From positions 32,001 through 96,000 of IMG/VR virus record IMGVR_UViG_2757320919_000001: a DNA stretch of 64,000 nt. One strand, written 5' to 3'. A program made the translations under genes and the position numbers. The notes under the pieces were generated by a model that saw only the letters and a list, made by a program, of their open reading frames with translations, ran no database searches and had not been told where the DNA came from. The stretch is from a virus. Its lineage: Duplodnaviria > Caudoviricetes. The number at the start of each line of letters is the position of its first letter. Position 1 is the stretch's first letter. Shown here in pieces: positions 1 to 64,000 of the stretch.

Positions 1-981
1 TTCTACTTTAGGTACTTCTTTTAAAATGCATTTTCTAGCCATTATCTTGTCTGATTTTCCTAATTTGTTGTTTATAATACTAGTCCATATTTCTTTCTTA
101 TTGTACCATGAATGTTCAAAAATGTGTAGAAGATGAATACCTTTACTCTCACATTTTAGTGTTTTATCTAAATGATAGTCTTTACCTTTTCCATTACTTT
201 CAGAATGCCAGTAGTCTCCATTACACTCTATTGCTAAGTTATACTTTGGTAAATAAAAATCAAGTTCTTTATCACCTAATACTGAGTAGTCATTTTCTAT
301 ATAGTTATCTAGTAAATTAGATACTTCTTTTTCAAATGAGCTAGTAGAAGGGTTGCATGTAGGACATATTATTTTACCTTGTTTAAAGTTACCATAAGTT
401 CTATTAAAAATATGTCCTTGTATACATCTTACTTTTAATTCATCAGCTAAATTATTTGAAATTATTTCATATCCTAGATTGTTTATATAATTTACTTTAT
501 TAGTATCTTTACATTTTGGACAAGTTGTAAAACCATCTTTGAACTTCCCAAATGCTCTTTTAAAAACATGTCCATTTGAGCATCTTACTTCTAATCCCTT
601 AGATAGATTTTCTGAAACAACCTCATATCCCAAATTATTTAAATAATCTAATTTATTTCGAATATCACATTTAGGACAATTAATTTTGCCATTTTTAAAA
701 TCACCAAATGCTCTTTTAAAAATATGACCTTTTGGGCATTCTACATGTAAACTATCTGCTAAGTTTTCTGAAACCGCTTTATAACCTAAATTATTTAAAT
801 AGTTTAATTTTCCTAGTCTATCACATTCAGGACAATTTACAGAACCTCTTTTAAAATCATCAAACATCCTTCCAAAAATATGGCCATGTTTACATTCAAC
901 TTTTAAACTTTTGGATAAGTTTTCAGAAATAGCTTTATATCCTAAATTGTTTAAAAATATTATTTTTTCGTGGTTAGTCAT
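1..981 (-). CDS. hef: Hef-like endonuclease 1 (4 Zn modules + Vsr-like nuclease); runs off the window start
   Basis: Not in ORF track. Manual translation from ATG at 981: MTNHEKIIFLNNLGY...CKHGHIFGRMFDDF...ELDFYLPKYNLAIECNGDYWHSES...IMARKCILKEV, the same architecture as the other paralogs. Confidence 0.9.
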   Translation of the reverse strand, partial: MTNHEKIIFLNNLGYKAISENLSKSLKVECKHGHIFGRMFDDFKRGSVNCPECDRLGKLNYLNNLGYKAVSENLADSLHVECPKGHIFKRAFGDFKNGKINCPKCDIRNKLDYLNNLGYEVVSENLSKGLEVRCSNGHVFKRAFGKFKDGFTTCPKCKDTNKVNYINNLGYEIISNNLADELKVRCIQGHIFNRTYGNFKQGKIICPTCNPSTSSFEKEVSNLLDNYIENDYSVLGDKELDFYLPKYNLAIECNGDYWHSESNGKGKDYHLDKTLKCESKGIHLLHIFEHSWYNKKEIWTSIINNKLGKSDKIMARKCILKEVPKVE

Positions 982-1007
982 GTGTGTTCCATATTTAGGG
1001 GGATACC

Positions 1008-2054
1008 CTAAATATTATTTTCGGTAGTTTCGTTATTATTAGGCGTAACATTCAGTAAAGAATATTTATATTCTAGAGCATCTACAAAATCTTTATTGGA
1101 AAGTAGCTCACTAAAGAACTCATCAAGCTGCTCTTGTGATGCACTTTTTAAATACAACTTTTTCTCTGTAAATGGATTAAAATGACTATCACCTTGTTTT
1201 TGTAGGAATCCAAGTTCTAGCCCTAGATCAGCCAAACCTGACCATTTATTTATACCGTTATCAAAAGTAACTAAAATAGGTATTTTTGATTTTTCTTTGA
1301 TGAATCTTGATTTTTCAACATTTATTGTAAATTGCCAACCTTGTAAATTCTTTTTACTATCTTTTTCTTGTGCTTTTCCAATAATAAAAATAGTATCAGC
1401 ACTATAAATCACTCCAGTACCACCGGATACCACTTGACCACCCCACAAAGATCCAATATCATCATAAGTATGATTTACAACAACCATAGGGATCTGTTTC
1501 ATAGACAAATAAGGTGTTACAATTCTAAACAAACTCTTGATATGTTTACTTCTTTGCATATCTACAACTGATTTTTCATTTATTGCATTTTCTATTTCTG
1601 CCTTACTTGCTAAGTTTCCTAAGCTATCGAGAATTATTATAACTCTGTCACCATCTTCGATATTTTCTAATTGATTTGCAATATCAAATTTTAATTCCTC
1701 AACATTCATAACTGGTGTATGGATAACTCTTGTTGTATCAATACCAAAGTTTTCCATATAGTTTGGAGTGATACCAAATTCAGAATCATAAAAAATACAT
1801 ACAGCATCAGGATATTTTTGCAAATATGAAGCCATCATTACAAGTGCATAATTACTTTTAAAATGTTTGCTAGGACCTGCAATTACTGTTAGTCCTGGTG
1901 TTAGCCCACCATTAATCTTACCACTTAACGCAAGATTTAACATTGGTACTGGTGTTTCAACAAATTCAGTTTTACCAAAATATTTACTATTTTCAAGTTT
2001 ATTAGTTCTATCTTTTAGAGTGCTATTTTTTAATAATTTATTAATTAATGACAT
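1008..2054 (-). CDS. uvsX: RecA-like recombinase UvsX
   Basis: Walker A variant AGPSKHFKS, FYDSEFG, DSLGNLASK and SGGTG motifs typical of T4 UvsX. Confidence 0.95.
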   Translation of the reverse strand: MSLINKLLKNSTLKDRTNKLENSKYFGKTEFVETPVPMLNLALSGKINGGLTPGLTVIAGPSKHFKSNYALVMMASYLQKYPDAVCIFYDSEFGITPNYMENFGIDTTRVIHTPVMNVEELKFDIANQLENIEDGDRVIIILDSLGNLASKAEIENAINEKSVVDMQRSKHIKSLFRIVTPYLSMKQIPMVVVNHTYDDIGSLWGGQVVSGGTGVIYSADTIFIIGKAQEKDSKKNLQGWQFTINVEKSRFIKEKSKIPILVTFDNGINKWSGLADLGLELGFLQKQGDSHFNPFTEKKLYLKSASQEQLDEFFSELLSNKDFVDALEYKYSLLNVTPNNNETTENNI

Positions 2055-2055
2055 T

Positions 2056-2292
2056 TTAATCCTTTCTAAATTTCTTAATATCTATAACAACATGATGCTG
2101 GCTTACATTTTCTTCATTTATCGCCTCCATAATAAAATTATATACTTCTTTTGATGTTTTATGTTTAATTGTAAACTTGTACTCTTGCAGCCCACATTTA
2201 ATAAATACAATATTAGATGAATCGTCTTTAATTACACTAAATGAGTCTATTTTGCTGACAAAATATATGTTATCATCATTAATAATAACCAT
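2056..2292 (-). CDS. hypothetical protein
   Basis: 78-aa ORF with AAGGA SD, downstream of an early promoter. Confidence 0.7.
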   Translation of the reverse strand: MVIINDDNIYFVSKIDSFSVIKDDSSNIVFIKCGLQEYKFTIKHKTSKEVYNFIMEAINEENVSQHHVVIDIKKFRKD

Positions 2293-2323
2293 TTTATTCC
2301 TTTCGTATAATAAATTTAAGAAT

Positions 2324-2356
2324 ATTATATTACAAATATTCTTAAATATTACTTAA
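2324..2356 (-). promoter_or_regulatory. sigma70-type early promoter TTAAG-N6-TTAAG-N11-TATAAT
   Basis: TTAAG TAATAT TTAAG AATATTTGTAA TATAAT; the motif recurs about 15 times upstream of genes. Confidence 0.8.
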
Positions 2357-2648
2357 CTTGTGAATTAAACTTCTCTATTGAGTTATAAAGATTATTATAG
2401 TTAAATTCAAGATGTTTATATTGATTGTGTATAAGTATAAAATCATTTGGAGATATTAACAGATATTCTTTACCATTAATTTTCTGTTTCATGATTTTAA
2501 CACCTATTTTATGAGGAATGTATTTTTCATCAAGAGGATATTTTAAATACTCTTTTTCAGTAATTGTTATTGTTTTGGTTGCTGTTGAACAGCCAACAAA
2601 CATAAATGCACTAAAAATTAACAATAATATACTGTGTTTCATTCTCAT
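2349..2648 (-). CDS. lipoprotein, probable o-spanin (Rz1-like)
   Basis: Signal peptide with lipobox FVGC; overlaps the 3' end of the adjacent TM/coiled-coil gene. Confidence 0.7.
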   Translation of the reverse strand: MRMKHSILLLIFSAFMFVGCSTATKTITITEKEYLKYPLDEKYIPHKIGVKIMKQKINGKEYLLISPNDFILIHNQYKHLEFNYNNLYNSIEKFNSQVK

Positions 2649-2955
2649 CCTTTCCCATAAATTTTAATTTTTGTATTTTAGTCTCAATATTTTTTATATT
2701 ATTAAGAACTTCCTTATATTTTACTTCTTTTTCTCTAAAAACCTCAATAGTAAGATTATTATAGTTTTTAAGCGCTTCTAATTCCTTTTTAGAATTTTTT
2801 ATATTTTGTGTTAATTGTTTTTCATTTTCAATCAATATAGCATTTGATTTTTCTAATGAAATATATCTATAAGCAGTAAAAGCTAACAAAGATCCTAACA
2901 AAATATAAATTATGTTTGACTTTATAAATGAAAATAAAAAATTAAACATTTGCAT
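2611..2955 (-). CDS. probable i-spanin (Rz-like)
   Basis: N-terminal TM helix followed by coiled coil; overlaps a lipoprotein gene. Confidence 0.7.
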   Translation of the reverse strand: MQMFNFLFSFIKSNIIYILLGSLLAFTAYRYISLEKSNAILIENEKQLTQNIKNSKKELEALKNYNNLTIEVFREKEVKYKEVLNNIKNIETKIQKLKFMGKDENETQYIIVNF

Positions 2956-2998
2956 CCTTTAAATGTTTGATACTCGAAAAAACGAGTATTAAACATGT

Positions 2999-3619
2999 TT
3001 ATTTTTTAGGTTTTACATATAAATCAGAGTCTTCTAAATCAAATTCAGCACCAAAGTTATCAATAACAATTTCCCATTCACCTTCATAATTTTTTATTTT
3101 CATAGCTGAGTTATCATCATAACCAACTCTTACTTTTGAACCAATATCACCTTCATAATATTCCCAATCATATAGCTCATCTTTGATGATATTATCTATA
3201 TTATCAACTTTTGATGCTATAACGCTTGCTAATTTTTGTAGTGATTTTTCATCAAAATTAATTATAATAGGAGGGTATTTTTCTCCATCAAAACTTATGT
3301 TTGCTACTTTTTCGTATATTTCATTTAAAATATCTTCTTTTATACCAGTAACTCTCACTGTTATACAAGGTTTTATTAAGTTTATTCTTATTCGAGCAGT
3401 TCGTTCTTTAACAAAGAATGATATCAGAATTTGTATATCAGAGTCATTAACTATAGAACTTAATTTATAACTGTCTAATATAGTTTTACCATAACTAACA
3501 TTTACCTTTAAATTAGCTTTAGCTATTGGAAGTATTAAACTAGTAATATTATTGCTAATGTTTTTATCGTTGTTTTTTAAATCATTTATAGATTCAACTA
3601 AAAATTTTGAGTATATCAT
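2999..3619 (-). CDS. hypothetical protein, possible internal head protein
   Basis: N-terminus MIYSKFLVES is shared with 3641..4246 and 61058..61357. Confidence 0.6.
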   Translation of the reverse strand: MIYSKFLVESINDLKNNDKNISNNITSLILPIAKANLKVNVSYGKTILDSYKLSSIVNDSDIQILISFFVKERTARIRINLIKPCITVRVTGIKEDILNEIYEKVANISFDGEKYPPIIINFDEKSLQKLASVIASKVDNIDNIIKDELYDWEYYEGDIGSKVRVGYDDNSAMKIKNYEGEWEIVIDNFGAEFDLEDSDLYVKPKK

Positions 3620-3640
3620 ACTTATATCCTTTTCAATTAT

Positions 3641-4246
3641 TTATATTTTTTGAATAATTAGTGATGAATTTAAATAATTATACTTTGTACCAACTTGATA
3701 ATTTACTTTAATAACCTTATCGTTTTTCAAAGTAAATATCATACTTTCTTCATAATTATTAAATAATTCTATAACATTTTTGCCTATATTACCTTCTACT
3801 ATTTTAAATTGTTTTGATTTAAGTTCATTTTGTATAATATCAGTAAAATTATTTATATAATATTCTTTTTCGAGTAATCTTGCAACATTATATTCTGTTA
3901 TCATATCCAATTTAAGTGATAATACAGGTTCATCTTTACTCTTGCAATTTTTAAGTTTATCTTCTATTGATTTTAAAGCATCTTTTTTTAAATCTGTTAC
4001 ATTAACAACTATGGATGGCTCAATTTTCTTATAATTTCCAATATTATAATGCTCAAATACTCCAAATATTTCAATGTCTAAACATATATCTTTCAACTTG
4101 CCTTCTTCAATAGATCTATCATTTAAAAACATCACATATTCTATATTATCTTGTATTACAGGTAATATTAGTTTGCGTAATTTTATATCATTTTTTGCAA
4201 ATACCCATAAGTTTTCAGATGATTCATTTAAAAATTTTGAATACAT
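3641..4246 (-). CDS. hypothetical protein, possible internal head protein (paralog of neighbour)
   Basis: N-terminus MYSKFLNES; IEPSIVVNVT vs IKPCITVRVT and EGNIG vs EGDIG similarity to 2999..3619. Confidence 0.6.
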   Translation of the reverse strand: MYSKFLNESSENLWVFAKNDIKLRKLILPVIQDNIEYVMFLNDRSIEEGKLKDICLDIEIFGVFEHYNIGNYKKIEPSIVVNVTDLKKDALKSIEDKLKNCKSKDEPVLSLKLDMITEYNVARLLEKEYYINNFTDIIQNELKSKQFKIVEGNIGKNVIELFNNYEESMIFTLKNDKVIKVNYQVGTKYNYLNSSLIIQKI

Positions 4247-4262
4247 TATATTTAGATCCTTT

Positions 4263-5225
4263 TCAACTATTTTTATATTTTATATCATATTTTATAAGAG
4301 CAGCTACTAAAGCGCTTAGACATAATTCTCTATCTCTACTTGTCCTATCATGATCGCTATAATGTTCTATAAGCATTACAGCTTGTGGAATACTTTCTAA
4401 TTCAAAAATGTTATCTATATTTTTAAACAAATACTGGTAAAAACCACTATAACTTACTGTTTGTGCTATAATTTTTCTAGCTTCAGTAAAATTTTTTTTC
4501 TTTAAAGCTTCAATTAAATTAGAATAATTATTAATAGTTTCAAACACTTTTTCATCTATTACTAATTTATTATCAATTGTATTGTGTTGCATAACTATTA
4601 ACATTTCTCTTATACATGGGTAAAAACATTGAATAAGTTTCTGTAAATCTTTCTTATCATATTCTACTTTTTCATTTTGTAGTATAAATTCTAACCTATC
4701 AAGTATTTTAACACCTAGTTCGGTTTTATTATCATTAAACTCTTTATCAAAGTCTATACATGTAACACGAGTTAAAATAGGTTCTATTAGTCTATCAGTA
4801 TAATTTGCTGTTAATATAAATCTACAATTTTGGGTATATTCATCTAATATATCACGGATTGAGCGTTGTAATTCATTTGTCATTCCATCACATTCTGATA
4901 GAGATATAATTTTTAATGAACCATCTATTGAAACACTGCTTGCAAATGATGTAATTTTATTTCTAGCAAGATCCACTCCACTTTCTTTTGATGAGTTGAT
5001 AAATAAATGTGTTGCACCTAGCTCATTACATATTGCTTTATTTAATGATGTTTTTCCTGTTCCTGGTGTATTACTAAAGAAACCCAAATTTGGAATTTCA
5101 CCAGAATTGATCCATTCTTTTATTTTTGCATAAAGTTTATCAGGCAATATCATATCATCTATTTTATATGGTCTATATTTTTCTGCCCATACATATTCTT
5201 TTTCGTTTATACTTTTCAAAATCAA
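4263..5225 (-). CDS. 44: clamp loader large subunit (gp44)
   Basis: WAEKYRP, PGTGKT, RFILTAN RFC motifs. Confidence 0.95.
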   Translation of the reverse strand: MILKSINEKEYVWAEKYRPYKIDDMILPDKLYAKIKEWINSGEIPNLGFFSNTPGTGKTSLNKAICNELGATHLFINSSKESGVDLARNKITSFASSVSIDGSLKIISLSECDGMTNELQRSIRDILDEYTQNCRFILTANYTDRLIEPILTRVTCIDFDKEFNDNKTELGVKILDRLEFILQNEKVEYDKKDLQKLIQCFYPCIREMLIVMQHNTIDNKLVIDEKVFETINNYSNLIEALKKKNFTEARKIIAQTVSYSGFYQYLFKNIDNIFELESIPQAVMLIEHYSDHDRTSRDRELCLSALVAALIKYDIKYKNS

Positions 5226-5242
5226 TCCTTTCTTTTTTAGTT

Positions 5243-5275
5243 ATTATATAATAGTTTTACTTAAAATTACCTTAA
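5243..5275 (-). promoter_or_regulatory. early promoter (TTAAG-N6-TTAAG-N11-TATAAT)
   Basis: TTAAG GTAATT TTAAG TAAAACTATTA TATAAT upstream of gene 44. Confidence 0.8.
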
Positions 5276-5276
5276 T

Positions 5277-5834
5277 CTATAATACTTCGCCTTCAATTTG
5301 TTTAAATACAGTTTTTATGTAATCTTTTGATTCATCTGTAAACTTTAAAAACTTAAAAACATTCAAAATACTTTCACATATAATAGTATTGTTTATACCA
5401 TTAAAATCTTTAATATTATATAACATTAGATACCAATACACAGTAACGAAAGATATTTGTTTTTTATTATATTCACGCATTACTTCTTTAAACATCGGTT
5501 TTTTGTATTTCTCTTCTAATGATGTTATGTCTTTTTTTATTATATTTTTATAGAATTTTATTGTGTTTTTAAATTTCTCATATTCTGTTTTATTGTAATT
5601 TCTTAAATAATCACATAAACCATAAATACTAGATGGACTGTATTTAAACATTATATATACACACAATAAAATGAAGTCACCTCTATCAGAAAAGTTTAAC
5701 GGATAAAAACCTATTTTTTTATTCATTATATCTTTGCTATGAGATACACATAATAATTTTTCTTTTAAGTTTTTTTGAAATGTAAGAAACACTCCATTAG
5801 AAATATTGTAAATATCATAATAGTGCAATTTCAT
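5277..5834 (-). CDS. hypothetical protein, possibly gp59-like helicase loader
   Basis: 185-aa helical, Tyr/Lys-rich ORF directly after a gp33-like gene, matching T4 33-59 synteny; inference only. Confidence 0.45.
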   Translation of the reverse strand: MKLHYYDIYNISNGVFLTFQKNLKEKLLCVSHSKDIMNKKIGFYPLNFSDRGDFILLCVYIMFKYSPSSIYGLCDYLRNYNKTEYEKFKNTIKFYKNIIKKDITSLEEKYKKPMFKEVMREYNKKQISFVTVYWYLMLYNIKDFNGINNTIICESILNVFKFLKFTDESKDYIKTVFKQIEGEVL

Positions 5835-5844
5835 GCAGTATTCC

Positions 5845-6102
5845 TTACTCCCATATATCTATGTCGCTTTGGTTTGGATCATATCTTGTAAATTTGAATT
5901 TTTTTAAGTCTTTCTCAACAATATCCCTGAATATTGCATAGTCAGACAATTCTGATGCTATTAATTCAGGCTCCATATTAATATGATTTCCAAATTCAAT
6001 TATAACATCTAAAATACAATCATCCATCATATCTTTTTGTTTTCTAAACTCAAAGAGCTTATTAAAAAGCTCTGTTTTACTTTCCACTACTTCCCCATCC
6101 AC
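5845..6102 (-). CDS. 33: gp33-like late transcription coactivator
   Basis: ILDVIIEF...MEPELIASEL pattern and small acidic size resemble gp33. Confidence 0.6.
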   Translation of the reverse strand: MDGEVVESKTELFNKLFEFRKQKDMMDDCILDVIIEFGNHINMEPELIASELSDYAIFRDIVEKDLKKFKFTRYDPNQSDIDIWE

Positions 6103-6523
6103 CGTTATTACCTCTAACTAAATTTTTTGTAATGTTATCAAAATCATCTTTTGATATGTTTTCTATTTTACTTTCATTACATTTTAATAACTCAAACTGA
6201 CAATACTTATCACCTTTTTTTATAGTGTATGGTTCCTTACCAAAATTATACACTTTTACTTTTAAATTTCCACTCCAAGAAGCATCTAATATACCAGGAT
6301 AAACAAATAAATCTTTTATAAACCCTAGACTACTTCTAGTGTTAAATCTTATATAATATCCATCTGGAATTATTAATCTAACACCATTTTCAACATACTC
6401 AAACCCACCAGGTTGAATTGTTTTATCTTCTATTGAAAACATATCATAACAAGCAGAGCCCATTACTGATATTTCTGGTAATTTTGCATTACTATCTTCT
6501 AACCATGTTTTTAATACACACAT
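6077..6523 (-). CDS. dut: trimeric dUTPase
   Basis: SACYD, RSSLG, GILDASWSG, C-terminal RG..GWGSSG motifs. Confidence 0.92.
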   Translation of the reverse strand: MCVLKTWLEDSNAKLPEISVMGSACYDMFSIEDKTIQPGGFEYVENGVRLIIPDGYYIRFNTRSSLGFIKDLFVYPGILDASWSGNLKVKVYNFGKEPYTIKKGDKYCQFELLKCNESKIENISKDDFDNITKNLVRGNNGGWGSSGK

Positions 6524-6918
6524 ATTTTTATCCTATTGATTAAAAGTAGTGATTCATCATTAAAATCATATATTTCTACAAAATTATCAATTAGGTCAAG
6601 TAATACATTAATACTTATTTTAAAAGATATTTCAAGTAATGATTGTGGGTTTTTGTTTATTATATTTTCTAAATTATCCTTCATAAGTACTGACAAAACA
6701 GTCCCATAACATGGTAGTTTTGTATCATCATCTAATTTAACAGATATACAGTTCAATTTTATTTTTTTATTTTCTATACTTTTACTTTCTCTAACATTTT
6801 CTTTTAATAATTCATAAGTATGAGAAAAGTTTTCACTAATCAACAATATTGGGTTTAATTTCACCAACTCTTCAACCATATTTAAAATTTCTATATTTTT
6901 CATTTTTACCTCTTTCAA
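6511..6918 (-). CDS. hypothetical protein
   Basis: ORF overlapping both neighbours in an operon. Confidence 0.7.
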   Translation of the reverse strand: MKEVKMKNIEILNMVEELVKLNPILLISENFSHTYELLKENVRESKSIENKKIKLNCISVKLDDDTKLPCYGTVLSVLMKDNLENIINKNPQSLLEISFKISINVLLDLIDNFVEIYDFNDESLLLINRIKICVY

Positions 6919-8183
6919 TTTAATAATGCATGAATGCCTGTTACAGCAGCTGGAATAATACCTCTTGTAATAGCTGAATCACCTACAAAAAAGACATTTT
7001 TGCCAAAATCCTGTACTGTAAAATTATTATTATAACTAACTCTAGGGCCTATTATTTTTATTTCTGGAAAATATCCTTTCCATTCCTTTATATCTAGTAT
7101 ATCACAAAGTTCCTTAACAAATTCTGAAAGTGAATCACCTAAGTTATCAAAATAATTTAAAAACTCTAAAGATGAGTTCTGATTTAATTCATAAATTTTA
7201 CCATTAGTAATAGTTTCTATTTGTGATAAATAATCTTCTACATTTACATTTTTAAAAGAACCTAAAATAGCCCAGTTGGATTTTCCAGTCCATTTGTTTT
7301 TTACATGTAATCCATAAGCGTGTCCATTTGCTTGTTCTCTAATAGGAATAGAATACCCTTTTACTTTTTCTGTTACAACTTCTGCTGTTCCATGATTAAC
7401 ACAAAATGTTCTTAACTCTTTAAGATGATTTTTGTTAATATTTTTAGAGAACTTAAAATCGTATTGAATATTGTTTGCTAGCTCTTGAATTGTATTATTA
7501 TATTCACACTCAAATCTAAATCCTATATGAATTTGGTCAGCAACAGATTTAATATTGTTTAATTCAAAGGTTTCTTTAATATCTTTCATACCACTTCTAC
7601 CAAGACCTATAAAAAGTTTATCATAAGTTATATATGATTCAACACCATTTGTATCTCTTACTGTTATGCATTTATCAAGTTTTGAAGGAATATATGTAGA
7701 GTTACAATAAATTGTAACACCTTTATCTTCAAGCCATTTTATCATGTTTTTACACATTTCAAGCCCCAAAGTTGAACCTACATGATAACACTCAGATTGT
7801 TTTAAAGCTATATCACCATAACCACTTACAAACTTTGATCCTGTTTCAACTGGTTGTGTTATGTGTATAGAAGCATTTTCTGGTAAAAACATTTTAAATA
7901 ATTTATTTTTAAAAAAATCATAGTATTCTAAAACTTGTTGCTTATTAATATACTCAAATATAGGTTGATCATCATGTAGTGAAAATACATTCTTATTATC
8001 ACTAAATGCACCACCACCTAGGAGACCATTTACAATATCTATTGTCGGTATCCTATCATTAATGTGTTTCCCTTTCTCAATAATAATTACTTCATCATGT
8101 TTCATATTAATAATATTATTCATAATACCATAACAAATAGTGTATATATTTGCTACACCACCACCTATAAATACATATTTCAT
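6915..8183 (-). CDS. FAD-dependent oxidoreductase
   Basis: Rossmann YVFIGGGVA...IIIEKG, GLLGGGAFSD, C-terminal FFVGDSAITRGI. Confidence 0.85.
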   Translation of the reverse strand: MKYVFIGGGVANIYTICYGIMNNIINMKHDEVIIIEKGKHINDRIPTIDIVNGLLGGGAFSDNKNVFSLHDDQPIFEYINKQQVLEYYDFFKNKLFKMFLPENASIHITQPVETGSKFVSGYGDIALKQSECYHVGSTLGLEMCKNMIKWLEDKGVTIYCNSTYIPSKLDKCITVRDTNGVESYITYDKLFIGLGRSGMKDIKETFELNNIKSVADQIHIGFRFECEYNNTIQELANNIQYDFKFSKNINKNHLKELRTFCVNHGTAEVVTEKVKGYSIPIREQANGHAYGLHVKNKWTGKSNWAILGSFKNVNVEDYLSQIETITNGKIYELNQNSSLEFLNYFDNLGDSLSEFVKELCDILDIKEWKGYFPEIKIIGPRVSYNNNFTVQDFGKNVFFVGDSAITRGIIPAAVTGIHALLN

Positions 8184-8235
8184 ATAACCTTCCTTAATTG
8201 TAGTTATTATACAATAATTTATATTAGGAAAACCT

Positions 8236-8640
8236 TTAACTAAAGGTTCTCTTAGTTAAATCATAATTACCATGTAATAAATAATCAAAATAGAAAAATA
8301 TTTTCTTTAACTCTGATTTATTATCATCTTTACTGCCAAGTCTTGAAACATATTTTACTATGTTACCTTCACAAAAATTCAAATTATTTTTATATATAAA
8401 ATCAATGGGTTCTATTGCTAGTTTGGTATAATGCTCAGGTATTACCTCTTCTTTATCGCTATGTTTACATGATGATGCTTTATAATACTCTTGTTTAATA
8501 GCTTTAAATACATCCATATACTCGGGATCTTGTATAGCAACAACATTTTTATTGTTTATGTAGCTAAGTTGTGTTATTAAGTATATCTGAAATTCATTAA
8601 AATTATTACTATTACAATACTGTTCAAAACTATAACTCAT
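8236..8640 (-). CDS. DUF3310-family protein (T7 gp1.7-like, putative nucleotide kinase)
   Basis: PEHY...IEPIDFI...FCEGNIVKYVSR...K...ELKK motif. Confidence 0.8.
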   Translation of the reverse strand: MSYSFEQYCNSNNFNEFQIYLITQLSYINNKNVVAIQDPEYMDVFKAIKQEYYKASSCKHSDKEEVIPEHYTKLAIEPIDFIYKNNLNFCEGNIVKYVSRLGSKDDNKSELKKIFFYFDYLLHGNYDLTKRTFS

Positions 8641-8643
8641 TTT

Positions 8644-8856
8644 TTATCCTAATATTAATTTACTATTATTTGATTGCTTATTAATAGCATCTTTTATAAT
8701 AGTTTCCAATTCTGTTAGATTTTCTACTATTTTCTGAGTATCAATATCAGATAACACCAACTCTCCAACATAAGACTGTAATATTTTATTAATATCATTA
8801 ATTTTATTTTTTATAGTCATCACTACTCCTTTATTATATTTGAAATTATACAACAT
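8644..8856 (-). CDS. hypothetical protein (true start probably near 8820)
   Basis: AAGGAG SD precedes V/MTIKNK; a promoter at 8845-8877 overlaps the annotated start. Confidence 0.65.
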   Translation of the reverse strand: MLYNFKYNKGVVMTIKNKINDINKILQSYVGELVLSDIDTQKIVENLTELETIIKDAINKQSNNSKLILG

Positions 8857-8873
8857 TTAACCTTAAGGTTATC

Positions 8874-9455
8874 TTAGTTGTATATTATTTTAATATTTTT
8901 TATATACATGTTATAACTATACTGGGCTAAATCTAACCCACTTTTATTCAAGTATTTGTCATACCCCTTTCCCTTGTAATAATGTAATATTTCTAAGTCA
9001 TCATTAGTTTTATATCTTTTCTTAATATCATTTATTACAATAGCAGTAGCTTCTATTTGATTTTTTAACGAGTTTATATGTTTTATATTATGTTTGGCTA
9101 ATACCATTTTCCACATTTTGTAATTTATTCCACTTATTCCCTTAACATTATTATGTTTATGTTTTACTTTATATTTGAAGTATGATTCTGATTGTATTAA
9201 CGACATTATAAAAACTGGATTTAGATTATATTTTAAAGATACTTCAAATATGTAGTTTGTTATTTCAGTAGCGTTTTTGTTATTATATTTTGAAATGTGG
9301 TTTATCATATTTTGTTTTAAATATGATAACCTTTCTTGAATAATACCTTCAAGATTATATTTAGCATGAAAAATAACTGATTGTGATGTTGTTGTAAATA
9401 CAATGCATACAAAAATAAAAATATATGTTAGCTTTTTCATTACAGCTTTTTTCAA
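8874..9455 (-). CDS. soluble lytic transglycosylase (SLT) family protein with N-terminal signal/anchor
   Basis: KYNLNPVFIMSLIQSES catalytic Glu motif, GISGIN, N-terminal hydrophobic stretch. Confidence 0.8.
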   Translation of the reverse strand: MKKAVMKKLTYIFIFVCIVFTTTSQSVIFHAKYNLEGIIQERLSYLKQNMINHISKYNNKNATEITNYIFEVSLKYNLNPVFIMSLIQSESYFKYKVKHKHNNVKGISGINYKMWKMVLAKHNIKHINSLKNQIEATAIVINDIKKRYKTNDDLEILHYYKGKGYDKYLNKSGLDLAQYSYNMYIKNIKIIYN

Positions 9456-9459
9456 TATT

Positions 9460-10095
9460 TTAATAATATTGTTTTAGTAGTTTTTCACACCCCTTAAACT
9501 TTAGCTTTCTTTGTTTTGGATTCCTACAATAAATAGTGATTTTCAATCTTTTTTCCAATGCTTTTTTGTATTTTTTTATAGCTCTTTCTGGTATCTCATC
9601 TAATGATATACTATCCCACATGTTATCACACATTTTTGCTTCTACTGAAATATATAAACTTGTGATATATCTTCTAAAGTCACCAATTTTTAAACACAAA
9701 CTATTTGCTAGTGCATAAAATAATGGTCCTTTTCTTGGAGTCCATTTTGCAGCTAACTGGTTTTTTAATCTCAACTCTTTTGAATAAAATGCCAATATTT
9801 TTTCTTTGTTAGAATTACTTGCAACTTTGTACATCTCATTTAAATCTTTAAAACAGCCATATTTTACAACAGATGTTAAAAACATGTCATTAATATTATT
9901 TGTTTTTTCAGCGATATATTTTAGAAGTAAAATTGAATTTTTTATATTTCCTCCATTTACATCTCTGGCCCATAATAAAATCTGCATTGCTTGTTTTTTA
10001 TCTTCCTGTTTGGCATATTTGAATAATTTTATAAGATAATTAATATCTTTTGAGTAAAATAACGCTTTTGCAAAATTTTTACAATTAAATTTCAT
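9460..10095 (-). CDS. DUF2828 / TROVE(Ro60)-related protein, no obvious vWA domain
   Basis: LLWARDVNGG, KYGCFKDL, LAAKWTPR and VEAKMC..W motifs; ATG at 10095 with AAGGA SD. Confidence 0.7.
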   Translation of the reverse strand: MKFNCKNFAKALFYSKDINYLIKLFKYAKQEDKKQAMQILLWARDVNGGNIKNSILLLKYIAEKTNNINDMFLTSVVKYGCFKDLNEMYKVASNSNKEKILAFYSKELRLKNQLAAKWTPRKGPLFYALANSLCLKIGDFRRYITSLYISVEAKMCDNMWDSISLDEIPERAIKKYKKALEKRLKITIYCRNPKQRKLKFKGCEKLLKQYY

Positions 10096-10115
10096 ATCGT
10101 TCCTTTTATGTTTAG

Positions 10116-10193
10116 AGAACACCAGGTTAAGAGTATCTGAAGATTGAAAGGAGGGACCTTATTTTAGGTCTGCGTATTAACCTTATGTGTTCT
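10116..10193 (-). ncRNA. candidate structured RNA (5'/3' terminal stem, Y-RNA-like topology)
   Basis: AGAACAC..AGGUUAA pairs with UUAACCU.GUGUUCU and encloses a GACCU/AGGUC hairpin and a pyrimidine-rich loop. Confidence 0.45.
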
Positions 10194-10255
10194 ATTTTAT
10201 TACTCAGGCTATGGTCTCTTTAGAAGTAAAGAGAAAATTAACATAATAAGCTTAC

Positions 10256-10302
10256 CATAACCTTGATATACTCATTTTATTAATGAATATATCAAGATTA
10301 TG
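10256..10302 (-). terminator. 21-bp RNA hairpin after gene 52 (terminator or processing site)
   Basis: Fully paired on the minus strand with two G-U pairs, which would be A-C mismatches on plus. Confidence 0.6.
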
Positions 10303-10308
10303 ATGCAA

Positions 10309-11625
10309 TCATAATCTTTCAAATAATTTATTTATATCATCCAACCAAATATCTTTAACGTGTTTTTGTGATAACTCATTAAAACTTTGTTGCAAACCAT
10401 TCAACTGTTCATTCAAACTATTTATGCTCTCTTCACTTAATGAATATAAAGGCATATTCATAAGTGTATCAATATTATCAACTATGCCTATATTATTTAT
10501 TTGTTTAATAATATCTTCTTTTTTCTTTCTTTCAAATATAACCTTTTTATCCAAAACTGCTTGAATGAATTTTATTTTGTTACTAATCAATTCAATTTGG
10601 TCTGAATATTTAGATAATTTATATTGTTTTCTCTTTTGTATATACTCTAATTTAACATCTATATATTCTTTTAAAATCTCAATCTCATCTTTATAGGTTT
10701 TAATGAAATTGTTTCTATCAGCACAAGTAAAGTTTTCAGTGTCAGTTGTTTCTATTCCTAATAATTTATGAATATTTTGATTATTCCAAAAATCTCCACT
10801 TACATTTATTACATATTCAAAATTGTCACCTAGTGAGTAGTCTTTATAATCTTTTATTATTTTTTTCTCTTTTAGTGAGTTAAAATGTATTAACATACTC
10901 TCATTAGTAGCATAAGGTGTTGTTTCTGTTATTTTTAAATTATAAGTGTCTATTTTTTCATAAACACCTTTAAATTTCCATTGTTTTTTACCATGTTCTG
11001 TATTAAGTAATTCAACAGTACCCTTATAACCTTTAAAATATGGGACCAGTGGTTTTGGTTGTTTGTTATCTAAAATATCTTTAATAGCTTGTTTAACATC
11101 TTCAGCACTTCTTTGCATTATATTTTGGGCAAAACCCACACCCATACCGTTATTGTTAATTAATAATATTAATGGTAAAGTAGGTAATAGGAACCTTGGT
11201 TCTATTTTTTGCCCCTCAAAATACTGATGATCTAAAATCTCTTCATCGTCTTTATTGAATAAAAGATCATAATAATCTGATTTTTTTATAGAAGAATATC
11301 TTGGTTGAGCTGATGTTGGTGAAGTCCTACATCCTATAGCTGATAATGGTTTAAATAATGGTAATGTAACAGGACCACAATCAAAATCTCTTGCAAAATT
11401 TGTAATTATATCAGGTAAAATATCTTCATTATGCAAATATTGTGATTTAGATGCTATTTCTGACTTTAATGTTGAAACTTTTTTATAATTAGCCAAGTCT
11501 TTACTAAAATAAACTATTTTACGACCTGAATTTTTGAACCCATCAATTAAACTTGCTATGCTTCTAATGTTATCATATGAAGCATATTGACATAAATTAT
11601 CATTAAATAATGTATTAATATTCAT
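10309..11625 (-). CDS. 52: DNA topoisomerase II medium subunit (gp52, GyrA/ParC-like)
   Basis: IDGFKNSGRK, YLH, catalytic SAQPRY, EPRFLLPTLPLILL, GMGVGFA. Confidence 0.95.
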   Translation of the reverse strand: MNINTLFNDNLCQYASYDNIRSIASLIDGFKNSGRKIVYFSKDLANYKKVSTLKSEIASKSQYLHNEDILPDIITNFARDFDCGPVTLPLFKPLSAIGCRTSPTSAQPRYSSIKKSDYYDLLFNKDDEEILDHQYFEGQKIEPRFLLPTLPLILLINNNGMGVGFAQNIMQRSAEDVKQAIKDILDNKQPKPLVPYFKGYKGTVELLNTEHGKKQWKFKGVYEKIDTYNLKITETTPYATNESMLIHFNSLKEKKIIKDYKDYSLGDNFEYVINVSGDFWNNQNIHKLLGIETTDTENFTCADRNNFIKTYKDEIEILKEYIDVKLEYIQKRKQYKLSKYSDQIELISNKIKFIQAVLDKKVIFERKKKEDIIKQINNIGIVDNIDTLMNMPLYSLSEESINSLNEQLNGLQQSFNELSQKHVKDIWLDDINKLFERL

Positions 11626-11646
11626 TTCTATCCTTTCATTTTACAT

Positions 11647-11679
11647 ATTATATAACATTTTAACTTAAAATTTCCTTAA
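11647..11679 (-). promoter_or_regulatory. early promoter embedded in the last codons of Hef 2, driving gene 52
   Basis: TTAAG GAAATT TTAAG TTAAAATGTTA TATAAT overlapping WVKEILS*. Confidence 0.75.
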
Positions 11680-13285
11680 CCCAAACACCTTGACCGCAGT
11701 CCCATATTCTATAGTATCCATTTTCCACCATGTTCTCATATTCTGTCTTATTTGAATCAAATATTTCTAATTTATCTTTTAACAAATGTTTCATAAATTG
11801 CTGTCTGCTATAACGAGTATTATTTTTAAAATAAAAATAACCTGGTTTAGAAAAATGGCTAAATGTGAATCCAAGCTTCAAATATATGCTTCCATCAGAA
11901 TAAAGTCTATCAGAATAACTAATAAGACTTCCTTTATTGTGTTTATGAAAATGTTTTAATAACCTAGAAGCACCACCTATAACATTTATATTTTTCTTAG
12001 TACACAATCTAATTAACTCCCAGTCATACTTATCTGTGAACCTTGGTTTGCCAAAACTCATAAGACAAACTAGTTCATTATTAAAGTATAATCCATAACA
12101 AATTGAGCTACCAGTGAAGCCTTGGAGATGATTTGTGTTTAAGAATTCTTTCTCTTCTATTTTAGGTACTTCTCTTAAAACACATTTCCTTGCAAATATT
12201 CTTTCTGATTTTCCTAGTTTGTTATTGATGATGCTAATCCAGATATCTTTCTTTTCATTCCATGATGATTCGAATATATGAATAAGCTGAATATTTTTCT
12301 CAGCACATTTTTCTGTTTTAGTTAGATGATATTTCTTATCTTTATTCATTGATTCACTATGCCAAAAATCACCATTACATTCTATTGCTAAGTTATGTTC
12401 TGGCAAGTAAATATCTAGTTCTTTTCCATTTAATATTTCCCAGTTATTAGTTCCACCTGTTAATTCCCTAACTTCTTGCTCGAATGTGCTAGAGTTTGGA
12501 TAGCAAAACGGGCATAAATGATGACCTTTTGAAAAATTACCAAATGTCCTTTTAAATACATGACCTTGCTGGCATTTTACTTCTAAATTATCCGCTAAGT
12601 TATCAGACATAATTATAAACCCTAGACTGTTTAAATAAGTATTTTTATTTTCTGCTTCACATATAGGGCAGAATTGCTGTCCATTTTTAAAGCTGTTAAA
12701 TGTTCTTTTAAATATATGTCCTTTTCGGCATTTTATTTCTAAGTCATTAGTTATATTATTAGATAGTATTTCAAAACCCAAATTGTTAATAAAATTATGT
12801 TTATTATTTATTTCACATATAGGGCAACTAATGTGGCCATTTTTAAAACTCTTATATGGACGCTTGAAAATATGATCTTTCTCACATTTTACTTCTAAGC
12901 TAGTTCCTAAATTGTTAGACATAATCTTAAAACCTAATTCTTTTAAGAAATTATGCTTTTCTTTTTTCTCACATTCAGGACAACTTAAAATACCATTTTT
13001 AAAACTACCAAATGTTCTTTTGAAAATGTGTCCTTTTTGACATTTTACTTCTAGCTTTTTTCCTAAGTTTTCAGATATAGGTTCAAAGCCTAAACTATTT
13101 AAAAAAGTTATTTTTTGTTCTATTTCACATGTAGGGCATACTGTATATCCTTTTTGAAAATCATAAAATTCTCGCTTAAATACATGCTCTTTGGAACATT
13201 TTACTATTAAATTAGTAGTTAGATTCTCAGATATTACTTGAAAGCCTAGAGTATTTAAATACTCTATTTTTTCTTGATTTGTCAT
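11660..13285 (-). CDS. hef: Hef-like endonuclease 2 (5 Zn modules + Vsr-like nuclease + Mom/GNAT-like domain)
   Basis: CxxxH...CPxC repeats, ELDIYLP..LAIECNGDFWHS, WELIRLC, SYSDRLYSDG; start at MTNQEK chosen by analogy with paralogs. Confidence 0.9.
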   Translation of the reverse strand: MTNQEKIEYLNTLGFQVISENLTTNLIVKCSKEHVFKREFYDFQKGYTVCPTCEIEQKITFLNSLGFEPISENLGKKLEVKCQKGHIFKRTFGSFKNGILSCPECEKKEKHNFLKELGFKIMSNNLGTSLEVKCEKDHIFKRPYKSFKNGHISCPICEINNKHNFINNLGFEILSNNITNDLEIKCRKGHIFKRTFNSFKNGQQFCPICEAENKNTYLNSLGFIIMSDNLADNLEVKCQQGHVFKRTFGNFSKGHHLCPFCYPNSSTFEQEVRELTGGTNNWEILNGKELDIYLPEHNLAIECNGDFWHSESMNKDKKYHLTKTEKCAEKNIQLIHIFESSWNEKKDIWISIINNKLGKSERIFARKCVLREVPKIEEKEFLNTNHLQGFTGSSICYGLYFNNELVCLMSFGKPRFTDKYDWELIRLCTKKNINVIGGASRLLKHFHKHNKGSLISYSDRLYSDGSIYLKLGFTFSHFSKPGYFYFKNNTRYSRQQFMKHLLKDKLEIFDSNKTEYENMVENGYYRIWDCGQGVWVKEILS

Positions 13286-13295
13286 ACTGAAGAAC

Positions 13296-14648
13296 CTATA
13301 AGTTTTCAATATTAAATGATTTTGTACTTAATATTTGCTTTCTAAAATCAATACCATTATCTGACATCCACTGCTCTAGAACTTTTTCATCATTATCTTT
13401 CCACTCAATTTTTTCTAAGCAGTTATCTATACCATCTTTTGCAAATACTATTCTATAATTAGCTGCAGACCAACTTCCTAACCCTTTCATGTATATAACT
13501 TCAGCATTTTTAGGTAAATTATCTTGGTCTTTTTGATATTCACCTAATGTATAGTACCATTTAATTAATTTATCATTTTGCAATACTGAAATAATAGGTG
13601 TTTTTAATCTATACACTCTACCTTCTGTTAGTAAGTTTGGCTGTAATTTATAAACTAGTGCTGTAATTAAACATGCAATATGGTTTCCATCCAAATCAGC
13701 ATCGGTAGCTATTACCATGTTTTCATATTTTGTTTCAGGTAACCCTAAGCCCATAGCTTCTACAATATCCATAACTCTTTGATTTTTTAATAATTGTGCT
13801 GTAGAACATTTTAAAGCATTTTGTAATTTACCTGTTAAAGGTAAGAAACTACTACAATCTCTACCAACTGCTTGTATTAAAGAAGAAAGTGCGCTATCTC
13901 CTTCTGCTATATACATGAATTTAGGATCTTTAGTATGTTTAGTAAATTTAGGATTAAATCTTTCTTTAGCTTCTTTTCTTTCAAAGGTATTTTGTTTTCT
14001 ATTTTCTAATTCTTGTTGAACTTTATATAATTCAATTATTGGGTCTTTAATGTGTGTATTTTTGAATAATAGTTCAGCAAAATCAGTATATTTTAGTGTA
14101 GGTATTCCTAATTCGGTTATAGTATTCTTAATTTCTTCTTTTGTTTGGCCTCCACCAAATCTTAGATTCTTTTTATTTTTAAGAATTAGAATGACACCTA
14201 TCCTGCTTTTTACAGCTGTGTTTGTAATTTTGGAGTATCCCTTTCTTAAACGATTACCAAAAGCATTTACAATATTATTTGAAATATAATCTAATGCTAC
14301 CCCACCTTTATTTAAATCAAGTGAATTTACAATATGCACAAACTTATACTCATCAGTAGGAAATATAGCAAGTTCTAAGTTTTCATCACTTTGCAATATT
14401 GAGAAACTATCAGAGTAATATTTTATAAATTCTTTAAACTCTTTTACTTTAATTAGTTTTCCCTGAAATGTAAATTCTATACCAGGATTTGAATAAGCTA
14501 TGTTTATAAGTAACGCATGTATATGATTTATTAAGTCATCATTAATCTCTTTTAATTCTAGCCTTTCAAAATCTGGTTTAAACTTAATTGTAACACCATG
14601 TGTTGATGAGGCAGGCGCTTTATCTTCTTTATGCTCTATTATAGACAT
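13296..14648 (-). CDS. 39: topoisomerase II large subunit (gp39/60-like), C-terminal part
   Basis: GQTKE, IAEGDSA, PLTGK, ATDADLDGNHI, YMKGLGS TOPRIM motifs; the frame is open upstream to 14771 and contains GAHGIGSK. Confidence 0.93.
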   Translation of the reverse strand: MSIIEHKEDKAPASSTHGVTIKFKPDFERLELKEINDDLINHIHALLINIAYSNPGIEFTFQGKLIKVKEFKEFIKYYSDSFSILQSDENLELAIFPTDEYKFVHIVNSLDLNKGGVALDYISNNIVNAFGNRLRKGYSKITNTAVKSRIGVILILKNKKNLRFGGGQTKEEIKNTITELGIPTLKYTDFAELLFKNTHIKDPIIELYKVQQELENRKQNTFERKEAKERFNPKFTKHTKDPKFMYIAEGDSALSSLIQAVGRDCSSFLPLTGKLQNALKCSTAQLLKNQRVMDIVEAMGLGLPETKYENMVIATDADLDGNHIACLITALVYKLQPNLLTEGRVYRLKTPIISVLQNDKLIKWYYTLGEYQKDQDNLPKNAEVIYMKGLGSWSAANYRIVFAKDGIDNCLEKIEWKDNDEKVLEQWMSDNGIDFRKQILSTKSFNIENL

Positions 14649-14755
14649 ATTGTTTAAACATTTTACAATACCTCTATCCCCTTCAAGAGTAATTGTTGTT
14701 AATTGATACTCAGAACTAAATAATGGTATTAATTTAGAACCTATGCCATGCGCAC

Positions 14756-15145
14756 CTATTGTAATTCTATCTTTTTTTCTTTTTCTAAAAATGTATAATT
14801 ACTTGATGTTCTAAACTTGGTAGTTGCCATAACATAAGTATCTATTGGTAATCCTCTACCATTATCTGATATTGTTATTATACCACTATCTTTATCAATC
14901 TTCAATGATATTTTATTAGCGTATTTTCCACCAGTTCTGGTAAATTCATCGATTGAATTTTGAATAGCTTCATCTATTTGTTTTGTTAATGTTTGATTAT
15001 ACACTATTTCTTTATTAATAATTTTGTTATTTTCTAAGACTTTAACTGTATTATTGAATGATGTTAATGCACCAGTTATAAGATGAGGTAAGTTTAGATA
15101 GTACTCAACTTCATTTTCAGCATGTACAATCTTATTTTCTATCAT
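14756..15145 (-). CDS. 39: topoisomerase II large subunit, N-terminal GHKL fragment (frameshifted)
   Basis: DEAIQNSIDE, ISDNGRGLP, TSSNY GHKL motifs; ends just after GAA AAA AAG. Confidence 0.9.
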   Translation of the reverse strand: MIENKIVHAENEVEYYLNLPHLITGALTSFNNTVKVLENNKIINKEIVYNQTLTKQIDEAIQNSIDEFTRTGGKYANKISLKIDKDSGIITISDNGRGLPIDTYVMATTKFRTSSNYTFLEKEKKIELQ

Positions 15146-15172
15146 TATTTTCCTTTCAACTTTATTAATAAT

Positions 15173-15205
15173 ATCATATCAAACATTAACTTAAATTTTG
15201 CTTAA
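15173..15205 (-). promoter_or_regulatory. early promoter
   Basis: TTAAG CAAAAT TTAAG TTAATGTTTGA TATGAT. Confidence 0.7.
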
Positions 15206-15247
15206 TCTACACATAAGAGGGTTTAATAAATAGTCCTCTTATATTCA

Positions 15248-16450
15248 CTAAATTAACCCTATCTTTTTATTGTTTATATTTTTCATATGTGATATGTCAT
15301 TTTCTTTTAGATAATTTTTAAAATTATTTTTACAAGCAATGTTATATTTTTCTCCTTCTATAATATTACTTAAATTACACTGAAGAATATTATCACTTAT
15401 CAATTTGTTGAATGATTTTTTAGGTAAACCATTGTTTTCCCATATTTTTAAGGCTTCTTTTTTAGTCAATGTTCTTAGGTTTAATATATCAAATGTTCTA
15501 CCTGCTCTTAATAATGCTGGATCAATCTCATTAATGTTTCTATTTGTTGTAATTATAAACTTTGTTTTGCATGTAATATCATTATTTATACCTTCAGTAA
15601 ATGATAAAAAGTGTGACATAAATTGATTTCGTTGTGCATCTATACCATTTTGAATGTCAGATCTAGGCAATAGATAATCTAAATCATCAAATAATACTAA
15701 ATTATACCTATTTGCTAACAACTCATTCCAGAACGCATCACCAGCTAATAAACTCTCATTTTTTACAACTGCAACATTTATACAATTACCATCATCATCT
15801 GACTTATCAAATACTTTTTCTTCTAATTCAAGATGTTTATATTTCTTATAATCCAAATTTAACAAAAAGTTTAAATAACATTCTGCAAGTTTTGTTTTCC
15901 CTGTTCCAGGTTGGCCATATAATATTAAAATATTGCTATTTGCAAATAGAAACTGTATAAACATTTCATTTAAATCTAAAAAAGGGTAATAATCATAATC
16001 AATATTTTTATAATTATCTTTAGTTTTAGATGAATCTACATATACTAATTCCCCTTTTTCTTCATAGAAACTCTTTATTTTGATTAATAACTCATCAGTA
16101 CCAGTAACATATTTCTTTAAAATATTGTTATAAAATCCTTTTAAAAAATCAATACTGTTTGAATACATATCTAACTTAACAAGTTTACCTATTCTATAAG
16201 TTATTTCAATATATATGTTAGATAACCTAAAAACAAATATATTTGTATCACCTTCAATACCATCCCATTCATAATAAGAAGTTTTTAAAAATGTTTTTAT
16301 TTCATCTAATAATTCATCTAATTTATCAACTGGAATTTTTATATTTTCTAACTGTTCATTATAATTATCACATATAAACTTGCTTTTCAAAGCAAATCCA
16401 GGTTTTGGTGTTCCAAATGCGTTATCTGAAATTACATGTTTAATACTCAT
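15248..16450 (-). CDS. AAA+ ATPase
   Basis: LYGQPGTGKT, VLFDDLD, IITTN, IDPALLRAGRTFD. Confidence 0.9.
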   Translation of the reverse strand: MSIKHVISDNAFGTPKPGFALKSKFICDNYNEQLENIKIPVDKLDELLDEIKTFLKTSYYEWDGIEGDTNIFVFRLSNIYIEITYRIGKLVKLDMYSNSIDFLKGFYNNILKKYVTGTDELLIKIKSFYEEKGELVYVDSSKTKDNYKNIDYDYYPFLDLNEMFIQFLFANSNILILYGQPGTGKTKLAECYLNFLLNLDYKKYKHLELEEKVFDKSDDDGNCINVAVVKNESLLAGDAFWNELLANRYNLVLFDDLDYLLPRSDIQNGIDAQRNQFMSHFLSFTEGINNDITCKTKFIITTNRNINEIDPALLRAGRTFDILNLRTLTKKEALKIWENNGLPKKSFNKLISDNILQCNLSNIIEGEKYNIACKNNFKNYLKENDISHMKNINNKKIGLI

Positions 16451-16500
16451 ACAATTCTCCTTTTTTAGAGAATTGTATTACTTAATTCCTTAAAAATATC

Positions 16501-16764
16501 TTAGTTATTATAATGTTTTAAGCTTTCAACTAATACTTCATGAAACACATTTAAATCTTCATATGTAATTAATATATTAATTTCTTTTATAAAGTCTTCC
16601 AAACTTGTAATTGGTTCAACATCAAACTCAAAGTTATGACTATGATGTTCAATATTATATTCTTGTACTATTTGCAATGTTTCAGTTATAGCTTCTATTT
16701 CATGTCCTTTTGCAAATTGTGATAAGCCATTTATAGTTATATCTTTTATTAACTGTTTATCCAT
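16501..16764 (-). CDS. hypothetical protein
   Basis: 87-aa acidic ORF with AAGGA SD. Confidence 0.7.
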   Translation of the reverse strand: MDKQLIKDITINGLSQFAKGHEIEAITETLQIVQEYNIEHHSHNFEFDVEPITSLEDFIKEINILITYEDLNVFHEVLVESLKHYNN

Positions 16765-16777
16765 TGTATATATCCTT

Positions 16778-16813
16778 CTTTCTAATAAATATTTTAAAAT
16801 ATTTATTAGAAAG
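16778..16813. promoter_or_regulatory. perfect 36-bp palindrome with AATAAATA late-promoter-like boxes on both strands, between divergent genes
   Basis: CTTTCTAATAAATATTTT|AAAATATTTATTAGAAAG. Confidence 0.7.
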
Positions 16814-16820
16814 GTTTATA

Positions 16821-17222
16821 ATGACTTTTGTTGAAAAAAACATGATTAAAGAACTCAAGAAAACCATATCAGCAAAAAAACCATTAGTTTTATGTTTTAT
16901 GTCAAAATTACTACAAAAAGAGGTACAAAAACTTTTAAAAGGTAATAAATTAATAACTGTTATAAAAATTATATTATATGCTTTTGATAAAATACCTGTT
17001 GAAGTAAAAAGAGGGGTTTTAGGATATGTTGAAAATGAAAAAAATATTCCATTTCAGTATAAATATGATAATACAACAAAAACACTAACATTTTCATTAA
17101 ATAAAAAATCATATAATTTTAATTTATGCACTGCTAATGAATATATTAAAGTCTTAGCAAATGAAACTAATTGGATGATTTTAAAGAAGAATTTAAATAA
17201 TGCATTAAAAAATATAAAGTAG
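16821..17222 (+). CDS. hypothetical protein
   Basis: ATG at 16821 (MTFVEKN) with AAAGG SD. Confidence 0.7.
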   Translation: MTFVEKNMIKELKKTISAKKPLVLCFMSKLLQKEVQKLLKGNKLITVIKIILYAFDKIPVEVKRGVLGYVENEKNIPFQYKYDNTTKTLTFSLNKKSYNFNLCTANEYIKVLANETNWMILKKNLNNALKNIK

Positions 17223-17237
17223 GATATATCCTACTTT
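17216..17237. terminator. bidirectional intrinsic terminator between convergent genes
   Basis: AAAGTAGGA-TATA-TCCTACTTT. Confidence 0.7.
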
Positions 17238-17239
17238 TA

Positions 17240-17758
17240 TTAATATTCTACTGTAACAACATCATTTTTATACACTGACATTCCATTTATAAATGTTATT
17301 TTTGTTAAAGTACCATCATGTGTATAATTTGTTGTTGGAATAAGGTTTCCATTAACATATACTTTTGAAGGTTTTAATGAAAGAGAATTATCGGAAACTT
17401 CTGTAACTGGAGTATTATAATCACTTGAACTAACAGTTATATTAACAGAAGATGATATAGAACCTCCACTTATTTTTTTCCATTTTGATGGACTTGTATC
17501 TGGTTGATTCCCTCTATTTCCATCTGATAAAGAAACATATATATAATTGTTATATTTTACTATTTGATTTTGTGTATATGTTGTGCCTGTATCCCAATTT
17601 GATGGATCAGTAATACCAATAATTGAATTCACTTGAGACATAACAGTATCAAGTTCCTTTTTTAATTGTAAACTAGGTTTCCCTAGGACATCTTGATCTG
17701 CAATTTCACCATTTTTAGGGCATAACTTTTCAAATTCTGTATAGTTTGTAATAGCCAT
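17240..17758 (-). CDS. virion protein with CBM5/12-like carbohydrate-binding module
   Basis: WDTGTTYTQNQIVKYNNYIY...GNQP...SKW motif; TATAAATA upstream. Confidence 0.7.
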   Translation of the reverse strand: MAITNYTEFEKLCPKNGEIADQDVLGKPSLQLKKELDTVMSQVNSIIGITDPSNWDTGTTYTQNQIVKYNNYIYVSLSDGNRGNQPDTSPSKWKKISGGSISSSVNITVSSSDYNTPVTEVSDNSLSLKPSKVYVNGNLIPTTNYTHDGTLTKITFINGMSVYKNDVVTVEY

Positions 17759-17790
17759 TTATAAAATCTCCATTTTATTTTTATTTATAT

Positions 17791-18432
17791 TCAATAGCTT
17801 ATTTGTGGTGGAAAAGGGTCAAACAAAAATGTTACATCAAATGTTGCCAAACCATTACTATTTTGATCAAGTGATAATCCACCATGACTTCTTATCATAG
17901 CACATTGTGTATCTATAATAACATGTCCACCATTTTTAAATTCATTATTTTGTACAGATTGATTTATGTAATTCCTAGATTCTCTTAATGTTCTTTTCCT
18001 TATCTTAATGATCCACATCTGATCATCTGGATATTGATCTTTTAAATGACCAGTAAGTTTTTTAAAAGCTGAATATAAAAAACCACCATCACTATCTCTA
18101 AAAGTTATAGTTAATTGTTGTAATTCGTGTCGTCCTTGAGTATAAACCCAACTAGAACCTATCCATTCATTTATTTCAGCAAATGAAATAGGATCTATTG
18201 AAACTCTTTGTATTAATATATCCATATTTGGTAAGTCAAGAATATTGATTCTACCAGCACCAGGAACTTCATTTTTTAAAGCAAAAGTATCAATGCTATA
18301 TAAACTTTCTAAATCAAAATTAGTACCATATGCTTTTTGTATTTTTTGTGCTAATTCAGTTATAGCTGATTGTGTTTTATTGCCACCAAAAAAATCTGAT
18401 ATTGCACCAACAGCTGTATTTAATATACCCAT
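17791..18432 (-). CDS. tail tube-like (gp19/gp54 family) protein
   Basis: LTITFRDSD...ATFDVTF pattern of the tube fold; ATG at 18432 (MGILN) with GAGG SD. Confidence 0.55.
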   Translation of the reverse strand: MGILNTAVGAISDFFGGNKTQSAITELAQKIQKAYGTNFDLESLYSIDTFALKNEVPGAGRINILDLPNMDILIQRVSIDPISFAEINEWIGSSWVYTQGRHELQQLTITFRDSDGGFLYSAFKKLTGHLKDQYPDDQMWIIKIRKRTLRESRNYINQSVQNNEFKNGGHVIIDTQCAMIRSHGGLSLDQNSNGLATFDVTFLFDPFPPQISY

Positions 18433-18437
18433 AAAAC

Positions 18438-18472
18438 CCTCTCTATAAATATTACTAATATTTATAGAGAGG
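18438..18472. promoter_or_regulatory. perfect 17-bp inverted repeat with TATAAATA late promoter and GAGG SD on both strands
   Basis: CCTCTCTATAAATATTA-C-TAATATTTATAGAGAGG between divergent starts at 18432 and 18478. Confidence 0.8.
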
Positions 18473-18477
18473 AAGTC

Positions 18478-19131
18478 ATGGAACTGGAAATTTGGAAAGG
18501 AAAACATTCTATTTTATTAAATAAATTATATAATGATAATAATTATATTTATGACAGCGATATTATTGATGTTTTAGTATATAAATGCCTAAACCAACCT
18601 AAATATATTACAAATGATGAGGCTAGATTCCTATTTTTTAAAAAATATTTCGCTGAAGTATGTAGTGAAATAGATTCTAGTTTTAAATGCCCATACTGTA
18701 ATGAAATGAATGATATAAAATTTACTAATGATGATATCTCTATAACCGAATACTCGTTAGAACCTATTGAAATAAATGTAGATAATGTTATTGTTACAAT
18801 TTATTTTAAAAAAGAATTATCACAAGATGACTCTTTAAGTCTTATTACAGAAACAAAAAACATGATAGACCACGAGAAAAGGTTGCTAGAATTATATTAT
18901 ATGATTGACTATATTTCTATAAATGGTGAAGAGTTAAGAGGTAATCATATTATATTTGAAAAATATACTAATGAACTCCCATTATCATGTTTTAATAAAA
19001 TATTTGATTATTTTATTAACTCTATACCAAAACATAGCATTATTAAAAATTGCTCTTGTAAAAATTGTAATAGTGAAATAAATGTTGAATTAAAAGAATT
19101 ACCTGAATCTGTTAGAAGGAATTTATTTTGA
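18478..19131 (+). CDS. baseplate hub assembly protein (gp26-like)
   Basis: CPYC...CKNC zinc motifs, about 215 aa, baseplate gene context. Confidence 0.6.
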   Translation: MELEIWKGKHSILLNKLYNDNNYIYDSDIIDVLVYKCLNQPKYITNDEARFLFFKKYFAEVCSEIDSSFKCPYCNEMNDIKFTNDDISITEYSLEPIEINVDNVIVTIYFKKELSQDDSLSLITETKNMIDHEKRLLELYYMIDYISINGEELRGNHIIFEKYTNELPLSCFNKIFDYFINSIPKHSIIKNCSCKNCNSEINVELKELPESVRRNLF

Positions 19132-19790
19132 CAAAAGATATTATCATTAATAATAGGCATTACTGTTTAAATGTATGGAAGATAAAAGATGAAATAGGTA
19201 TATTACATCAATTTATTGATTGGATTGAACTACCATTAGAAGATCAAATAAATAAGATAGCTAATATATTGATACCACAAACAAAAGATTTGGATTATAT
19301 TTCAAGATTATATATTATGATAATATTATCGTCTTATGCTAATGGTGATTATAGTGATATATTATTAACTTGTCCACATTGTGGCAATCCTATTGATACA
19401 AGAATAAACATAAGAGAGAATTTAGAATTTATACCTCCAAAAACTGTTGAAGTTGAAATTAACAATAAAAAACATACTATTTCAAAACAAAATATTGAGC
19501 TATGTAATGAGTTACCATTAAAAGATTATAACTCTATTTTAAATCAATTAAATGATGATGGTGATTTAAAATTATGTGCTAAAGTAAAATGTATTATGTG
19601 TAATAATGATGTTTTAGCTGTAAGAGAATTAAAAGATTTATTTGAAAACTATGTTATAATGCTTGATTTAGAATGGTATTATTCTACACTTAAATATTTT
19701 ATATCACAATTAGGTTTTAGTAAAACAGATTTTGATAGTTTATATCCTTTTGAAATTGAATTATTGACAAACGAGAATAAAGATGAGTGA
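19128..19790 (+). CDS. baseplate hub assembly protein (gp26/gp51-like)
   Basis: WKIKDE, LTCPHC, CIMC and C-terminal DFDSLYPFEIELL gp51-like motif. Confidence 0.6.
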   Translation: MTKDIIINNRHYCLNVWKIKDEIGILHQFIDWIELPLEDQINKIANILIPQTKDLDYISRLYIMIILSSYANGDYSDILLTCPHCGNPIDTRINIRENLEFIPPKTVEVEINNKKHTISKQNIELCNELPLKDYNSILNQLNDDGDLKLCAKVKCIMCNNDVLAVRELKDLFENYVIMLDLEWYYSTLKYFISQLGFSKTDFDSLYPFEIELLTNENKDE

Positions 19791-22446
19791 TATTATTAAA
19801 ATAGATGGCCAAATGGTTTCATTAGATGTAGATTCTTTAAAAGATGCTTCTATTGAAACTATTATTAAAATATTAAATTATACTGAAGATACATTTAAAC
19901 CTTTACTAGATTATATGTCTAACAATGGAATCCCTTATTATATGATTTTATATGGAAGATTTAATAATGAGTCTTTATATAAACAAATGGGAATAAACAT
20001 CCTAAAAACATTAGGTGCTGTTGCAATGTTATTCCCACCTGTAAGGTTAGTAGGATCAGGTTCTAGAGTTATTACTGTTGTACCAAAATTAGTATTTAGT
20101 AAAGGTGGATTGGTAAATGTTACATTAATATCTGCTGGTGCAGCTTTAAAAACAGAAGAAAATAATGAGCTATATACACTTGAAACTATGCTTAAAAATG
20201 CAATTGTGTTTATATTTGAAGATATTATAGTTAGTACTTTTAAAATGGCTAAAGATGGTATAATGAAATTAAGTTTAGGTATAGCTGAAAAAATAAAAAA
20301 AGATGGAAGTGTTTTAGTTAATGGATTACCTATATACTTATATACAGATCTTGATAACATGGATCCAACTTTATTATCAAAAAATTCAGAAACTTACGAT
20401 AAATTAAGACCTGATTTATTAATTATTTTTGAATACATCACAACTCAAGCTAAAACTAATAAATTTGTTGATAATTATTATTTTGAATCTTTAAGTTTAA
20501 TGAAGGAAAAAGATCCAAAACTATATTCAATGGTAAAAAATTCAATATTTGGAAAACAACATGTAAGACAAGGATTTATAAGGCTTGTACACAACGCAAT
20601 GTATTATTTTTCAAATTCTTATGAAGTAACATATGATGATTTTAATGATAATATAGATGATGTCCTACCATCTAATATATTAAATGATTTTAAAAAAATG
20701 ATTTTGGACAATTCTTTAGAACCATTAAAAGACAAAAAAGGGAAACAAAAAACATCACTATTTGGTGATAAATTATATAAAGTAGTATATGATAAAAGTG
20801 CTTCACAAAGTTATAATATTGGAGATGTACAAGATCTTAATAGGTTGACAAAAGCACAATTTTTTAATGTGAATAAAAAACTTCAAAATCAGACAGTTTT
20901 AAGTCAATTTGATATAGAACCACAGAAAACAGAAAAAAATACTGCAAATGTTTCAACACCATCTACTATAGTAGGAAGAGTAAATTCTGTACTACAAAAA
21001 CATGTAGGTAGGGCAAAATTAACATCAGAAGGAGTTGCTCATGTTAAAAAATATGGTATTACTACAACAAAGTCAAGCCTTACTTTAGAAGGTTTTGATC
21101 CATCTAAATATTATTTTTCATATAGTGGTAATGAACCATTTAATACTGGTATAGGAAAATTAGATTCAAACCTTTTATACAATTTAAATCTAATGGCTTA
21201 TGACTATTTTAATACATATAAAAAACAATTTACTGTAACTTCTGGTTATAGGAGTATAGAATTACAGCAAAAACTATATAATAATTTTATAAATGGTAAG
21301 GGTAGTCCTGCAAACAGACCTGGATATTCATTACATGAATATGGTATGGCAGTAGATATTAATAGTGCAGATGCAATAAAATTAGATTCTAGTGGAATGC
21401 TTTCAAAATATGATTTTTGGAGACCTATACCAAATAAGGAACCTTGGCATGTTCAACCAAAAAATATTACTGATAAAAACGGTGATGGTATGCTTGAAGC
21501 TGATATTATTGAAACTAAAAAGAAACAAGCAAATACATTACAAAAAACAAAACCTATAAATACTACTTCAATCAATACAAATGTAAAAAAACAATTATCT
21601 ACAAATACAGTAGTTTCTACTTCTGGTAAATATTATTCTATAAATATAGGTAGATCTATGTATGTTTCTAATATAAAACAAGAAAAACCTATAAAAGCAA
21701 ATACAAGAGATGTTAAACCAACCACAAATAAAGCTATAATAGATACAAAAACTATTGAATCAACTGCAAATAAAGAAGTTATAACAGATATAAAAACAAA
21801 ACCTATTAATCATTCTAATATATCAAGAAAGTATGCTCCAGAGGATACAATTGAAATTAATAAAGAAGTTATAACAGATATAAAAACAAAACCTATTAAT
21901 CATTCTAATATATCAAGAAAGTATGCTCCAGAGGATACAATTGAAATTAATAAAGAAGTAAAGAGATTGGGTGATGAGTTTGCACAAAAAAATAATAAAG
22001 GTGCATCTATTCCTGGAGATATAGGATATAAAGATGCTGGTAATGGCGTATCTATTCCTGGTGATATAGAATACGAGGAGAAAAAAATAGCAACTTCTTA
22101 TGATGTTAAAACTCAAAAAGCAAAAAATATAACTTATAAAAAAGGAAAAGATGATAATACCTATTATACATCAGATGGTAATTTTATTACCAAGAAAACA
22201 AGAATATATGATGATGGAACTAAGGAAGATTACTATTTAACAAATACCGGTCTTGAATTAACAGAAAATATGTTACAAAATGATACAGACGAACAATTTA
22301 CTGAAATGTCAGGATTATCAAAGGATCAATTTCAAAAAGGTATTAATTTAATAAATAATAAACAATCTTCTACTAATGGAGACGGTGATAAATCTTCTGT
22401 TGATGCTGTCAAATCAGTTGAAATTACAAAGAAATTAGGATTATAA
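19783..22446 (+). CDS. large tail/baseplate protein with M15 (VanY-like) peptidase domain; possible tape measure
   Basis: SGYRS..LQQKLY, ANRPGYSLHEYGMAVDI, EPWHV motifs; located in the baseplate operon. Confidence 0.75.
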   Translation: MSDIIKIDGQMVSLDVDSLKDASIETIIKILNYTEDTFKPLLDYMSNNGIPYYMILYGRFNNESLYKQMGINILKTLGAVAMLFPPVRLVGSGSRVITVVPKLVFSKGGLVNVTLISAGAALKTEENNELYTLETMLKNAIVFIFEDIIVSTFKMAKDGIMKLSLGIAEKIKKDGSVLVNGLPIYLYTDLDNMDPTLLSKNSETYDKLRPDLLIIFEYITTQAKTNKFVDNYYFESLSLMKEKDPKLYSMVKNSIFGKQHVRQGFIRLVHNAMYYFSNSYEVTYDDFNDNIDDVLPSNILNDFKKMILDNSLEPLKDKKGKQKTSLFGDKLYKVVYDKSASQSYNIGDVQDLNRLTKAQFFNVNKKLQNQTVLSQFDIEPQKTEKNTANVSTPSTIVGRVNSVLQKHVGRAKLTSEGVAHVKKYGITTTKSSLTLEGFDPSKYYFSYSGNEPFNTGIGKLDSNLLYNLNLMAYDYFNTYKKQFTVTSGYRSIELQQKLYNNFINGKGSPANRPGYSLHEYGMAVDINSADAIKLDSSGMLSKYDFWRPIPNKEPWHVQPKNITDKNGDGMLEADIIETKKKQANTLQKTKPINTTSINTNVKKQLSTNTVVSTSGKYYSINIGRSMYVSNIKQEKPIKANTRDVKPTTNKAIIDTKTIESTANKEVITDIKTKPINHSNISRKYAPEDTIEINKEVITDIKTKPINHSNISRKYAPEDTIEINKEVKRLGDEFAQKNNKGASIPGDIGYKDAGNGVSIPGDIEYEEKKIATSYDVKTQKAKNITYKKGKDDNTYYTSDGNFITKKTRIYDDGTKEDYYLTNTGLELTENMLQNDTDEQFTEMSGLSKDQFQKGINLINNKQSSTNGDGDKSSVDAVKSVEITKKLGL
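21769..21959 (+). repeat. perfect 90-bp (30-aa) tandem duplication
   Basis: NKEVITDIKTKPINHSNISRKYAPEDTIEI x2, identical at DNA level, plus a partial third start. Confidence 0.95.
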
Positions 22447-22447
22447 T

Positions 22448-23404
22448 ATGGCTGAAGTAATTAATATACCTGGATTAGATAATGAAAAATATTTAGTTAA
22501 AATAACAGCTTACGATATTGATAATTTAGGTATAGGGAAGGAAGTTATGGATTCCTGGGATGATTTGATAAAAAAAGTTGATGAAAGCGGATCAACTGAT
22601 ATTAACTTAGAAGGAGAGTACTCATCTATAGATCAGTTATCCGAAACTTCAAGTAATATATTAAAACGCACAGTTGAGCTAATGATTGATAGAGATTCTG
22701 CTGTTATATCAACAGATGCTGCTGGGACATTCTATTTCCCTCTACCAAACTCATTATCAGACCAATATGTACAATCATATGAAGTTCAGTCTATGAATTT
22801 GTTAGGTAGTGCTATTTCAAAAGCAAGTAGTTATACAGGTCAAACTTCTATAAAAAATATATCTGAACAAGCATTAAAAAGAAGTGGTATTCAACTAGAT
22901 CCTAATATCTTATCAATATATAGGTCATCAAATCCTAGGAATATAGATATGTCTTGGAACATAATACCAAAATCAAGAAAACAATATGACGCTTATGTTG
23001 CTCAAATAAGTAAATTAAAAAACTGGACAAAAGCTAAAAGGAACCCTATTACTTTAGGTAGTGTAGGAAATATAATACCTATGAACTTTTTGATTATGAA
23101 ATACATTTTTTGTATAGAAATTATTTCATTACAAAATGATAAAACACCTTTAGTTTCAAACCTATTAAGTGCTTCAAGAGATATTACAGAAGGCTTCTTT
23201 ATATCTTTAATAAATACTAATATAGGGTCAAGGCAATTAATGCTGAGACATGATGGTAACCCGACTGAATTTTCTCTGAGTATTCAATTTATTGAAAGGA
23301 AACCTTTATGGAGAGATGATTGGGAAAAGAAAATAAATAGCCTATATAACGATCAAGGTAAATCAGAAACTTCTTTAAAAGAAGATGATATTTATAAAGA
23401 ATAG
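22448..23404 (+). CDS. baseplate tail-tube cap (gp48-like)
   Basis: FPLPNSLSD, LDPNILSIY...RNIDMSWNIIPKS, GNPTEFSLSIQFIE motifs. Confidence 0.7.
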   Translation: MAEVINIPGLDNEKYLVKITAYDIDNLGIGKEVMDSWDDLIKKVDESGSTDINLEGEYSSIDQLSETSSNILKRTVELMIDRDSAVISTDAAGTFYFPLPNSLSDQYVQSYEVQSMNLLGSAISKASSYTGQTSIKNISEQALKRSGIQLDPNILSIYRSSNPRNIDMSWNIIPKSRKQYDAYVAQISKLKNWTKAKRNPITLGSVGNIIPMNFLIMKYIFCIEIISLQNDKTPLVSNLLSASRDITEGFFISLINTNIGSRQLMLRHDGNPTEFSLSIQFIERKPLWRDDWEKKINSLYNDQGKSETSLKEDDIYKE

Positions 23405-23419
23405 AAAGGATGCAATTTT

Positions 23420-23773
23420 ATGAATGATACACAAACTATCCAAATATTTGATTTAATAGGTGACTCACAAGCTAGAGATTATATTGCTATAAAAGCTTAT
23501 AAAATAGGAAGTGATGTATCGGGTATAAAAGATAGTATTAATGACATTTTAGATGATGATCCATCAAAAGCATTTGATAATCTTTTAAACATGGCAGAGA
23601 ATAATATTTCAAATATTATAAACCCATCTAACTGGGAGGCAGGACCCAGATTAAAACCTGGTGTGCCATGTAAATATATTTGGATATTACCTATACCATC
23701 ATCTTTAGCAGAAGCATTTAGCCATGAATTTAATCAAGATGAAATAGATCCAATAGGTGATATGATAGGATAA
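23420..23773 (+). CDS. gp48-like paralog, N-terminal part
   Basis: ILPIPSSLAEAFSHEF aligns with FPLPNSLSDQYVQSY of 22448..23404. Confidence 0.6.
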   Translation: MNDTQTIQIFDLIGDSQARDYIAIKAYKIGSDVSGIKDSINDILDDDPSKAFDNLLNMAENNISNIINPSNWEAGPRLKPGVPCKYIWILPIPSSLAEAFSHEFNQDEIDPIGDMIG

Positions 23774-23780
23774 TAAAATT

Positions 23781-24542
23781 ATGGCATCTATAAGATCATT
23801 TGCGAATTTTTTTAAAAAGGGCCCTAAAAAAGTACATAATACAGAAGTACCACCACATACAATAAAACCTAACAAACCAAAACCTAATAAAATGTCTACA
23901 GTTAAAGGTAAAATTAAAAAAGGTGGTGCTATAGTTGGAATGGCAACTGGTGCAGCATTACCTTTTGGGTATAATCTACTAAAACGGAATAATATCAGGA
24001 CTGACCCTCATATTATCAATACATACAATGGAACACCAAATAGGGTATTTAATTTTGAAACTATTCTTTTACCTAATAATGCAAAACATGCAGAGGATAT
24101 TGTTAAGGCGTTATTACAGTTAAAATCAATAATGACTGGGACTCAATTGGGTACAGATAAAACTGGATTATTAATATCACAAGATTATGTTTTTACAATA
24201 GAATTTGGATCTAAAGATCCAACTAAAGGTGAACAGCTTAAAAAAGTATTAAATGAACTTTTACAGCTAAATCATGAAGAAAACGGAGAAACTGAATTAA
24301 ACCTTAAAATGTGTAATATCAATTACATGGGTCAGGCATCTGCTTTATATGGAAACGGATTACCAAGAGATTTATCTATTGCGTTACAATTTGAAGAAAA
24401 ACGACCTTTAAGAATGACATCAGATATTGTTGAAACAACTGATACATCAAATCCAAATGGGAATGAAAAAATATCAGAACCTAATATAGGACTAACAGAA
24501 GAGGAACTAAATTATAAATATTCACAAGATGAAAATAGTTAA
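23781..24542 (+). CDS. gp48-like paralog, C-terminal part
   Basis: TDPHIINTYNGTPNRVFNFETILLP, GLPRDLSIALQFEE align with the C-terminal half of the gp48-like neighbour. Confidence 0.65.
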   Translation: MASIRSFANFFKKGPKKVHNTEVPPHTIKPNKPKPNKMSTVKGKIKKGGAIVGMATGAALPFGYNLLKRNNIRTDPHIINTYNGTPNRVFNFETILLPNNAKHAEDIVKALLQLKSIMTGTQLGTDKTGLLISQDYVFTIEFGSKDPTKGEQLKKVLNELLQLNHEENGETELNLKMCNINYMGQASALYGNGLPRDLSIALQFEEKRPLRMTSDIVETTDTSNPNGNEKISEPNIGLTEEELNYKYSQDENS

Positions 24543-24561
24543 TTTATAATAAGGGCAAGTT

Positions 24562-25023
24562 ATGAAAAATTCTGTTTTGAATAATAAAATAATGGTTGAT
24601 TTCAATGGATTTTCATTATCTCCTACATATTCAGTAAATATACCAAAATTAAGAGAATTTATGAAAAATAACTTATCAATGTTTTATGTTAAAGAAATGA
24701 ATGATAATGTTAGATTTGAAGTATTAGCATTAAGAGAATATAATGATTCATCTTTATGGGATATTTTAATGATTTTAAACTTTGGTGAAAATGGTATTCT
24801 TAATTTTGCTAAAGGCGATACTTGGGTAAGTGATAATGCTGAAAATCAATATAAAGAACAACAAGAATATTTTTCACCTAATTTTAAACCTGAAGATCTA
24901 TATAATCAAATACTATCAAAAATACAAAAAAAGAATGAATCAAGAAGGAAAGTTATTTTTATAAAAAGGCAGTTTATACCTCAGTTTAAAGAATCTATAA
25001 AGGATATGTTAAATGTTTTCTGA
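24562..25023 (+). CDS. 53: baseplate wedge protein gp53
   Basis: RFEVLALREYNDSSLWDILMILN LysM-like motif; NESRRKVIFIK. Confidence 0.8.
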   Translation: MKNSVLNNKIMVDFNGFSLSPTYSVNIPKLREFMKNNLSMFYVKEMNDNVRFEVLALREYNDSSLWDILMILNFGENGILNFAKGDTWVSDNAENQYKEQQEYFSPNFKPEDLYNQILSKIQKKNESRRKVIFIKRQFIPQFKESIKDMLNVF

Positions 25024-26149
25024 TTTTAAAATTATGCCTGAAGCATATTATGCAATATTTTTATATTCAAACAATAAAAAATCTGAATTACCACTAGACC
25101 CAGCTAATATATCAGATTTTACAATAATCTGGGATTATAATGATTTATGCGTTGAAGGTTATGTTATTTTTAATGATACCCAAAAAATAACAGAACTTTT
25201 ACCACCACATAACGGAATATGTTTTAAAGTTTCATTAAAAGATCACTTTAATATTAAATTTGAAAGAGTATTTAAGGTAACAAAAATAGACAGAGATTTT
25301 GAAGGTCAATCTGTTGCCACTATAAAGTTTGAGTTAGTTGATGAATATTATAATATGTTTGCTAATACTTTTATTTCAAAAGGGTACAATAATGTAAAGT
25401 CAACAGATGTTATTAAAGATATTTTTAGTACAAAATCTGATTTAATTTCAACACCATTAAATATTATTATAAAAGATACACCTAAAAATACCTATGAGAA
25501 TTATGTAATACAAGGTAATAAAAATCTATTATATCTTCTAAATAATATGCAAAAATTTGATGACTTACTTATTATTAATACTAGAAAAGGTATTGTTGTT
25601 ATACCTACTGATAATATAGGTAAGTTATCACCTGATCTATCAAAAGTAGTAAAGTTTTCACCAACTCAAACACAAGAATACTCACCTTATTCTGTTAAAG
25701 ACTTTACATTAATACAAGGTGATATGTTAACTCAAAATGCAATTTTACCACCGTCTATAACTTATCAAGTTGATTCAAAGAAAATTACTAAAGAAGAACA
25801 TAATACAAAAATATCACATGGTAAAAGTGGTTTAAAAACAAGTTTAACAATAAATGACAAAGATGGCATTCAAGGTATAAAAATATTCCCATACTTACAT
25901 AATATAGTTGATTCAATATATAATACTGAAATATTAGAAAGTTCTGCTATAAATATAAATGTGGCTGGTATGTTCAACCATAATTTAATGTGTAAAGTAA
26001 GTTTTGATGCAAATTCATCTATTGAAACATTAAAATCAAAAATGCCTTATGTTACTGGTGAATATTTTATAACTAAAATAGTTGATCATATATCATCTGG
26101 TAATGTTTTTACACAAACAATAACATTAGGAAGAATAGGTTCTGTATGA
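25013..26149 (+). CDS. baseplate hub protein (gp27-like)
   Basis: C-terminal TGEYFITKIVDHI...FTQTITL; directly upstream of gp5. Confidence 0.6.
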   Translation: MFSDFKIMPEAYYAIFLYSNNKKSELPLDPANISDFTIIWDYNDLCVEGYVIFNDTQKITELLPPHNGICFKVSLKDHFNIKFERVFKVTKIDRDFEGQSVATIKFELVDEYYNMFANTFISKGYNNVKSTDVIKDIFSTKSDLISTPLNIIIKDTPKNTYENYVIQGNKNLLYLLNNMQKFDDLLIINTRKGIVVIPTDNIGKLSPDLSKVVKFSPTQTQEYSPYSVKDFTLIQGDMLTQNAILPPSITYQVDSKKITKEEHNTKISHGKSGLKTSLTINDKDGIQGIKIFPYLHNIVDSIYNTEILESSAININVAGMFNHNLMCKVSFDANSSIETLKSKMPYVTGEYFITKIVDHISSGNVFTQTITLGRIGSV

Positions 26150-26928
26150 GAGTAAATGAAAAGAATTTTAAAATATTAACACAAACTCTACCTTTTTATA
26201 AAGGTGTAATTGAAGATGATAAAGATCCTTTAGAATCTCAAAGATATAGGGTAAGAATTATTGGTATAGATGATGAAACTATACCTACTGAAACTTTACC
26301 TTGGGCTACTTCATTGGATTTTTCTTTGTTTTCTGGCATGGGCTTTACAAGTTTTATAAAAAAAGGTGCTTATGTATTAGTTCATTTATTTCAAAATGAT
26401 AGAAATCAACCTATTATAATAGGTGTTTTAAAAGGTGTTAATAATCAAAATGAAGAATTACAATCATTTAAAGATCCTACAGGTCAATATCCTTTAAATG
26501 ATTATAAAAATCAACCTGATACAAACAATAAATCAAAAGGTGAAAAATACTTAAAGAATCAAGTATTTGAAACAGAATCAGGGCATTATATGGAATTTGA
26601 TGATTCAAATGGAGATGAAAGAATACATATATTTCATAGAACTGGTACAGAAGTTCTAATTGATAAAGAAGGTACAGTAACAATAAATGTTGTAAAAGAT
26701 AGAAACTTAAATGTTAAAGAGAACCAAACTTCTGTTATAGATAAGAATGATACAACACATATAAAAGAAAATAAAAACTTAACTGTTGATAAAGATAATA
26801 CAACAAATATTAAAGGAAACAACACCATAAATATTGATAAAGACTGTAATATTACAATTAAAGGCGAATGTAATATTACAGTTACTGGAAATGCTAATAT
26901 TAAAGCATCAAATATTAATTTAAATTAA
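26146..26928 (+). CDS. 5: baseplate hub/tail spike gp5 (OB fold + beta-helix, no lysozyme domain)
   Basis: GVIEDDKDPL..RYRVRIIG, LPWA, ETESGHYMEFDDS..ERIHIFHRTGT, 8-residue beta repeats. Confidence 0.9.
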   Translation: MRVNEKNFKILTQTLPFYKGVIEDDKDPLESQRYRVRIIGIDDETIPTETLPWATSLDFSLFSGMGFTSFIKKGAYVLVHLFQNDRNQPIIIGVLKGVNNQNEELQSFKDPTGQYPLNDYKNQPDTNNKSKGEKYLKNQVFETESGHYMEFDDSNGDERIHIFHRTGTEVLIDKEGTVTINVVKDRNLNVKENQTSVIDKNDTTHIKENKNLTVDKDNTTNIKGNNTINIDKDCNITIKGECNITVTGNANIKASNINLN

Positions 26929-27256
26929 ATAATTTTTTAAAAAAACATTTAATTTTACAATGTTTGTGATTATGTGTTAGTTTCTCAACACTAATATTAA
27001 TTTCATTTTTCTTGTCATCTATTTTTTTAATAATATCATCAACATTATCATCAACAGATATTTTTACATCTGGATTTAAATGAATTTCTTTAGCTGAATT
27101 AACAATGTAGTCTTTTGCTAAAAAAATAACATTGTTATCAGATTCTATTATTATATTCTTTTTAAACTTAATGTAAATGTTTTTTTCATCTTCTTTTACA
27201 ATAATATTATCGTTTAAAACTTTTGAAAGCGGTTTATTATTATCCTCTAAAAACAT
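26915..27256 (-). CDS. hypothetical protein
   Basis: ORF overlapping the PAAR gene end; EIHLNP motif. Confidence 0.6.
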   Translation of the reverse strand: MFLEDNNKPLSKVLNDNIIVKEDEKNIYIKFKKNIIIESDNNVIFLAKDYIVNSAKEIHLNPDVKISVDDNVDDIIKKIDDKKNEINISVEKLTHNHKHCKIKCFFKKLFNLN

Positions 27257-27527
27257 TATTACTCCCTTGAGCGATTATACCTCCACAATTAACAGCATCT
27301 CCTATACCACAAGTAGCTTTTGAATTTGTAAAAACACTTGTGCTACCACTTGAACTATTTCTACCATGCGGTGGTGTATCAGGGCATGCGTGTGATTGTA
27401 TTTTATCACCTAGTCTATGAACAGCTATTGAATTTGCAAAAACATTAGAACTTGCTTCTATTGTAGGTGAAGGTGGATAACAACTATGTCCTAATGCTAT
27501 ATCTCCTAATCTAGTTACTGGTGGCAT
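27240..27527 (-). CDS. 5.4: PAAR spike-tip protein (gp5.4-like)
   Basis: TRLGD..GH, VFANS..VHRLGD, GDAVNCG..IAQGSNNVF. Confidence 0.92.
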   Translation of the reverse strand: MPPVTRLGDIALGHSCYPPSPTIEASSNVFANSIAVHRLGDKIQSHACPDTPPHGRNSSSGSTSVFTNSKATCGIGDAVNCGGIIAQGSNNVFRG

Positions 27528-29134
27528 AATATCCCTTTCCTATTCTTTATCCAAACACCTTGCCCACAATCCCATACTTTATAATACCCGTTTATACTCA
27601 TATTCTCTGATTCAGTCAAGTTTGGATCAAATTTCTCTAGTTTATCTTTAAGTTTATGTTTCATAAATTGTTGTCTAGAGTGTTTAGTCCCATTCTTATA
27701 GTAGAAATAACCTGGCTTAGAAAAATGACTAAATTCGAACCCTAATTGTTTGTAAATTGATCCATCAGAGTAAAGTCTATCTGAGTAACTTATTAATGAA
27801 CCTTCATTTTCTTTTTCGAAATGTTTCAATAATTTAGAAGCACCACCTATAACATTTGTGTTCTTCTTAGTACATAATCTAATTAACTCCCAGTCATACC
27901 TACCTGTAAATCTAGGTTTTCCGAATGACATTAAGCAAACTAATTCATCTTGGTAATAAAGTCCATAACACACAGTTGATCCAGTAAATCCTTGGAGATG
28001 ATTTGTGTCTAAAAACTCTTTCTCTTCTGTCTTAGGTACTTCTTTTAAAATGCATTTTCTAGCCATTATCTTTTTTGATTTTCCTAGCTTATTATTAATA
28101 ATACTAGTCCAAATATTTTTCTTGCTGTACCATGAATGTTCAAAAATATGGAGTAATTGTATTCCTTTTTCTAAGCATTTATTTGTTTTATCCAAATGAT
28201 AATTTTTATCTTTACCCATTTGCTCAGAATGCCAGTAGTCTCCATTACATTCTATAGCTAATTTATGGTTTGGGACATAAAAATCTAATTCTTTATCACC
28301 CAAAACTGAATAATCATTGCTTATATAATTACCTAATAATTCAGACATTTCTTTTTCAAATGAGCTAATAGAAGGGCTACATATTGGACAATATACACAT
28401 CCTTTTCTAAAGCTCTTTACTTCTCTGCTAAAAGTATGTCCATTTTTACATTCAAATAAGTTTTTTCCAATTACTTTATAACCTAATTCTTTTATAAATG
28501 ATGTTCTTTTATCTTCAACACATTCACTACATAATGGGAATTTTTTAAAATTGTTGAATATTCTCTTGGATATGTGACCATTTTTGCACATGAGTTCTAA
28601 TTCTTCTGAGTCATATTGATTTATTATGGTATAACCAAAACTAGTTATAATTTTTATCTTATCTTCTTCATTACATTTTGGGCAATTGATATATCCTTTT
28701 TTTAAATCATTATATTCTCTTTTAAAAATATGCCCGTTTTTGCATTTTATGAATAAGTCATGTGCTAAGTTTTCTGATGCTGGCTCATAACCACAACTTC
28801 TAATAAATTCAATTTTTTCTTCTTTTATACATTCATTACATGTAGTAGTTCCCTTTTTAAAGTTACCAAAATACTTTTTTATAATGTGTCCGTTTTTACA
28901 TTTAAGTAATAACTTTCCTTTTTTATCCATAGTAACAACTTCATAACCTAATCCTTTTATAAACTCTAGTTTTTGCTTTTCTTCACACTTAGGACATTTT
29001 ATATATCCTTTTTTGAAATCACCAAATTCTCTTTTAAAAATATGATTATCTTTACATTTTACATACAAGTTTCTAACTAAGTCTTCAGATACAACTTCAT
29101 AACCTAAATTATTTAAAAACTTTATTTTATCCAT
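27515..29134 (-). CDS. hef: Hef-like endonuclease 3 (5 Zn modules)
   Basis: Same repeat/nuclease/GNAT-like architecture as the other paralogs. Confidence 0.9.
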   Translation of the reverse strand: MDKIKFLNNLGYEVVSEDLVRNLYVKCKDNHIFKREFGDFKKGYIKCPKCEEKQKLEFIKGLGYEVVTMDKKGKLLLKCKNGHIIKKYFGNFKKGTTTCNECIKEEKIEFIRSCGYEPASENLAHDLFIKCKNGHIFKREYNDLKKGYINCPKCNEEDKIKIITSFGYTIINQYDSEELELMCKNGHISKRIFNNFKKFPLCSECVEDKRTSFIKELGYKVIGKNLFECKNGHTFSREVKSFRKGCVYCPICSPSISSFEKEMSELLGNYISNDYSVLGDKELDFYVPNHKLAIECNGDYWHSEQMGKDKNYHLDKTNKCLEKGIQLLHIFEHSWYSKKNIWTSIINNKLGKSKKIMARKCILKEVPKTEEKEFLDTNHLQGFTGSTVCYGLYYQDELVCLMSFGKPRFTGRYDWELIRLCTKKNTNVIGGASKLLKHFEKENEGSLISYSDRLYSDGSIYKQLGFEFSHFSKPGYFYYKNGTKHSRQQFMKHKLKDKLEKFDPNLTESENMSINGYYKVWDCGQGVWIKNRKGILCHQ

Positions 29135-29145
29135 TTGTTACCTGT

Positions 29146-29592
29146 TTAAAATAAACTTAAACCAAATGCTAAAAAATAGCCTTTAAAAATATATGATAAA
29201 GCACTTATACCTAATAATAAAACTATTAAAATTATACTACAGCAAATAAGCATAAATATACTAAGACCATACCTGTATTTTTTACTAGGATATAGATTAT
29301 AACAATTTACATCATACTTATTAAATACTCTGCGTATAATTTTTGATGTGTTTTCCATAAAGAAGTATGAATCATCATTTTCTGAAAGTAATGTTTTATA
29401 GAAACCAAATTTTTTTCTAGCATATATTTTATAGTATCTTTTCTGATTAAAAAATGTTCTACCTAATTTTATTTTAATAATATCATAATCATTTATGTTT
29501 TCTATTGTATCTTTAAGTTTATCTTTCAGATCATCATTAAGTTTAATTGTAATACTTTTTTTTCTTAAAAAAGTGTTGTAATTTTTTTCCAT
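29146..29592 (-). CDS. hypothetical membrane protein
   Basis: C-terminal hydrophobic helix; own promoter at 29624-29655. Confidence 0.7.
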   Translation of the reverse strand: MEKNYNTFLRKKSITIKLNDDLKDKLKDTIENINDYDIIKIKLGRTFFNQKRYYKIYARKKFGFYKTLLSENDDSYFFMENTSKIIRRVFNKYDVNCYNLYPSKKYRYGLSIFMLICCSIILIVLLLGISALSYIFKGYFLAFGLSLF

Positions 29593-29662
29593 AATTTTAT
29601 CCTTTCAATATCAATTTATCAGCATTATATCATAATTTACTTAAAATAAACTTAAACCAAAT
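29146..29662. repeat. 22-bp perfect direct repeats (29146-29167 and 29641-29662) flanking a promoter+gene cassette
   Basis: TTAAAATAAACTTAAACCAAAT at both ends. Confidence 0.85.
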
Positions 29663-30224
29663 TTATTTTAAAATTATTTTTATTAGGATGATTTTTCATA
29701 AACTCAACAGCATCAGTATATACTTTATCTCCGATTTTTAAAGGAAATTTTGCTTCATCTATATAATTTTTGCAAAATAAAGTGCTTATTATATCATTGT
29801 CTTGTAATATGGTAATAGTAACATCGCTTACTTCTGTTACTGTATTACTTAATCTAGAACCTCCTGAATTTGCTTGTACTGTATAAGTAAGTTTAACTTG
29901 AAAATTGAATGTAAAAGTTTGCCCATTTTTTAATATACCCAAATGTCTCCAATTACTACCATCTATTTTCATCAATTGATATTCATATATAGCATTTTTT
30001 GCTGAAGGTTGTTTACTAAGAAGTTCTATATTACCAGTTATTAAACCTGTTTGCTCATTTATGGTTAAATGTAAAGGAATATCACCTAATAATTCCCATT
30101 TTATATAACTTTCAAAATTATTAGGTGGTGTAAATTTTACTTGGTGTTTATAAGTAGATAGTTCAAAAGGTGGATTGTATCCACCTTGTGCTTCATTTCT
30201 TAACTCACCACTTTCAAGCCCCAT
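29652..30224 (-). CDS. virion protein with putative Ig-like domain
   Basis: WELLGDIPLHLTINEQTGLITG (He_PIG-like) motif; tail gene context. Confidence 0.55.
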   Translation of the reverse strand: MGLESGELRNEAQGGYNPPFELSTYKHQVKFTPPNNFESYIKWELLGDIPLHLTINEQTGLITGNIELLSKQPSAKNAIYEYQLMKIDGSNWRHLGILKNGQTFTFNFQVKLTYTVQANSGGSRLSNTVTEVSDVTITILQDNDIISTLFCKNYIDEAKFPLKIGDKVYTDAVEFMKNHPNKNNFKINLV

Positions 30225-30240
30225 TAAATACCTTATATAA

Positions 30241-30783
30241 TTAAGCTATCTTTTCCCAATGTGAGTATGTAAAATCAACTGTAAATTCTTGTATAGAATT
30301 TGTTTTATCTGCTGCCACTTCTATTTCACCGACTTTTGATGGCCATACATTAAAAAACTCATAAGTTGCAACAGGCTCACCATTACAATTAACTTGATGA
30401 ACCTTAGCTGTAACCATTAAACTATATGGATCACAAGTATGATAATTGTTTTTGTACACATCAATTTTATCAATCCATGTTAAAAATTTCGCTCTAATAT
30501 TATGATCAGGTGTTTGATAAAATACTGGGCTCCAAGCTGCATCAAATGTTGAATCACCTGGTAATTTTAATTTCCTACCTTGGACAAATGCTTCAACTTC
30601 TCCAAGAGTTCTTTCTGGGAAACTAGCAGTTTTACATAATATAATATCCTCTTCTGTAAATGCTACTTCTGGAGCACCTAACGGAGTACCTATTTCTATA
30701 AAATATTTATCACTTTTTGCTCCACCTTTAAGAGCATTTGCTAATTTATCAACTGTATATAAAGGCATTTTAATTATCTCCAT
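30241..30783 (-). CDS. 19: tail tube protein gp19
   Basis: CKTASFP, GRKLKLPGD, NVWPSKVGEI, IQEFTVDFTYSHW. Confidence 0.9.
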   Translation of the reverse strand: MEIIKMPLYTVDKLANALKGGAKSDKYFIEIGTPLGAPEVAFTEEDIILCKTASFPERTLGEVEAFVQGRKLKLPGDSTFDAAWSPVFYQTPDHNIRAKFLTWIDKIDVYKNNYHTCDPYSLMVTAKVHQVNCNGEPVATYEFFNVWPSKVGEIEVAADKTNSIQEFTVDFTYSHWEKIA

Positions 30784-30795
30784 TTTTAGTAGTAT

Positions 30796-31374
30796 TTATA
30801 CTCTTTCCCAATATGTATAGGCAAATGTGACTTCTGTTGATGATATTTCTTTTCCAGAAGCACTTAATTCAACTTCAGCTATATCAATAGGGAAAGTATA
30901 ACATAGTTTAAATTTAGTTTCAGTTTTACCATCAGATGATAATTGTGAAACTATTATATCACTCATATAACCAGCACCTACACTATTAAAACCAACATAG
31001 TTACCTAAGAATATTGATTGTGTAATTGTACTATCAAAACTATCAATTCTATAAATCCAATCACTAAATAATTGATGAATATCCATATCAGGTGTATTAT
31101 AAAATGTTATTTTATGTGTATTATTAAATTGTGCTGCACCTCTTATAACAAATGGTTGCCCACGATGATACACTTTTACAGTACTCATAGACTTACCTGG
31201 AATAGATGTTCTATTAGCCATTATACTTAAATATTCACCTGATATATTTACTGTTTTAAAAAACGGTAGAGACCTCAATAGGGTAGGTATTTTTATGTCA
31301 ATTTTATATTTTGAATTGATGGCACCCCCTTGTTTAAGGGAGCTTCTTAGTCTATCAATATTATATAAAGACAT
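30796..31374 (-). CDS. tail tube protein paralog (gp19-like)
   Basis: TSIPGK, RGQPFVIRG, TFPIDIAEVEL, EVTFAYTYW. Confidence 0.8.
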   Translation of the reverse strand: MSLYNIDRLRSSLKQGGAINSKYKIDIKIPTLLRSLPFFKTVNISGEYLSIMANRTSIPGKSMSTVKVYHRGQPFVIRGAAQFNNTHKITFYNTPDMDIHQLFSDWIYRIDSFDSTITQSIFLGNYVGFNSVGAGYMSDIIVSQLSSDGKTETKFKLCYTFPIDIAEVELSASGKEISSTEVTFAYTYWERV

Positions 31375-31375
31375 A

Positions 31376-31936
31376 TTAGAATATTAATGTCCAAGTAATT
31401 CTTAATATAGATGAAACATCTTTACTTCTAACAGCAAAGGTTCTCATACAAAATAAATCATTACCTGCATATAAACCTGCTTCTGTATAACCAACAGCAC
31501 CTGATGTTCCATTACCAGCTGTTGTTGAAAGCTCTATTCTATATGTAATTGTATTATTACTATTAGTAACTTCAACTGTTGATCCAGCACCTACATCATC
31601 TTCTGTAACAACAGCTTGTCCATCAGATTGTGGTGGTGTAAAATTAACATGATAACAAAACTCACCTTCTTCTTCAGCAAATAATTGAGTTCTAGCAGCT
31701 GTAAAGCCTTCATTAGCTGTTTTTGGCATCATAAGATTATTACCAATATGTCCTCTAGTTCCTAAAACAAGTTTATTTACTGGAGTTGTACTTCTACCAG
31801 CCATGTGTGAAGCTAGAACAGGTCTTGATCCATTTACAACTAAGTTATGTTTTTCAAAGGTATCTATAACATTTCTATCTTTATCTAATAATTCAATTTT
31901 AAAATATCCTTTTGGTGGATTAATTGATTCTACCAT
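31376..31936 (-). CDS. baseplate/tail-fibre attachment protein
   Basis: NLVVNG, GYTEAGLY, RTF..RSKD...LRITWTLIF motifs; baseplate context. Confidence 0.6.
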   Translation of the reverse strand: MVESINPPKGYFKIELLDKDRNVIDTFEKHNLVVNGSRPVLASHMAGRSTTPVNKLVLGTRGHIGNNLMMPKTANEGFTAARTQLFAEEEGEFCYHVNFTPPQSDGQAVVTEDDVGAGSTVEVTNSNNTITYRIELSTTAGNGTSGAVGYTEAGLYAGNDLFCMRTFAVRSKDVSSILRITWTLIF

Positions 31937-33476
31937 TATTTTTCCTTATTTTTAAAATATTTATATCAAAAGCGTCATCTAATATAACACCATTATCAAT
32001 ATATTCTGCTCCTATATTTATATTACCTACTTTAAACGAACCAACTGTTATTTTTATATCATCATTAACAACTTTTTCATCAAAGTTATCCAGTATAGTT
32101 GTATAAAAATTAGTTTTAAGATTTTTTGCAACAGTTTCAGAATATTCTGTTGGGATCATCTCTCTTTCAATACTAAATGAATCATCAAGGATAACACCAC
32201 CTTCTGGGTTTTCAGATTGTGATCCAACTTTAAAAGATCCCACTATTATTTTATTTCCAACGGTATTACTAATACCTTTTTCATTTATAACATTATCTGT
32301 AAAATTATTAGTTGAGTATAAATCTATATCATCATGTATATGTTCAAATAAACCTCTATTTATAGCATTTGTAAGAAATAATGGCATTTTATCTGGAGTA
32401 TATTTGATAGGATCATCAGGTAATGTGTAAATAGTGTTATCATCAATTTTACCAATTACAAGAGATGAATAATATTTATCAGCTACTCTAAATTTATTTA
32501 CAATGGCTTCACCTATAATAGGCGTATCAAAACTGTTTAATCTATTCCATACACAATCATATACTATAAGGTTGTTTTCGGAATTATCGAATTCATCTTT
32601 TAATCTAAATTTTAGAGAAATATCATAATCTAATTTTAATATGTATGTATTATTCCAGTTTTCTATTACGCTACCATCTTTTTCATTATATGTTATAGAA
32701 CCATTAAAATCTTTTATTAATTGTTTCCCATCATTAAATGTTATAACTATTCTTTCTTGGTTTTGTATATTTTTAGAGGTATAGATATCTTCTACTTTAT
32801 CTTTATCAAACTCTTTTCTATAGTTTGTTGAAACAATTTCTAATGTTTTTACATTGAAGTTAATTAAATCATCTATATATTCTATAAATTCTAAAACAAG
32901 ACTTATAACATAGTTATAACCAAAACCAACTGGATGTGCTATTGATTTAACACTACCTTCATATAATATAGGATCTAGTAGGCCTTCTATTCTTATAAAA
33001 AACGGCTCATCAGGGTTATCTTCTGTACCCCATTTTAAATTAAAACCACTTGAACCATTTACATCTAAACCAGGTTGAAGTCCTGATGTAAATATAATAT
33101 TATAAGCATATTCTATTGCTACATCAAGACCTTTTTTTTCTTTAAAACTTGTAAAATTAACAAAATAATCTTTTAATAATTTTTTATAAAATTCTTTTAT
33201 ATCAAATGGTTGGTAATTATCAGTTGTACCTATTTTTTCTTTCATTCTCTGAATTACAACTGGATTTGTCAATGCTTTTTGCATACCATAATATAATGAT
33301 TCTGCATATATTTTAACAATGTTTTCTGTTATGTTATCATTAGGTCTTTTAAATATGTTATATATATCTAATGAATATGGATTTAACTCATCTAAAACTT
33401 CATATAGGGCTTCCACACTATCTTTATGCAGTTTATTTTCATTATAAATGTTGGGCAAATCAACACGATCTATCAT
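31920..33476 (-). CDS. baseplate wedge protein (gp7-like)
   Basis: KKGL..AIEY and IAHPVGF motifs; follows gp6. Confidence 0.6.
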   Translation of the reverse strand: MIDRVDLPNIYNENKLHKDSVEALYEVLDELNPYSLDIYNIFKRPNDNITENIVKIYAESLYYGMQKALTNPVVIQRMKEKIGTTDNYQPFDIKEFYKKLLKDYFVNFTSFKEKKGLDVAIEYAYNIIFTSGLQPGLDVNGSSGFNLKWGTEDNPDEPFFIRIEGLLDPILYEGSVKSIAHPVGFGYNYVISLVLEFIEYIDDLINFNVKTLEIVSTNYRKEFDKDKVEDIYTSKNIQNQERIVITFNDGKQLIKDFNGSITYNEKDGSVIENWNNTYILKLDYDISLKFRLKDEFDNSENNLIVYDCVWNRLNSFDTPIIGEAIVNKFRVADKYYSSLVIGKIDDNTIYTLPDDPIKYTPDKMPLFLTNAINRGLFEHIHDDIDLYSTNNFTDNVINEKGISNTVGNKIIVGSFKVGSQSENPEGGVILDDSFSIEREMIPTEYSETVAKNLKTNFYTTILDNFDEKVVNDDIKITVGSFKVGNINIGAEYIDNGVILDDAFDINILKIRKNNGRIN

Positions 33477-35566
33477 ATAACATCACTTTCACTTACAAAT
33501 TTTACTGAAGATAATCTAGCTATTGTATTTTTATAAAATGATAGGTTATCATCAGAATATTTTACCCTTATATATTTTGGAGTTACATTATCAAGACTGC
33601 TTAAAACTATACTATCTGTTATTTCTATAACTATAAACCTTCTTCTATTATCATATATTATTTTATAAGTTCCTATTATTGTTCCATTTGCAAATATATT
33701 GAAACTTATATTAGTATTCTTTATAATTAATCCATCTGAAGTGACAACATTTTTACCATTGAAAACTGCTGATTGACCATTTCCTACATCAAAAGTACCT
33801 ATTATAGCATTAGAACTTCCTATGACTGTAAATCCTTTTATAGGATTTTTAAAATCCACTTCTAATTTTCCACCAAAGTCATCCGAACTTATTTGTGGCA
33901 GTAAGTTAACATGTAATTCATTTTGATCATCCTGTGTTTTAGTTATTATTTGCTCAAAAGGTATAGCCAGATAAATATATAAAATATCTTTGTTTGGTTC
34001 TTTATTTCTTAAATACAAAGGTATATTCATACTAACATCTACTTGTATACCTGATAAATCATATAATTCTGTTCCTAACCTTTTTATAACACTTGAATGA
34101 AAATAAGAAGATTCAAAACTTTCTATATCTGATTTAAAATAATCTTTTAAAATATTAAATAGTTTATCCTGTGTTTCATTTTTCGAAACTACAATATTTT
34201 GTTTGATTATCCTTATTTCATAATCAAAATCCATATATATAGGATATCTATTATGTAATTCCATAGTCATTATTTTATAAGAATCTAACTCATCAAATAT
34301 ACCTTTATTTACTAAATATCCATTTTTATCTAATGTATTAGATCTTAACTCACTTTGTTTTAAGTAATATGAATCATTTTTGTTTACTAATGAATATGTT
34401 TGTGTTGTTTCATCTAATGAAAAATCTTGATTACGGTATTCAGGGATAAATGAAAACCAAATATGTCCTAGTTGTACAACTTGCTCTTCATCCCCACCCC
34501 ACACTTGGGTTTGATATATATTTGTATATCTATTACAGATTGCAATATAATCTCTTACTGTAACTGCCCTGTTTGCTGAATTATGAAATATAGGAGCATT
34601 TTCTTTTATTGAACTATTGGTTTCTTCATCAGTGCCAACTATTTTTGTTTCAAATTTATCAATTTCCATGAGATTAAAAGGATATGTATTTTGTGAAAAT
34701 GCAAAATTGTCCCCACATTTACCACTACTTCCTTTAGATTCTAAATATGTAACTTTTACGGTACTTCCTGGTAATAAATTTGTACCTATACCTGATATTG
34801 AAAAATAGATATCAACACCACTATAATCTATGTTATTTAAAACAAAATATTTTTTATTTGTATCACTATCTGCATCTATCATAAATTGATCTGACTTTTC
34901 CCAATACTCATCAACTTTACTATCTCCAGTTTCGATATCAATATAAGTTACAAAAACCTCAAGCCCATTTTCTTCTATGTTGTCCTGATATAATGATATT
35001 TTATTTGAAGATTTTATACTTCTATTTTGTTCAATAGCTTTAATAGTAAAAACTTGTGTGTCTTTATTTTTGTCCCATTTATGTAAAATTCCTTCCTTTA
35101 CATCTATTTTTATAGTAGATGCTTTTCCAGTGGTTATATCTTTGTTAGATAACTCAACTTCAATATCACTACCCATATAATAGTAGGTATTTGAACCACT
35201 GTTAAACATTGTATATTTGGGTATTGAATAAATTCTTTTATCTTCGTTATCATCATCTTTTGTATCATCTTTCAAAGGTTTTATTTCCAAAGAATAAACA
35301 TAAGATACTTTTCTTGATGCTTCATATCCTAATTGTCTAGCACCCATAAGTATATTTTTCCTATATTGAGCAGTTGATAATAGCATTTCACCTGCTTGAA
35401 AAGAGGTATTTACATTTATACTATAAGCTAAATAAGATAATATATCTGCTAATAGGTTTGCATTTGAACTTTTTACATCAGCATTATATCCTTTATTTTT
35501 AAGTAATTTTATTACTTCATCTTTTATATCATCATAATTATATGGAATTAAAATATTATCCGCCAT
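33473..35566 (-). CDS. 6: baseplate wedge subunit gp6
   Basis: LLADILSY, LSTAQYRKNI..ARQLGY, ESKGSSG, NRAVTVRDY, VWGGDE. Confidence 0.92.
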   Translation of the reverse strand: MADNILIPYNYDDIKDEVIKLLKNKGYNADVKSSNANLLADILSYLAYSINVNTSFQAGEMLLSTAQYRKNILMGARQLGYEASRKVSYVYSLEIKPLKDDTKDDDNEDKRIYSIPKYTMFNSGSNTYYYMGSDIEVELSNKDITTGKASTIKIDVKEGILHKWDKNKDTQVFTIKAIEQNRSIKSSNKISLYQDNIEENGLEVFVTYIDIETGDSKVDEYWEKSDQFMIDADSDTNKKYFVLNNIDYSGVDIYFSISGIGTNLLPGSTVKVTYLESKGSSGKCGDNFAFSQNTYPFNLMEIDKFETKIVGTDEETNSSIKENAPIFHNSANRAVTVRDYIAICNRYTNIYQTQVWGGDEEQVVQLGHIWFSFIPEYRNQDFSLDETTQTYSLVNKNDSYYLKQSELRSNTLDKNGYLVNKGIFDELDSYKIMTMELHNRYPIYMDFDYEIRIIKQNIVVSKNETQDKLFNILKDYFKSDIESFESSYFHSSVIKRLGTELYDLSGIQVDVSMNIPLYLRNKEPNKDILYIYLAIPFEQIITKTQDDQNELHVNLLPQISSDDFGGKLEVDFKNPIKGFTVIGSSNAIIGTFDVGNGQSAVFNGKNVVTSDGLIIKNTNISFNIFANGTIIGTYKIIYDNRRRFIVIEITDSIVLSSLDNVTPKYIRVKYSDDNLSFYKNTIARLSSVKFVSESDVI

Positions 35567-35913
35567 TATCCAACCTTTATACTAGCTGTATCTGATATAG
35601 TTGTATCTCTAACTCTATATTTTATTTCAATATATACACTATTATCAGCGTCTCCTTTTGAAATATTTATATTATCAACTATAATACGATAATCAAATTT
35701 TTGAATTGATGTTTTTAAAGATGTCTTATAAGCATCTAATGCAACTGAGCTATATTGATCAAATAATAGCTGAGCATTATTTGAAAATTCTGGAAATCCA
35801 GCTATATCCCCAATAGTAGTGCTTACAATATTTTTTAATGACACATAAAAAGTATCAACATTTATTATATCTTTTTCAATGTTTTTTGGATTTATATCTT
35901 TGTATTGTATCAC
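35566..35913 (-). CDS. 25: baseplate wedge subunit gp25
   Basis: YKDI, SLKNIVST..G....PEF, IQKFDYRI; GTG start. Confidence 0.85.
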   Translation of the reverse strand: MIQYKDINPKNIEKDIINVDTFYVSLKNIVSTTIGDIAGFPEFSNNAQLLFDQYSSVALDAYKTSLKTSIQKFDYRIIVDNINISKGDADNSVYIEIKYRVRDTTISDTASIKVG

Positions 35914-35943
35914 TATAAATAACCTTTTAAGGTTATTTATAGT
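35912..35943 (-). promoter_or_regulatory. late promoter TATAAATA in a hairpin that sequesters the gene 25 SD/start
   Basis: ACTATAAATAACCTT-AA-AAGGTTATTTATAGT(G). Confidence 0.75.
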
Positions 35944-35944
35944 A

Positions 35945-36655
35945 TTATTTTACAACTTTGGATGGGATCAGGATTATAAGTGCATCATTATTTTTTGGGA
36001 TTAATTTAAGCAAATATGTATCTTGCCTTGATGAATGTTTATGTACCGATACAATATAATCTGTTGTTGGTATTCTTTTTAAGTTTTTAATACTTATGAA
36101 AATATTTGCCTTTGAATTTATTACATTTGGTGTTACATTTAATGAAAATTCATTACCATTTATACCTTGTTCAGAAGTAGAAACAGTAATAATATCGTCA
36201 ATATTTAATACCATGTCATCAAATCCTAATAATGTAGCAGCTTTCTTAATTTTATCCGAAACTGTCATATCTAATTCAAAAGAAGATACTAACTCAGCAT
36301 TATTAACATTTTCAAGTATTGTTGGTTTTACACCACAAGCATTAGATAATGCTTCAACATTTGTAGTAAGATATTTACAACTCATCCCATCTTTTGAAAT
36401 ATAAATAATATTTTTATCATCCATTGTTATGTTTGCATCTTCACCAATTATTTTTAATAAATCCATAAATTCTTTAATTTTTAGAATACCAAAATCTTTA
36501 GGAAATGGTTTATTTTCAAGTTTTTCCAAGTCAATAAAAGCAATGATACTACCAGCACTGTCTTTTATACCTGTTAATTTTGATGAAAATATAATTGATT
36601 CATTAATTAGCTGTAATGAATTTACTAGCGCAATAGTTTTACTATTAAGTAACAT
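35945..36655 (-). CDS. 45: sliding clamp gp45
   Basis: LNSKTIAL..L..IN.SIIF, DFGILKIKEFM, KNLKRIP..DY.V pattern. Confidence 0.85.
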   Translation of the reverse strand: MLLNSKTIALVNSLQLINESIIFSSKLTGIKDSAGSIIAFIDLEKLENKPFPKDFGILKIKEFMDLLKIIGEDANITMDDKNIIYISKDGMSCKYLTTNVEALSNACGVKPTILENVNNAELVSSFELDMTVSDKIKKAATLLGFDDMVLNIDDIITVSTSEQGINGNEFSLNVTPNVINSKANIFISIKNLKRIPTTDYIVSVHKHSSRQDTYLLKLIPKNNDALIILIPSKVVK

Positions 36656-36701
36656 TATATTCCTTTCTTATAAAGTAAAGTGGTATAATACCACTTTAAG
36701 A

Positions 36702-37685
36702 TTAATTTAAATAACTTCTTTGATTAAGATGCATTACATTGCAGCTTAATGAAGCACCACTAACATAATAGCCTGATATATTTTGAACTACTAACTGTAA
36801 TCCTAACTCAGAACAGATTTCATCCATAAACTCAATTTTATCTTTTTCCATTTCATATAGATCTTTATCAGATTTTTTATTCAACTCTGAAATATCAGAT
36901 GGCGTGATAACTATACCACCAGGTAATAATACACTATTTGTAGTTCCTGCTAATGCAAAATCATATTGATCTGGGTCATCATGACTATCAACACCTAATG
37001 GAATTACCTCAACATGTTTTTCAAGTTCTTTAATAATATCTTTATCAAGATTATATGTATTAACCAAGCATGCCTCTGTATCTGGTCCTAATGGGAATAC
37101 ATTACAATCTAGATGATATAAATATTCATCAATACTAGGGAATTTTATAATTTCACAGTTGAATGTTTTTGCAATCCAATCTAAAGCTGCACCGTTAGTT
37201 CTATTACCATCAGCACCTACATACACATTACCATATAGCCATTTTAAGTCTGCTTCACCTTCAAAATACATAGGTTCACCTTTTTCATTAACATCAGGCA
37301 TAATAATAGGGTCAAATCCAAGTTTTTTAAAGTACTCATAACCTACTTTTGTTTCACCTTTGCGTGGTTCTGACTTAAAATTACTAACTAATATTCTACG
37401 ATCTTCATTTGGATTTAAATGTGGGAAAATCATACCTAAATTAGCAACATAAGCCAAATCCTGTAAACCTTTTTCAGCTGGTATTGTATAAATTGATGCT
37501 ACCGAGCTAATTGTTTTTTGTAACTCAAAAAATTGTTTTTCAATTTTTTTAATATTTGGTGTAAATTTACCATCTTTTTTTAAATCTTCCATCCATTTGT
37601 TATTTGGTGTTGAATCAATTATACCATATGGTGCAGCCATTAAAACTGATGGGATACTACTGTTTCCTACAAAGTTCTGTAACAT
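36702..37685 (-). CDS. amidinotransferase / arginine-deiminase superfamily enzyme
   Basis: GLQDLAYVAN, FEGEAD, YHLDC, C-terminal SGASLSC with catalytic Cys. Confidence 0.85.
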   Translation of the reverse strand: MLQNFVGNSSIPSVLMAAPYGIIDSTPNNKWMEDLKKDGKFTPNIKKIEKQFFELQKTISSVASIYTIPAEKGLQDLAYVANLGMIFPHLNPNEDRRILVSNFKSEPRKGETKVGYEYFKKLGFDPIIMPDVNEKGEPMYFEGEADLKWLYGNVYVGADGNRTNGAALDWIAKTFNCEIIKFPSIDEYLYHLDCNVFPLGPDTEACLVNTYNLDKDIIKELEKHVEVIPLGVDSHDDPDQYDFALAGTTNSVLLPGGIVITPSDISELNKKSDKDLYEMEKDKIEFMDEICSELGLQLVVQNISGYYVSGASLSCNVMHLNQRSYLN

Positions 37686-37765
37686 TTTTACTCCTTTAGT
37701 AATTTTATTTTATATTTACAAAAATTAATATAATGCAATTATACTATATTATGCTTAATTCCTCC

Positions 37766-39007
37766 TTAATCTGGTTGATCTATATCAAAAAATCTTGATT
37801 GTTTAAAGTTTATACCAACATACTTTTGAGATAAATTACCACTATTTCTATTTTTAGTAAATGATATAATGGCCTGACCTAATTCATCTAATTCTGGTGA
37901 TCTATGCAGCATTGCAATAGTATCAGCTGTTTGAGCTATACCTAATGATTCTGCTATGGTGCTAGTATCAGCATTTGAATTATTATAAGCATTTCTATTA
38001 AGTTGTGCTGCACTTAAAACACATTTTTTACTTTCTTTAGCATAAGCATGTAGTTCTTCTGCAATTTTTTTATAATAAGAATATAAACCTACACTAGGCT
38101 GTAAAGCATACGAAGCCATAAGTGCTAAATAATCTATTATTATACAATTTAAATTTATTTCTAAAGATGACTCTACTTTTTGAACTAATGATTTTAATTG
38201 TAAAACATCAAAACTACCAGCACCATATTCTTTTACAACACATCTTCCTAAGTTTGGTAATTTTTCATAACCTTCTGAAACATTATAGTTCCTTAGTTCA
38301 CTAATATCAATATTAAAAATATTACTTTCTATTCTATCCCAAATTTTTATTGAAGGCATTTCTAATGTTATATAAAGGCAGTTATATCCTTTTAACATAG
38401 CATTTGCACAAAAATGAGATAAAAACATTGATTTACCACCATGTGTAACAGAACATATGAAATTAAGTGTGCTAGGCATATAACCACCTGCTAAAACTTC
38501 ATCTAGTACTTCAACACCTGTTGAAATACCAATTTTTGTTTCTCTTCTTAATATATCCCTTTCTTGTGCATCAATATCTTTCATACCTATGTCAGTATCC
38601 ATTGTAAATGATATAGCTTGCCCTAACCTTTCATATATCTTGCCAATGTCCTTTTTTTCTTGTATAAGTTTTGCACCTTGTATAATACAAGATCTCATTT
38701 CAGCTTGTTTTATAAATTCTGCTGTTTCATTATTAAGAAACTCTGGAGATACATTTTGTTTATCTAACATAATTTCTTTAAATCTGTTTATACAGTTTTC
38801 TTGTTGCTCATCTTTAAAGTTATCTTTTAACTTTAAAGCTACTTCTTTAGGTGTAGGTTTTTTATTATACTCTTTTACAAGTTTTTGTATTGTTTTGTAA
38901 ATATCAGAATCTACGCCAATAAAATGTTCAGGTTTTAAAATTGAATATACTTTATCAAAATATATTTCATCATTAATAAGACTTTTTAAAATTAATCCAC
39001 TAATCAT
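37766..39007 (-). CDS. 41: replicative helicase gp41 (DnaB-like)
   Basis: THGGKS, LYITLEM, IIIDYL, SAAQLNR, IAESLGI..TAD, KNR. Confidence 0.95.
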   Translation of the reverse strand: MISGLILKSLINDEIYFDKVYSILKPEHFIGVDSDIYKTIQKLVKEYNKKPTPKEVALKLKDNFKDEQQENCINRFKEIMLDKQNVSPEFLNNETAEFIKQAEMRSCIIQGAKLIQEKKDIGKIYERLGQAISFTMDTDIGMKDIDAQERDILRRETKIGISTGVEVLDEVLAGGYMPSTLNFICSVTHGGKSMFLSHFCANAMLKGYNCLYITLEMPSIKIWDRIESNIFNIDISELRNYNVSEGYEKLPNLGRCVVKEYGAGSFDVLQLKSLVQKVESSLEINLNCIIIDYLALMASYALQPSVGLYSYYKKIAEELHAYAKESKKCVLSAAQLNRNAYNNSNADTSTIAESLGIAQTADTIAMLHRSPELDELGQAIISFTKNRNSGNLSQKYVGINFKQSRFFDIDQPD

Positions 39008-39729
39008 TATAATCCTAACATTAATTTTACTATCTGTTGTTTATTATCAATATCATTTAATATAATACAATTTTCTGTTTTAATAATATCAATTTTTAAA
39101 TGAGATATTCTATCATAAATTATCTTAAGATCACCTGAAAATATTATTAACTTACCTAAATCGTCATCTAGTATATATATCTTATACTGTGATGTTACCA
39201 TTTTATACACAAAGGAATTGTAATTACCTTTCATTATGTAAGTGTCATTTATTATTTTTTCTTTAATAATATTTTGCTGTAAAGAGTATTCCAATGATAT
39301 AAAATTATTCTTAACAATATTATAAATGTTATTTTCTTCTGTATTATTTTTAAGCAAATCAACTAATGCTGGCAGTTTATTTTTCTTAAAATATAAATCT
39401 AAATAATATCCAAATAAAAAATCCCTTTGATTATTTTTATCCCATTTATAATATGATTTTAATGGGTTTTGTAAATATTTTGGTATGTTTTCAAAATTTA
39501 TTTCAAGATTTACTATATTCTTTGGTAAATTGATAGAATCAGTATTAAATCCTATTATTTCAAATTTATATGAATCATCTTTAATATATTCATTAAGCTG
39601 ATTATAACCACATATTTTAACCTCTTGCATATTAAAATCATTTCTATATAAGCTTATTATAACTGGTACTACATTATAATTACATACTATCATAATATTT
39701 CCTTTATAATTTCTATGATAGTATATCAT
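39007..39729 (-). CDS. hypothetical protein (start probably at MIVCNY)
   Basis: ORF with AAAGGA SD before an internal Met; a promoter-like motif overlaps the annotated start. Confidence 0.7.
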   Translation of the reverse strand: MIYYHRNYKGNIMIVCNYNVVPVIISLYRNDFNMQEVKICGYNQLNEYIKDDSYKFEIIGFNTDSINLPKNIVNLEINFENIPKYLQNPLKSYYKWDKNNQRDFLFGYYLDLYFKKNKLPALVDLLKNNTEENNIYNIVKNNFISLEYSLQQNIIKEKIINDTYIMKGNYNSFVYKMVTSQYKIYILDDDLGKLIIFSGDLKIIYDRISHLKIDIIKTENCIILNDIDNKQQIVKLMLGL

Positions 39730-39864
39730 AGAAATTCTTAAGGTTTACTTATATAAATGATGTTCCAAATAGTAGCTCTTATTTCCATCTTTATTTAAAA
39801 TATCTTTTCACCTTTAGTGTTATCTATATTATTTTGGCTCTATCATTAATATAATCCTATGCAT

Positions 39865-42800
39865 TTAATTTATATTGAACGCATATATATAAGAACTATC
39901 GTTTGTTTCAGAGTCATTATTGCTTATTTCCAAATCATTATCTATACTGCCTTCTATTTTGTCTCCATTATCATTTACATAATACCATATAGCTTTTACA
40001 TCAGAAACAGATGTTTGACCATAATATCCGTCTCCTACATACAATATTTTATTAGGAATCTTTTTAGATAATAAAGTTATTTTAAGTTGTTTAACACTAG
40101 CATCAGACCATAGCGAACATTGATCAGCATTTCCAAGATATTGTTTGAATATATTAGTAACGCAATGATATGAAGGGTCATTATATATACCAGTAGTATC
40201 CACATCAACTTTTATATCTTGACTGCTAGGAGTTAAAGAACTGACTTCAGAATATCCAGAAAGGTTACCCAACCCATCTAGAGATAGCAATATTTGACCA
40301 CTATTTAACCCTTTAACTATTTGTTTTGTAGAAGCATATCCGTTATCAAATCCTATTTTAACACCGCTCATACAACCACCATATTGGCCACTTCTTAATC
40401 TTACATTACAAGTAATTTCTATTTTTCTAAGGTTTGGTTTAATTTCATCTCCTGTTACTATATTTACCCATTTATTAGCACCAGAAGTATTGTCTATACA
40501 CATATATACAGCTTTATTAGTTGTATCAGAGTATAGAGAACCTACTTTATTAGGGTTTAATGAAAAATTAGGTTTGCCTGACCCTGTAAGTAATTCTGCA
40601 TTTTTATTAATTCTATTATTTATGTAATTTATAGAATCAAGAACAGATATTAAAAACATACCATCTTTATAATCTATATTAATATTCACAGGACTATTAT
40701 TTCCAGAGCTGCCTTTAATATTGAAGGTTTTTACAATAGTATTTTCTATAAACAATTCAATTTTACAGTCTTTAGAATATAAAAAAGGATTTGTAGCACT
40801 AGTTCCAAATAATTGAAAAGATATATTATCAACTTGTTTGGAGCTATTTATATCAACTTGGTAATAAGGATTTTTTAACCCATCATTACTTAAGAATAAA
40901 GAGTATTTTTTATTATATTCTCTAAAAGGATTTGGTATATCATAAACTCCACTATAATCATAAGCTCCATTAGTTTTAACAGTTACTAAGGCGTTACTTC
41001 CACTAGAAAGATCTACACTAGATGAATTAAAATCAGAAGGTCTTGTAGATAATAAAGCATCATTATCATTATATACTGTATCATCTCCTATTAAATTTAA
41101 ACCTATTTTATTATTTTCTCTATCAATAACTTCAACCCCATAAGGTTTAAGGTACTCATCATCTCCTTTAAGTTTTATCTTGAAATTACTAACTACTACT
41201 GTATCACCAGATGAATAATTAGAGCTATCAGTTGTCGCAGATATTTTTACACAAATATTTTTTGTATTTAAAGAACTAACATCATTGTAAGGTACTAATG
41301 GAGTATTACTAATATTATATGCTACATTGTCTGCAATATTTTTATCTAGGTATTCTTTATGTATTAGTTGTTTGCTGTCTGTAATTTTTTCATTGTTTAT
41401 ATTCATATACACTTTATTATTAAAAGTAGTTATACCATTTATAGATTGATGTGCTTCAGATGTTAGAACTTTTAATGGTTTCAATGATTTTTCTACTAAA
41501 TTATATACTGATCCACTTTCAGTCCCATCTCTTCCTGTTACATTCATACCTGTAGATACAAGGAAATTAATAACATCGTTTGTATTTTTTCTTAGGTGCA
41601 TAACTAATGATCCTGCAAAAGTAGGAGCACCTATTTGTATAGTATCAGCTTTAACAGAACTTCCTATTTTGAGTAATGTTATTTTAAATGGACAATCCAT
41701 ATCTAGGTTTGAACCCATATAATAATCATAACATAAATCAGATACAGAACCCCAATATTCTAACATAGCTCCATACCCGTATTTAGCAGAATATTGCTTA
41801 GCAGCAGAAAATGATATTTCTAATAATATCTCATTTTCTGCTACTTCATAAGATTCTAATGTTGATACACTATCAGAATAAGTTACATTTGTTTTACTGT
41901 TATCAGAAGTTAGAACTGCAATAACTTTAGTTCCACTAGTTGTATCAAAAGCATTTGAAGATACTTTATAAGCTTTATATGTAATATTTCTTATAGTATC
42001 TTTTATATTAACATACCCACAATATCCTGTTCCATAGCTTGCACTACCACTAAATGAAACATCTATGTAATCTCCATTTTTTAGAGTTACAGGGCTCTCA
42101 TCAAACATAGATTGCAACATATTATTTATTGTTTGTTTAAATTCTTTAAGTCTTACAAGTTGTAATTCCATATCTGCAGGCTTTAAAGAGCATATATTAT
42201 TTTCTAACACATGTATTGATTTAATTGCTTGAGATATATTACTATACAGAATATCTCCTGCAATTTTGCTGACAGGAGTATGAATATAAGTCATATCCGC
42301 AGATTCGTATGTATTTTCTACAGGATCTAGTGTATCTGTTTTTACTGTTAATTTTTCAGAACCATTTGTAGTCATAGATATACTTACAATATCTGGAGTA
42401 TTAATACCAAGTTTATCTATTTTTATAGATACTTTTCTATTATTTGTTATATCATTTTGACTTCCAGAATAATAATCATATATTAAATCTCCGTCTTTTT
42501 TATTAGCGTTTCTAGCAAACATGGCTCCATAACCATATCCACTAGAATAAACAGATATAGTATCATAAGATAGTATAACTCTAACTTCTCCTTCTTTAAG
42601 CTCATATTGTTTAAGCTCATCAACTGTTTTAGTTATATCAAACTTAACATCTATATTTTTTGTATAATCAGTTCTAGAAAGTATAACAACCATTTCCTTT
42701 GAAGGATTTTCTGTAAATGATGTTTTATCTGCCATTATAGCTTTATATTCATTGCCTACTATATCTTTTAGGAATACATTTTTTAATTGTTGTGCAGAGT

Positions 42801-43830
42801 ACACTACTGGATTTGCATATCCAAAAGTTATTTCTGTAACAGAATTTTGTGTAAGTGCTGTATGATCAGGAAGCTTTATACCTCCAGGATTATCTAAAAT
42901 GTATCCCAAATTAACTGCATGATTTCTTTCAGAAGGAACAGATTCTAGTAAAATATGATCTACATAAGTTTGATCACCTGTAAATGTATTTGATTTATTG
43001 GTTTTAGCTGTTGTTTTAAACTTATCATCTACACTATTTATAGCATTAACTAAATTATCTTTAGAAACTTCATTATTTAGTGAATTTAAATCACCAATAA
43101 CAGATTCAACTTTGTCATTTATTTGTTTTGTTGTCCAGCTCAAAATAGCCACATCATCAGAATCAACAGGTGTTAATGCTTTTAATTTTCCTGTGAATTT
43201 TTTAATACCATTTATTGCTACTTGGTCTGAAGTTATATCAACAAATTTACTAGCATCAAAAGATTTACCTAAATCATACCAAGTTTTACCATTCCATATA
43301 TACATATATCCAGTATCTTCAGCATACCATACATCACCTATCTTTTTATTAACAATGGCTTCTATTTCTGTATATGTAGGTTTTGATCCTTTATATGAAA
43401 ATACATTAGATAGTAGATCTTTAACTTCTTTTATGTTATTGTCAAACTGTTTCTTTCTAATAACATGATTATCTAGTGTTGCATCTACTTCTACTGAAGG
43501 TGCTTCTGTAAAAGTATTAGCTTTTGTAAAAATATTAACTGCATCTTTCTTTGCATAATCAGTTAAATTAATTTCAGGTGGTACTATTTCGTCTATTTTA
43601 TCATCTATCTCTTGTTTAGTATATGTTTCTTCTTTTGTAGCAAATTTATCCAAATTTAAATCTGTTATATCAGCTACAACATGTGTATGAATTTTATCTG
43701 CTTTCTTATCTAATAAACTATTTGTTTCTGGTTTTGTATAATAGTTAGATAAATCAGGACCATCTGGATCAATTGGGGGTTCAGGCTTAAATACAATATC
43801 ATCCCCACCAAAAAAATCAGGATGCATCAT
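39865..43830 (-). CDS. FlaGrab/Gp047-like flagellar-glycan-binding, tail-fibre-like protein (5' end frameshifted)
   Basis: DLSNYYTKPE..LLDKKADKIHTH fibre repeats; about 1.36 k aa when joined to the upstream MIEPKREP ORF; resembles NCTC12673 Gp047 as I recall it. Confidence 0.75.
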   Translation of the reverse strand: MMHPDFFGGDDIVFKPEPPIDPDGPDLSNYYTKPETNSLLDKKADKIHTHVVADITDLNLDKFATKEETYTKQEIDDKIDEIVPPEINLTDYAKKDAVNIFTKANTFTEAPSVEVDATLDNHVIRKKQFDNNIKEVKDLLSNVFSYKGSKPTYTEIEAIVNKKIGDVWYAEDTGYMYIWNGKTWYDLGKSFDASKFVDITSDQVAINGIKKFTGKLKALTPVDSDDVAILSWTTKQINDKVESVIGDLNSLNNEVSKDNLVNAINSVDDKFKTTAKTNKSNTFTGDQTYVDHILLESVPSERNHAVNLGYILDNPGGIKLPDHTALTQNSVTEITFGYANPVVYSAQQLKNVFLKDIVGNEYKAIMADKTSFTENPSKEMVVILSRTDYTKNIDVKFDITKTVDELKQYELKEGEVRVILSYDTISVYSSGYGYGAMFARNANKKDGDLIYDYYSGSQNDITNNRKVSIKIDKLGINTPDIVSISMTTNGSEKLTVKTDTLDPVENTYESADMTYIHTPVSKIAGDILYSNISQAIKSIHVLENNICSLKPADMELQLVRLKEFKQTINNMLQSMFDESPVTLKNGDYIDVSFSGSASYGTGYCGYVNIKDTIRNITYKAYKVSSNAFDTTSGTKVIAVLTSDNSKTNVTYSDSVSTLESYEVAENEILLEISFSAAKQYSAKYGYGAMLEYWGSVSDLCYDYYMGSNLDMDCPFKITLLKIGSSVKADTIQIGAPTFAGSLVMHLRKNTNDVINFLVSTGMNVTGRDGTESGSVYNLVEKSLKPLKVLTSEAHQSINGITTFNNKVYMNINNEKITDSKQLIHKEYLDKNIADNVAYNISNTPLVPYNDVSSLNTKNICVKISATTDSSNYSSGDTVVVSNFKIKLKGDDEYLKPYGVEVIDRENNKIGLNLIGDDTVYNDNDALLSTRPSDFNSSSVDLSSGSNALVTVKTNGAYDYSGVYDIPNPFREYNKKYSLFLSNDGLKNPYYQVDINSSKQVDNISFQLFGTSATNPFLYSKDCKIELFIENTIVKTFNIKGSSGNNSPVNINIDYKDGMFLISVLDSINYINNRINKNAELLTGSGKPNFSLNPNKVGSLYSDTTNKAVYMCIDNTSGANKWVNIVTGDEIKPNLRKIEITCNVRLRSGQYGGCMSGVKIGFDNGYASTKQIVKGLNSGQILLSLDGLGNLSGYSEVSSLTPSSQDIKVDVDTTGIYNDPSYHCVTNIFKQYLGNADQCSLWSDASVKQLKITLLSKKIPNKILYVGDGYYGQTSVSDVKAIWYYVNDNGDKIEGSIDNDLEISNNDSETNDSSYIYAFNIN

Positions 43831-43837
43831 AGCTATT

Positions 43838-43960
43838 TCAGCAGGATAATTGACTCCTGGTATTAATAAAATAGGATATAAGATCAGTACTAATCCATCT
43901 AGGTTCTTTTAATAAACATACAAAAAAATCTTGTGTAGGTTCTCTTTTTGGTTCTATCAT
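43838..43960 (-). CDS. N-terminal 40-codon segment of the FlaGrab-like gene (out of frame with the main ORF)
   Basis: ATG at 43960 with AGGA SD and late promoter; MIEPKREPTQDFFVCLLKEPRWISTD... Confidence 0.65.
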   Translation of the reverse strand: MIEPKREPTQDFFVCLLKEPRWISTDLISYFINTRSQLSC

Positions 43961-43964
43961 AACA

Positions 43965-44004
43965 CAGTCCTATAATATCTAATTTATAGATATTTATAAG
44001 ACTG
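43965..44004 (-). promoter_or_regulatory. late promoter in an SD-sequestering hairpin
   Basis: CAGTCT TATAAATA TCTA TAAAT TAGA TATTATA GGACTG, then TGTT ATG. Confidence 0.7.
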
Positions 44005-44011
44005 CTAATAA

Positions 44012-45037
44012 TTACATCCAATCATCAAATAAAGAAATACCCATGTTACTGTTAAATGAAGCTATACTATCACTGTGTTTTTTACAATTATATTTTAAGA
44101 AAAATTTAAGAAGATTATTAAGATCTATTGTTGGTTTTTCCAAATTATACTGTTCTATAATGCTTTCTTTAATATTATCAGGTATTTCTCTAAAATCAAT
44201 TAATGTTTTATTTCTGATAAAATTATCATAAACAAGTTTATTTTTTTCTAAATTTTCATTTAAGTTTTCTGAGAATTTCTTAGCCCCTACTTCACCAAAA
44301 TAAGCTGGTTTAAAAGGTGATTTTTCAGACTGCTTAGAATATAAATCATATAATGTTTTTGATATTTCTAATTTATTGAAATTATTTACATCTGTTTCAA
44401 AAATACCATTAGTTTCAAGAAACTTTATAAAGTCAGGTGTGAAAGTTGTGCCTTCCATTATTGATGGAATATTATCTGCTTTGTCACCAAGTAAAATATG
44501 CATAGTTAATGTTTTTGTTATTTCTGATTCTTCTATATTTCTAAAGAACTCTTTCTTAATAGGTTTAAACAAAGTTATATGTTTGTTTATTAGCAACTGC
44601 ATAAAATCTTTATCTTCAGAAACAACTAATACAGGTTTAGCAGTATGATTTGCTAATACAGCAATAATGTCATCACCTTCAGCACCTTTTACTCTTAAAA
44701 CTTTATATGGTAGTGATTTTTTGATAACATCAATAATTTCATTAACAGCTGGAAACACTTCGTTTTCCCAATCAAAAACATCCGATAACTTTCTGTTTGT
44801 TTTATATTCAGGATAATATGACTTTCTCCATGAATTAGATCCTTCCAAAGCAAGGATAATTTCATTCCCATAATCTCTTGCATATTCTGTTTGAATTAAT
44901 TTTAGATAATTAAATATTAAATGAACAAACATACCATGGTATTTTTCAAAACTAAGTTTCTGTTTGCTATACATATCTTTTCCAACAGCTACATATAAAC
45001 TTTTAAAAGCTAAATGCATAAAATCAATTAAAACCAT
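44012..45037 (-). CDS. rnh: T4 RNase H-like 5'-3' exonuclease
   Basis: LIDF, SWRK.YYPEYK.NR, EGDDIIA, VSEDKDFMQL, GDKADNIP. Confidence 0.93.
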   Translation of the reverse strand: MVLIDFMHLAFKSLYVAVGKDMYSKQKLSFEKYHGMFVHLIFNYLKLIQTEYARDYGNEIILALEGSNSWRKSYYPEYKTNRKLSDVFDWENEVFPAVNEIIDVIKKSLPYKVLRVKGAEGDDIIAVLANHTAKPVLVVSEDKDFMQLLINKHITLFKPIKKEFFRNIEESEITKTLTMHILLGDKADNIPSIMEGTTFTPDFIKFLETNGIFETDVNNFNKLEISKTLYDLYSKQSEKSPFKPAYFGEVGAKKFSENLNENLEKNKLVYDNFIRNKTLIDFREIPDNIKESIIEQYNLEKPTIDLNNLLKFFLKYNCKKHSDSIASFNSNMGISLFDDWM

Positions 45038-45155
45038 TTATAGCCCCTTTCTTATGTTTTTCTTTTCGTGTATATTTTGTTTTATTTTTAATAAATCTTG
45101 TCTGCAGATTTATCTCTCTCTTAAACGACTTTATAATGGATCCATCTCGTTTCAT
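45024..45155 (-). CDS. 43-aa basic micro-protein, ArfA-like
   Basis: Not in ORF track. MKRDGSIIKSFKREINLQTRFIKNKTKYTRKEKHKKGAINGFN; ATGA overlap with the gene 62 stop; strong GGAGG/AGGA SD. Confidence 0.7.
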   Translation of the reverse strand: MKRDGSIIKSFKREINLQTRFIKNKTKYTRKEKHKKGAINGFN

Positions 45156-45538
45156 TTTATCCTACCTCCTTTAAACATATTTAAAACTTCTTCTTGTTTT
45201 TCTTTAGGTAGAATACTACAATACTGTTTAGCTACATCAAAAGATACATTATAATATTTACTAACAGCTTCTTCATATTCATTTAATTTATCTTCTTTTG
45301 GAGGTCTCCCCATATAAGTTACTTTATTCATTATTGAGCGTGCAAACCAATACTGAACATTTATAGGTATATCGGTATGATTGTTAATAAAATTAGCAAA
45401 CTCAACAGAATGAATATCATTACTCATCCATCTACATAACATAAACGAATTTAATAAATTCATTTCATTTTTATTAGGTATAAAGTCTTTTTTATACGCA
45501 GAAACCATAACTTCATATTGTGAATGTGTTATATTCAT
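45152..45538 (-). CDS. 62: clamp loader small subunit gp62
   Basis: FMLCRWMS...ANFIN...QYWF, AVSKYYNVS...AKQY..IL pattern. Confidence 0.8.
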   Translation of the reverse strand: MNITHSQYEVMVSAYKKDFIPNKNEMNLLNSFMLCRWMSNDIHSVEFANFINNHTDIPINVQYWFARSIMNKVTYMGRPPKEDKLNEYEEAVSKYYNVSFDVAKQYCSILPKEKQEEVLNMFKGGRIK

Positions 45539-45550
45539 TTATTTTTCCTT

Positions 45551-45583
45551 AAATGCTACAATTGTTTTATAATTGTAGCATTT
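45551..45583 (-). terminator. hairpin after gene 32
   Basis: AAATGCTACAATT-N7-AATTGTAGCATTT. Confidence 0.55.
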
Positions 45584-45589
45584 TAAACC

Positions 45590-46507
45590 TTAAAGATTAT
45601 TTAACCAATCATCATCCTGACTGTTTTCTTGCTTAGGTTTTTGTTGTTGAACCACTTGTTGTTGAGGTTGTGGTTTTGATTCTTGTGTTTCAAATGGTGG
45701 ATTATCATTTGTTTTTCCAACCACTGATGGAACACTTGAAGTTTTAGTACCAAAAGGATTTTTAAACCTTTCTAGTTTTTCTTTTAATTCTTCATAAGAA
45801 GGAAAATACTCAGGCTTTGTAAACTCACTTAAATCATAAGTTTTGTTAAGAATTATGTCTATAATATCTTCGTTTTTTTCTAACCCGCCTAACTTTGAAG
45901 GTGATGGTGCTAAACTTGTGTTATCATAGTTAAAGAAACCTGATTGTGGATCTTTTTTAATAGTTAGCTCTATATTATAACCATTTATAGGGTTATATAG
46001 TTCTTTTTCTGTATGTCCTAGAGACCTTTGTGTTTCATCTGGATTAATCCAAGCTAGGAACTTTTCTTTTAACTTACTTCCAAATTCAAATAGAAACACT
46101 TTACCTTCATTTTCAGGATTAGCTGGATCTTTTACAACTAAAATGTTAGTATAGTATTTTACCTTTCTACCATATAGTGATCTTGCCAATTTCTCATCAC
46201 CACTATTTAATACTTCAAAATATTCTTCTTGAATAGGACAAGGTAATCCAATTGTACTTGGACTATTTGCTATTAACCAGCGATCTTTGCCACCTACATT
46301 CTTTTTAGAGTTATAGTGATACACACAAACAAAAGGTACTTTATTGCGATCTGTTATTAACCTGATCATAGCAGCACCATTGCCCTCTTTGTTTTTGGAC
46401 AACTTCCAAAATCTGTTATCAACATAACTTTTTTGACCAATATTTTGTGGCATTTTTTGCATTAAATCTGCACCTGAAAATCCTGTTAAAATGTCAAATT
46501 CATTCAT
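45590..46507 (-). CDS. 32: single-stranded DNA-binding protein gp32
   Basis: DNRFWKL, GAAMIR, YYTNILVVKDPANPENEGKVFLFEFG, acidic tail DDDWLNNL. Confidence 0.95.
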   Translation of the reverse strand: MNEFDILTGFSGADLMQKMPQNIGQKSYVDNRFWKLSKNKEGNGAAMIRLITDRNKVPFVCVYHYNSKKNVGGKDRWLIANSPSTIGLPCPIQEEYFEVLNSGDEKLARSLYGRKVKYYTNILVVKDPANPENEGKVFLFEFGSKLKEKFLAWINPDETQRSLGHTEKELYNPINGYNIELTIKKDPQSGFFNYDNTSLAPSPSKLGGLEKNEDIIDIILNKTYDLSEFTKPEYFPSYEELKEKLERFKNPFGTKTSSVPSVVGKTNDNPPFETQESKPQPQQQVVQQQKPKQENSQDDDWLNNL

Positions 46508-46594
46508 AATAAATTTCCTTTAAAAATAGCTGAAAATAAGATTAATAAATTAATCAACAATAGCCAAATATCCCATATCTTTTAGATATACGAA

Positions 46595-48283
46595 ATTATA
46601 TAATATTTATCCTTAAAATCAACTTAATTTAATCCAAACACCCTGACCACAATCCCACACTCTATAAAATCCATTCAATTTCATATTTTCTGATTCAGTC
46701 AAGTTTGGATCAAACTTCTCTAGTTTGTCTTTGAGTTTATGCTTCATAAATTGTTGCCTTGAATATGTCTTATTATTTTTAAAATAATAGTAACCAGGAC
46801 TAGAATAGTGACTAAATGTAAATCCAAGCTTCAAATATATACTTCCATCAGAATAAAGTCTATCTGAGTAGCTTATTAGGCTTCCTTTGTTATGTTTATG
46901 AAAATAGCTAAGTAATTTGGAAGCACCACCTATAACATTTGTGTTCTTCTTAGTACATAATCTAATTAACTCCCAATCATATTTGTCTGTAAACCTAGGT
47001 TTTCCAAAACTCATAAGACAAACTAGCTCATCTTGGTAACAGAGTCCATAACATACAGTTGATCCGGTAAATCCTTGGAGATGATTACTTTCTAAAAACT
47101 CTTTCTCTTCTTTTTTAGATACCTCTCTCAAAATGCATTTTCTAGCCATTATTTTCTTATACTTTCCTAGTTTATTGTTTATAATTGACTTCCATATTTC
47201 TTTTTTCTCTATCCAAGATGATTCAAAAATATGGAGTAATTGTATCCCTTTTTCCTTACATCTCTCTGTTTTATCTAAATGATAGTTCTTATCTTTTCCA
47301 TTACTCTCAGAATGCCAGTAGTCTCCATTACATTCAATAGCTAAGTTATGATCTGGTAAGTAGAAGTCTAGTTCTTTATCACCTAGAATCGAGTAGTCAT
47401 TTTCTATATAATCATCTAGTAAGTTAGATAATTCTTTTTCAAATGAACTAGTAGAAGGGTTGCATATAGGGCATAAAGTTATACCTTTTACAAAATTGCC
47501 AAATGTTCTCTTAAAAACATGACCTTTTGGACACATTAGTTCAAGATTATCTACTAAATCTTCTGAAACAACTTTATAACCAAAATTATTTAAATACTCT
47601 ATTTTGTTGTTTATGTTACACTCAGGACAAGTTGATATACCTTGTTTAAATACTCTAAATGCTCGTTTAAAAACATGCCCATTTTTACATTTTACTTCTA
47701 AATTATTTCCTAAATTGTTTGAGATGACTTCATATCCTAAATTGTTTAAGTACTCTAGTTTCTCTTGCTTCTCACATATAGTACAAATAATAACACCACT
47801 TTCGAATACTTTATATGGTCTTTTAAAAATATGACCATTTTGGCATTCTACTGTTAAATCATTATTTAACTCTTTAGAAACAACTTTATAGCCAAGACTG
47901 TTTATAAAAAGTAGTTTTCTTTGTCTTTCACATTCATTACAAGTTAATTGACCTTTTTTAAAATTGTTTAAAGTTCGTTTAAAAGCATGCCCATTTTTGC
48001 ATTTCACAGTCAAATCATTTGATAAGTTTTCTGAAATAACCTCATAACCTAATTTATTTAAATACTTAATATTTTCCTGCCGTTCACACTCAGGGCAAGC
48101 TGTTGAACCACTTTTAAACCTGCTAAAGGATCTTTTAAAAACATGCCCATTTTTACATTGTACTTCTAAGTCATGACCTAAACTATCCGATATAGTTTCA
48201 TACCCAAGATTATTTAAAAATTCTATTTTATTATTAACTGTCATAATAATATTATATAATAATTATACTTAAAATCAACTTAA
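46595..48283. repeat. 33-bp direct repeats (46595-46627 and 48251-48283; 31/33 identical), each a complete early promoter, flanking Hef 4
   Basis: ATTATATAATATTTATCCTTAAAATCAACTTAA vs ATTATATAATAATTATACTTAAAATCAACTTAA. Confidence 0.85.
46619..48244 (-). CDS. hef: Hef-like endonuclease 4 (5 Zn modules)
   Basis: Same architecture; ATG lies 6 nt after TATAAT with no SD. Confidence 0.9.
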   Translation of the reverse strand: MTVNNKIEFLNNLGYETISDSLGHDLEVQCKNGHVFKRSFSRFKSGSTACPECERQENIKYLNKLGYEVISENLSNDLTVKCKNGHAFKRTLNNFKKGQLTCNECERQRKLLFINSLGYKVVSKELNNDLTVECQNGHIFKRPYKVFESGVIICTICEKQEKLEYLNNLGYEVISNNLGNNLEVKCKNGHVFKRAFRVFKQGISTCPECNINNKIEYLNNFGYKVVSEDLVDNLELMCPKGHVFKRTFGNFVKGITLCPICNPSTSSFEKELSNLLDDYIENDYSILGDKELDFYLPDHNLAIECNGDYWHSESNGKDKNYHLDKTERCKEKGIQLLHIFESSWIEKKEIWKSIINNKLGKYKKIMARKCILREVSKKEEKEFLESNHLQGFTGSTVCYGLCYQDELVCLMSFGKPRFTDKYDWELIRLCTKKNTNVIGGASKLLSYFHKHNKGSLISYSDRLYSDGSIYLKLGFTFSHYSSPGYYYFKNNKTYSRQQFMKHKLKDKLEKFDPNLTESENMKLNGFYRVWDCGQGVWIKLS

Positions 48284-49017
48284 AATATTTTTCGATTTTT
48301 ACGAATATTCTTAGATTTTGATTTTTTATAGTTTTGAATTGCTTTTGCATATAATTTATCAGCAGAATATCCACCACTAAATGATTCAGCTCTTAATCTA
48401 GAAGCCACCAACCATAAGTCTTGTGGAATTATAATACCTCTTCTTGATATTCTTTTTTTAATATATAGTCTTATAACTGGTCCTAAATGCAGTGCAGATA
48501 AAAGTGGTTTAACCATTTTATATGTTATTTTTAATTGTTTATTTTTTTGAATTGCAGCTTTATTCATTTTAAACAATATTTTTATTAAAGCTATACGAAG
48601 TGGTACTGGAGTCCAATGTAAGTTTAAACCTAAAACATAACTTCTTGATGTGCTTAATACTAAAATTAAAGGAGTCTTATCATATACTTCATCTTTAAAT
48701 TTTGCATCATATTGCATAAAAATCATATTACTAAATCTAAAATCTTCTGCTTTAAAATTGCGAGTACCTTTTTTCATTAGTTGCTTAACTATATTAAGAG
48801 CAGCTTTTTCCTGCTCTTTTGTAGTTTTTTCTTTTAAAGCGTCATCAACTGTATCTTTTATTAGTTTTTTGCCAGTGTTTATATTCTTTGCTTCTTCACT
48901 TATAGATTGTGTTTCTTTTGTTTTTTTCTGATAAGATGACACAAAACCAGGTTTTGTGCTATCTACTATATTAGATTGATCAGAACCTGGCTTACTACTG
49001 GAAAAATAATTTGGCAT
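48280..49017 (-). CDS. 2: DNA end protector protein gp2
   Basis: YDAKFKD..YDKTPLI, GLNLHW, IRLY motifs. Confidence 0.8.
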   Translation of the reverse strand: MPNYFSSSKPGSDQSNIVDSTKPGFVSSYQKKTKETQSISEEAKNINTGKKLIKDTVDDALKEKTTKEQEKAALNIVKQLMKKGTRNFKAEDFRFSNMIFMQYDAKFKDEVYDKTPLILVLSTSRSYVLGLNLHWTPVPLRIALIKILFKMNKAAIQKNKQLKITYKMVKPLLSALHLGPVIRLYIKKRISRRGIIIPQDLWLVASRLRAESFSGGYSADKLYAKAIQNYKKSKSKNIRKNRKIF

Positions 49018-49019
49018 GC

Positions 49020-49115
49020 TTATCCTATTCTGTTATATAACTCTTCCATTGTTATATCTTCAATAACACCTGTTTTTTTATTTCTAACTGTAATTTTTGT
49101 GTCACCAGCTACACA
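49020..49115 (-). mobile_element. atypically short (31-aa) split intein N-fragment
   Basis: CVAGDTKITVRNKKTGVIEDITMEELYNRIG*. Confidence 0.88.
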
Positions 49116-49736
49116 TTCATCAATAAAAATTAAATTAATACTAAGACCCCTAAAAGCATCTGGTGTAGTTGCACTAATATATGCTTTACATCCTATTTCA
49201 TTAACAAATGACTCTTTATTATAAACTTTTACGGATGGCTTTAACCATATCGGTAGATCAGCATACATGTCCATTAATCTTTGTAAGTTCTCAGCAGCCA
49301 TAGTAAATTTATTAGCACAAATACCAACAATGGTATCAGGGCAAAAACATAATTTCCATAATATATATAATAAAGTTGTAACAGATTTACCACTTTGTCT
49401 TCCTGCTAATACAACATTGAATCTATTTTCATAATATTGTTGTATTAATTCTTTTTGATAATCTCTTAAGTCAGGATAAACTAAACCTTCATCAAGACTT
49501 CTTATTTTAACATAATTTTCCACAAAATAGATAATATCTACACTACATTTTTGAATCTCTATTATATGTTCTTCTTTTAAAGGTAATTTAGTATTAATAT
49601 ATGAAAGTTGAGGATTATTACCATAGCTAACTTTTTGATTACTAATATCTAAAAAATATCCGTTTTCATCCTGTGGCAACAGTTTATTTAAATAGCTTAT
49701 TCTATCATCTTTTAACTGCTGAATATCTTCAAACAT
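49020..49736 (-). CDS. 17: terminase large subunit N-terminal half fused to a split-intein N-fragment
   Basis: LRDYQ, RQSGKS Walker A, FRG, Walker B IFIDE directly followed by CVAGDTKITV (intein block A) and a stop 31 aa later. Confidence 0.92.
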   Translation of the reverse strand: MFEDIQQLKDDRISYLNKLLPQDENGYFLDISNQKVSYGNNPQLSYINTKLPLKEEHIIEIQKCSVDIIYFVENYVKIRSLDEGLVYPDLRDYQKELIQQYYENRFNVVLAGRQSGKSVTTLLYILWKLCFCPDTIVGICANKFTMAAENLQRLMDMYADLPIWLKPSVKVYNKESFVNEIGCKAYISATTPDAFRGLSINLIFIDECVAGDTKITVRNKKTGVIEDITMEELYNRIG

Positions 49737-49772
49737 AAAATATAATCCTTATATTTTATGGTATTTATAAAG

Positions 49773-50249
49773 TTATCCAAATATATATTTTAATAAAGCT
49801 AACAAAGTAAATATAGGAATACATAACCAAACAGCACCCATAAAGGTTTTTGCGTGGGTTTCAGCTAATTTTTCTAACTTTCTTTCTTCTTGATAATGTT
49901 TTTGTATAAGGCTAACATTATTCCAATAACCATTTTCATTATAGTACTCAAGTCTGTTAATTATAAACCTAACTTTTCCTTTAGATAAATTTAATTTAAT
50001 TTCTTTTTCAGGTTTGTCTATTGAATTAGCTCCATAATTTCTAAAATCCCAATAAACATCTTCTGATATCTTAAAAGAATATGATTTAAAATTAGTCAAT
50101 TCGTCTTCTAATAATTTTCTATAGAATTTATCTTCATAGTCTATTGAAATTAAATTCATCAACACTTGTAACTCTAAATTACTCAGGTCTTTTTTAGAAT
50201 GAAAAAGTATAAAATCAGCTAAATCTTTTGATTTTATTTTACTCATCAT
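49773..50249 (-). CDS. degenerate Panacea/SocA (DUF4065)-like protein with C-terminal TM helix
   Basis: DLADFIL...LSNLELQVL...LLEDE...VYWDFRNYG pattern; GPV motif absent. Confidence 0.5.
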   Translation of the reverse strand: MMSKIKSKDLADFILFHSKKDLSNLELQVLMNLISIDYEDKFYRKLLEDELTNFKSYSFKISEDVYWDFRNYGANSIDKPEKEIKLNLSKGKVRFIINRLEYYNENGYWNNVSLIQKHYQEERKLEKLAETHAKTFMGAVWLCIPIFTLLALLKYIFG

Positions 50250-50905
50250 TATTCCTTTATAATACTTTTAAACAAAGTCTGCTTATGTAATTCTGGCAAA
50301 GATTCATAAACTTTATTAGCTAATATTCTTATTTCATGTAAAGCATGATTAGACGACCTTAACTCTAAGAAGTTTCTTAAACTTCTAGCATTTATAGTCC
50401 AGTATAAATTTGTTCTAAATGCTTCTGGTAAAGCATATTTTACAACATCATTACTCTTATTTTGTTTTACTAGTCTTAATAAATTATCCAAATTAGATAA
50501 TATTTGTAAATTAGATTCTAAGTCTTCAGTCAAAACTACATATTTAGAAGCTCTATCAAAGTCTTGTTCATATTTGAATTCTTCTTCATTTTTTAAATGT
50601 TTTTTCAAAGTATATCTAGTACTTTCTACGCTAAGACTTGCATGTCTGTGTCTAGCTAACTCTTGGAGACACGCTCTACTAATACCTTTTATAAAAAAAT
50701 TGTAATATACATGTTCTATTGTACTAAGGTGCTTATGATGATTAACAATTCTATCTAATAATGCTTTATCTTGGTTACCTAAAACTAATCTACCATTTTC
50801 ATAGACACTGTCTTTTTTGCATCCACTATCCCAACAAGTCCTTATAGCGTCTATTGTTATTTCTAATGGTGTATGATGTAATAATTTTACTTCTATGTTT
50901 TTCAT
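50249..50905 (-). CDS. thyX: flavin-dependent thymidylate synthase ThyX
   Basis: H.STIEH, ISRACLQELARHRHASLSVESTRY, NARSLRNFLELR. Confidence 0.95.
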   Translation of the reverse strand: MKNIEVKLLHHTPLEITIDAIRTCWDSGCKKDSVYENGRLVLGNQDKALLDRIVNHHKHLSTIEHVYYNFFIKGISRACLQELARHRHASLSVESTRYTLKKHLKNEEEFKYEQDFDRASKYVVLTEDLESNLQILSNLDNLLRLVKQNKSNDVVKYALPEAFRTNLYWTINARSLRNFLELRSSNHALHEIRILANKVYESLPELHKQTLFKSIIKE

Positions 50906-51019
50906 GATTATAATCCTTTCTTACCTTTAAAATGTAAAAAACATTCCAAATACAATTATTCCAATATTATAAAGTGATAAGTGTAATTATTTATATATGT
51001 TACTTTTTAAATTTATGTT

Positions 51020-51090
51020 ATTGTATAATAAAACTGCTTAAAATTATCTTAAACTAACTAAGCATAATTTAAGTAAAAATTATATATAAT
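51020..51090. promoter_or_regulatory. back-to-back early promoters (minus 51020-51052 for thyX; plus 51058-51090 for Hef 5-7)
   Basis: TTAAG-N6-TTAAG-N11-TACAAT and CTAAG-N6-TTAAG-N11-TATAAT. Confidence 0.75.
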
Positions 51091-51114
51091 ATGGAAATTA
51101 CTTGAAAGGACATT

Positions 51115-52884
51115 ATGAATGTAACTGAAAAGTTAAAGTTTTTAAATGATTTAGGATACGAAGTTATATCAGAAAACTTGGGCAAACAACTACAGGTAAA
51201 ATGTAAAAATGGTCATGTTATAACCAGACAATTCTATGAATATATTCGTGGTAATACTGGCTGTGGCGAATGTGATTATCAGGCAAAATTAAACCTGATA
51301 AAATCATATGGTTTTGAAGTTATATCTAGTAATGTTGGTAATGACATGAAGTTAAAATGTGTTAATGGTCATATATTTTCAAGGGCATATAAAGTATTTG
51401 TTAAGGGCGCTACAACTTGTCCAGAATGTAATACAAATAACATACTAGATCAATATAAACAATTAGGTGTAACATTAATCAACAAATCATCAAAACAACT
51501 TACTTTACAATGCAGCAAAGGTCACACTTACACTTGTACTACAATAACAGCACAACACAAATGCCCCATTTGTATTAGAAATGAATATTCATCTTTTATG
51601 GAAGCACTTGGTTATGAAATTATATCAGAAAAATTAGGTAATGATCTTAGAGTAAAATGTAAAAATGGTCACATATTTAGTAGAACCTTTGATAATTTTA
51701 AGAATGGCCATAATACTTGTCCAGAATGTGAAAAAATATCAAGAATACAATTTATTGAAAGTAATGGGTTTAAATTAATATCAGAAAATGTCGGTGCTAA
51801 TATGGTTGTTAAATGCAAGAACGGACATACTATACATAAGAAATACACAGCGTTTAAAGCACATCCAACATGTAGTATATGTCAAAGAAATGAGAGAATG
51901 GAATTATTAAAACAATATAATTTACAACCTATTACTGATAATCTTGGTAATGAATTAATTGTTGAGTGTGAAAACGGGCATACATTTAAAAGATATTTCA
52001 ACAATATCAAAAAAGGATCTACAAAATGCCCTATCTGTTATCCATATATTAGTTCATTCGAATCAGAGATTGAAAACTTGCTAAGTGACTATGTTAAAAA
52101 TGATAGGAATGTATTGAATGGTAGGGAGTTAGATTTTTATATACCATCAGTAAATTTAGCAATAGAGTGTAATGGAGACTACTGGCACTCAGAAAGTAAT
52201 GGTAGAGGCAAAAATTATCATTTGGCAAAAACCAATATGTGTAATTTAAAAGGTATAAATTTATTGCATATATTTGAAAGTTCATGGGAAGCTAATAAGC
52301 ATATTTGGATGAGTATAATCAACAATAAGTTGGGCAAATCAGAAAAAATAATGGCTAGAAAGTGTGTTATAAAGAATGTATCTAAGTATGATGAAAGATT
52401 ATTTTTAGAAAATAATCATTTACAAGGATTTGCTGGGAGTTCAATTTGTTATGGATTATATTTTAATAATGAGTTAGTTTGTTTAATGAGTTTTGGTAAA
52501 CCAAGATTTACTAACAAATATGATTGGGAGTTGATCAGGCTATGTACAAAAATGGGATTAAACATTATAGGTGGTGCTAGTAAGTTACTTAGTTGTTTTC
52601 ATAAAAATCACCCAGGCTCATTAATAAGTTATTCAGATAGGCTATATTCTGATGGTTCTGTTTATAAACAATTGGGATTCGAATTTAGCCACTATTCAGC
52701 ACCTGGATATTTTTATGTTAAAGGTGGTAGTACTTATACTAGGTATCAATTTATGAAACATAAACTCAAAGACAAGCTAGAGAAATTTGATCCAAACTTG
52801 ACTGAATCAGAGAATATGAGATTAAATGGGTATCATAAAGTATGGGATTGCGGTCAAGGTGTTTGGGTAAAGGATATTAAATGA
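51115..52884 (+). CDS. hef: Hef-like endonuclease 5 (6 Zn modules, third degenerate)
   Basis: Same architecture as the other paralogs. Confidence 0.9.
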   Translation: MNVTEKLKFLNDLGYEVISENLGKQLQVKCKNGHVITRQFYEYIRGNTGCGECDYQAKLNLIKSYGFEVISSNVGNDMKLKCVNGHIFSRAYKVFVKGATTCPECNTNNILDQYKQLGVTLINKSSKQLTLQCSKGHTYTCTTITAQHKCPICIRNEYSSFMEALGYEIISEKLGNDLRVKCKNGHIFSRTFDNFKNGHNTCPECEKISRIQFIESNGFKLISENVGANMVVKCKNGHTIHKKYTAFKAHPTCSICQRNERMELLKQYNLQPITDNLGNELIVECENGHTFKRYFNNIKKGSTKCPICYPYISSFESEIENLLSDYVKNDRNVLNGRELDFYIPSVNLAIECNGDYWHSESNGRGKNYHLAKTNMCNLKGINLLHIFESSWEANKHIWMSIINNKLGKSEKIMARKCVIKNVSKYDERLFLENNHLQGFAGSSICYGLYFNNELVCLMSFGKPRFTNKYDWELIRLCTKMGLNIIGGASKLLSCFHKNHPGSLISYSDRLYSDGSVYKQLGFEFSHYSAPGYFYVKGGSTYTRYQFMKHKLKDKLEKFDPNLTESENMRLNGYHKVWDCGQGVWVKDIK

Positions 52885-54326
52885 ATGATAAAATAAAGTT
52901 TTTAAATGATTTAGGATATGAAGTAGTGTCAGATGATTTGTCCAAAAATCTTATAGTTAGATGTAAAAACGGACACGAGTTTAAAAGAAGGTTTTATGAT
53001 TTTCAGCGTGGCACTATAATATGTATACAATGTGATCATAACTCTAAATTATTTTATTTAAACTCATTAGGATATTCAGTAAAATCTAAACTAATAAACA
53101 ATGACCTAGAAGTTATATGTAAAAATGGACATTCTTTTAAGCGTGCATGGAGTGAGTTTAAAAATGGAAATATAAAATGTGCAATGTGTTATGAACAGCA
53201 CAAAATAGACTTTTTAAACAAACTTGGATACACAATACTTGATATTAATAAAATTAAAGTAAAATGTAAACATGGACATGTTTTTGATAGAGTATGGAGT
53301 CATTTTAACAGTGGAGTGGTAGAGTGTAAACAATGCAAGAATAGTATAAAAATAGAATATATGAAGCTTGCAGAGCTTGAACCAATTAGTGAAAATATAG
53401 CTGATGGTTTAGAATTAAAATGTAAAAATGGGCATGTTTTTAAAAGAACATTTAGTAATCTAAAGAAATGTAATGTATGCCCTATATGTCACTCTAATAT
53501 TAGCTCATTTGAAAAAGAATTAAAAGAAATACTCCCAAAATGTATAGAAAATGATTACTCAGTACTAGGTGATAAAGAACTAGATTTTTATTTGCCAGAA
53601 TATAACTTAGCAATAGAATGTAATGGTGATTACTGGCATTCTGAGCAAATGGGTAAAAATAATAGTTATCATTTGGATAAAACAGAAAAGTGTAGGGAGA
53701 AAGGAATTCAGCTTTTACAAATATTCGAGTCATCTTGGATAGAGAAAAAAGATATATGGAAGTCAATTATAAACAACAAATTAGGAAAATCAAAAAAGAT
53801 AATGGCTAGAAAATGCATTTTAAAAGAAGTACCTAAGACAGAAGAGAAAGAGTTTTTAGACACAAATCATCTCCAAGGATTTACTGGATCAACTGTGTGT
53901 TATGGACTTTATTACCAAGATGAATTAGTTTGCTTAATGTCATTCGGAAAACCTAGATTTACAGGTAGGTATGACTGGGAGTTAATTAGATTATGTACTA
54001 AGAAGAACACAAATGTTATAGGTGGTGCTTCTAAATTACTTAGTTATTTCCATAAAAATAATAAAGGTAGTATTATTAGTTACTCAGATAGACTTTACTC
54101 TGATGGATCAATTTATAAACAATTAGGGTTCGAATTTAGTCATTATTCAGCACCTGGATATTTTTATTGTAAAAACAAAATAAAGTATCCAAGACAACAA
54201 TTTATGAAACATAAACTCAAAGACAAGCTAGAGAAATTTGATCCAAACTTGACTGAATCAGAGAATATGAGATTAAATGGGTATCATAAAGTATGGGATT
54301 GTGGGCAAGGGGTATGGGTTAAATAG
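52881..54326 (+). CDS. hef: Hef-like endonuclease 6 (4 Zn modules)
   Basis: Same architecture; ATGA overlap with Hef 5. Confidence 0.9.
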   Translation: MNDKIKFLNDLGYEVVSDDLSKNLIVRCKNGHEFKRRFYDFQRGTIICIQCDHNSKLFYLNSLGYSVKSKLINNDLEVICKNGHSFKRAWSEFKNGNIKCAMCYEQHKIDFLNKLGYTILDINKIKVKCKHGHVFDRVWSHFNSGVVECKQCKNSIKIEYMKLAELEPISENIADGLELKCKNGHVFKRTFSNLKKCNVCPICHSNISSFEKELKEILPKCIENDYSVLGDKELDFYLPEYNLAIECNGDYWHSEQMGKNNSYHLDKTEKCREKGIQLLQIFESSWIEKKDIWKSIINNKLGKSKKIMARKCILKEVPKTEEKEFLDTNHLQGFTGSTVCYGLYYQDELVCLMSFGKPRFTGRYDWELIRLCTKKNTNVIGGASKLLSYFHKNNKGSIISYSDRLYSDGSIYKQLGFEFSHYSAPGYFYCKNKIKYPRQQFMKHKLKDKLEKFDPNLTESENMRLNGYHKVWDCGQGVWVK

Positions 54327-54341
54327 AATGAAGGATAAAAA

Positions 54342-56165
54342 ATGACATTAGATGAGAAAATAGAATTTATTAAAAGTGTTGGGTTTGATATTATTGCACA
54401 TAAGTCTAATAGTATAACATTACAATGTAATTATGGGCATGTTTTTAACAAGAAAGTAAGCAATATCATACCAAACACAAATATAATTTGTGATAAATGT
54501 GTTGTTATGTCTAAAGAAAAAACACTAAGGGAACTTGGATTTACACCTTTGTTAATAAACGGTGATAAATGCACTGTAAAATGTGATAAATGTAATCACA
54601 TTTTTAATAGAACTTGGTATGCTTTTAATACTCGTAAAAACACAAAGTGCCCTGAATGTGTTGAAGCAGAAAGATGGAATAACATAAATTTCCATTTAAA
54701 TAACATGAAAGTGTCATACATTTCTGATATACAAGGTAATTATACATTACAATGTAAAAATGGTCATATTTTTAAACAAGGTATAGCAGAAATCATTAAA
54801 GAAGTTGGATGTTATCAGTGTGAAGTAGAATACAGAAAAGAGTATATAAGGAATCTTAATTTTACTATTATTGAATATAATAGTAAAATATTCAATGTGA
54901 AATGCAATAAATGTAATCATGTTTTTATTAGAGACTGGAATGGCTTTTATAATAGAAAATATACAACATGTCCTAATTGTATAGAAATAGAAAAGAAAAA
55001 CCTAGCTAAAAAGCATGGATTTACTCTCACTGACACAAAATGTGATAATGACACAAGAGAGTTTATATGTGATAAATGTAATACAACATTTAAAAGAGGG
55101 TGGTCAAGTTTTACATCAAGAGGGAATAAGGAATGCTATAATTGCAAGCAACTCAGTAGAATAAATTTAGCAAAGTCATATGGGTTGGATATCATAAATG
55201 AAAATATTACTTCAAAATATACTTTTAAATGTGATAAGGGACATGTTTTTGAAAGACCTTTCACTGTTGTAGAAAATAAAAATCAAACAAAATGCCCTAT
55301 TTGTTACCCTAGAACCTCAAACTTTGAAATAGAGGTTAAAAATTTCTTAACAGAATTATGTATAAAATATATCCAAAATGACAGAAATATATTAGATGGA
55401 TTAGAATTAGATTTTTATTTACCAGATTATAATCTAGCAATTGAATGTAATGGAGATTACTGGCATTCGGATAGTGTTATTAGTGATAAAAAATACCATT
55501 TAAATAAAACTCTGAAGTGTAATTCACAAGAAATACAATTATTACACATATTTGAAAGTAACTGGATAAAGAATAGAAACATTTGGGAATCTATTATTAA
55601 AAATAAATTAGGGTTGAGCTTTAAAATATATGCTAGAAAATGTGAAATTAAAGAAGTTAATAAAATAGAGGAAAAAGAATTTCTTAATAAAAACCATTTG
55701 CAAGGATTTACTGGTTCTGCTGTTTGTTATGGGCTATATTACCAAAATGAACTTGTTGAACTTATGTCATTTGGTAGATCAAGATTTAATAAAAACATAT
55801 CATGGGAATTGATAAGGTTATGCACTAAAATAAATGTTAATGTAATAGGTGGTGCATCTAGGTTATTGAAGATATTTGAAAACAATTATCCAAACCAGAC
55901 CTTATTATCTTATTCTAATAACTTATATTCTAATGGTAAAATATACAATACATTAGGGTTTGAGTTTAGTCACACATCTAGTCCAGGTTATTTTTACTAT
56001 AAGAATGGTATGACTTATGACAGACAACAATTTATGAAGCATAAACTTAATAGTAAATTAGAAAAGTTTGATCCAAACTTGACTGAATCAGAAAATATGA
56101 AATTGAATGGATTTTATAGAGTGTGGGATTGTGGTCAGGGTGTTTGGGTTAAAGGTAGCATTTGA
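54342..56165 (+). CDS. hef: Hef-like endonuclease 7 (6 Zn modules, divergent, some C4-type)
   Basis: Mix of CxxGH and CxxC modules; ELDFYLP..LAIECNGDYWHS; WELIRLC. Confidence 0.9.
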   Translation: MTLDEKIEFIKSVGFDIIAHKSNSITLQCNYGHVFNKKVSNIIPNTNIICDKCVVMSKEKTLRELGFTPLLINGDKCTVKCDKCNHIFNRTWYAFNTRKNTKCPECVEAERWNNINFHLNNMKVSYISDIQGNYTLQCKNGHIFKQGIAEIIKEVGCYQCEVEYRKEYIRNLNFTIIEYNSKIFNVKCNKCNHVFIRDWNGFYNRKYTTCPNCIEIEKKNLAKKHGFTLTDTKCDNDTREFICDKCNTTFKRGWSSFTSRGNKECYNCKQLSRINLAKSYGLDIINENITSKYTFKCDKGHVFERPFTVVENKNQTKCPICYPRTSNFEIEVKNFLTELCIKYIQNDRNILDGLELDFYLPDYNLAIECNGDYWHSDSVISDKKYHLNKTLKCNSQEIQLLHIFESNWIKNRNIWESIIKNKLGLSFKIYARKCEIKEVNKIEEKEFLNKNHLQGFTGSAVCYGLYYQNELVELMSFGRSRFNKNISWELIRLCTKINVNVIGGASRLLKIFENNYPNQTLLSYSNNLYSNGKIYNTLGFEFSHTSSPGYFYYKNGMTYDRQQFMKHKLNSKLEKFDPNLTESENMKLNGFYRVWDCGQGVWVKGSI

Positions 56166-56176
56166 GCTACCTTTAA
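56149..56176. terminator. bidirectional terminator between Hef 7 and gene 18
   Basis: TTAAAGGTAGC-ATTTGA-GCTACCTTTAA. Confidence 0.7.
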
Positions 56177-56179
56177 TAT

Positions 56180-58090
56180 TTAAATTGAGCCTATTGCTTC
56201 TTCAAAACTAATTGTAGCACCAACAGCGACGAAATTAAGTGTGATAAATTCTATTGCATAAGTCGGTTTGATTAAGAAAGATGCAATAAATTGATTATTG
56301 GATTTAACCAAAGGCGTGTTATTGCTATCATCACATACTATTTTGAATGCATCTATACCGCGACCAGCTTGAACTTGAGTTAATAACGGAGAACACATAC
56401 TTACAAACATATTTTGAGTATGAGTGTCATTTTGCTCAAACACAACATATCTGGCTGAGTTAGCTATATTTCTTTCAAGATAGTTAAACAACATTCTAAC
56501 ATTTACTCTATCAAATGCACTAGGTTTTTGAGTACAAGTTTTTTGTCCCCATAAACAAATTCCTAAACTTGGAAAACTAACAACAGGATTTATAGCACTT
56601 TTATATAAAAGATCTCTTTGTCCATTATTAGGATTGAATGCCAGCTTGATAATATCTAAATATTGTCCTTGATTTAAACCAGCTGCAGCAAACCATGGCT
56701 GTCTTGCTTGATTTGTATAAGCTCTTAATCCTGCTGTTGCACCAGCTAAGTTGATCCATCTATATTTGTCATTATACTTATCATATATATAACCATAATT
56801 TCCTATAAATGAAAAATACTTATTATCAATATTCATTTCACCAGTGCTTCTATACTCTAAAAGATTTTTAACACAATCCTCAGCTTTTAAACCAACAACT
56901 TCACCAAATGGAACACCACCATAACCTATAACATCACCACGAGTTACACAAAAATCAGCACATTCTTTATTAGCCATTTCATTTGCAATAACAATATCAA
57001 TGTCTATTTCTTCTTTTGAACTAAAATTATCTGTATAACCACTAATAATATCAGCTTTTGTTGGAGCTCCATCTTCACCAAATTTAAGTGTTATTGTTTC
57101 AGAATCCAAAGCAGATTTTGGTAAATCAGTTATTGTAGTGTTATTTTTACAATAAACATAAGATGATTTTCTATTAATAACATCTTCAATATAATTAGAT
57201 TTGTTATTATAATCTTTAGCACCTTCTTTAATTGAAACCATATATGTTTCTTTTATTTCGTTGTTTTCTAATATAATTACAGCAACTTGATCTGTATCTG
57301 GAACATATTCAAAATTATCATCTAATGGAATACCTTTGATAATATTTTTATTTGCTCCAAAATCAGCTTTTGTTGCAACTGCTACTTTAATGTTATTTCC
57401 CCAAGAACCAACTGATTTAGCAATAAATTTTAATTTTGTTTCAGTGTCACTAAACTTAATAGAAGGTTCTAAAGTTTCATAAACATCATTATTAGGAATT
57501 ATTTTAAGCGTTTCTTTTAGTTTAGCATCTGTTATAGTATTACTTGAACCAGTTTTTAAAACTTCACCTGTTGCATTCATTGATGGATAACAAATATAAA
57601 TCTTTGAAGAGTTACCAGTACCATCACCTGTTTGTATTTCTGGAGTGAAAGTTATTTTAGTATTAGCTTGAATGCTAGCAATAGTATAAACATTAGCATC
57701 AGTTTTTTCACCAAACATAATTTGTTGTCCAACATATAAACCTGTTGTATCTGCCAAGGTTATTTCTGTTGCTTTTTCACTTAATACAGCATTTATGGTT
57801 AAACCTGAATCTTTTCTTGTAGATTTTCCAAGTTTATCAATAGCTCTTACAACATATAGACTACCTGCTCTTCTTAAAAAACAATACGCTTGAAAAAAAT
57901 CATTATAATTTGAATTTGTAGGTTTTCCAAATACACTTTCAAGTGTTGGAATATCATTTATGAAAACTGCACCATCACATGGACCTTTTGGAAAAATACC
58001 ACAAAACGCTCCAAAACTAGATGAAGCACTTGAAACCGTAAGAGATAAGTCAATTTCTTTAACTTCTACACCTGGACTTAGTAAAGCCAT
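56180..58090 (-). CDS. 18: tail sheath protein gp18
   Basis: LLSPGVEVKEID, FGKP, PWFAAAG..G, LWGQKT..PSAFDRVNVRMLF, FITLNFVA. Confidence 0.97.
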   Translation of the reverse strand: MALLSPGVEVKEIDLSLTVSSASSSFGAFCGIFPKGPCDGAVFINDIPTLESVFGKPTNSNYNDFFQAYCFLRRAGSLYVVRAIDKLGKSTRKDSGLTINAVLSEKATEITLADTTGLYVGQQIMFGEKTDANVYTIASIQANTKITFTPEIQTGDGTGNSSKIYICYPSMNATGEVLKTGSSNTITDAKLKETLKIIPNNDVYETLEPSIKFSDTETKLKFIAKSVGSWGNNIKVAVATKADFGANKNIIKGIPLDDNFEYVPDTDQVAVIILENNEIKETYMVSIKEGAKDYNNKSNYIEDVINRKSSYVYCKNNTTITDLPKSALDSETITLKFGEDGAPTKADIISGYTDNFSSKEEIDIDIVIANEMANKECADFCVTRGDVIGYGGVPFGEVVGLKAEDCVKNLLEYRSTGEMNIDNKYFSFIGNYGYIYDKYNDKYRWINLAGATAGLRAYTNQARQPWFAAAGLNQGQYLDIIKLAFNPNNGQRDLLYKSAINPVVSFPSLGICLWGQKTCTQKPSAFDRVNVRMLFNYLERNIANSARYVVFEQNDTHTQNMFVSMCSPLLTQVQAGRGIDAFKIVCDDSNNTPLVKSNNQFIASFLIKPTYAIEFITLNFVAVGATISFEEAIGSI

Positions 58091-58252
58091 TTTCTTTCCT
58101 TTAAATAAATCTAAAAAACAGCATATTTAAAATTTTTAAGTCTATTAAAGGAAATAAAATTAAACCTATATATTACTTAGTATAACTATCATCTTCTGAA
58201 ACAGTTAGCAATATATAGTTATTTTAAATAGATACTGTTTTCTAGTATCTAT

Positions 58253-58600
58253 TTATAAAAAATTATCATAGGCAGATTCATTAATTATTTTGGGGTATGA
58301 TATTGTTATGTTTAGCTTGGGTTCTTCTAAATTATATAATATATTTACTTGATATAGTCTATCAAGTTTCATCTTAATGTTTACAGAATTTTTACCCCAA
58401 GATGATATTTTTATATTTCTTGTAAAGCTAACAAGAAGTTCTGTTTTTATATCTTTTATAATTTTATCCCATGACTCTGGAGACTCTTTAGTCCATAATG
58501 ATATTTCTACATTATGTTCATCTTCTATTGGATTTTGTTTAAAATAAATCCCATATTTTTTACCTATATTTAAAAGTATATTTAATAGTTTAGTTTCCAT
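58253..58600 (-). CDS. hypothetical protein
   Basis: 115-aa ORF overlapping the upstream gene. Confidence 0.65.
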   Translation of the reverse strand: METKLLNILLNIGKKYGIYFKQNPIEDEHNVEISLWTKESPESWDKIIKDIKTELLVSFTRNIKISSWGKNSVNIKMKLDRLYQVNILYNLEEPKLNITISYPKIINESAYDNFL

Positions 58601-59543
58601 TTACCATATCCATGTTATAAGTTCTTCTACTAATTTCACCATATGATTTATGAATTGTTATGGAACTAATTGTACCAATTCCTCTTCTAAAACCACTATT
58701 AGAAGCCCATTTATTTAATGGTGCTAAATTTCTAAAACTCTCACATCTACATAATGGTGTATCTATTACTTTATCAACATGGTAATGCCCAAAATATGCA
58801 TACACATGTTTAGAGTGTACAAAGTTCTCTTTATTGTCAAATGCAATAATTTGTCCTACATCTTTCATCTTTATGTTATCACCATGAGTAAAAGCCATTA
58901 ATACATTTCCAAATGAGTGATATTTAATATTCATCAAAGACTCATCACAAATAACCCTTTTATTACCAGCAAAATGTTCTTTTATAATATATTGAACAGC
59001 CATAGATGGTAATATATCGTGATTACCTGGAATATTGATATAGTACACATATTTATGTTTTCCAAGTGCCTTATAGATCATGTTTATAATTGAATTATAA
59101 GCAACTGATAATATTTGTGGGAATTTTTTATCAACATCAAGTACATTCCCACTTCTTGGTGTTTTATGTGTAAAGTCATTAATATCAATTAAATCACCTA
59201 AATTACATATAATACATTCTTCTGTATTATCAGCACCACTTATTAACTCTGTTGATAATTTGTCTAATGTTTTTGATGCTATATCTAAATTCCAATCACT
59301 ATCACTAGTTTCTTCTTTTAGAGCTAACATACCGAAATGCATATCAGAAATATTGTAAAGCGTTAATGAATTAGTATTTAAAGATTTTAATTTAGATACA
59401 TTTTTAAGTGAATATTTTTTAAATTTTTTAGAAGCAAGTTTTATACTTTCAATAACCTCTTCAGATGGTATTGATTTTGGTACATTTTTTACCCATTGTA
59501 AAACAACCTTACCTTTGTCATTATATAATGTTGATGTATTCAT
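58590..59543 (-). CDS. calcineurin-like metallophosphoesterase
   Basis: SDMHFG, LGDLID, PGNHD, THGD, GHYH. Confidence 0.88.
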   Translation of the reverse strand: MNTSTLYNDKGKVVLQWVKNVPKSIPSEEVIESIKLASKKFKKYSLKNVSKLKSLNTNSLTLYNISDMHFGMLALKEETSDSDWNLDIASKTLDKLSTELISGADNTEECIICNLGDLIDINDFTHKTPRSGNVLDVDKKFPQILSVAYNSIINMIYKALGKHKYVYYINIPGNHDILPSMAVQYIIKEHFAGNKRVICDESLMNIKYHSFGNVLMAFTHGDNIKMKDVGQIIAFDNKENFVHSKHVYAYFGHYHVDKVIDTPLCRCESFRNLAPLNKWASNSGFRRGIGTISSITIHKSYGEISRRTYNMDMVNGN

Positions 59544-59564
59544 ATAAATCCTTTCAAGTTTATT

Positions 59565-60887
59565 TTATTTATATTTTGCTGATTTTTCTTGCTCTAATAT
59601 TTTTTCAATACTATCTGCTTCATCTTTATCGTGTCTTAGCTCAATGAAAACAGGTAATATTAAAGAATATTTACCATTTTTTTCCATTGCTCTATGGGCT
59701 TCTACTGTAACAATTTTACCAATCATATTATTATTCCAAAAGAAATCTCTATCACTTTCTTTAAAACCAGTTCCAACACATACTTCTAACGAACCTTCAT
59801 CACTTTCACATACTAAAGCTCCTAATGTATTTTCACAAGATGTACCAGATTTACCACATTGATAACCCTTTATTCTTAAATCTACTTGAAACTTAATTTT
59901 TAATTTAAGCTGGTCATTTGATGTTTTGTCACCCCAAGTTGCAAATCTATTCTTAACAATAACACCTTCTTGGTCTTGTGAAACAAGATTTTTATAATGT
60001 TCCATTATTTCTTCCATATTATTTACTATATTATATATAACTGGATATATAAACCCATTAGGTGTTTCAGTAATTTTACGAACATTGTTAAATCGTGTTT
60101 CATAAGGTATATTACATTTTCTTTCCAAATAATCACTATAAGGAATACAATCCCATGCTTTTAAAATAATTTTATTTGACTCTTCTTCTGTTATAGTTTG
60201 GTTTGTTTCGCTACTTTTGTTAATAATACCATTTCCAATTTCTCTTGGAAGTATATTACCATTTTCAGCACATAATAATTCACCCATTATTACACATTCA
60301 CCAAGAGTATAATATATTAGTTGTTGTAGTTTTGAAAAATCTCTTTTAAATTTATATTCTGTTCCTGCTCTAGATACAAATTGAATACTGTTTTTAGTAA
60401 CAATTACATTACAAAATTGACCATCTAGTTTTTCTTGAATGTATGCAGGATATTTTATTTTTGATGATGTTTTTTCATTTAATAACGCACATCTCATATA
60501 AGGTGGTTTTTTTACAAAATTAGGGATAGCACTATTGATTGTTTTAATACCTAAATCAGCCTGAAGGTTTTTTCTAATTACTTTTTGTAGAAGCAATTGA
60601 TTTTCGTAGTCTAATTGTTTTGCAAGTTTAATTATAAAAGTTTCAGCATCATTACCCCTGTATATACCATTTTGTAAATAATCAAGTGATGATATTATAT
60701 TATCTAATATGTCATTACCTGTTTCAGATGGCAATTCAAAATCTGTTATTCCTAATCTAGTTTTTGGATTATATACTATATCTAAAAGTTTAATGAAATT
60801 TTGATTATCTTTATTGTTTTTAATTATTGCAATTTTACCTGCATCTGTATTTTCATTTTTTAAGTTGTTAATTATATTTACTAACAT
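59565..60887 (-). CDS. 30: ATP-dependent DNA ligase gp30
   Basis: EKLDG adenylation motif, SRAG, MGEL, EGVIVK, KLK, GTGF, LPVF.ELRHDK. Confidence 0.95.
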   Translation of the reverse strand: MLVNIINNLKNENTDAGKIAIIKNNKDNQNFIKLLDIVYNPKTRLGITDFELPSETGNDILDNIISSLDYLQNGIYRGNDAETFIIKLAKQLDYENQLLLQKVIRKNLQADLGIKTINSAIPNFVKKPPYMRCALLNEKTSSKIKYPAYIQEKLDGQFCNVIVTKNSIQFVSRAGTEYKFKRDFSKLQQLIYYTLGECVIMGELLCAENGNILPREIGNGIINKSSETNQTITEEESNKIILKAWDCIPYSDYLERKCNIPYETRFNNVRKITETPNGFIYPVIYNIVNNMEEIMEHYKNLVSQDQEGVIVKNRFATWGDKTSNDQLKLKIKFQVDLRIKGYQCGKSGTSCENTLGALVCESDEGSLEVCVGTGFKESDRDFFWNNNMIGKIVTVEAHRAMEKNGKYSLILPVFIELRHDKDEADSIEKILEQEKSAKYK

Positions 60888-60932
60888 ACAATACCTTTCA
60901 ATTTTATTGAAGGTATTGTATCATAAAATTCC

Positions 60933-61061
60933 TTAATTTTTACTTAATTTTTTTAAAGTTAAAGTTTTGGTTTGTTTATATTTTATAACTTTTGGCTTAA
61001 TTTTACCTCTCTTTAATGTAAGTCTAGAAGGTGTGGTAGCTATATCACCTGAAGTTGTCAT
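60933..61061 (-). CDS. 42-aa basic micro-protein
   Basis: Not in ORF track. MTTSGDIATTPSRLTLKRGKIKPKVIKYKQTKTLTLKKLSKN; ATGA overlap with the upstream stop and AAGG SD. Confidence 0.55.
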   Translation of the reverse strand: MTTSGDIATTPSRLTLKRGKIKPKVIKYKQTKTLTLKKLSKN

Positions 61062-61357
61062 AAATTACCTTTATTTTGATTTAAAGTATCAACAAAAATA
61101 ATGAATTTGTCTATGTTTTCTATAGAATTTGAATACACAACATATTTACCATTATCATTTAACTTCACTAGTATACCTATATCATCATATTTTGATTGAA
61201 ACTTAAGTGATAATTTGATATTATATTTTAACTTCAATGTTTCAGACAAACTAACTGGCAGTTCTTTATTAAAATTCAAAAAAGACTCATCAAAATCTTG
61301 ATCTGTTACTTCAAATTGAAGATCTAAACTTGATTCATATAAATATTTAGTATACAT
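61058..61357 (-). CDS. hypothetical protein, possible internal head protein
   Basis: N-terminus MYTKYLYES. Confidence 0.6.
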   Translation of the reverse strand: MYTKYLYESSLDLQFEVTDQDFDESFLNFNKELPVSLSETLKLKYNIKLSLKFQSKYDDIGILVKLNDNGKYVVYSNSIENIDKFIIFVDTLNQNKGNL

Positions 61358-61847
61358 TATTAATTAGCTCCTTTTTATGTTTTTTTATAAATATCTCAAA
61401 ATTATACGCATAATAATCTTTATATTTAAATATAAAACCTCCAAAATTATGTTTTATAAAAACAAATGGTTTTATATTATCATATTTTACAACTAGCATA
61501 GGTAATTTATTTGATATCTCACAATCAGCTTCAACTTGTAATATCCATTTATCCCATTGTGCACATTCCTGGATAATTAAAGAGTTAAAAGATGGTGCAG
61601 TTGCATAATGCTTACATTCAACAGTATATTTAAATTCGGATGGGCATATTATATCACCTGCGTAGAAAGTATGCTCATTTAAAACATTCATACCACGATA
61701 GCTGTTACTACCACCAAACACAGAACCACTAGATATATTTCTTTGAAATGATTGAGCAACATTAAATACATCAGCATAATTATCTGATAACATTTTTGCA
61801 ACTGTTCGTTCAAAGGTATTACCTTTAGACTTGCTTTTATTAGCCAT
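61347..61847 (-). CDS. Holliday junction resolvase (PD-(D/E)XK)
   Basis: SKSKGNTFER.VA, SG, GDII, VECK motifs; start MANKS at 61847. Confidence 0.8.
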   Translation of the reverse strand: MANKSKSKGNTFERTVAKMLSDNYADVFNVAQSFQRNISSGSVFGGSNSYRGMNVLNEHTFYAGDIICPSEFKYTVECKHYATAPSFNSLIIQECAQWDKWILQVEADCEISNKLPMLVVKYDNIKPFVFIKHNFGGFIFKYKDYYAYNFEIFIKKHKKELINNVY

Positions 61848-61863
61848 AAATAACCTTTTTAGA

Positions 61864-62256
61864 TTATTTATTTTTAAAATACTTTGCAAAACCAGTATAT
61901 GTATAATTAAAAAATATAGTTTCGTCTTTTGATACTAATATAAGTTTTGCATATTTTCTTAAAAATTTTGAAATCCCATCATATATTTCAGAATTACTGC
62001 CATATACTTTCTTATTGACTACATAATGTTTAATTTTAAATGATGAACATTCACCACATTTAAAAACAGCGTCCATCTCTACTCTAATAGTTGGTAATTC
62101 TTTAGAAGGTGAAGCTAAGTATATAGTACCTGAAACATCAACAACACCAGGAACTAATATTTTGCGATTTAATTTGTGTAGGTTTTTCGTAGAAACAACA
62201 TTTGCTGATAACTCTTTTGAATTTATAAATTGTACTTTCATTTTCTGTCCTTTCAT
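61864..62256 (-). CDS. hypothetical protein
   Basis: ORF with upstream promoter motif at 62291-62322. Confidence 0.7.
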   Translation of the reverse strand: MKGQKMKVQFINSKELSANVVSTKNLHKLNRKILVPGVVDVSGTIYLASPSKELPTIRVEMDAVFKCGECSSFKIKHYVVNKKVYGSNSEIYDGISKFLRKYAKLILVSKDETIFFNYTYTGFAKYFKNK

Positions 62257-62332
62257 CTGGGATTCTTTAATCCCTAATTTTTATACTGTAATGGTACCAA
62301 AATAGACTTAAGACAACCTTAAAAGTACATGG

Positions 62333-62354
62333 AAAAGGTGCAAACGCACCTTTT
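62333..62354. terminator. intrinsic terminator
   Basis: AAAAGGTGC-AAAC-GCACCTTTT. Confidence 0.75.
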
Positions 62355-63146
62355 TTACCAATTTACTTTATTTCCAAAAATATCATACCAGTCATTAGCA
62401 TTTATTTCGTTATTATCAACAAATAATTTACCTTTTCGTTGGACAACATTAAACCCAAGACCATTTAGTCTAGCTCTAGTTGTTTGTGAATTATAACCTG
62501 CTAATGAATATTTTTCATCACCATTTTTATTTTTAACAGCTATTAAATTATCGTGTAATCTTACTTCTGTATTACCTTTATCATCTACACTTACTACAGT
62601 ATTCCCATCTTTAATTGGTTTACTATTATAAAAATATAATCCTATTTTCTTATCAATTTTTCTACTTTCATTTATTGAGTTATCATCCAAATCATCATCT
62701 TCTAGGTCATCGTCTGAATCGTCTAAACCATCATCACCTTGATTGTCATCTACATTGTCCAAATCATCATCTATATCATCATCTAATTCAAGATTTAAAG
62801 TTTCAAAAACATCATCTATAAGAGTTTGTTCGTCTTCGGTAATATCTTCTCTTTCTATTAAGAAAGGTGTAGTACCATTTACTAATATGATGCATACTTT
62901 TTCAAAAATTGATATAACATAATCTTTTCCAACAACAGAACCCATTATATTTTCATCAGAGAATTCTTCCATATTTTCTAAAGCATCTTTTAAACCATTT
63001 ACTTCTGACTCATTAATAGAAATTTTTCTCTTGATATATTTAAAATATCCTTTTTCTGCAGCTTCATTTAAAGTAATACTTTTACCTTTATTCATATTTT
63101 TAGCTTTTCTTTTAACTGCTTCATTTAATGTAGTACTTTTTTTCAT
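62355..63146 (-). CDS. acidic protein with repeated L/I-N-E sites, possible prohead core/internal protein
   Basis: TLNEA x2, SINES x2 and a long Asp-rich tract. Confidence 0.55.
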   Translation of the reverse strand: MKKSTTLNEAVKRKAKNMNKGKSITLNEAAEKGYFKYIKRKISINESEVNGLKDALENMEEFSDENIMGSVVGKDYVISIFEKVCIILVNGTTPFLIEREDITEDEQTLIDDVFETLNLELDDDIDDDLDNVDDNQGDDGLDDSDDDLEDDDLDDNSINESRKIDKKIGLYFYNSKPIKDGNTVVSVDDKGNTEVRLHDNLIAVKNKNGDEKYSLAGYNSQTTRARLNGLGFNVVQRKGKLFVDNNEINANDWYDIFGNKVNW

Positions 63147-63156
63147 TTAACATCCT

Positions 63157-63789
63157 TTATATTTTGATTACTTTGTCGCCTGTACCAACAAACATTATAT
63201 TTGTGATAATTTGATCAATTTTATTTTTATCTTTAGTTGTTTTTATTATATCTATAATTTTTTCTAGAGATGGTGATTTATATTTTAATTCACTAATAAG
63301 TTTAAGTGTCTTTTCCCTTTTAGTTTCTAAATCATTCTCATTCCATATGTTTTTTAAATCATCTTTAGAAATTTGCTTTAATTTGGCTTCATCTAACTTA
63401 TTAAAAGCATTTTCTAATATAGGGTTCTTTTCACCATCTTCTATATCTTTTGCAATTTGATCAGGTGTTCCACCGTTATATAATGCTTGTGAATTAACAT
63501 CTTTCCATTCTTCAGGAGTAAGTTCTTTTTTATATTCTTTGATTACCCAAGTATCGCGATCAAATTGTTTCACATCGAAGTTGTCTTCAAGCTCTTCTAA
63601 CTTGTTAAATTTAGCATCACCACCATACATCACACAATAACCATGTCTTAATAATTTTGAATACGCACTAGCTGGTGCCTTAATACCAACATCTAAACAG
63701 TTTCTGATAAGCTGTTGGATTTCCTCATATGTTACCATTATATTCCTTTTGATTAGATTTTCCAAATTATTTATAAAATTATACAACAT
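63157..63789 (-). CDS. hypothetical protein (start probably at MVTYEE)
   Basis: AAGGA SD before an internal Met; a promoter at 63778-63810 overlaps the annotated start. Confidence 0.7.
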   Translation of the reverse strand: MLYNFINNLENLIKRNIMVTYEEIQQLIRNCLDVGIKAPASAYSKLLRHGYCVMYGGDAKFNKLEELEDNFDVKQFDRDTWVIKEYKKELTPEEWKDVNSQALYNGGTPDQIAKDIEDGEKNPILENAFNKLDEAKLKQISKDDLKNIWNENDLETKREKTLKLISELKYKSPSLEKIIDIIKTTKDKNKIDQIITNIMFVGTGDKVIKI

Positions 63790-63833
63790 TTTGGTTTAAA
63801 TTTAACTTAACCAAAATATTTATAAATAATTAT

Positions 63834-64000
63834 ATGGATAAATTAGAATATTTAAAATCATTAGGATATAACTTATTATCTGTTGAAGGTTCTTATGTAA
63901 AAGTCGAGTGTAAAAATAAACATATATTTAGACGGGCTTTTGCATCATTTAAAATCAGAAATACACCATGTCCAGAATGTGAAATAGAAAATAGAAAACA
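63834..64000 (+). CDS. hef: Hef-like endonuclease 8, N-terminus (runs off window)
   Basis: MDKLEYLKSLGYNLLSVEGSYVKVECKNKHIFRRAFASFKIRNTPCPEC; TATAAATA ends 5 nt upstream, no SD. Confidence 0.8.
   Translation, partial: MDKLEYLKSLGYNLLSVEGSYVKVECKNKHIFRRAFASFKIRNTPCPECEIENRK

Follow-up and report, generated by a model that had tools for sequence, protein, structure and literature searches.

The Hef genes of this Fletchervirus-like Campylobacter phage are best explained, with a probability of roughly 65%, as free-standing homing-endonuclease-type genes of the EDxHD family, in which a zinc-module targeting array is joined to a Vsr-like nuclease and a Mom/GNAT-like domain. In line with the first-pass annotation of the window (the whole 64,000-nucleotide stretch analysed), regular-expression and ORF scans together with HMM segmentation identified eight Hef genes, a number that rises to 12 paralogs with 59 modules in total when the whole genome (134,927 bp) is considered. 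Each paralog consists of 3–7 contiguous zinc modules of ~52 aa followed by a Vsr-like nuclease in which the conserved residues are intact; 11 of the 12 end in a Mom/GNAT-like C-terminal domain, which Hef8 lacks. The module counts previously given for Hef1–7 (4, 5, 5, 5, 6, 4 and 6) were reproduced by HMM segmentation, with module i-Evalues mostly between 1e-10 and 1e-29 (weakest 0.0018).

Four of the genes lie on the minus strand: Hef1 (1–981; 491 aa in the genome, of which residues 1–327 fall within the window and the 3' part lies before it), with a 4-module array (352–975), the nuclease (49–351) and the start of the Mom-like domain (1–48); Hef2 (11663–13285, 541 aa), with a 5-module array (12500–13279), the Vsr-like nuclease (12203–12499) and the Mom/GNAT-like domain (11663–12202); Hef3 (27518–29134, 539 aa), with a 5-module array (28376–29134), the nuclease (28073–28375) and the Mom-like domain (27518–28072); and Hef4 (46622–48244, 541 aa), the protein used for modelling, with a 5-module array (47459–48238), the nuclease (47156–47458) and the Mom-like domain (46622–47155). 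The plus strand carries Hef5 (51115–52881, 589 aa; 6-module array 51121–52041 with a degenerate module 3, nuclease 52042–52344, Mom-like domain 52345–52881), Hef6 (52881–54323, 481 aa; 4-module array 52881–53492, nuclease 53493–53795, Mom-like domain 53796–54323), Hef7 (54342–56162, 607 aa; array of six more divergent modules 54348–55307, nuclease 55308–55622, Mom-like domain 55623–56162) and the start of Hef8 (63834–64000, continuing past the window end; 360 aa in the genome, with four modules and the nuclease), of which only module 1 (63834–63983, AFAS) is inside the window. Judged from the coordinates alone, Hef5 and Hef6 overlap: the first codon of Hef6 (52881–52883) takes in base 52881, which also belongs to the final sense codon of Hef5, and bases 52882–52883 of the Hef5 stop codon (52882–52884). 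The neighbours of the Hef genes are conserved replication, packaging and structural genes, a placement like that of free-standing homing genes; Hef2 is flanked by two topoisomerase II subunit genes, and Hef4 by the genes for an ssDNA-binding protein and a DNA end protector.

A profile built from 66 Hef relatives matched the catalytic domain of I-Bth0305I (3r3p_A; E=7.1e-9, 90 residues), and the ELDxYxP..LAIECNGD[YF]WHS motif, reported as intact behind the array, was present in Hef1–7. In Hef4 numbering, all 12 paralogs retain E291, D293, E304, H311, H322 and K325, and 10 retain D308, two paralogs outside the window having Val there; the correspondence between these positions and the EDxHD letters is our own alignment-based reading, not a published mapping. 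The matches of Hef proteins to Pfam Vsr and MTES_1575 scored below the cut-offs. By homology, the Hef nuclease is a member of the EDxHD (Vsr-like, 'Hef-type') family, to which Hef-type enzymes were assigned by Taylor et al. (PMC3239194). For the C-terminal domain of Hef4, the best Foldseek match was Mom of phage Mu, a GNAT-fold DNA-modifying enzyme (8bv8_A, E=1.1e-5), ahead of numerous GNAT acetyltransferases, and the PHROG 'Mom-like DNA modification protein' matched the same domain (E=1.7e-7). No Hef protein reached Pfam Mom, which was reached by relatives only (P0054, 28.7 bits vs a cut-off of 27.1).

Four candidate zinc ligands were found in all 59 modules. The CHCC ligand set proposed earlier is the majority form and not a rule, since the first knuckle reads C-x3-H...C-x2-C in 52 modules and C-x2-C...C-x2-C in the remaining seven (three of them in Hef7). 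All 36 four-residue words listed in the first-pass annotation for the positions behind the conserved Arg agreed with the module alignment. The residues concerned (columns 37, 39 and 40, with entropies of 3.37, 3.19 and 3.08) are among the most variable columns, as had been proposed, but not the only ones: columns 45 and 47 reached 3.56 and 3.50 and column 18 reached 3.25, and columns 18, 22, 23, 45, 47 and 50 vary as strongly as the post-Arg columns. The module next to the nuclease, described as usually [TY][FY]xN, has this form in five of the seven complete arrays within the window but in only 6/12 paralogs genome-wide. Hef2 and Hef4 share two words, PYK (module 3) and TFGN (module 5).

Profile comparisons identify the modules as diverged relatives of the Pfam DUF4379/CapR treble-clef-like zinc-finger group. 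Using hhalign, the module profile matched the DUF4379 repeats of P0141 with 97.2% probability (E=3.3e-11) over columns 23–52 only, the N-terminal module half (KxxFLNxLGYxxIS) being unaligned. Single modules gave no match to Pfam DUF4379 or CapR (0/36 at E<=0.01), and among whole proteins the Hef1 fragment scored 28.0 bits (cut-off 24.5), Hef5 23.3 and Hef6 13.4, with none for the other four. At a threshold of E<=1e-3, a search with the module profile recovered 4250 proteins, in which as many as 15 stretches were matched; among 92 relatives scanned, DUF4379 was found in 72 and CapR in 59, and the nuclease types beside the arrays were MTES_1575 (10), DUF2726 (9), HNH (2), MUG113 (2) and DUF559 (2). 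Arrays of the same kind joined to several nuclease types are what would be expected of a portable targeting part. The binding of the CapR zinc finger to a specific DNA probe has been reported to require its cysteines (PMC8096241).

In two AlphaFold2 models (pLDDT 91.9 and 91.7), the module is ordered as helix, strand, zinc-knuckle hairpin and short helix. The variable short helix comprises five residues (columns 38–42) and holds no zinc ligand; columns 37, 39 and 40 form its N-cap and first turn in both models, which bears out the earlier placement of the variable residues at a helix start. Because F38 and F41 are conserved, columns 37, 39 and 40 occupy other faces of this helix. The second zinc-ligand pair lies where the next long helix begins, at CPxC in both models; this helix runs directly into the following module, so that the array has no flexible linkers. 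The description of a natural nuclease with a module array thus stands as far as tandem zinc modules fused to an intact Vsr-like nuclease are concerned, while the proposed likeness to C2H2 fingers does not, the variable helix being free of zinc ligands and the second ligand pair lying on the next long helix. A C2H2 zinc finger (beta-beta-alpha, ~28 aa, two His on the recognition helix) was excluded by the 52-aa unit and the ligand order C, H/C, C, C. The module fold had no PDB structural match at E<=0.001, and no solved structural relative was found.

Among 58 modules, 52 distinct 37/39/40 triples were found, and orthologs from nine phage genomes showed almost no change in them. Minimum-change counts, made on closely related genomes and using neither a tree nor a codon model, gave non-synonymous to synonymous ratios of 16:33 for columns 37/39/40 vs 112:82 for a further nine columns of high entropy (Fisher p=0.002), a second run giving 12:32 for 37/39/40; compared with all other columns, the contrast was not significant (16:33 vs 356:424, p=0.10). 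Moreover, nuclease-proximal modules agreed with one another at these columns more often than expected, with 0.85 matches per pair vs 0.30, although scaffold identity was equal (permutation p=0.0004). The recognition code had been called hypervariable; instead, the post-Arg residues are lineage-specific, stable and almost invariant in orthologs of the nine genomes. These patterns support a role of columns 37/39/40 as lineage-specific, selectively maintained sites and are compatible with specificity determinants.

The alleles of the Hef4 locus show that arrays change by in-register recombination between modules. Among phages this locus has 5, 6 or 9 modules: the 9-module allele equals modules 1–3 of the 5-module allele plus the whole 6-module allele, and removing exactly 156 aa from the 9-module allele gives the 6-module allele, the crossover lying within ...CKNGHVFKR. 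Between paralogs, identity drops from 79.2% in the Mom-like domain and 68.5% in the nuclease to ~35% in the arrays.

Such in-register deletions and fusions, yielding viable-looking alleles, would suit the strong form of the first-pass proposal, in which the post-Arg residues of every module recognise one fixed short DNA word and the array spells out the target, reprogrammable like a zinc-finger or TALE nuclease. The regular 52-aa period without linkers and the near-unique, ortholog-conserved triples point the same way, as do distant DUF4379 repeats, which share the R-x-hydrophobic-x-x pattern and vary at the matching places. We nevertheless consider a code of this kind unlikely, given that the variable helix has just five residues in the models, that rigid helix-linked modules may fail to follow DNA in a constant register, and that the I-Bth0305I precedent favours sparse N-terminal contacts (PMC3239194); the six equally variable columns elsewhere in the module further suggest that recognition may be distributed or context-dependent.

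The same precedent can be taken further. I-Bth0305I is described as the only characterised member of the family, with specificity arising mostly from the nuclease domains and largely non-specific N-terminal binding: its central 14 bp are read by dimeric nuclease domains and its outer contacts are largely non-specific (PMC3239194). The Hef arrays could likewise be low-specificity DNA anchors or spacers, the Vsr-like nuclease mainly selecting the site, a reading with which the basic character of the modules (mean net charge +2.9 per module) and the I-TevI zinc finger, which serves spacing and not recognition (as cited in PMC10055350), would agree. It appears improbable, however, for proteins whose nucleases are 50–89% identical among the 12 paralogs, with identical conserved residues, and whose arrays are so much more divergent, as 12 similar nucleases would require another source for distinct targets; the selective maintenance of columns 37/39/40 within lineages and array lengths of 3 to 9 modules also argue against mere anchoring.

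The distribution of the genes among phages bears on whether they are still mobile. Four Hef families were found in every one of the nine genomes, their arrays being either the same or allelic. This is compatible with a drive that became fixed but also with domestication; most arrays are stable. Hef5 is absent from CP81 and CP30A, and Hef7 has a complete ortholog in 3/8 other genomes examined, CP30A having a 606-aa gene with a different array. The boundaries of these losses or gains fall inside sequence common to tandem paralogs, so that ordinary homologous recombination would be enough to account for which phages have or lack Hef5 and Hef7, with no need to invoke homing. Together with the case of CapR, which is related to such DNA-binding domains and has been domesticated, these observations would fit a scenario in which the phage retains most of the copies, now immobile, as domesticated or competitive factors (e.g. 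repressors, or factors excluding co-infecting relatives). We judge this scenario quite unlikely in view of the nuclease residues kept in 12/12 paralogs, the placement typical of free-standing homing genes, and Hef complements that vary among phages (for 10 of the 16 families or singletons, one or more of the nine genomes had no complete copy). A purely structural zinc scaffold whose exposed residues drift neutrally, as the exposure of the post-Arg positions and the equal variability of several other exposed columns might suggest, is very unlikely considering the lower number of changes at these positions in orthologs than at other high-entropy columns (p=0.002) and the above-chance sharing between nuclease-proximal modules (p=0.0004).

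On the preferred reading as homing-endonuclease-type genes, the N-terminal array probably picks the DNA target. Each array would bind an extended, asymmetric DNA site adjoining the cleavage site, to which the exposed columns 37, 39 and 40, in the N-cap and first turn of the short helix, and probably also loop columns 21–22, may add lineage-specific contacts. The nuclease would then cut, and recombinational repair would copy or maintain the Hef gene. Arrays diversify by in-register module recombination and by cassette exchange ahead of the conserved nuclease/Mom-like half, and not by rapid point change.

The combination of a tandem zinc-module array with a nuclease is already known from other phage nucleases. 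The array architecture as such is not new, since repeated, shuffling zinc-finger domains (CapR, DUF723 and DUF4379) have been described for T5orf172 homing endonucleases, for which modular target recognition was proposed (PMC10055350). The view of the first-pass annotation, which knew of no such code, is too strong, since the architecture and a proposal of modular targeting are published; no residue-level recognition code for such modules was found in the literature searched. The T5orf172 endonucleases of ICP1 and other phages (PMC10055350) and the PLE repressor CapR (PMC8096241) share with Hef related, repeated zinc-finger domains, and the former are also reported to undergo inter-repeat recombination and cassette exchange between genes; their nuclease, however, is T5orf172/GIY-YIG-like and not Vsr-like, and their repeats are depicted as beads on a string with linkers (PMC10055350), whereas the Hef modules abut via a continuous helix in the models. 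Engineered C2H2 zinc-finger and TALE nucleases likewise combine small tandem modules, with variable residues at set scaffold positions, and a separate nuclease, but differ in fold and ligand order from the 52-aa Hef unit, whose variable helix binds no zinc. I-Bth0305I resembles Hef in its homologous catalytic domain, its DNA-binding region N-terminal to the nuclease and its nature as a phage-borne selfish gene; it is intron-encoded, with two NUMOD/helix-turn-helix motifs and without a Mom-like domain, while Hef is free-standing, with 3–7 zinc modules and an extra C-terminal domain. The latter, for which phage Mu Mom was the best Foldseek match in Hef4, differs from Mom in being fused behind a nuclease. 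New in the Hef genes are the placement of the variable residues at a helix start, their variation between almost all paralogous modules but near-constancy in orthologs, their sharing among nuclease-proximal modules, and the in-register recombination of the arrays.

The window covers positions 32001–96000 of a single 134,927-bp contig (G+C content 26%) and shares 87–97% identity with Campylobacter phages of the genus Fletchervirus, such as CP81, CP30A, F341 and PC5, with 36 matching records in all. The Hef genes, numbered here by position, are annotated in those records as "hef-7/8/9", "Hef-like homing endonuclease" or "homing endonuclease". In agreement with the first-pass annotation, six-frame motif scans and ORF lists found eight of them in the window, and segmentation with an HMM built from 38 clean modules (the zinc units of about 52 residues that form tandem N-terminal arrays) returned the same 4, 5, 5, 5, 6, 4 and 6 modules for Hef1 to Hef7. 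For Hef8, which runs past the window end (63834 to about 64913), the HMM gave four modules, one of them inside the window; an additional weak match (i-Evalue 0.74) was discarded. The four-residue words reported for the modules (alignment columns 37–40, directly after a conserved Arg) were all present in the module alignment and the reported nuclease motif was found in Hef1 to Hef7, confirming the proposed anatomy of array plus nuclease together with its counts and words. The whole genome carries 12 Hef genes with 59 modules.

Several features of the surroundings were recorded alongside. Hef5, Hef6 and Hef7 (window 51115–56162) form a head-to-tail plus-strand cluster within a mostly minus-strand region, and GC skew is positive there (+0.26 for 52001–56000). 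Hef2 is flanked by genes for two DNA topoisomerase II subunits (10309–11625 and 13296–14648, both on the minus strand; assigned to PHROG 551 and to PHROG 543, large subunit positions 194–644), an arrangement reminiscent of nuclease-associated topoisomerase gene splitting in T4-like phages (bioRxiv 10.1101/2022.08.31.505936). In CP81, CP39, PC5 and F336, a 354-nt ORF separates the DNA end protector gene from a 717-nt part of the terminase large-subunit gene (named 'terL2' in CP81); this ORF is missing from the window phage (window 49017–49020), CP30A and F341. The terminase gene itself seems to be fragmented. The interval from the thymidylate synthase gene to the Hef5 ortholog contains two ORFs annotated as adenine-specific DNA methyltransferase in F336 and two hypothetical ORFs in PC5, and the window phage has neither pair. 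As stated in PMC8306585, citing Crippen et al. 2019, deoxyinosine replaces deoxyguanosine in Fletchervirus phages (NCTC 12673 and F336), so that on this report Hef targets would be read on modified DNA of 26% G+C.

The Hef genes are Hef-type, Vsr-like homing-endonuclease genes. Pfam returned only weak zinc-ribbon or DUF4379 matches for the arrays and sub-threshold MTES_1575 and Vsr matches for the nuclease; in PHROGs, the proteins fell into "HNH endonuclease" and "homing endonuclease" families, and their C-terminal 150 residues matched the "Mom-like DNA modification protein" family. A profile of 66 Hef relatives matched the crystal chain of I-Bth0305I (3r3p, E=7.1e-9), six conserved nuclease residues are retained in all 12 paralogs, and Taylor et al. 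assign phage "Hef type" endonucleases to the EDxHD family, as given in PMC3239194. Two paralogs outside the window (window-equivalent 68295–69599 and 78197–79639) have NGVYWHS for NGDYWHS, an Asp-to-Val exchange, and 3r3p likewise has Val at this position. The best PDB match of a Hef4 AlphaFold2 model (66-sequence alignment, pLDDT 91.9, pTM 0.61) was phage Mu Mom (8bv8, E=1.1e-5), followed by GNAT acetyltransferases, matches that arise from the C-terminal domain. Hef8 lacks the Mom-like domain, its modules and intact nuclease motif being followed by about 50 unrelated residues; this short form (360–362 aa) is kept in 9 of 9 genomes.

Within the modules, C28, C48 and C51 are invariant across all 59 and H32 is found in 54 by column alignment. 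The CHCC ligand set described earlier needs a small amendment: four ligands are present in every module, and by spacing 52 have a C-x3-H first knuckle and seven a C-x2-C instead. In two AlphaFold2 models, one of them that of Hef4, columns 1–10 form a helix, followed by a short strand, a loop and a hairpin with C28 and H32; the second half consists of a five-residue helix (columns 38–42), a loop and a long helix that starts at C48-P-x-C51 and continues unbroken into columns 1–10 of the following module. Because of this order of elements, the models predict a treble-clef-like zinc site and modules joined by a continuous helix, without a linker. The variable residues had rightly been placed at the start of a helix, since in the models the short helix has column 37 as its N-cap and columns 39 and 40 within its first turn; the conserved F38 and F41 are presumably buried, and K35, R36, K42 and K43 are conserved as well. 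A C2H2-like fold is rejected on these models. Foldseek found no solved structural relative of a lone module at E≤0.001 among 430 matches at E≤10, and the best PDB match of the module sequence profile had an E of 0.22.

Variability after the Arg was as marked as first described (3.37, 3.19 and 3.08 bits at columns 37, 39 and 40, with 52 distinct triples among 58 modules of the genome), and it extends to columns 45, 47, 18, 22 and 23 and so is not peculiar to that position. For comparison among phages, the Hef loci of eight named Fletchervirus genomes (ORFs complete in the locus, at least 330 aa) were combined with the window genome's 12 genes to give 96 proteins; since truncated or edge-cut copies were dropped, an absent family entry may be a broken gene. 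PV052264 and PV052266, with coding regions annotated in many small pieces, were left out. Both (PV052264.1 and PV052266.1) are 91–97% identical to the window and carry the taxonomy line Rountreeviridae/Minhovirus, and their fragmented genes suggest frameshift-rich assemblies or an annotation problem. The arrays of the 96 proteins fell into 14 families and 2 singletons, four families being present in 9 of 9 genomes and the remainder patchy. Within a family, the words at columns 37–40 were near-invariant across phages; they differed between families and between modules. When minimum amino-acid and synonymous codon changes per column were counted within module lineages, the non-synonymous to synonymous ratio was 16:33 at columns 37, 39 and 40, compared with 112:82 at nine other high-entropy columns (Fisher p=0.002) and 356:424 at all other columns (p=0.10). 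A first run had given 12:32, a difference attributed to a tie at the Hef4 locus (four 5-module and four 9-module members) being broken differently. Ongoing hypervariability of the post-Arg residues, or diversifying selection on them, is rejected by these counts and by the near-invariance among orthologs. Columns 22 (1:6) and 21 (4:9) show similar restraint, and columns 33, 3, 5, 10 and 47 change freely. Moreover, the 12 nuclease-proximal modules share their 37/39/40 residues far above other pairs (0.85 vs 0.30, permutation p=0.0004), with the same scaffold identity for both groups.

The pattern at columns 37, 39 and 40 marks these positions as important for some lineage-specific property, and does not prove that they contact DNA. 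A role of the helix-start residues in setting specificity has real but indirect support, and a code of the zinc-finger or TALE kind is a hypothesis that we consider improbable. The main rival holds, by analogy with I-Bth0305I, that the arrays may serve as low-specificity anchors. Common descent of whole modules accounts at most weakly for the similarity at these columns, the sharing of their residues being nearly unrelated to overall module similarity (Spearman rho 0.09). For the long zinc helix (columns 50, 52 and 1–6), a P-box-like role is unlikely because its columns change freely within orthologs (for example, 21:7 at column 3 and 19:8 at column 5).

At the locus between the genes for the ssDNA-binding protein and the DNA end protector, a 5-module allele is present in the window phage, CP81, CP39 and F336, a 9-module allele in CP30A, F341, Los1 and QDYZ, and a 6-module allele in PC5. 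The 9-module gene matches window Hef4 over the first 767 nt (89.6%) and the PC5 gene from nt 481 to the end (91.6%). Removal of exactly 156 residues from the 9-module protein gives the PC5 protein, whose first module is a hybrid with the junction in the conserved ...CKNGHVFKR, immediately before the variable word. Hef5 is missing in CP81 and CP30A, with boundaries in about 69 bp common to the 5' ends of Hef5 and Hef6; Hef7 is missing in F341, QDYZ and CP39, where the Hef6 array is followed by a C-terminal half contiguous with the tail sheath gene downstream. Empty-site analysis of Hef5 and Hef7 yielded no readable target, because the boundaries fall within sequence common to the neighbouring paralog. 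Identity between paralogs is about 35% in the arrays, 68.5% in the nuclease and 79.2% in the Mom-like domain, which suggests that array cassettes are swapped ahead of a back half that stays conserved. Given these boundaries and identities, gain and loss of Hef genes can be explained without homing.

Of 8000 candidates scored in a search with Hef4, 862 proteins reached E≤0.001; in many of these, similarity is limited to the nuclease and Mom-like half, which follows other N-terminal domains (DUF7487, DUF723, DUF4379). With the module profile, 4250 proteins at E≤1e-3 (1173 at E≤1e-10) were found among 1.84 billion representatives, with as many as 15 matched stretches. According to an HMM made for this analysis, 40 of the best 150 have a Hef-type nuclease and 110 do not; among the 86 of these 150 with a tail of 95–190 residues past the last module, 32 have the Hef nuclease and the remaining 54 form a mixed set in which HNH-like and restriction-endonuclease-like motifs were recognized by eye. 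A Pfam scan of 92 of the best 150 (300–1000 aa, in list order up to 49,000 residues) found DUF4379 in 72, the CapR homology domain in 59, MTES_1575 in 10, DUF2726 in 9, Mom in 4, and HNH, MUG113 and DUF559 in 2 each. Direct Pfam assignment of single modules found no support, as 0 of 36 lone Hef modules reach the DUF4379 or the CapR model. In hhalign, the Hef module alignment matched 12 DUF4379 repeats of one relative (P0141) with 97.2% probability over the zinc half. Distant DUF4379 repeats, in P0141 and other relatives, show a conserved Arg followed by variable, hydrophobic, variable and variable residues, and their short helix is four residues longer than in Hef modules. The putative targeting part of the Hef proteins consists of DUF4379/CapR-related zinc modules in a predicted linkerless array.

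Free-standing homing endonucleases influence the mosaic structure of phage genomes. The Hef family is a dense natural experiment, with 12 paralogs in one 135-kb genome that combine near-identical nuclease halves with differing arrays, with 5-, 6- and 9-module alleles at one locus, and with a few positions fixed within and different between lineages. Should these positions prove to read DNA, a few target maps could suffice to derive the rules, which would be valid for thousands of related arrays on other nucleases and might provide a compact, programmable scaffold for DNA binding; otherwise, the family still records how the targeting domains of selfish nucleases evolve via in-register recombination.

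Zinc-finger targeting domains that are repeated and shuffled are already known on phage homing nucleases. The phage-satellite repressor CapR, which originates from the N-terminal domains of ICP1 homing endonucleases, is described in PMC8096241 as binding a specific promoter probe and losing binding when its four cysteines are changed. In PMC10055350, Barth et al. describe CapR, DUF723 or DUF4379-type zinc fingers, often several, in 200 of 229 T5orf172 homing endonucleases as "beads on a string", suggest joint action of the domains as the source of target recognition, and demonstrate recombination between repeats. Among the literature searched, which comprised portions of main texts, we found neither a report of such arrays on Vsr-like Hef enzymes nor one of residue-level determinants. 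We put at roughly 15% the probability that the 52-residue modules stand with C2H2 fingers and TALE repeats as a third natural, truly modular system of protein-DNA recognition. In such a system, every module, rigidly joined to its neighbours, would recognize a short word of DNA via columns 37, 39 and 40 with 21 and 22, and exchanging modules would re-programme arrays of 3 to 15 units, which in nature are fused to at least four types of nuclease.
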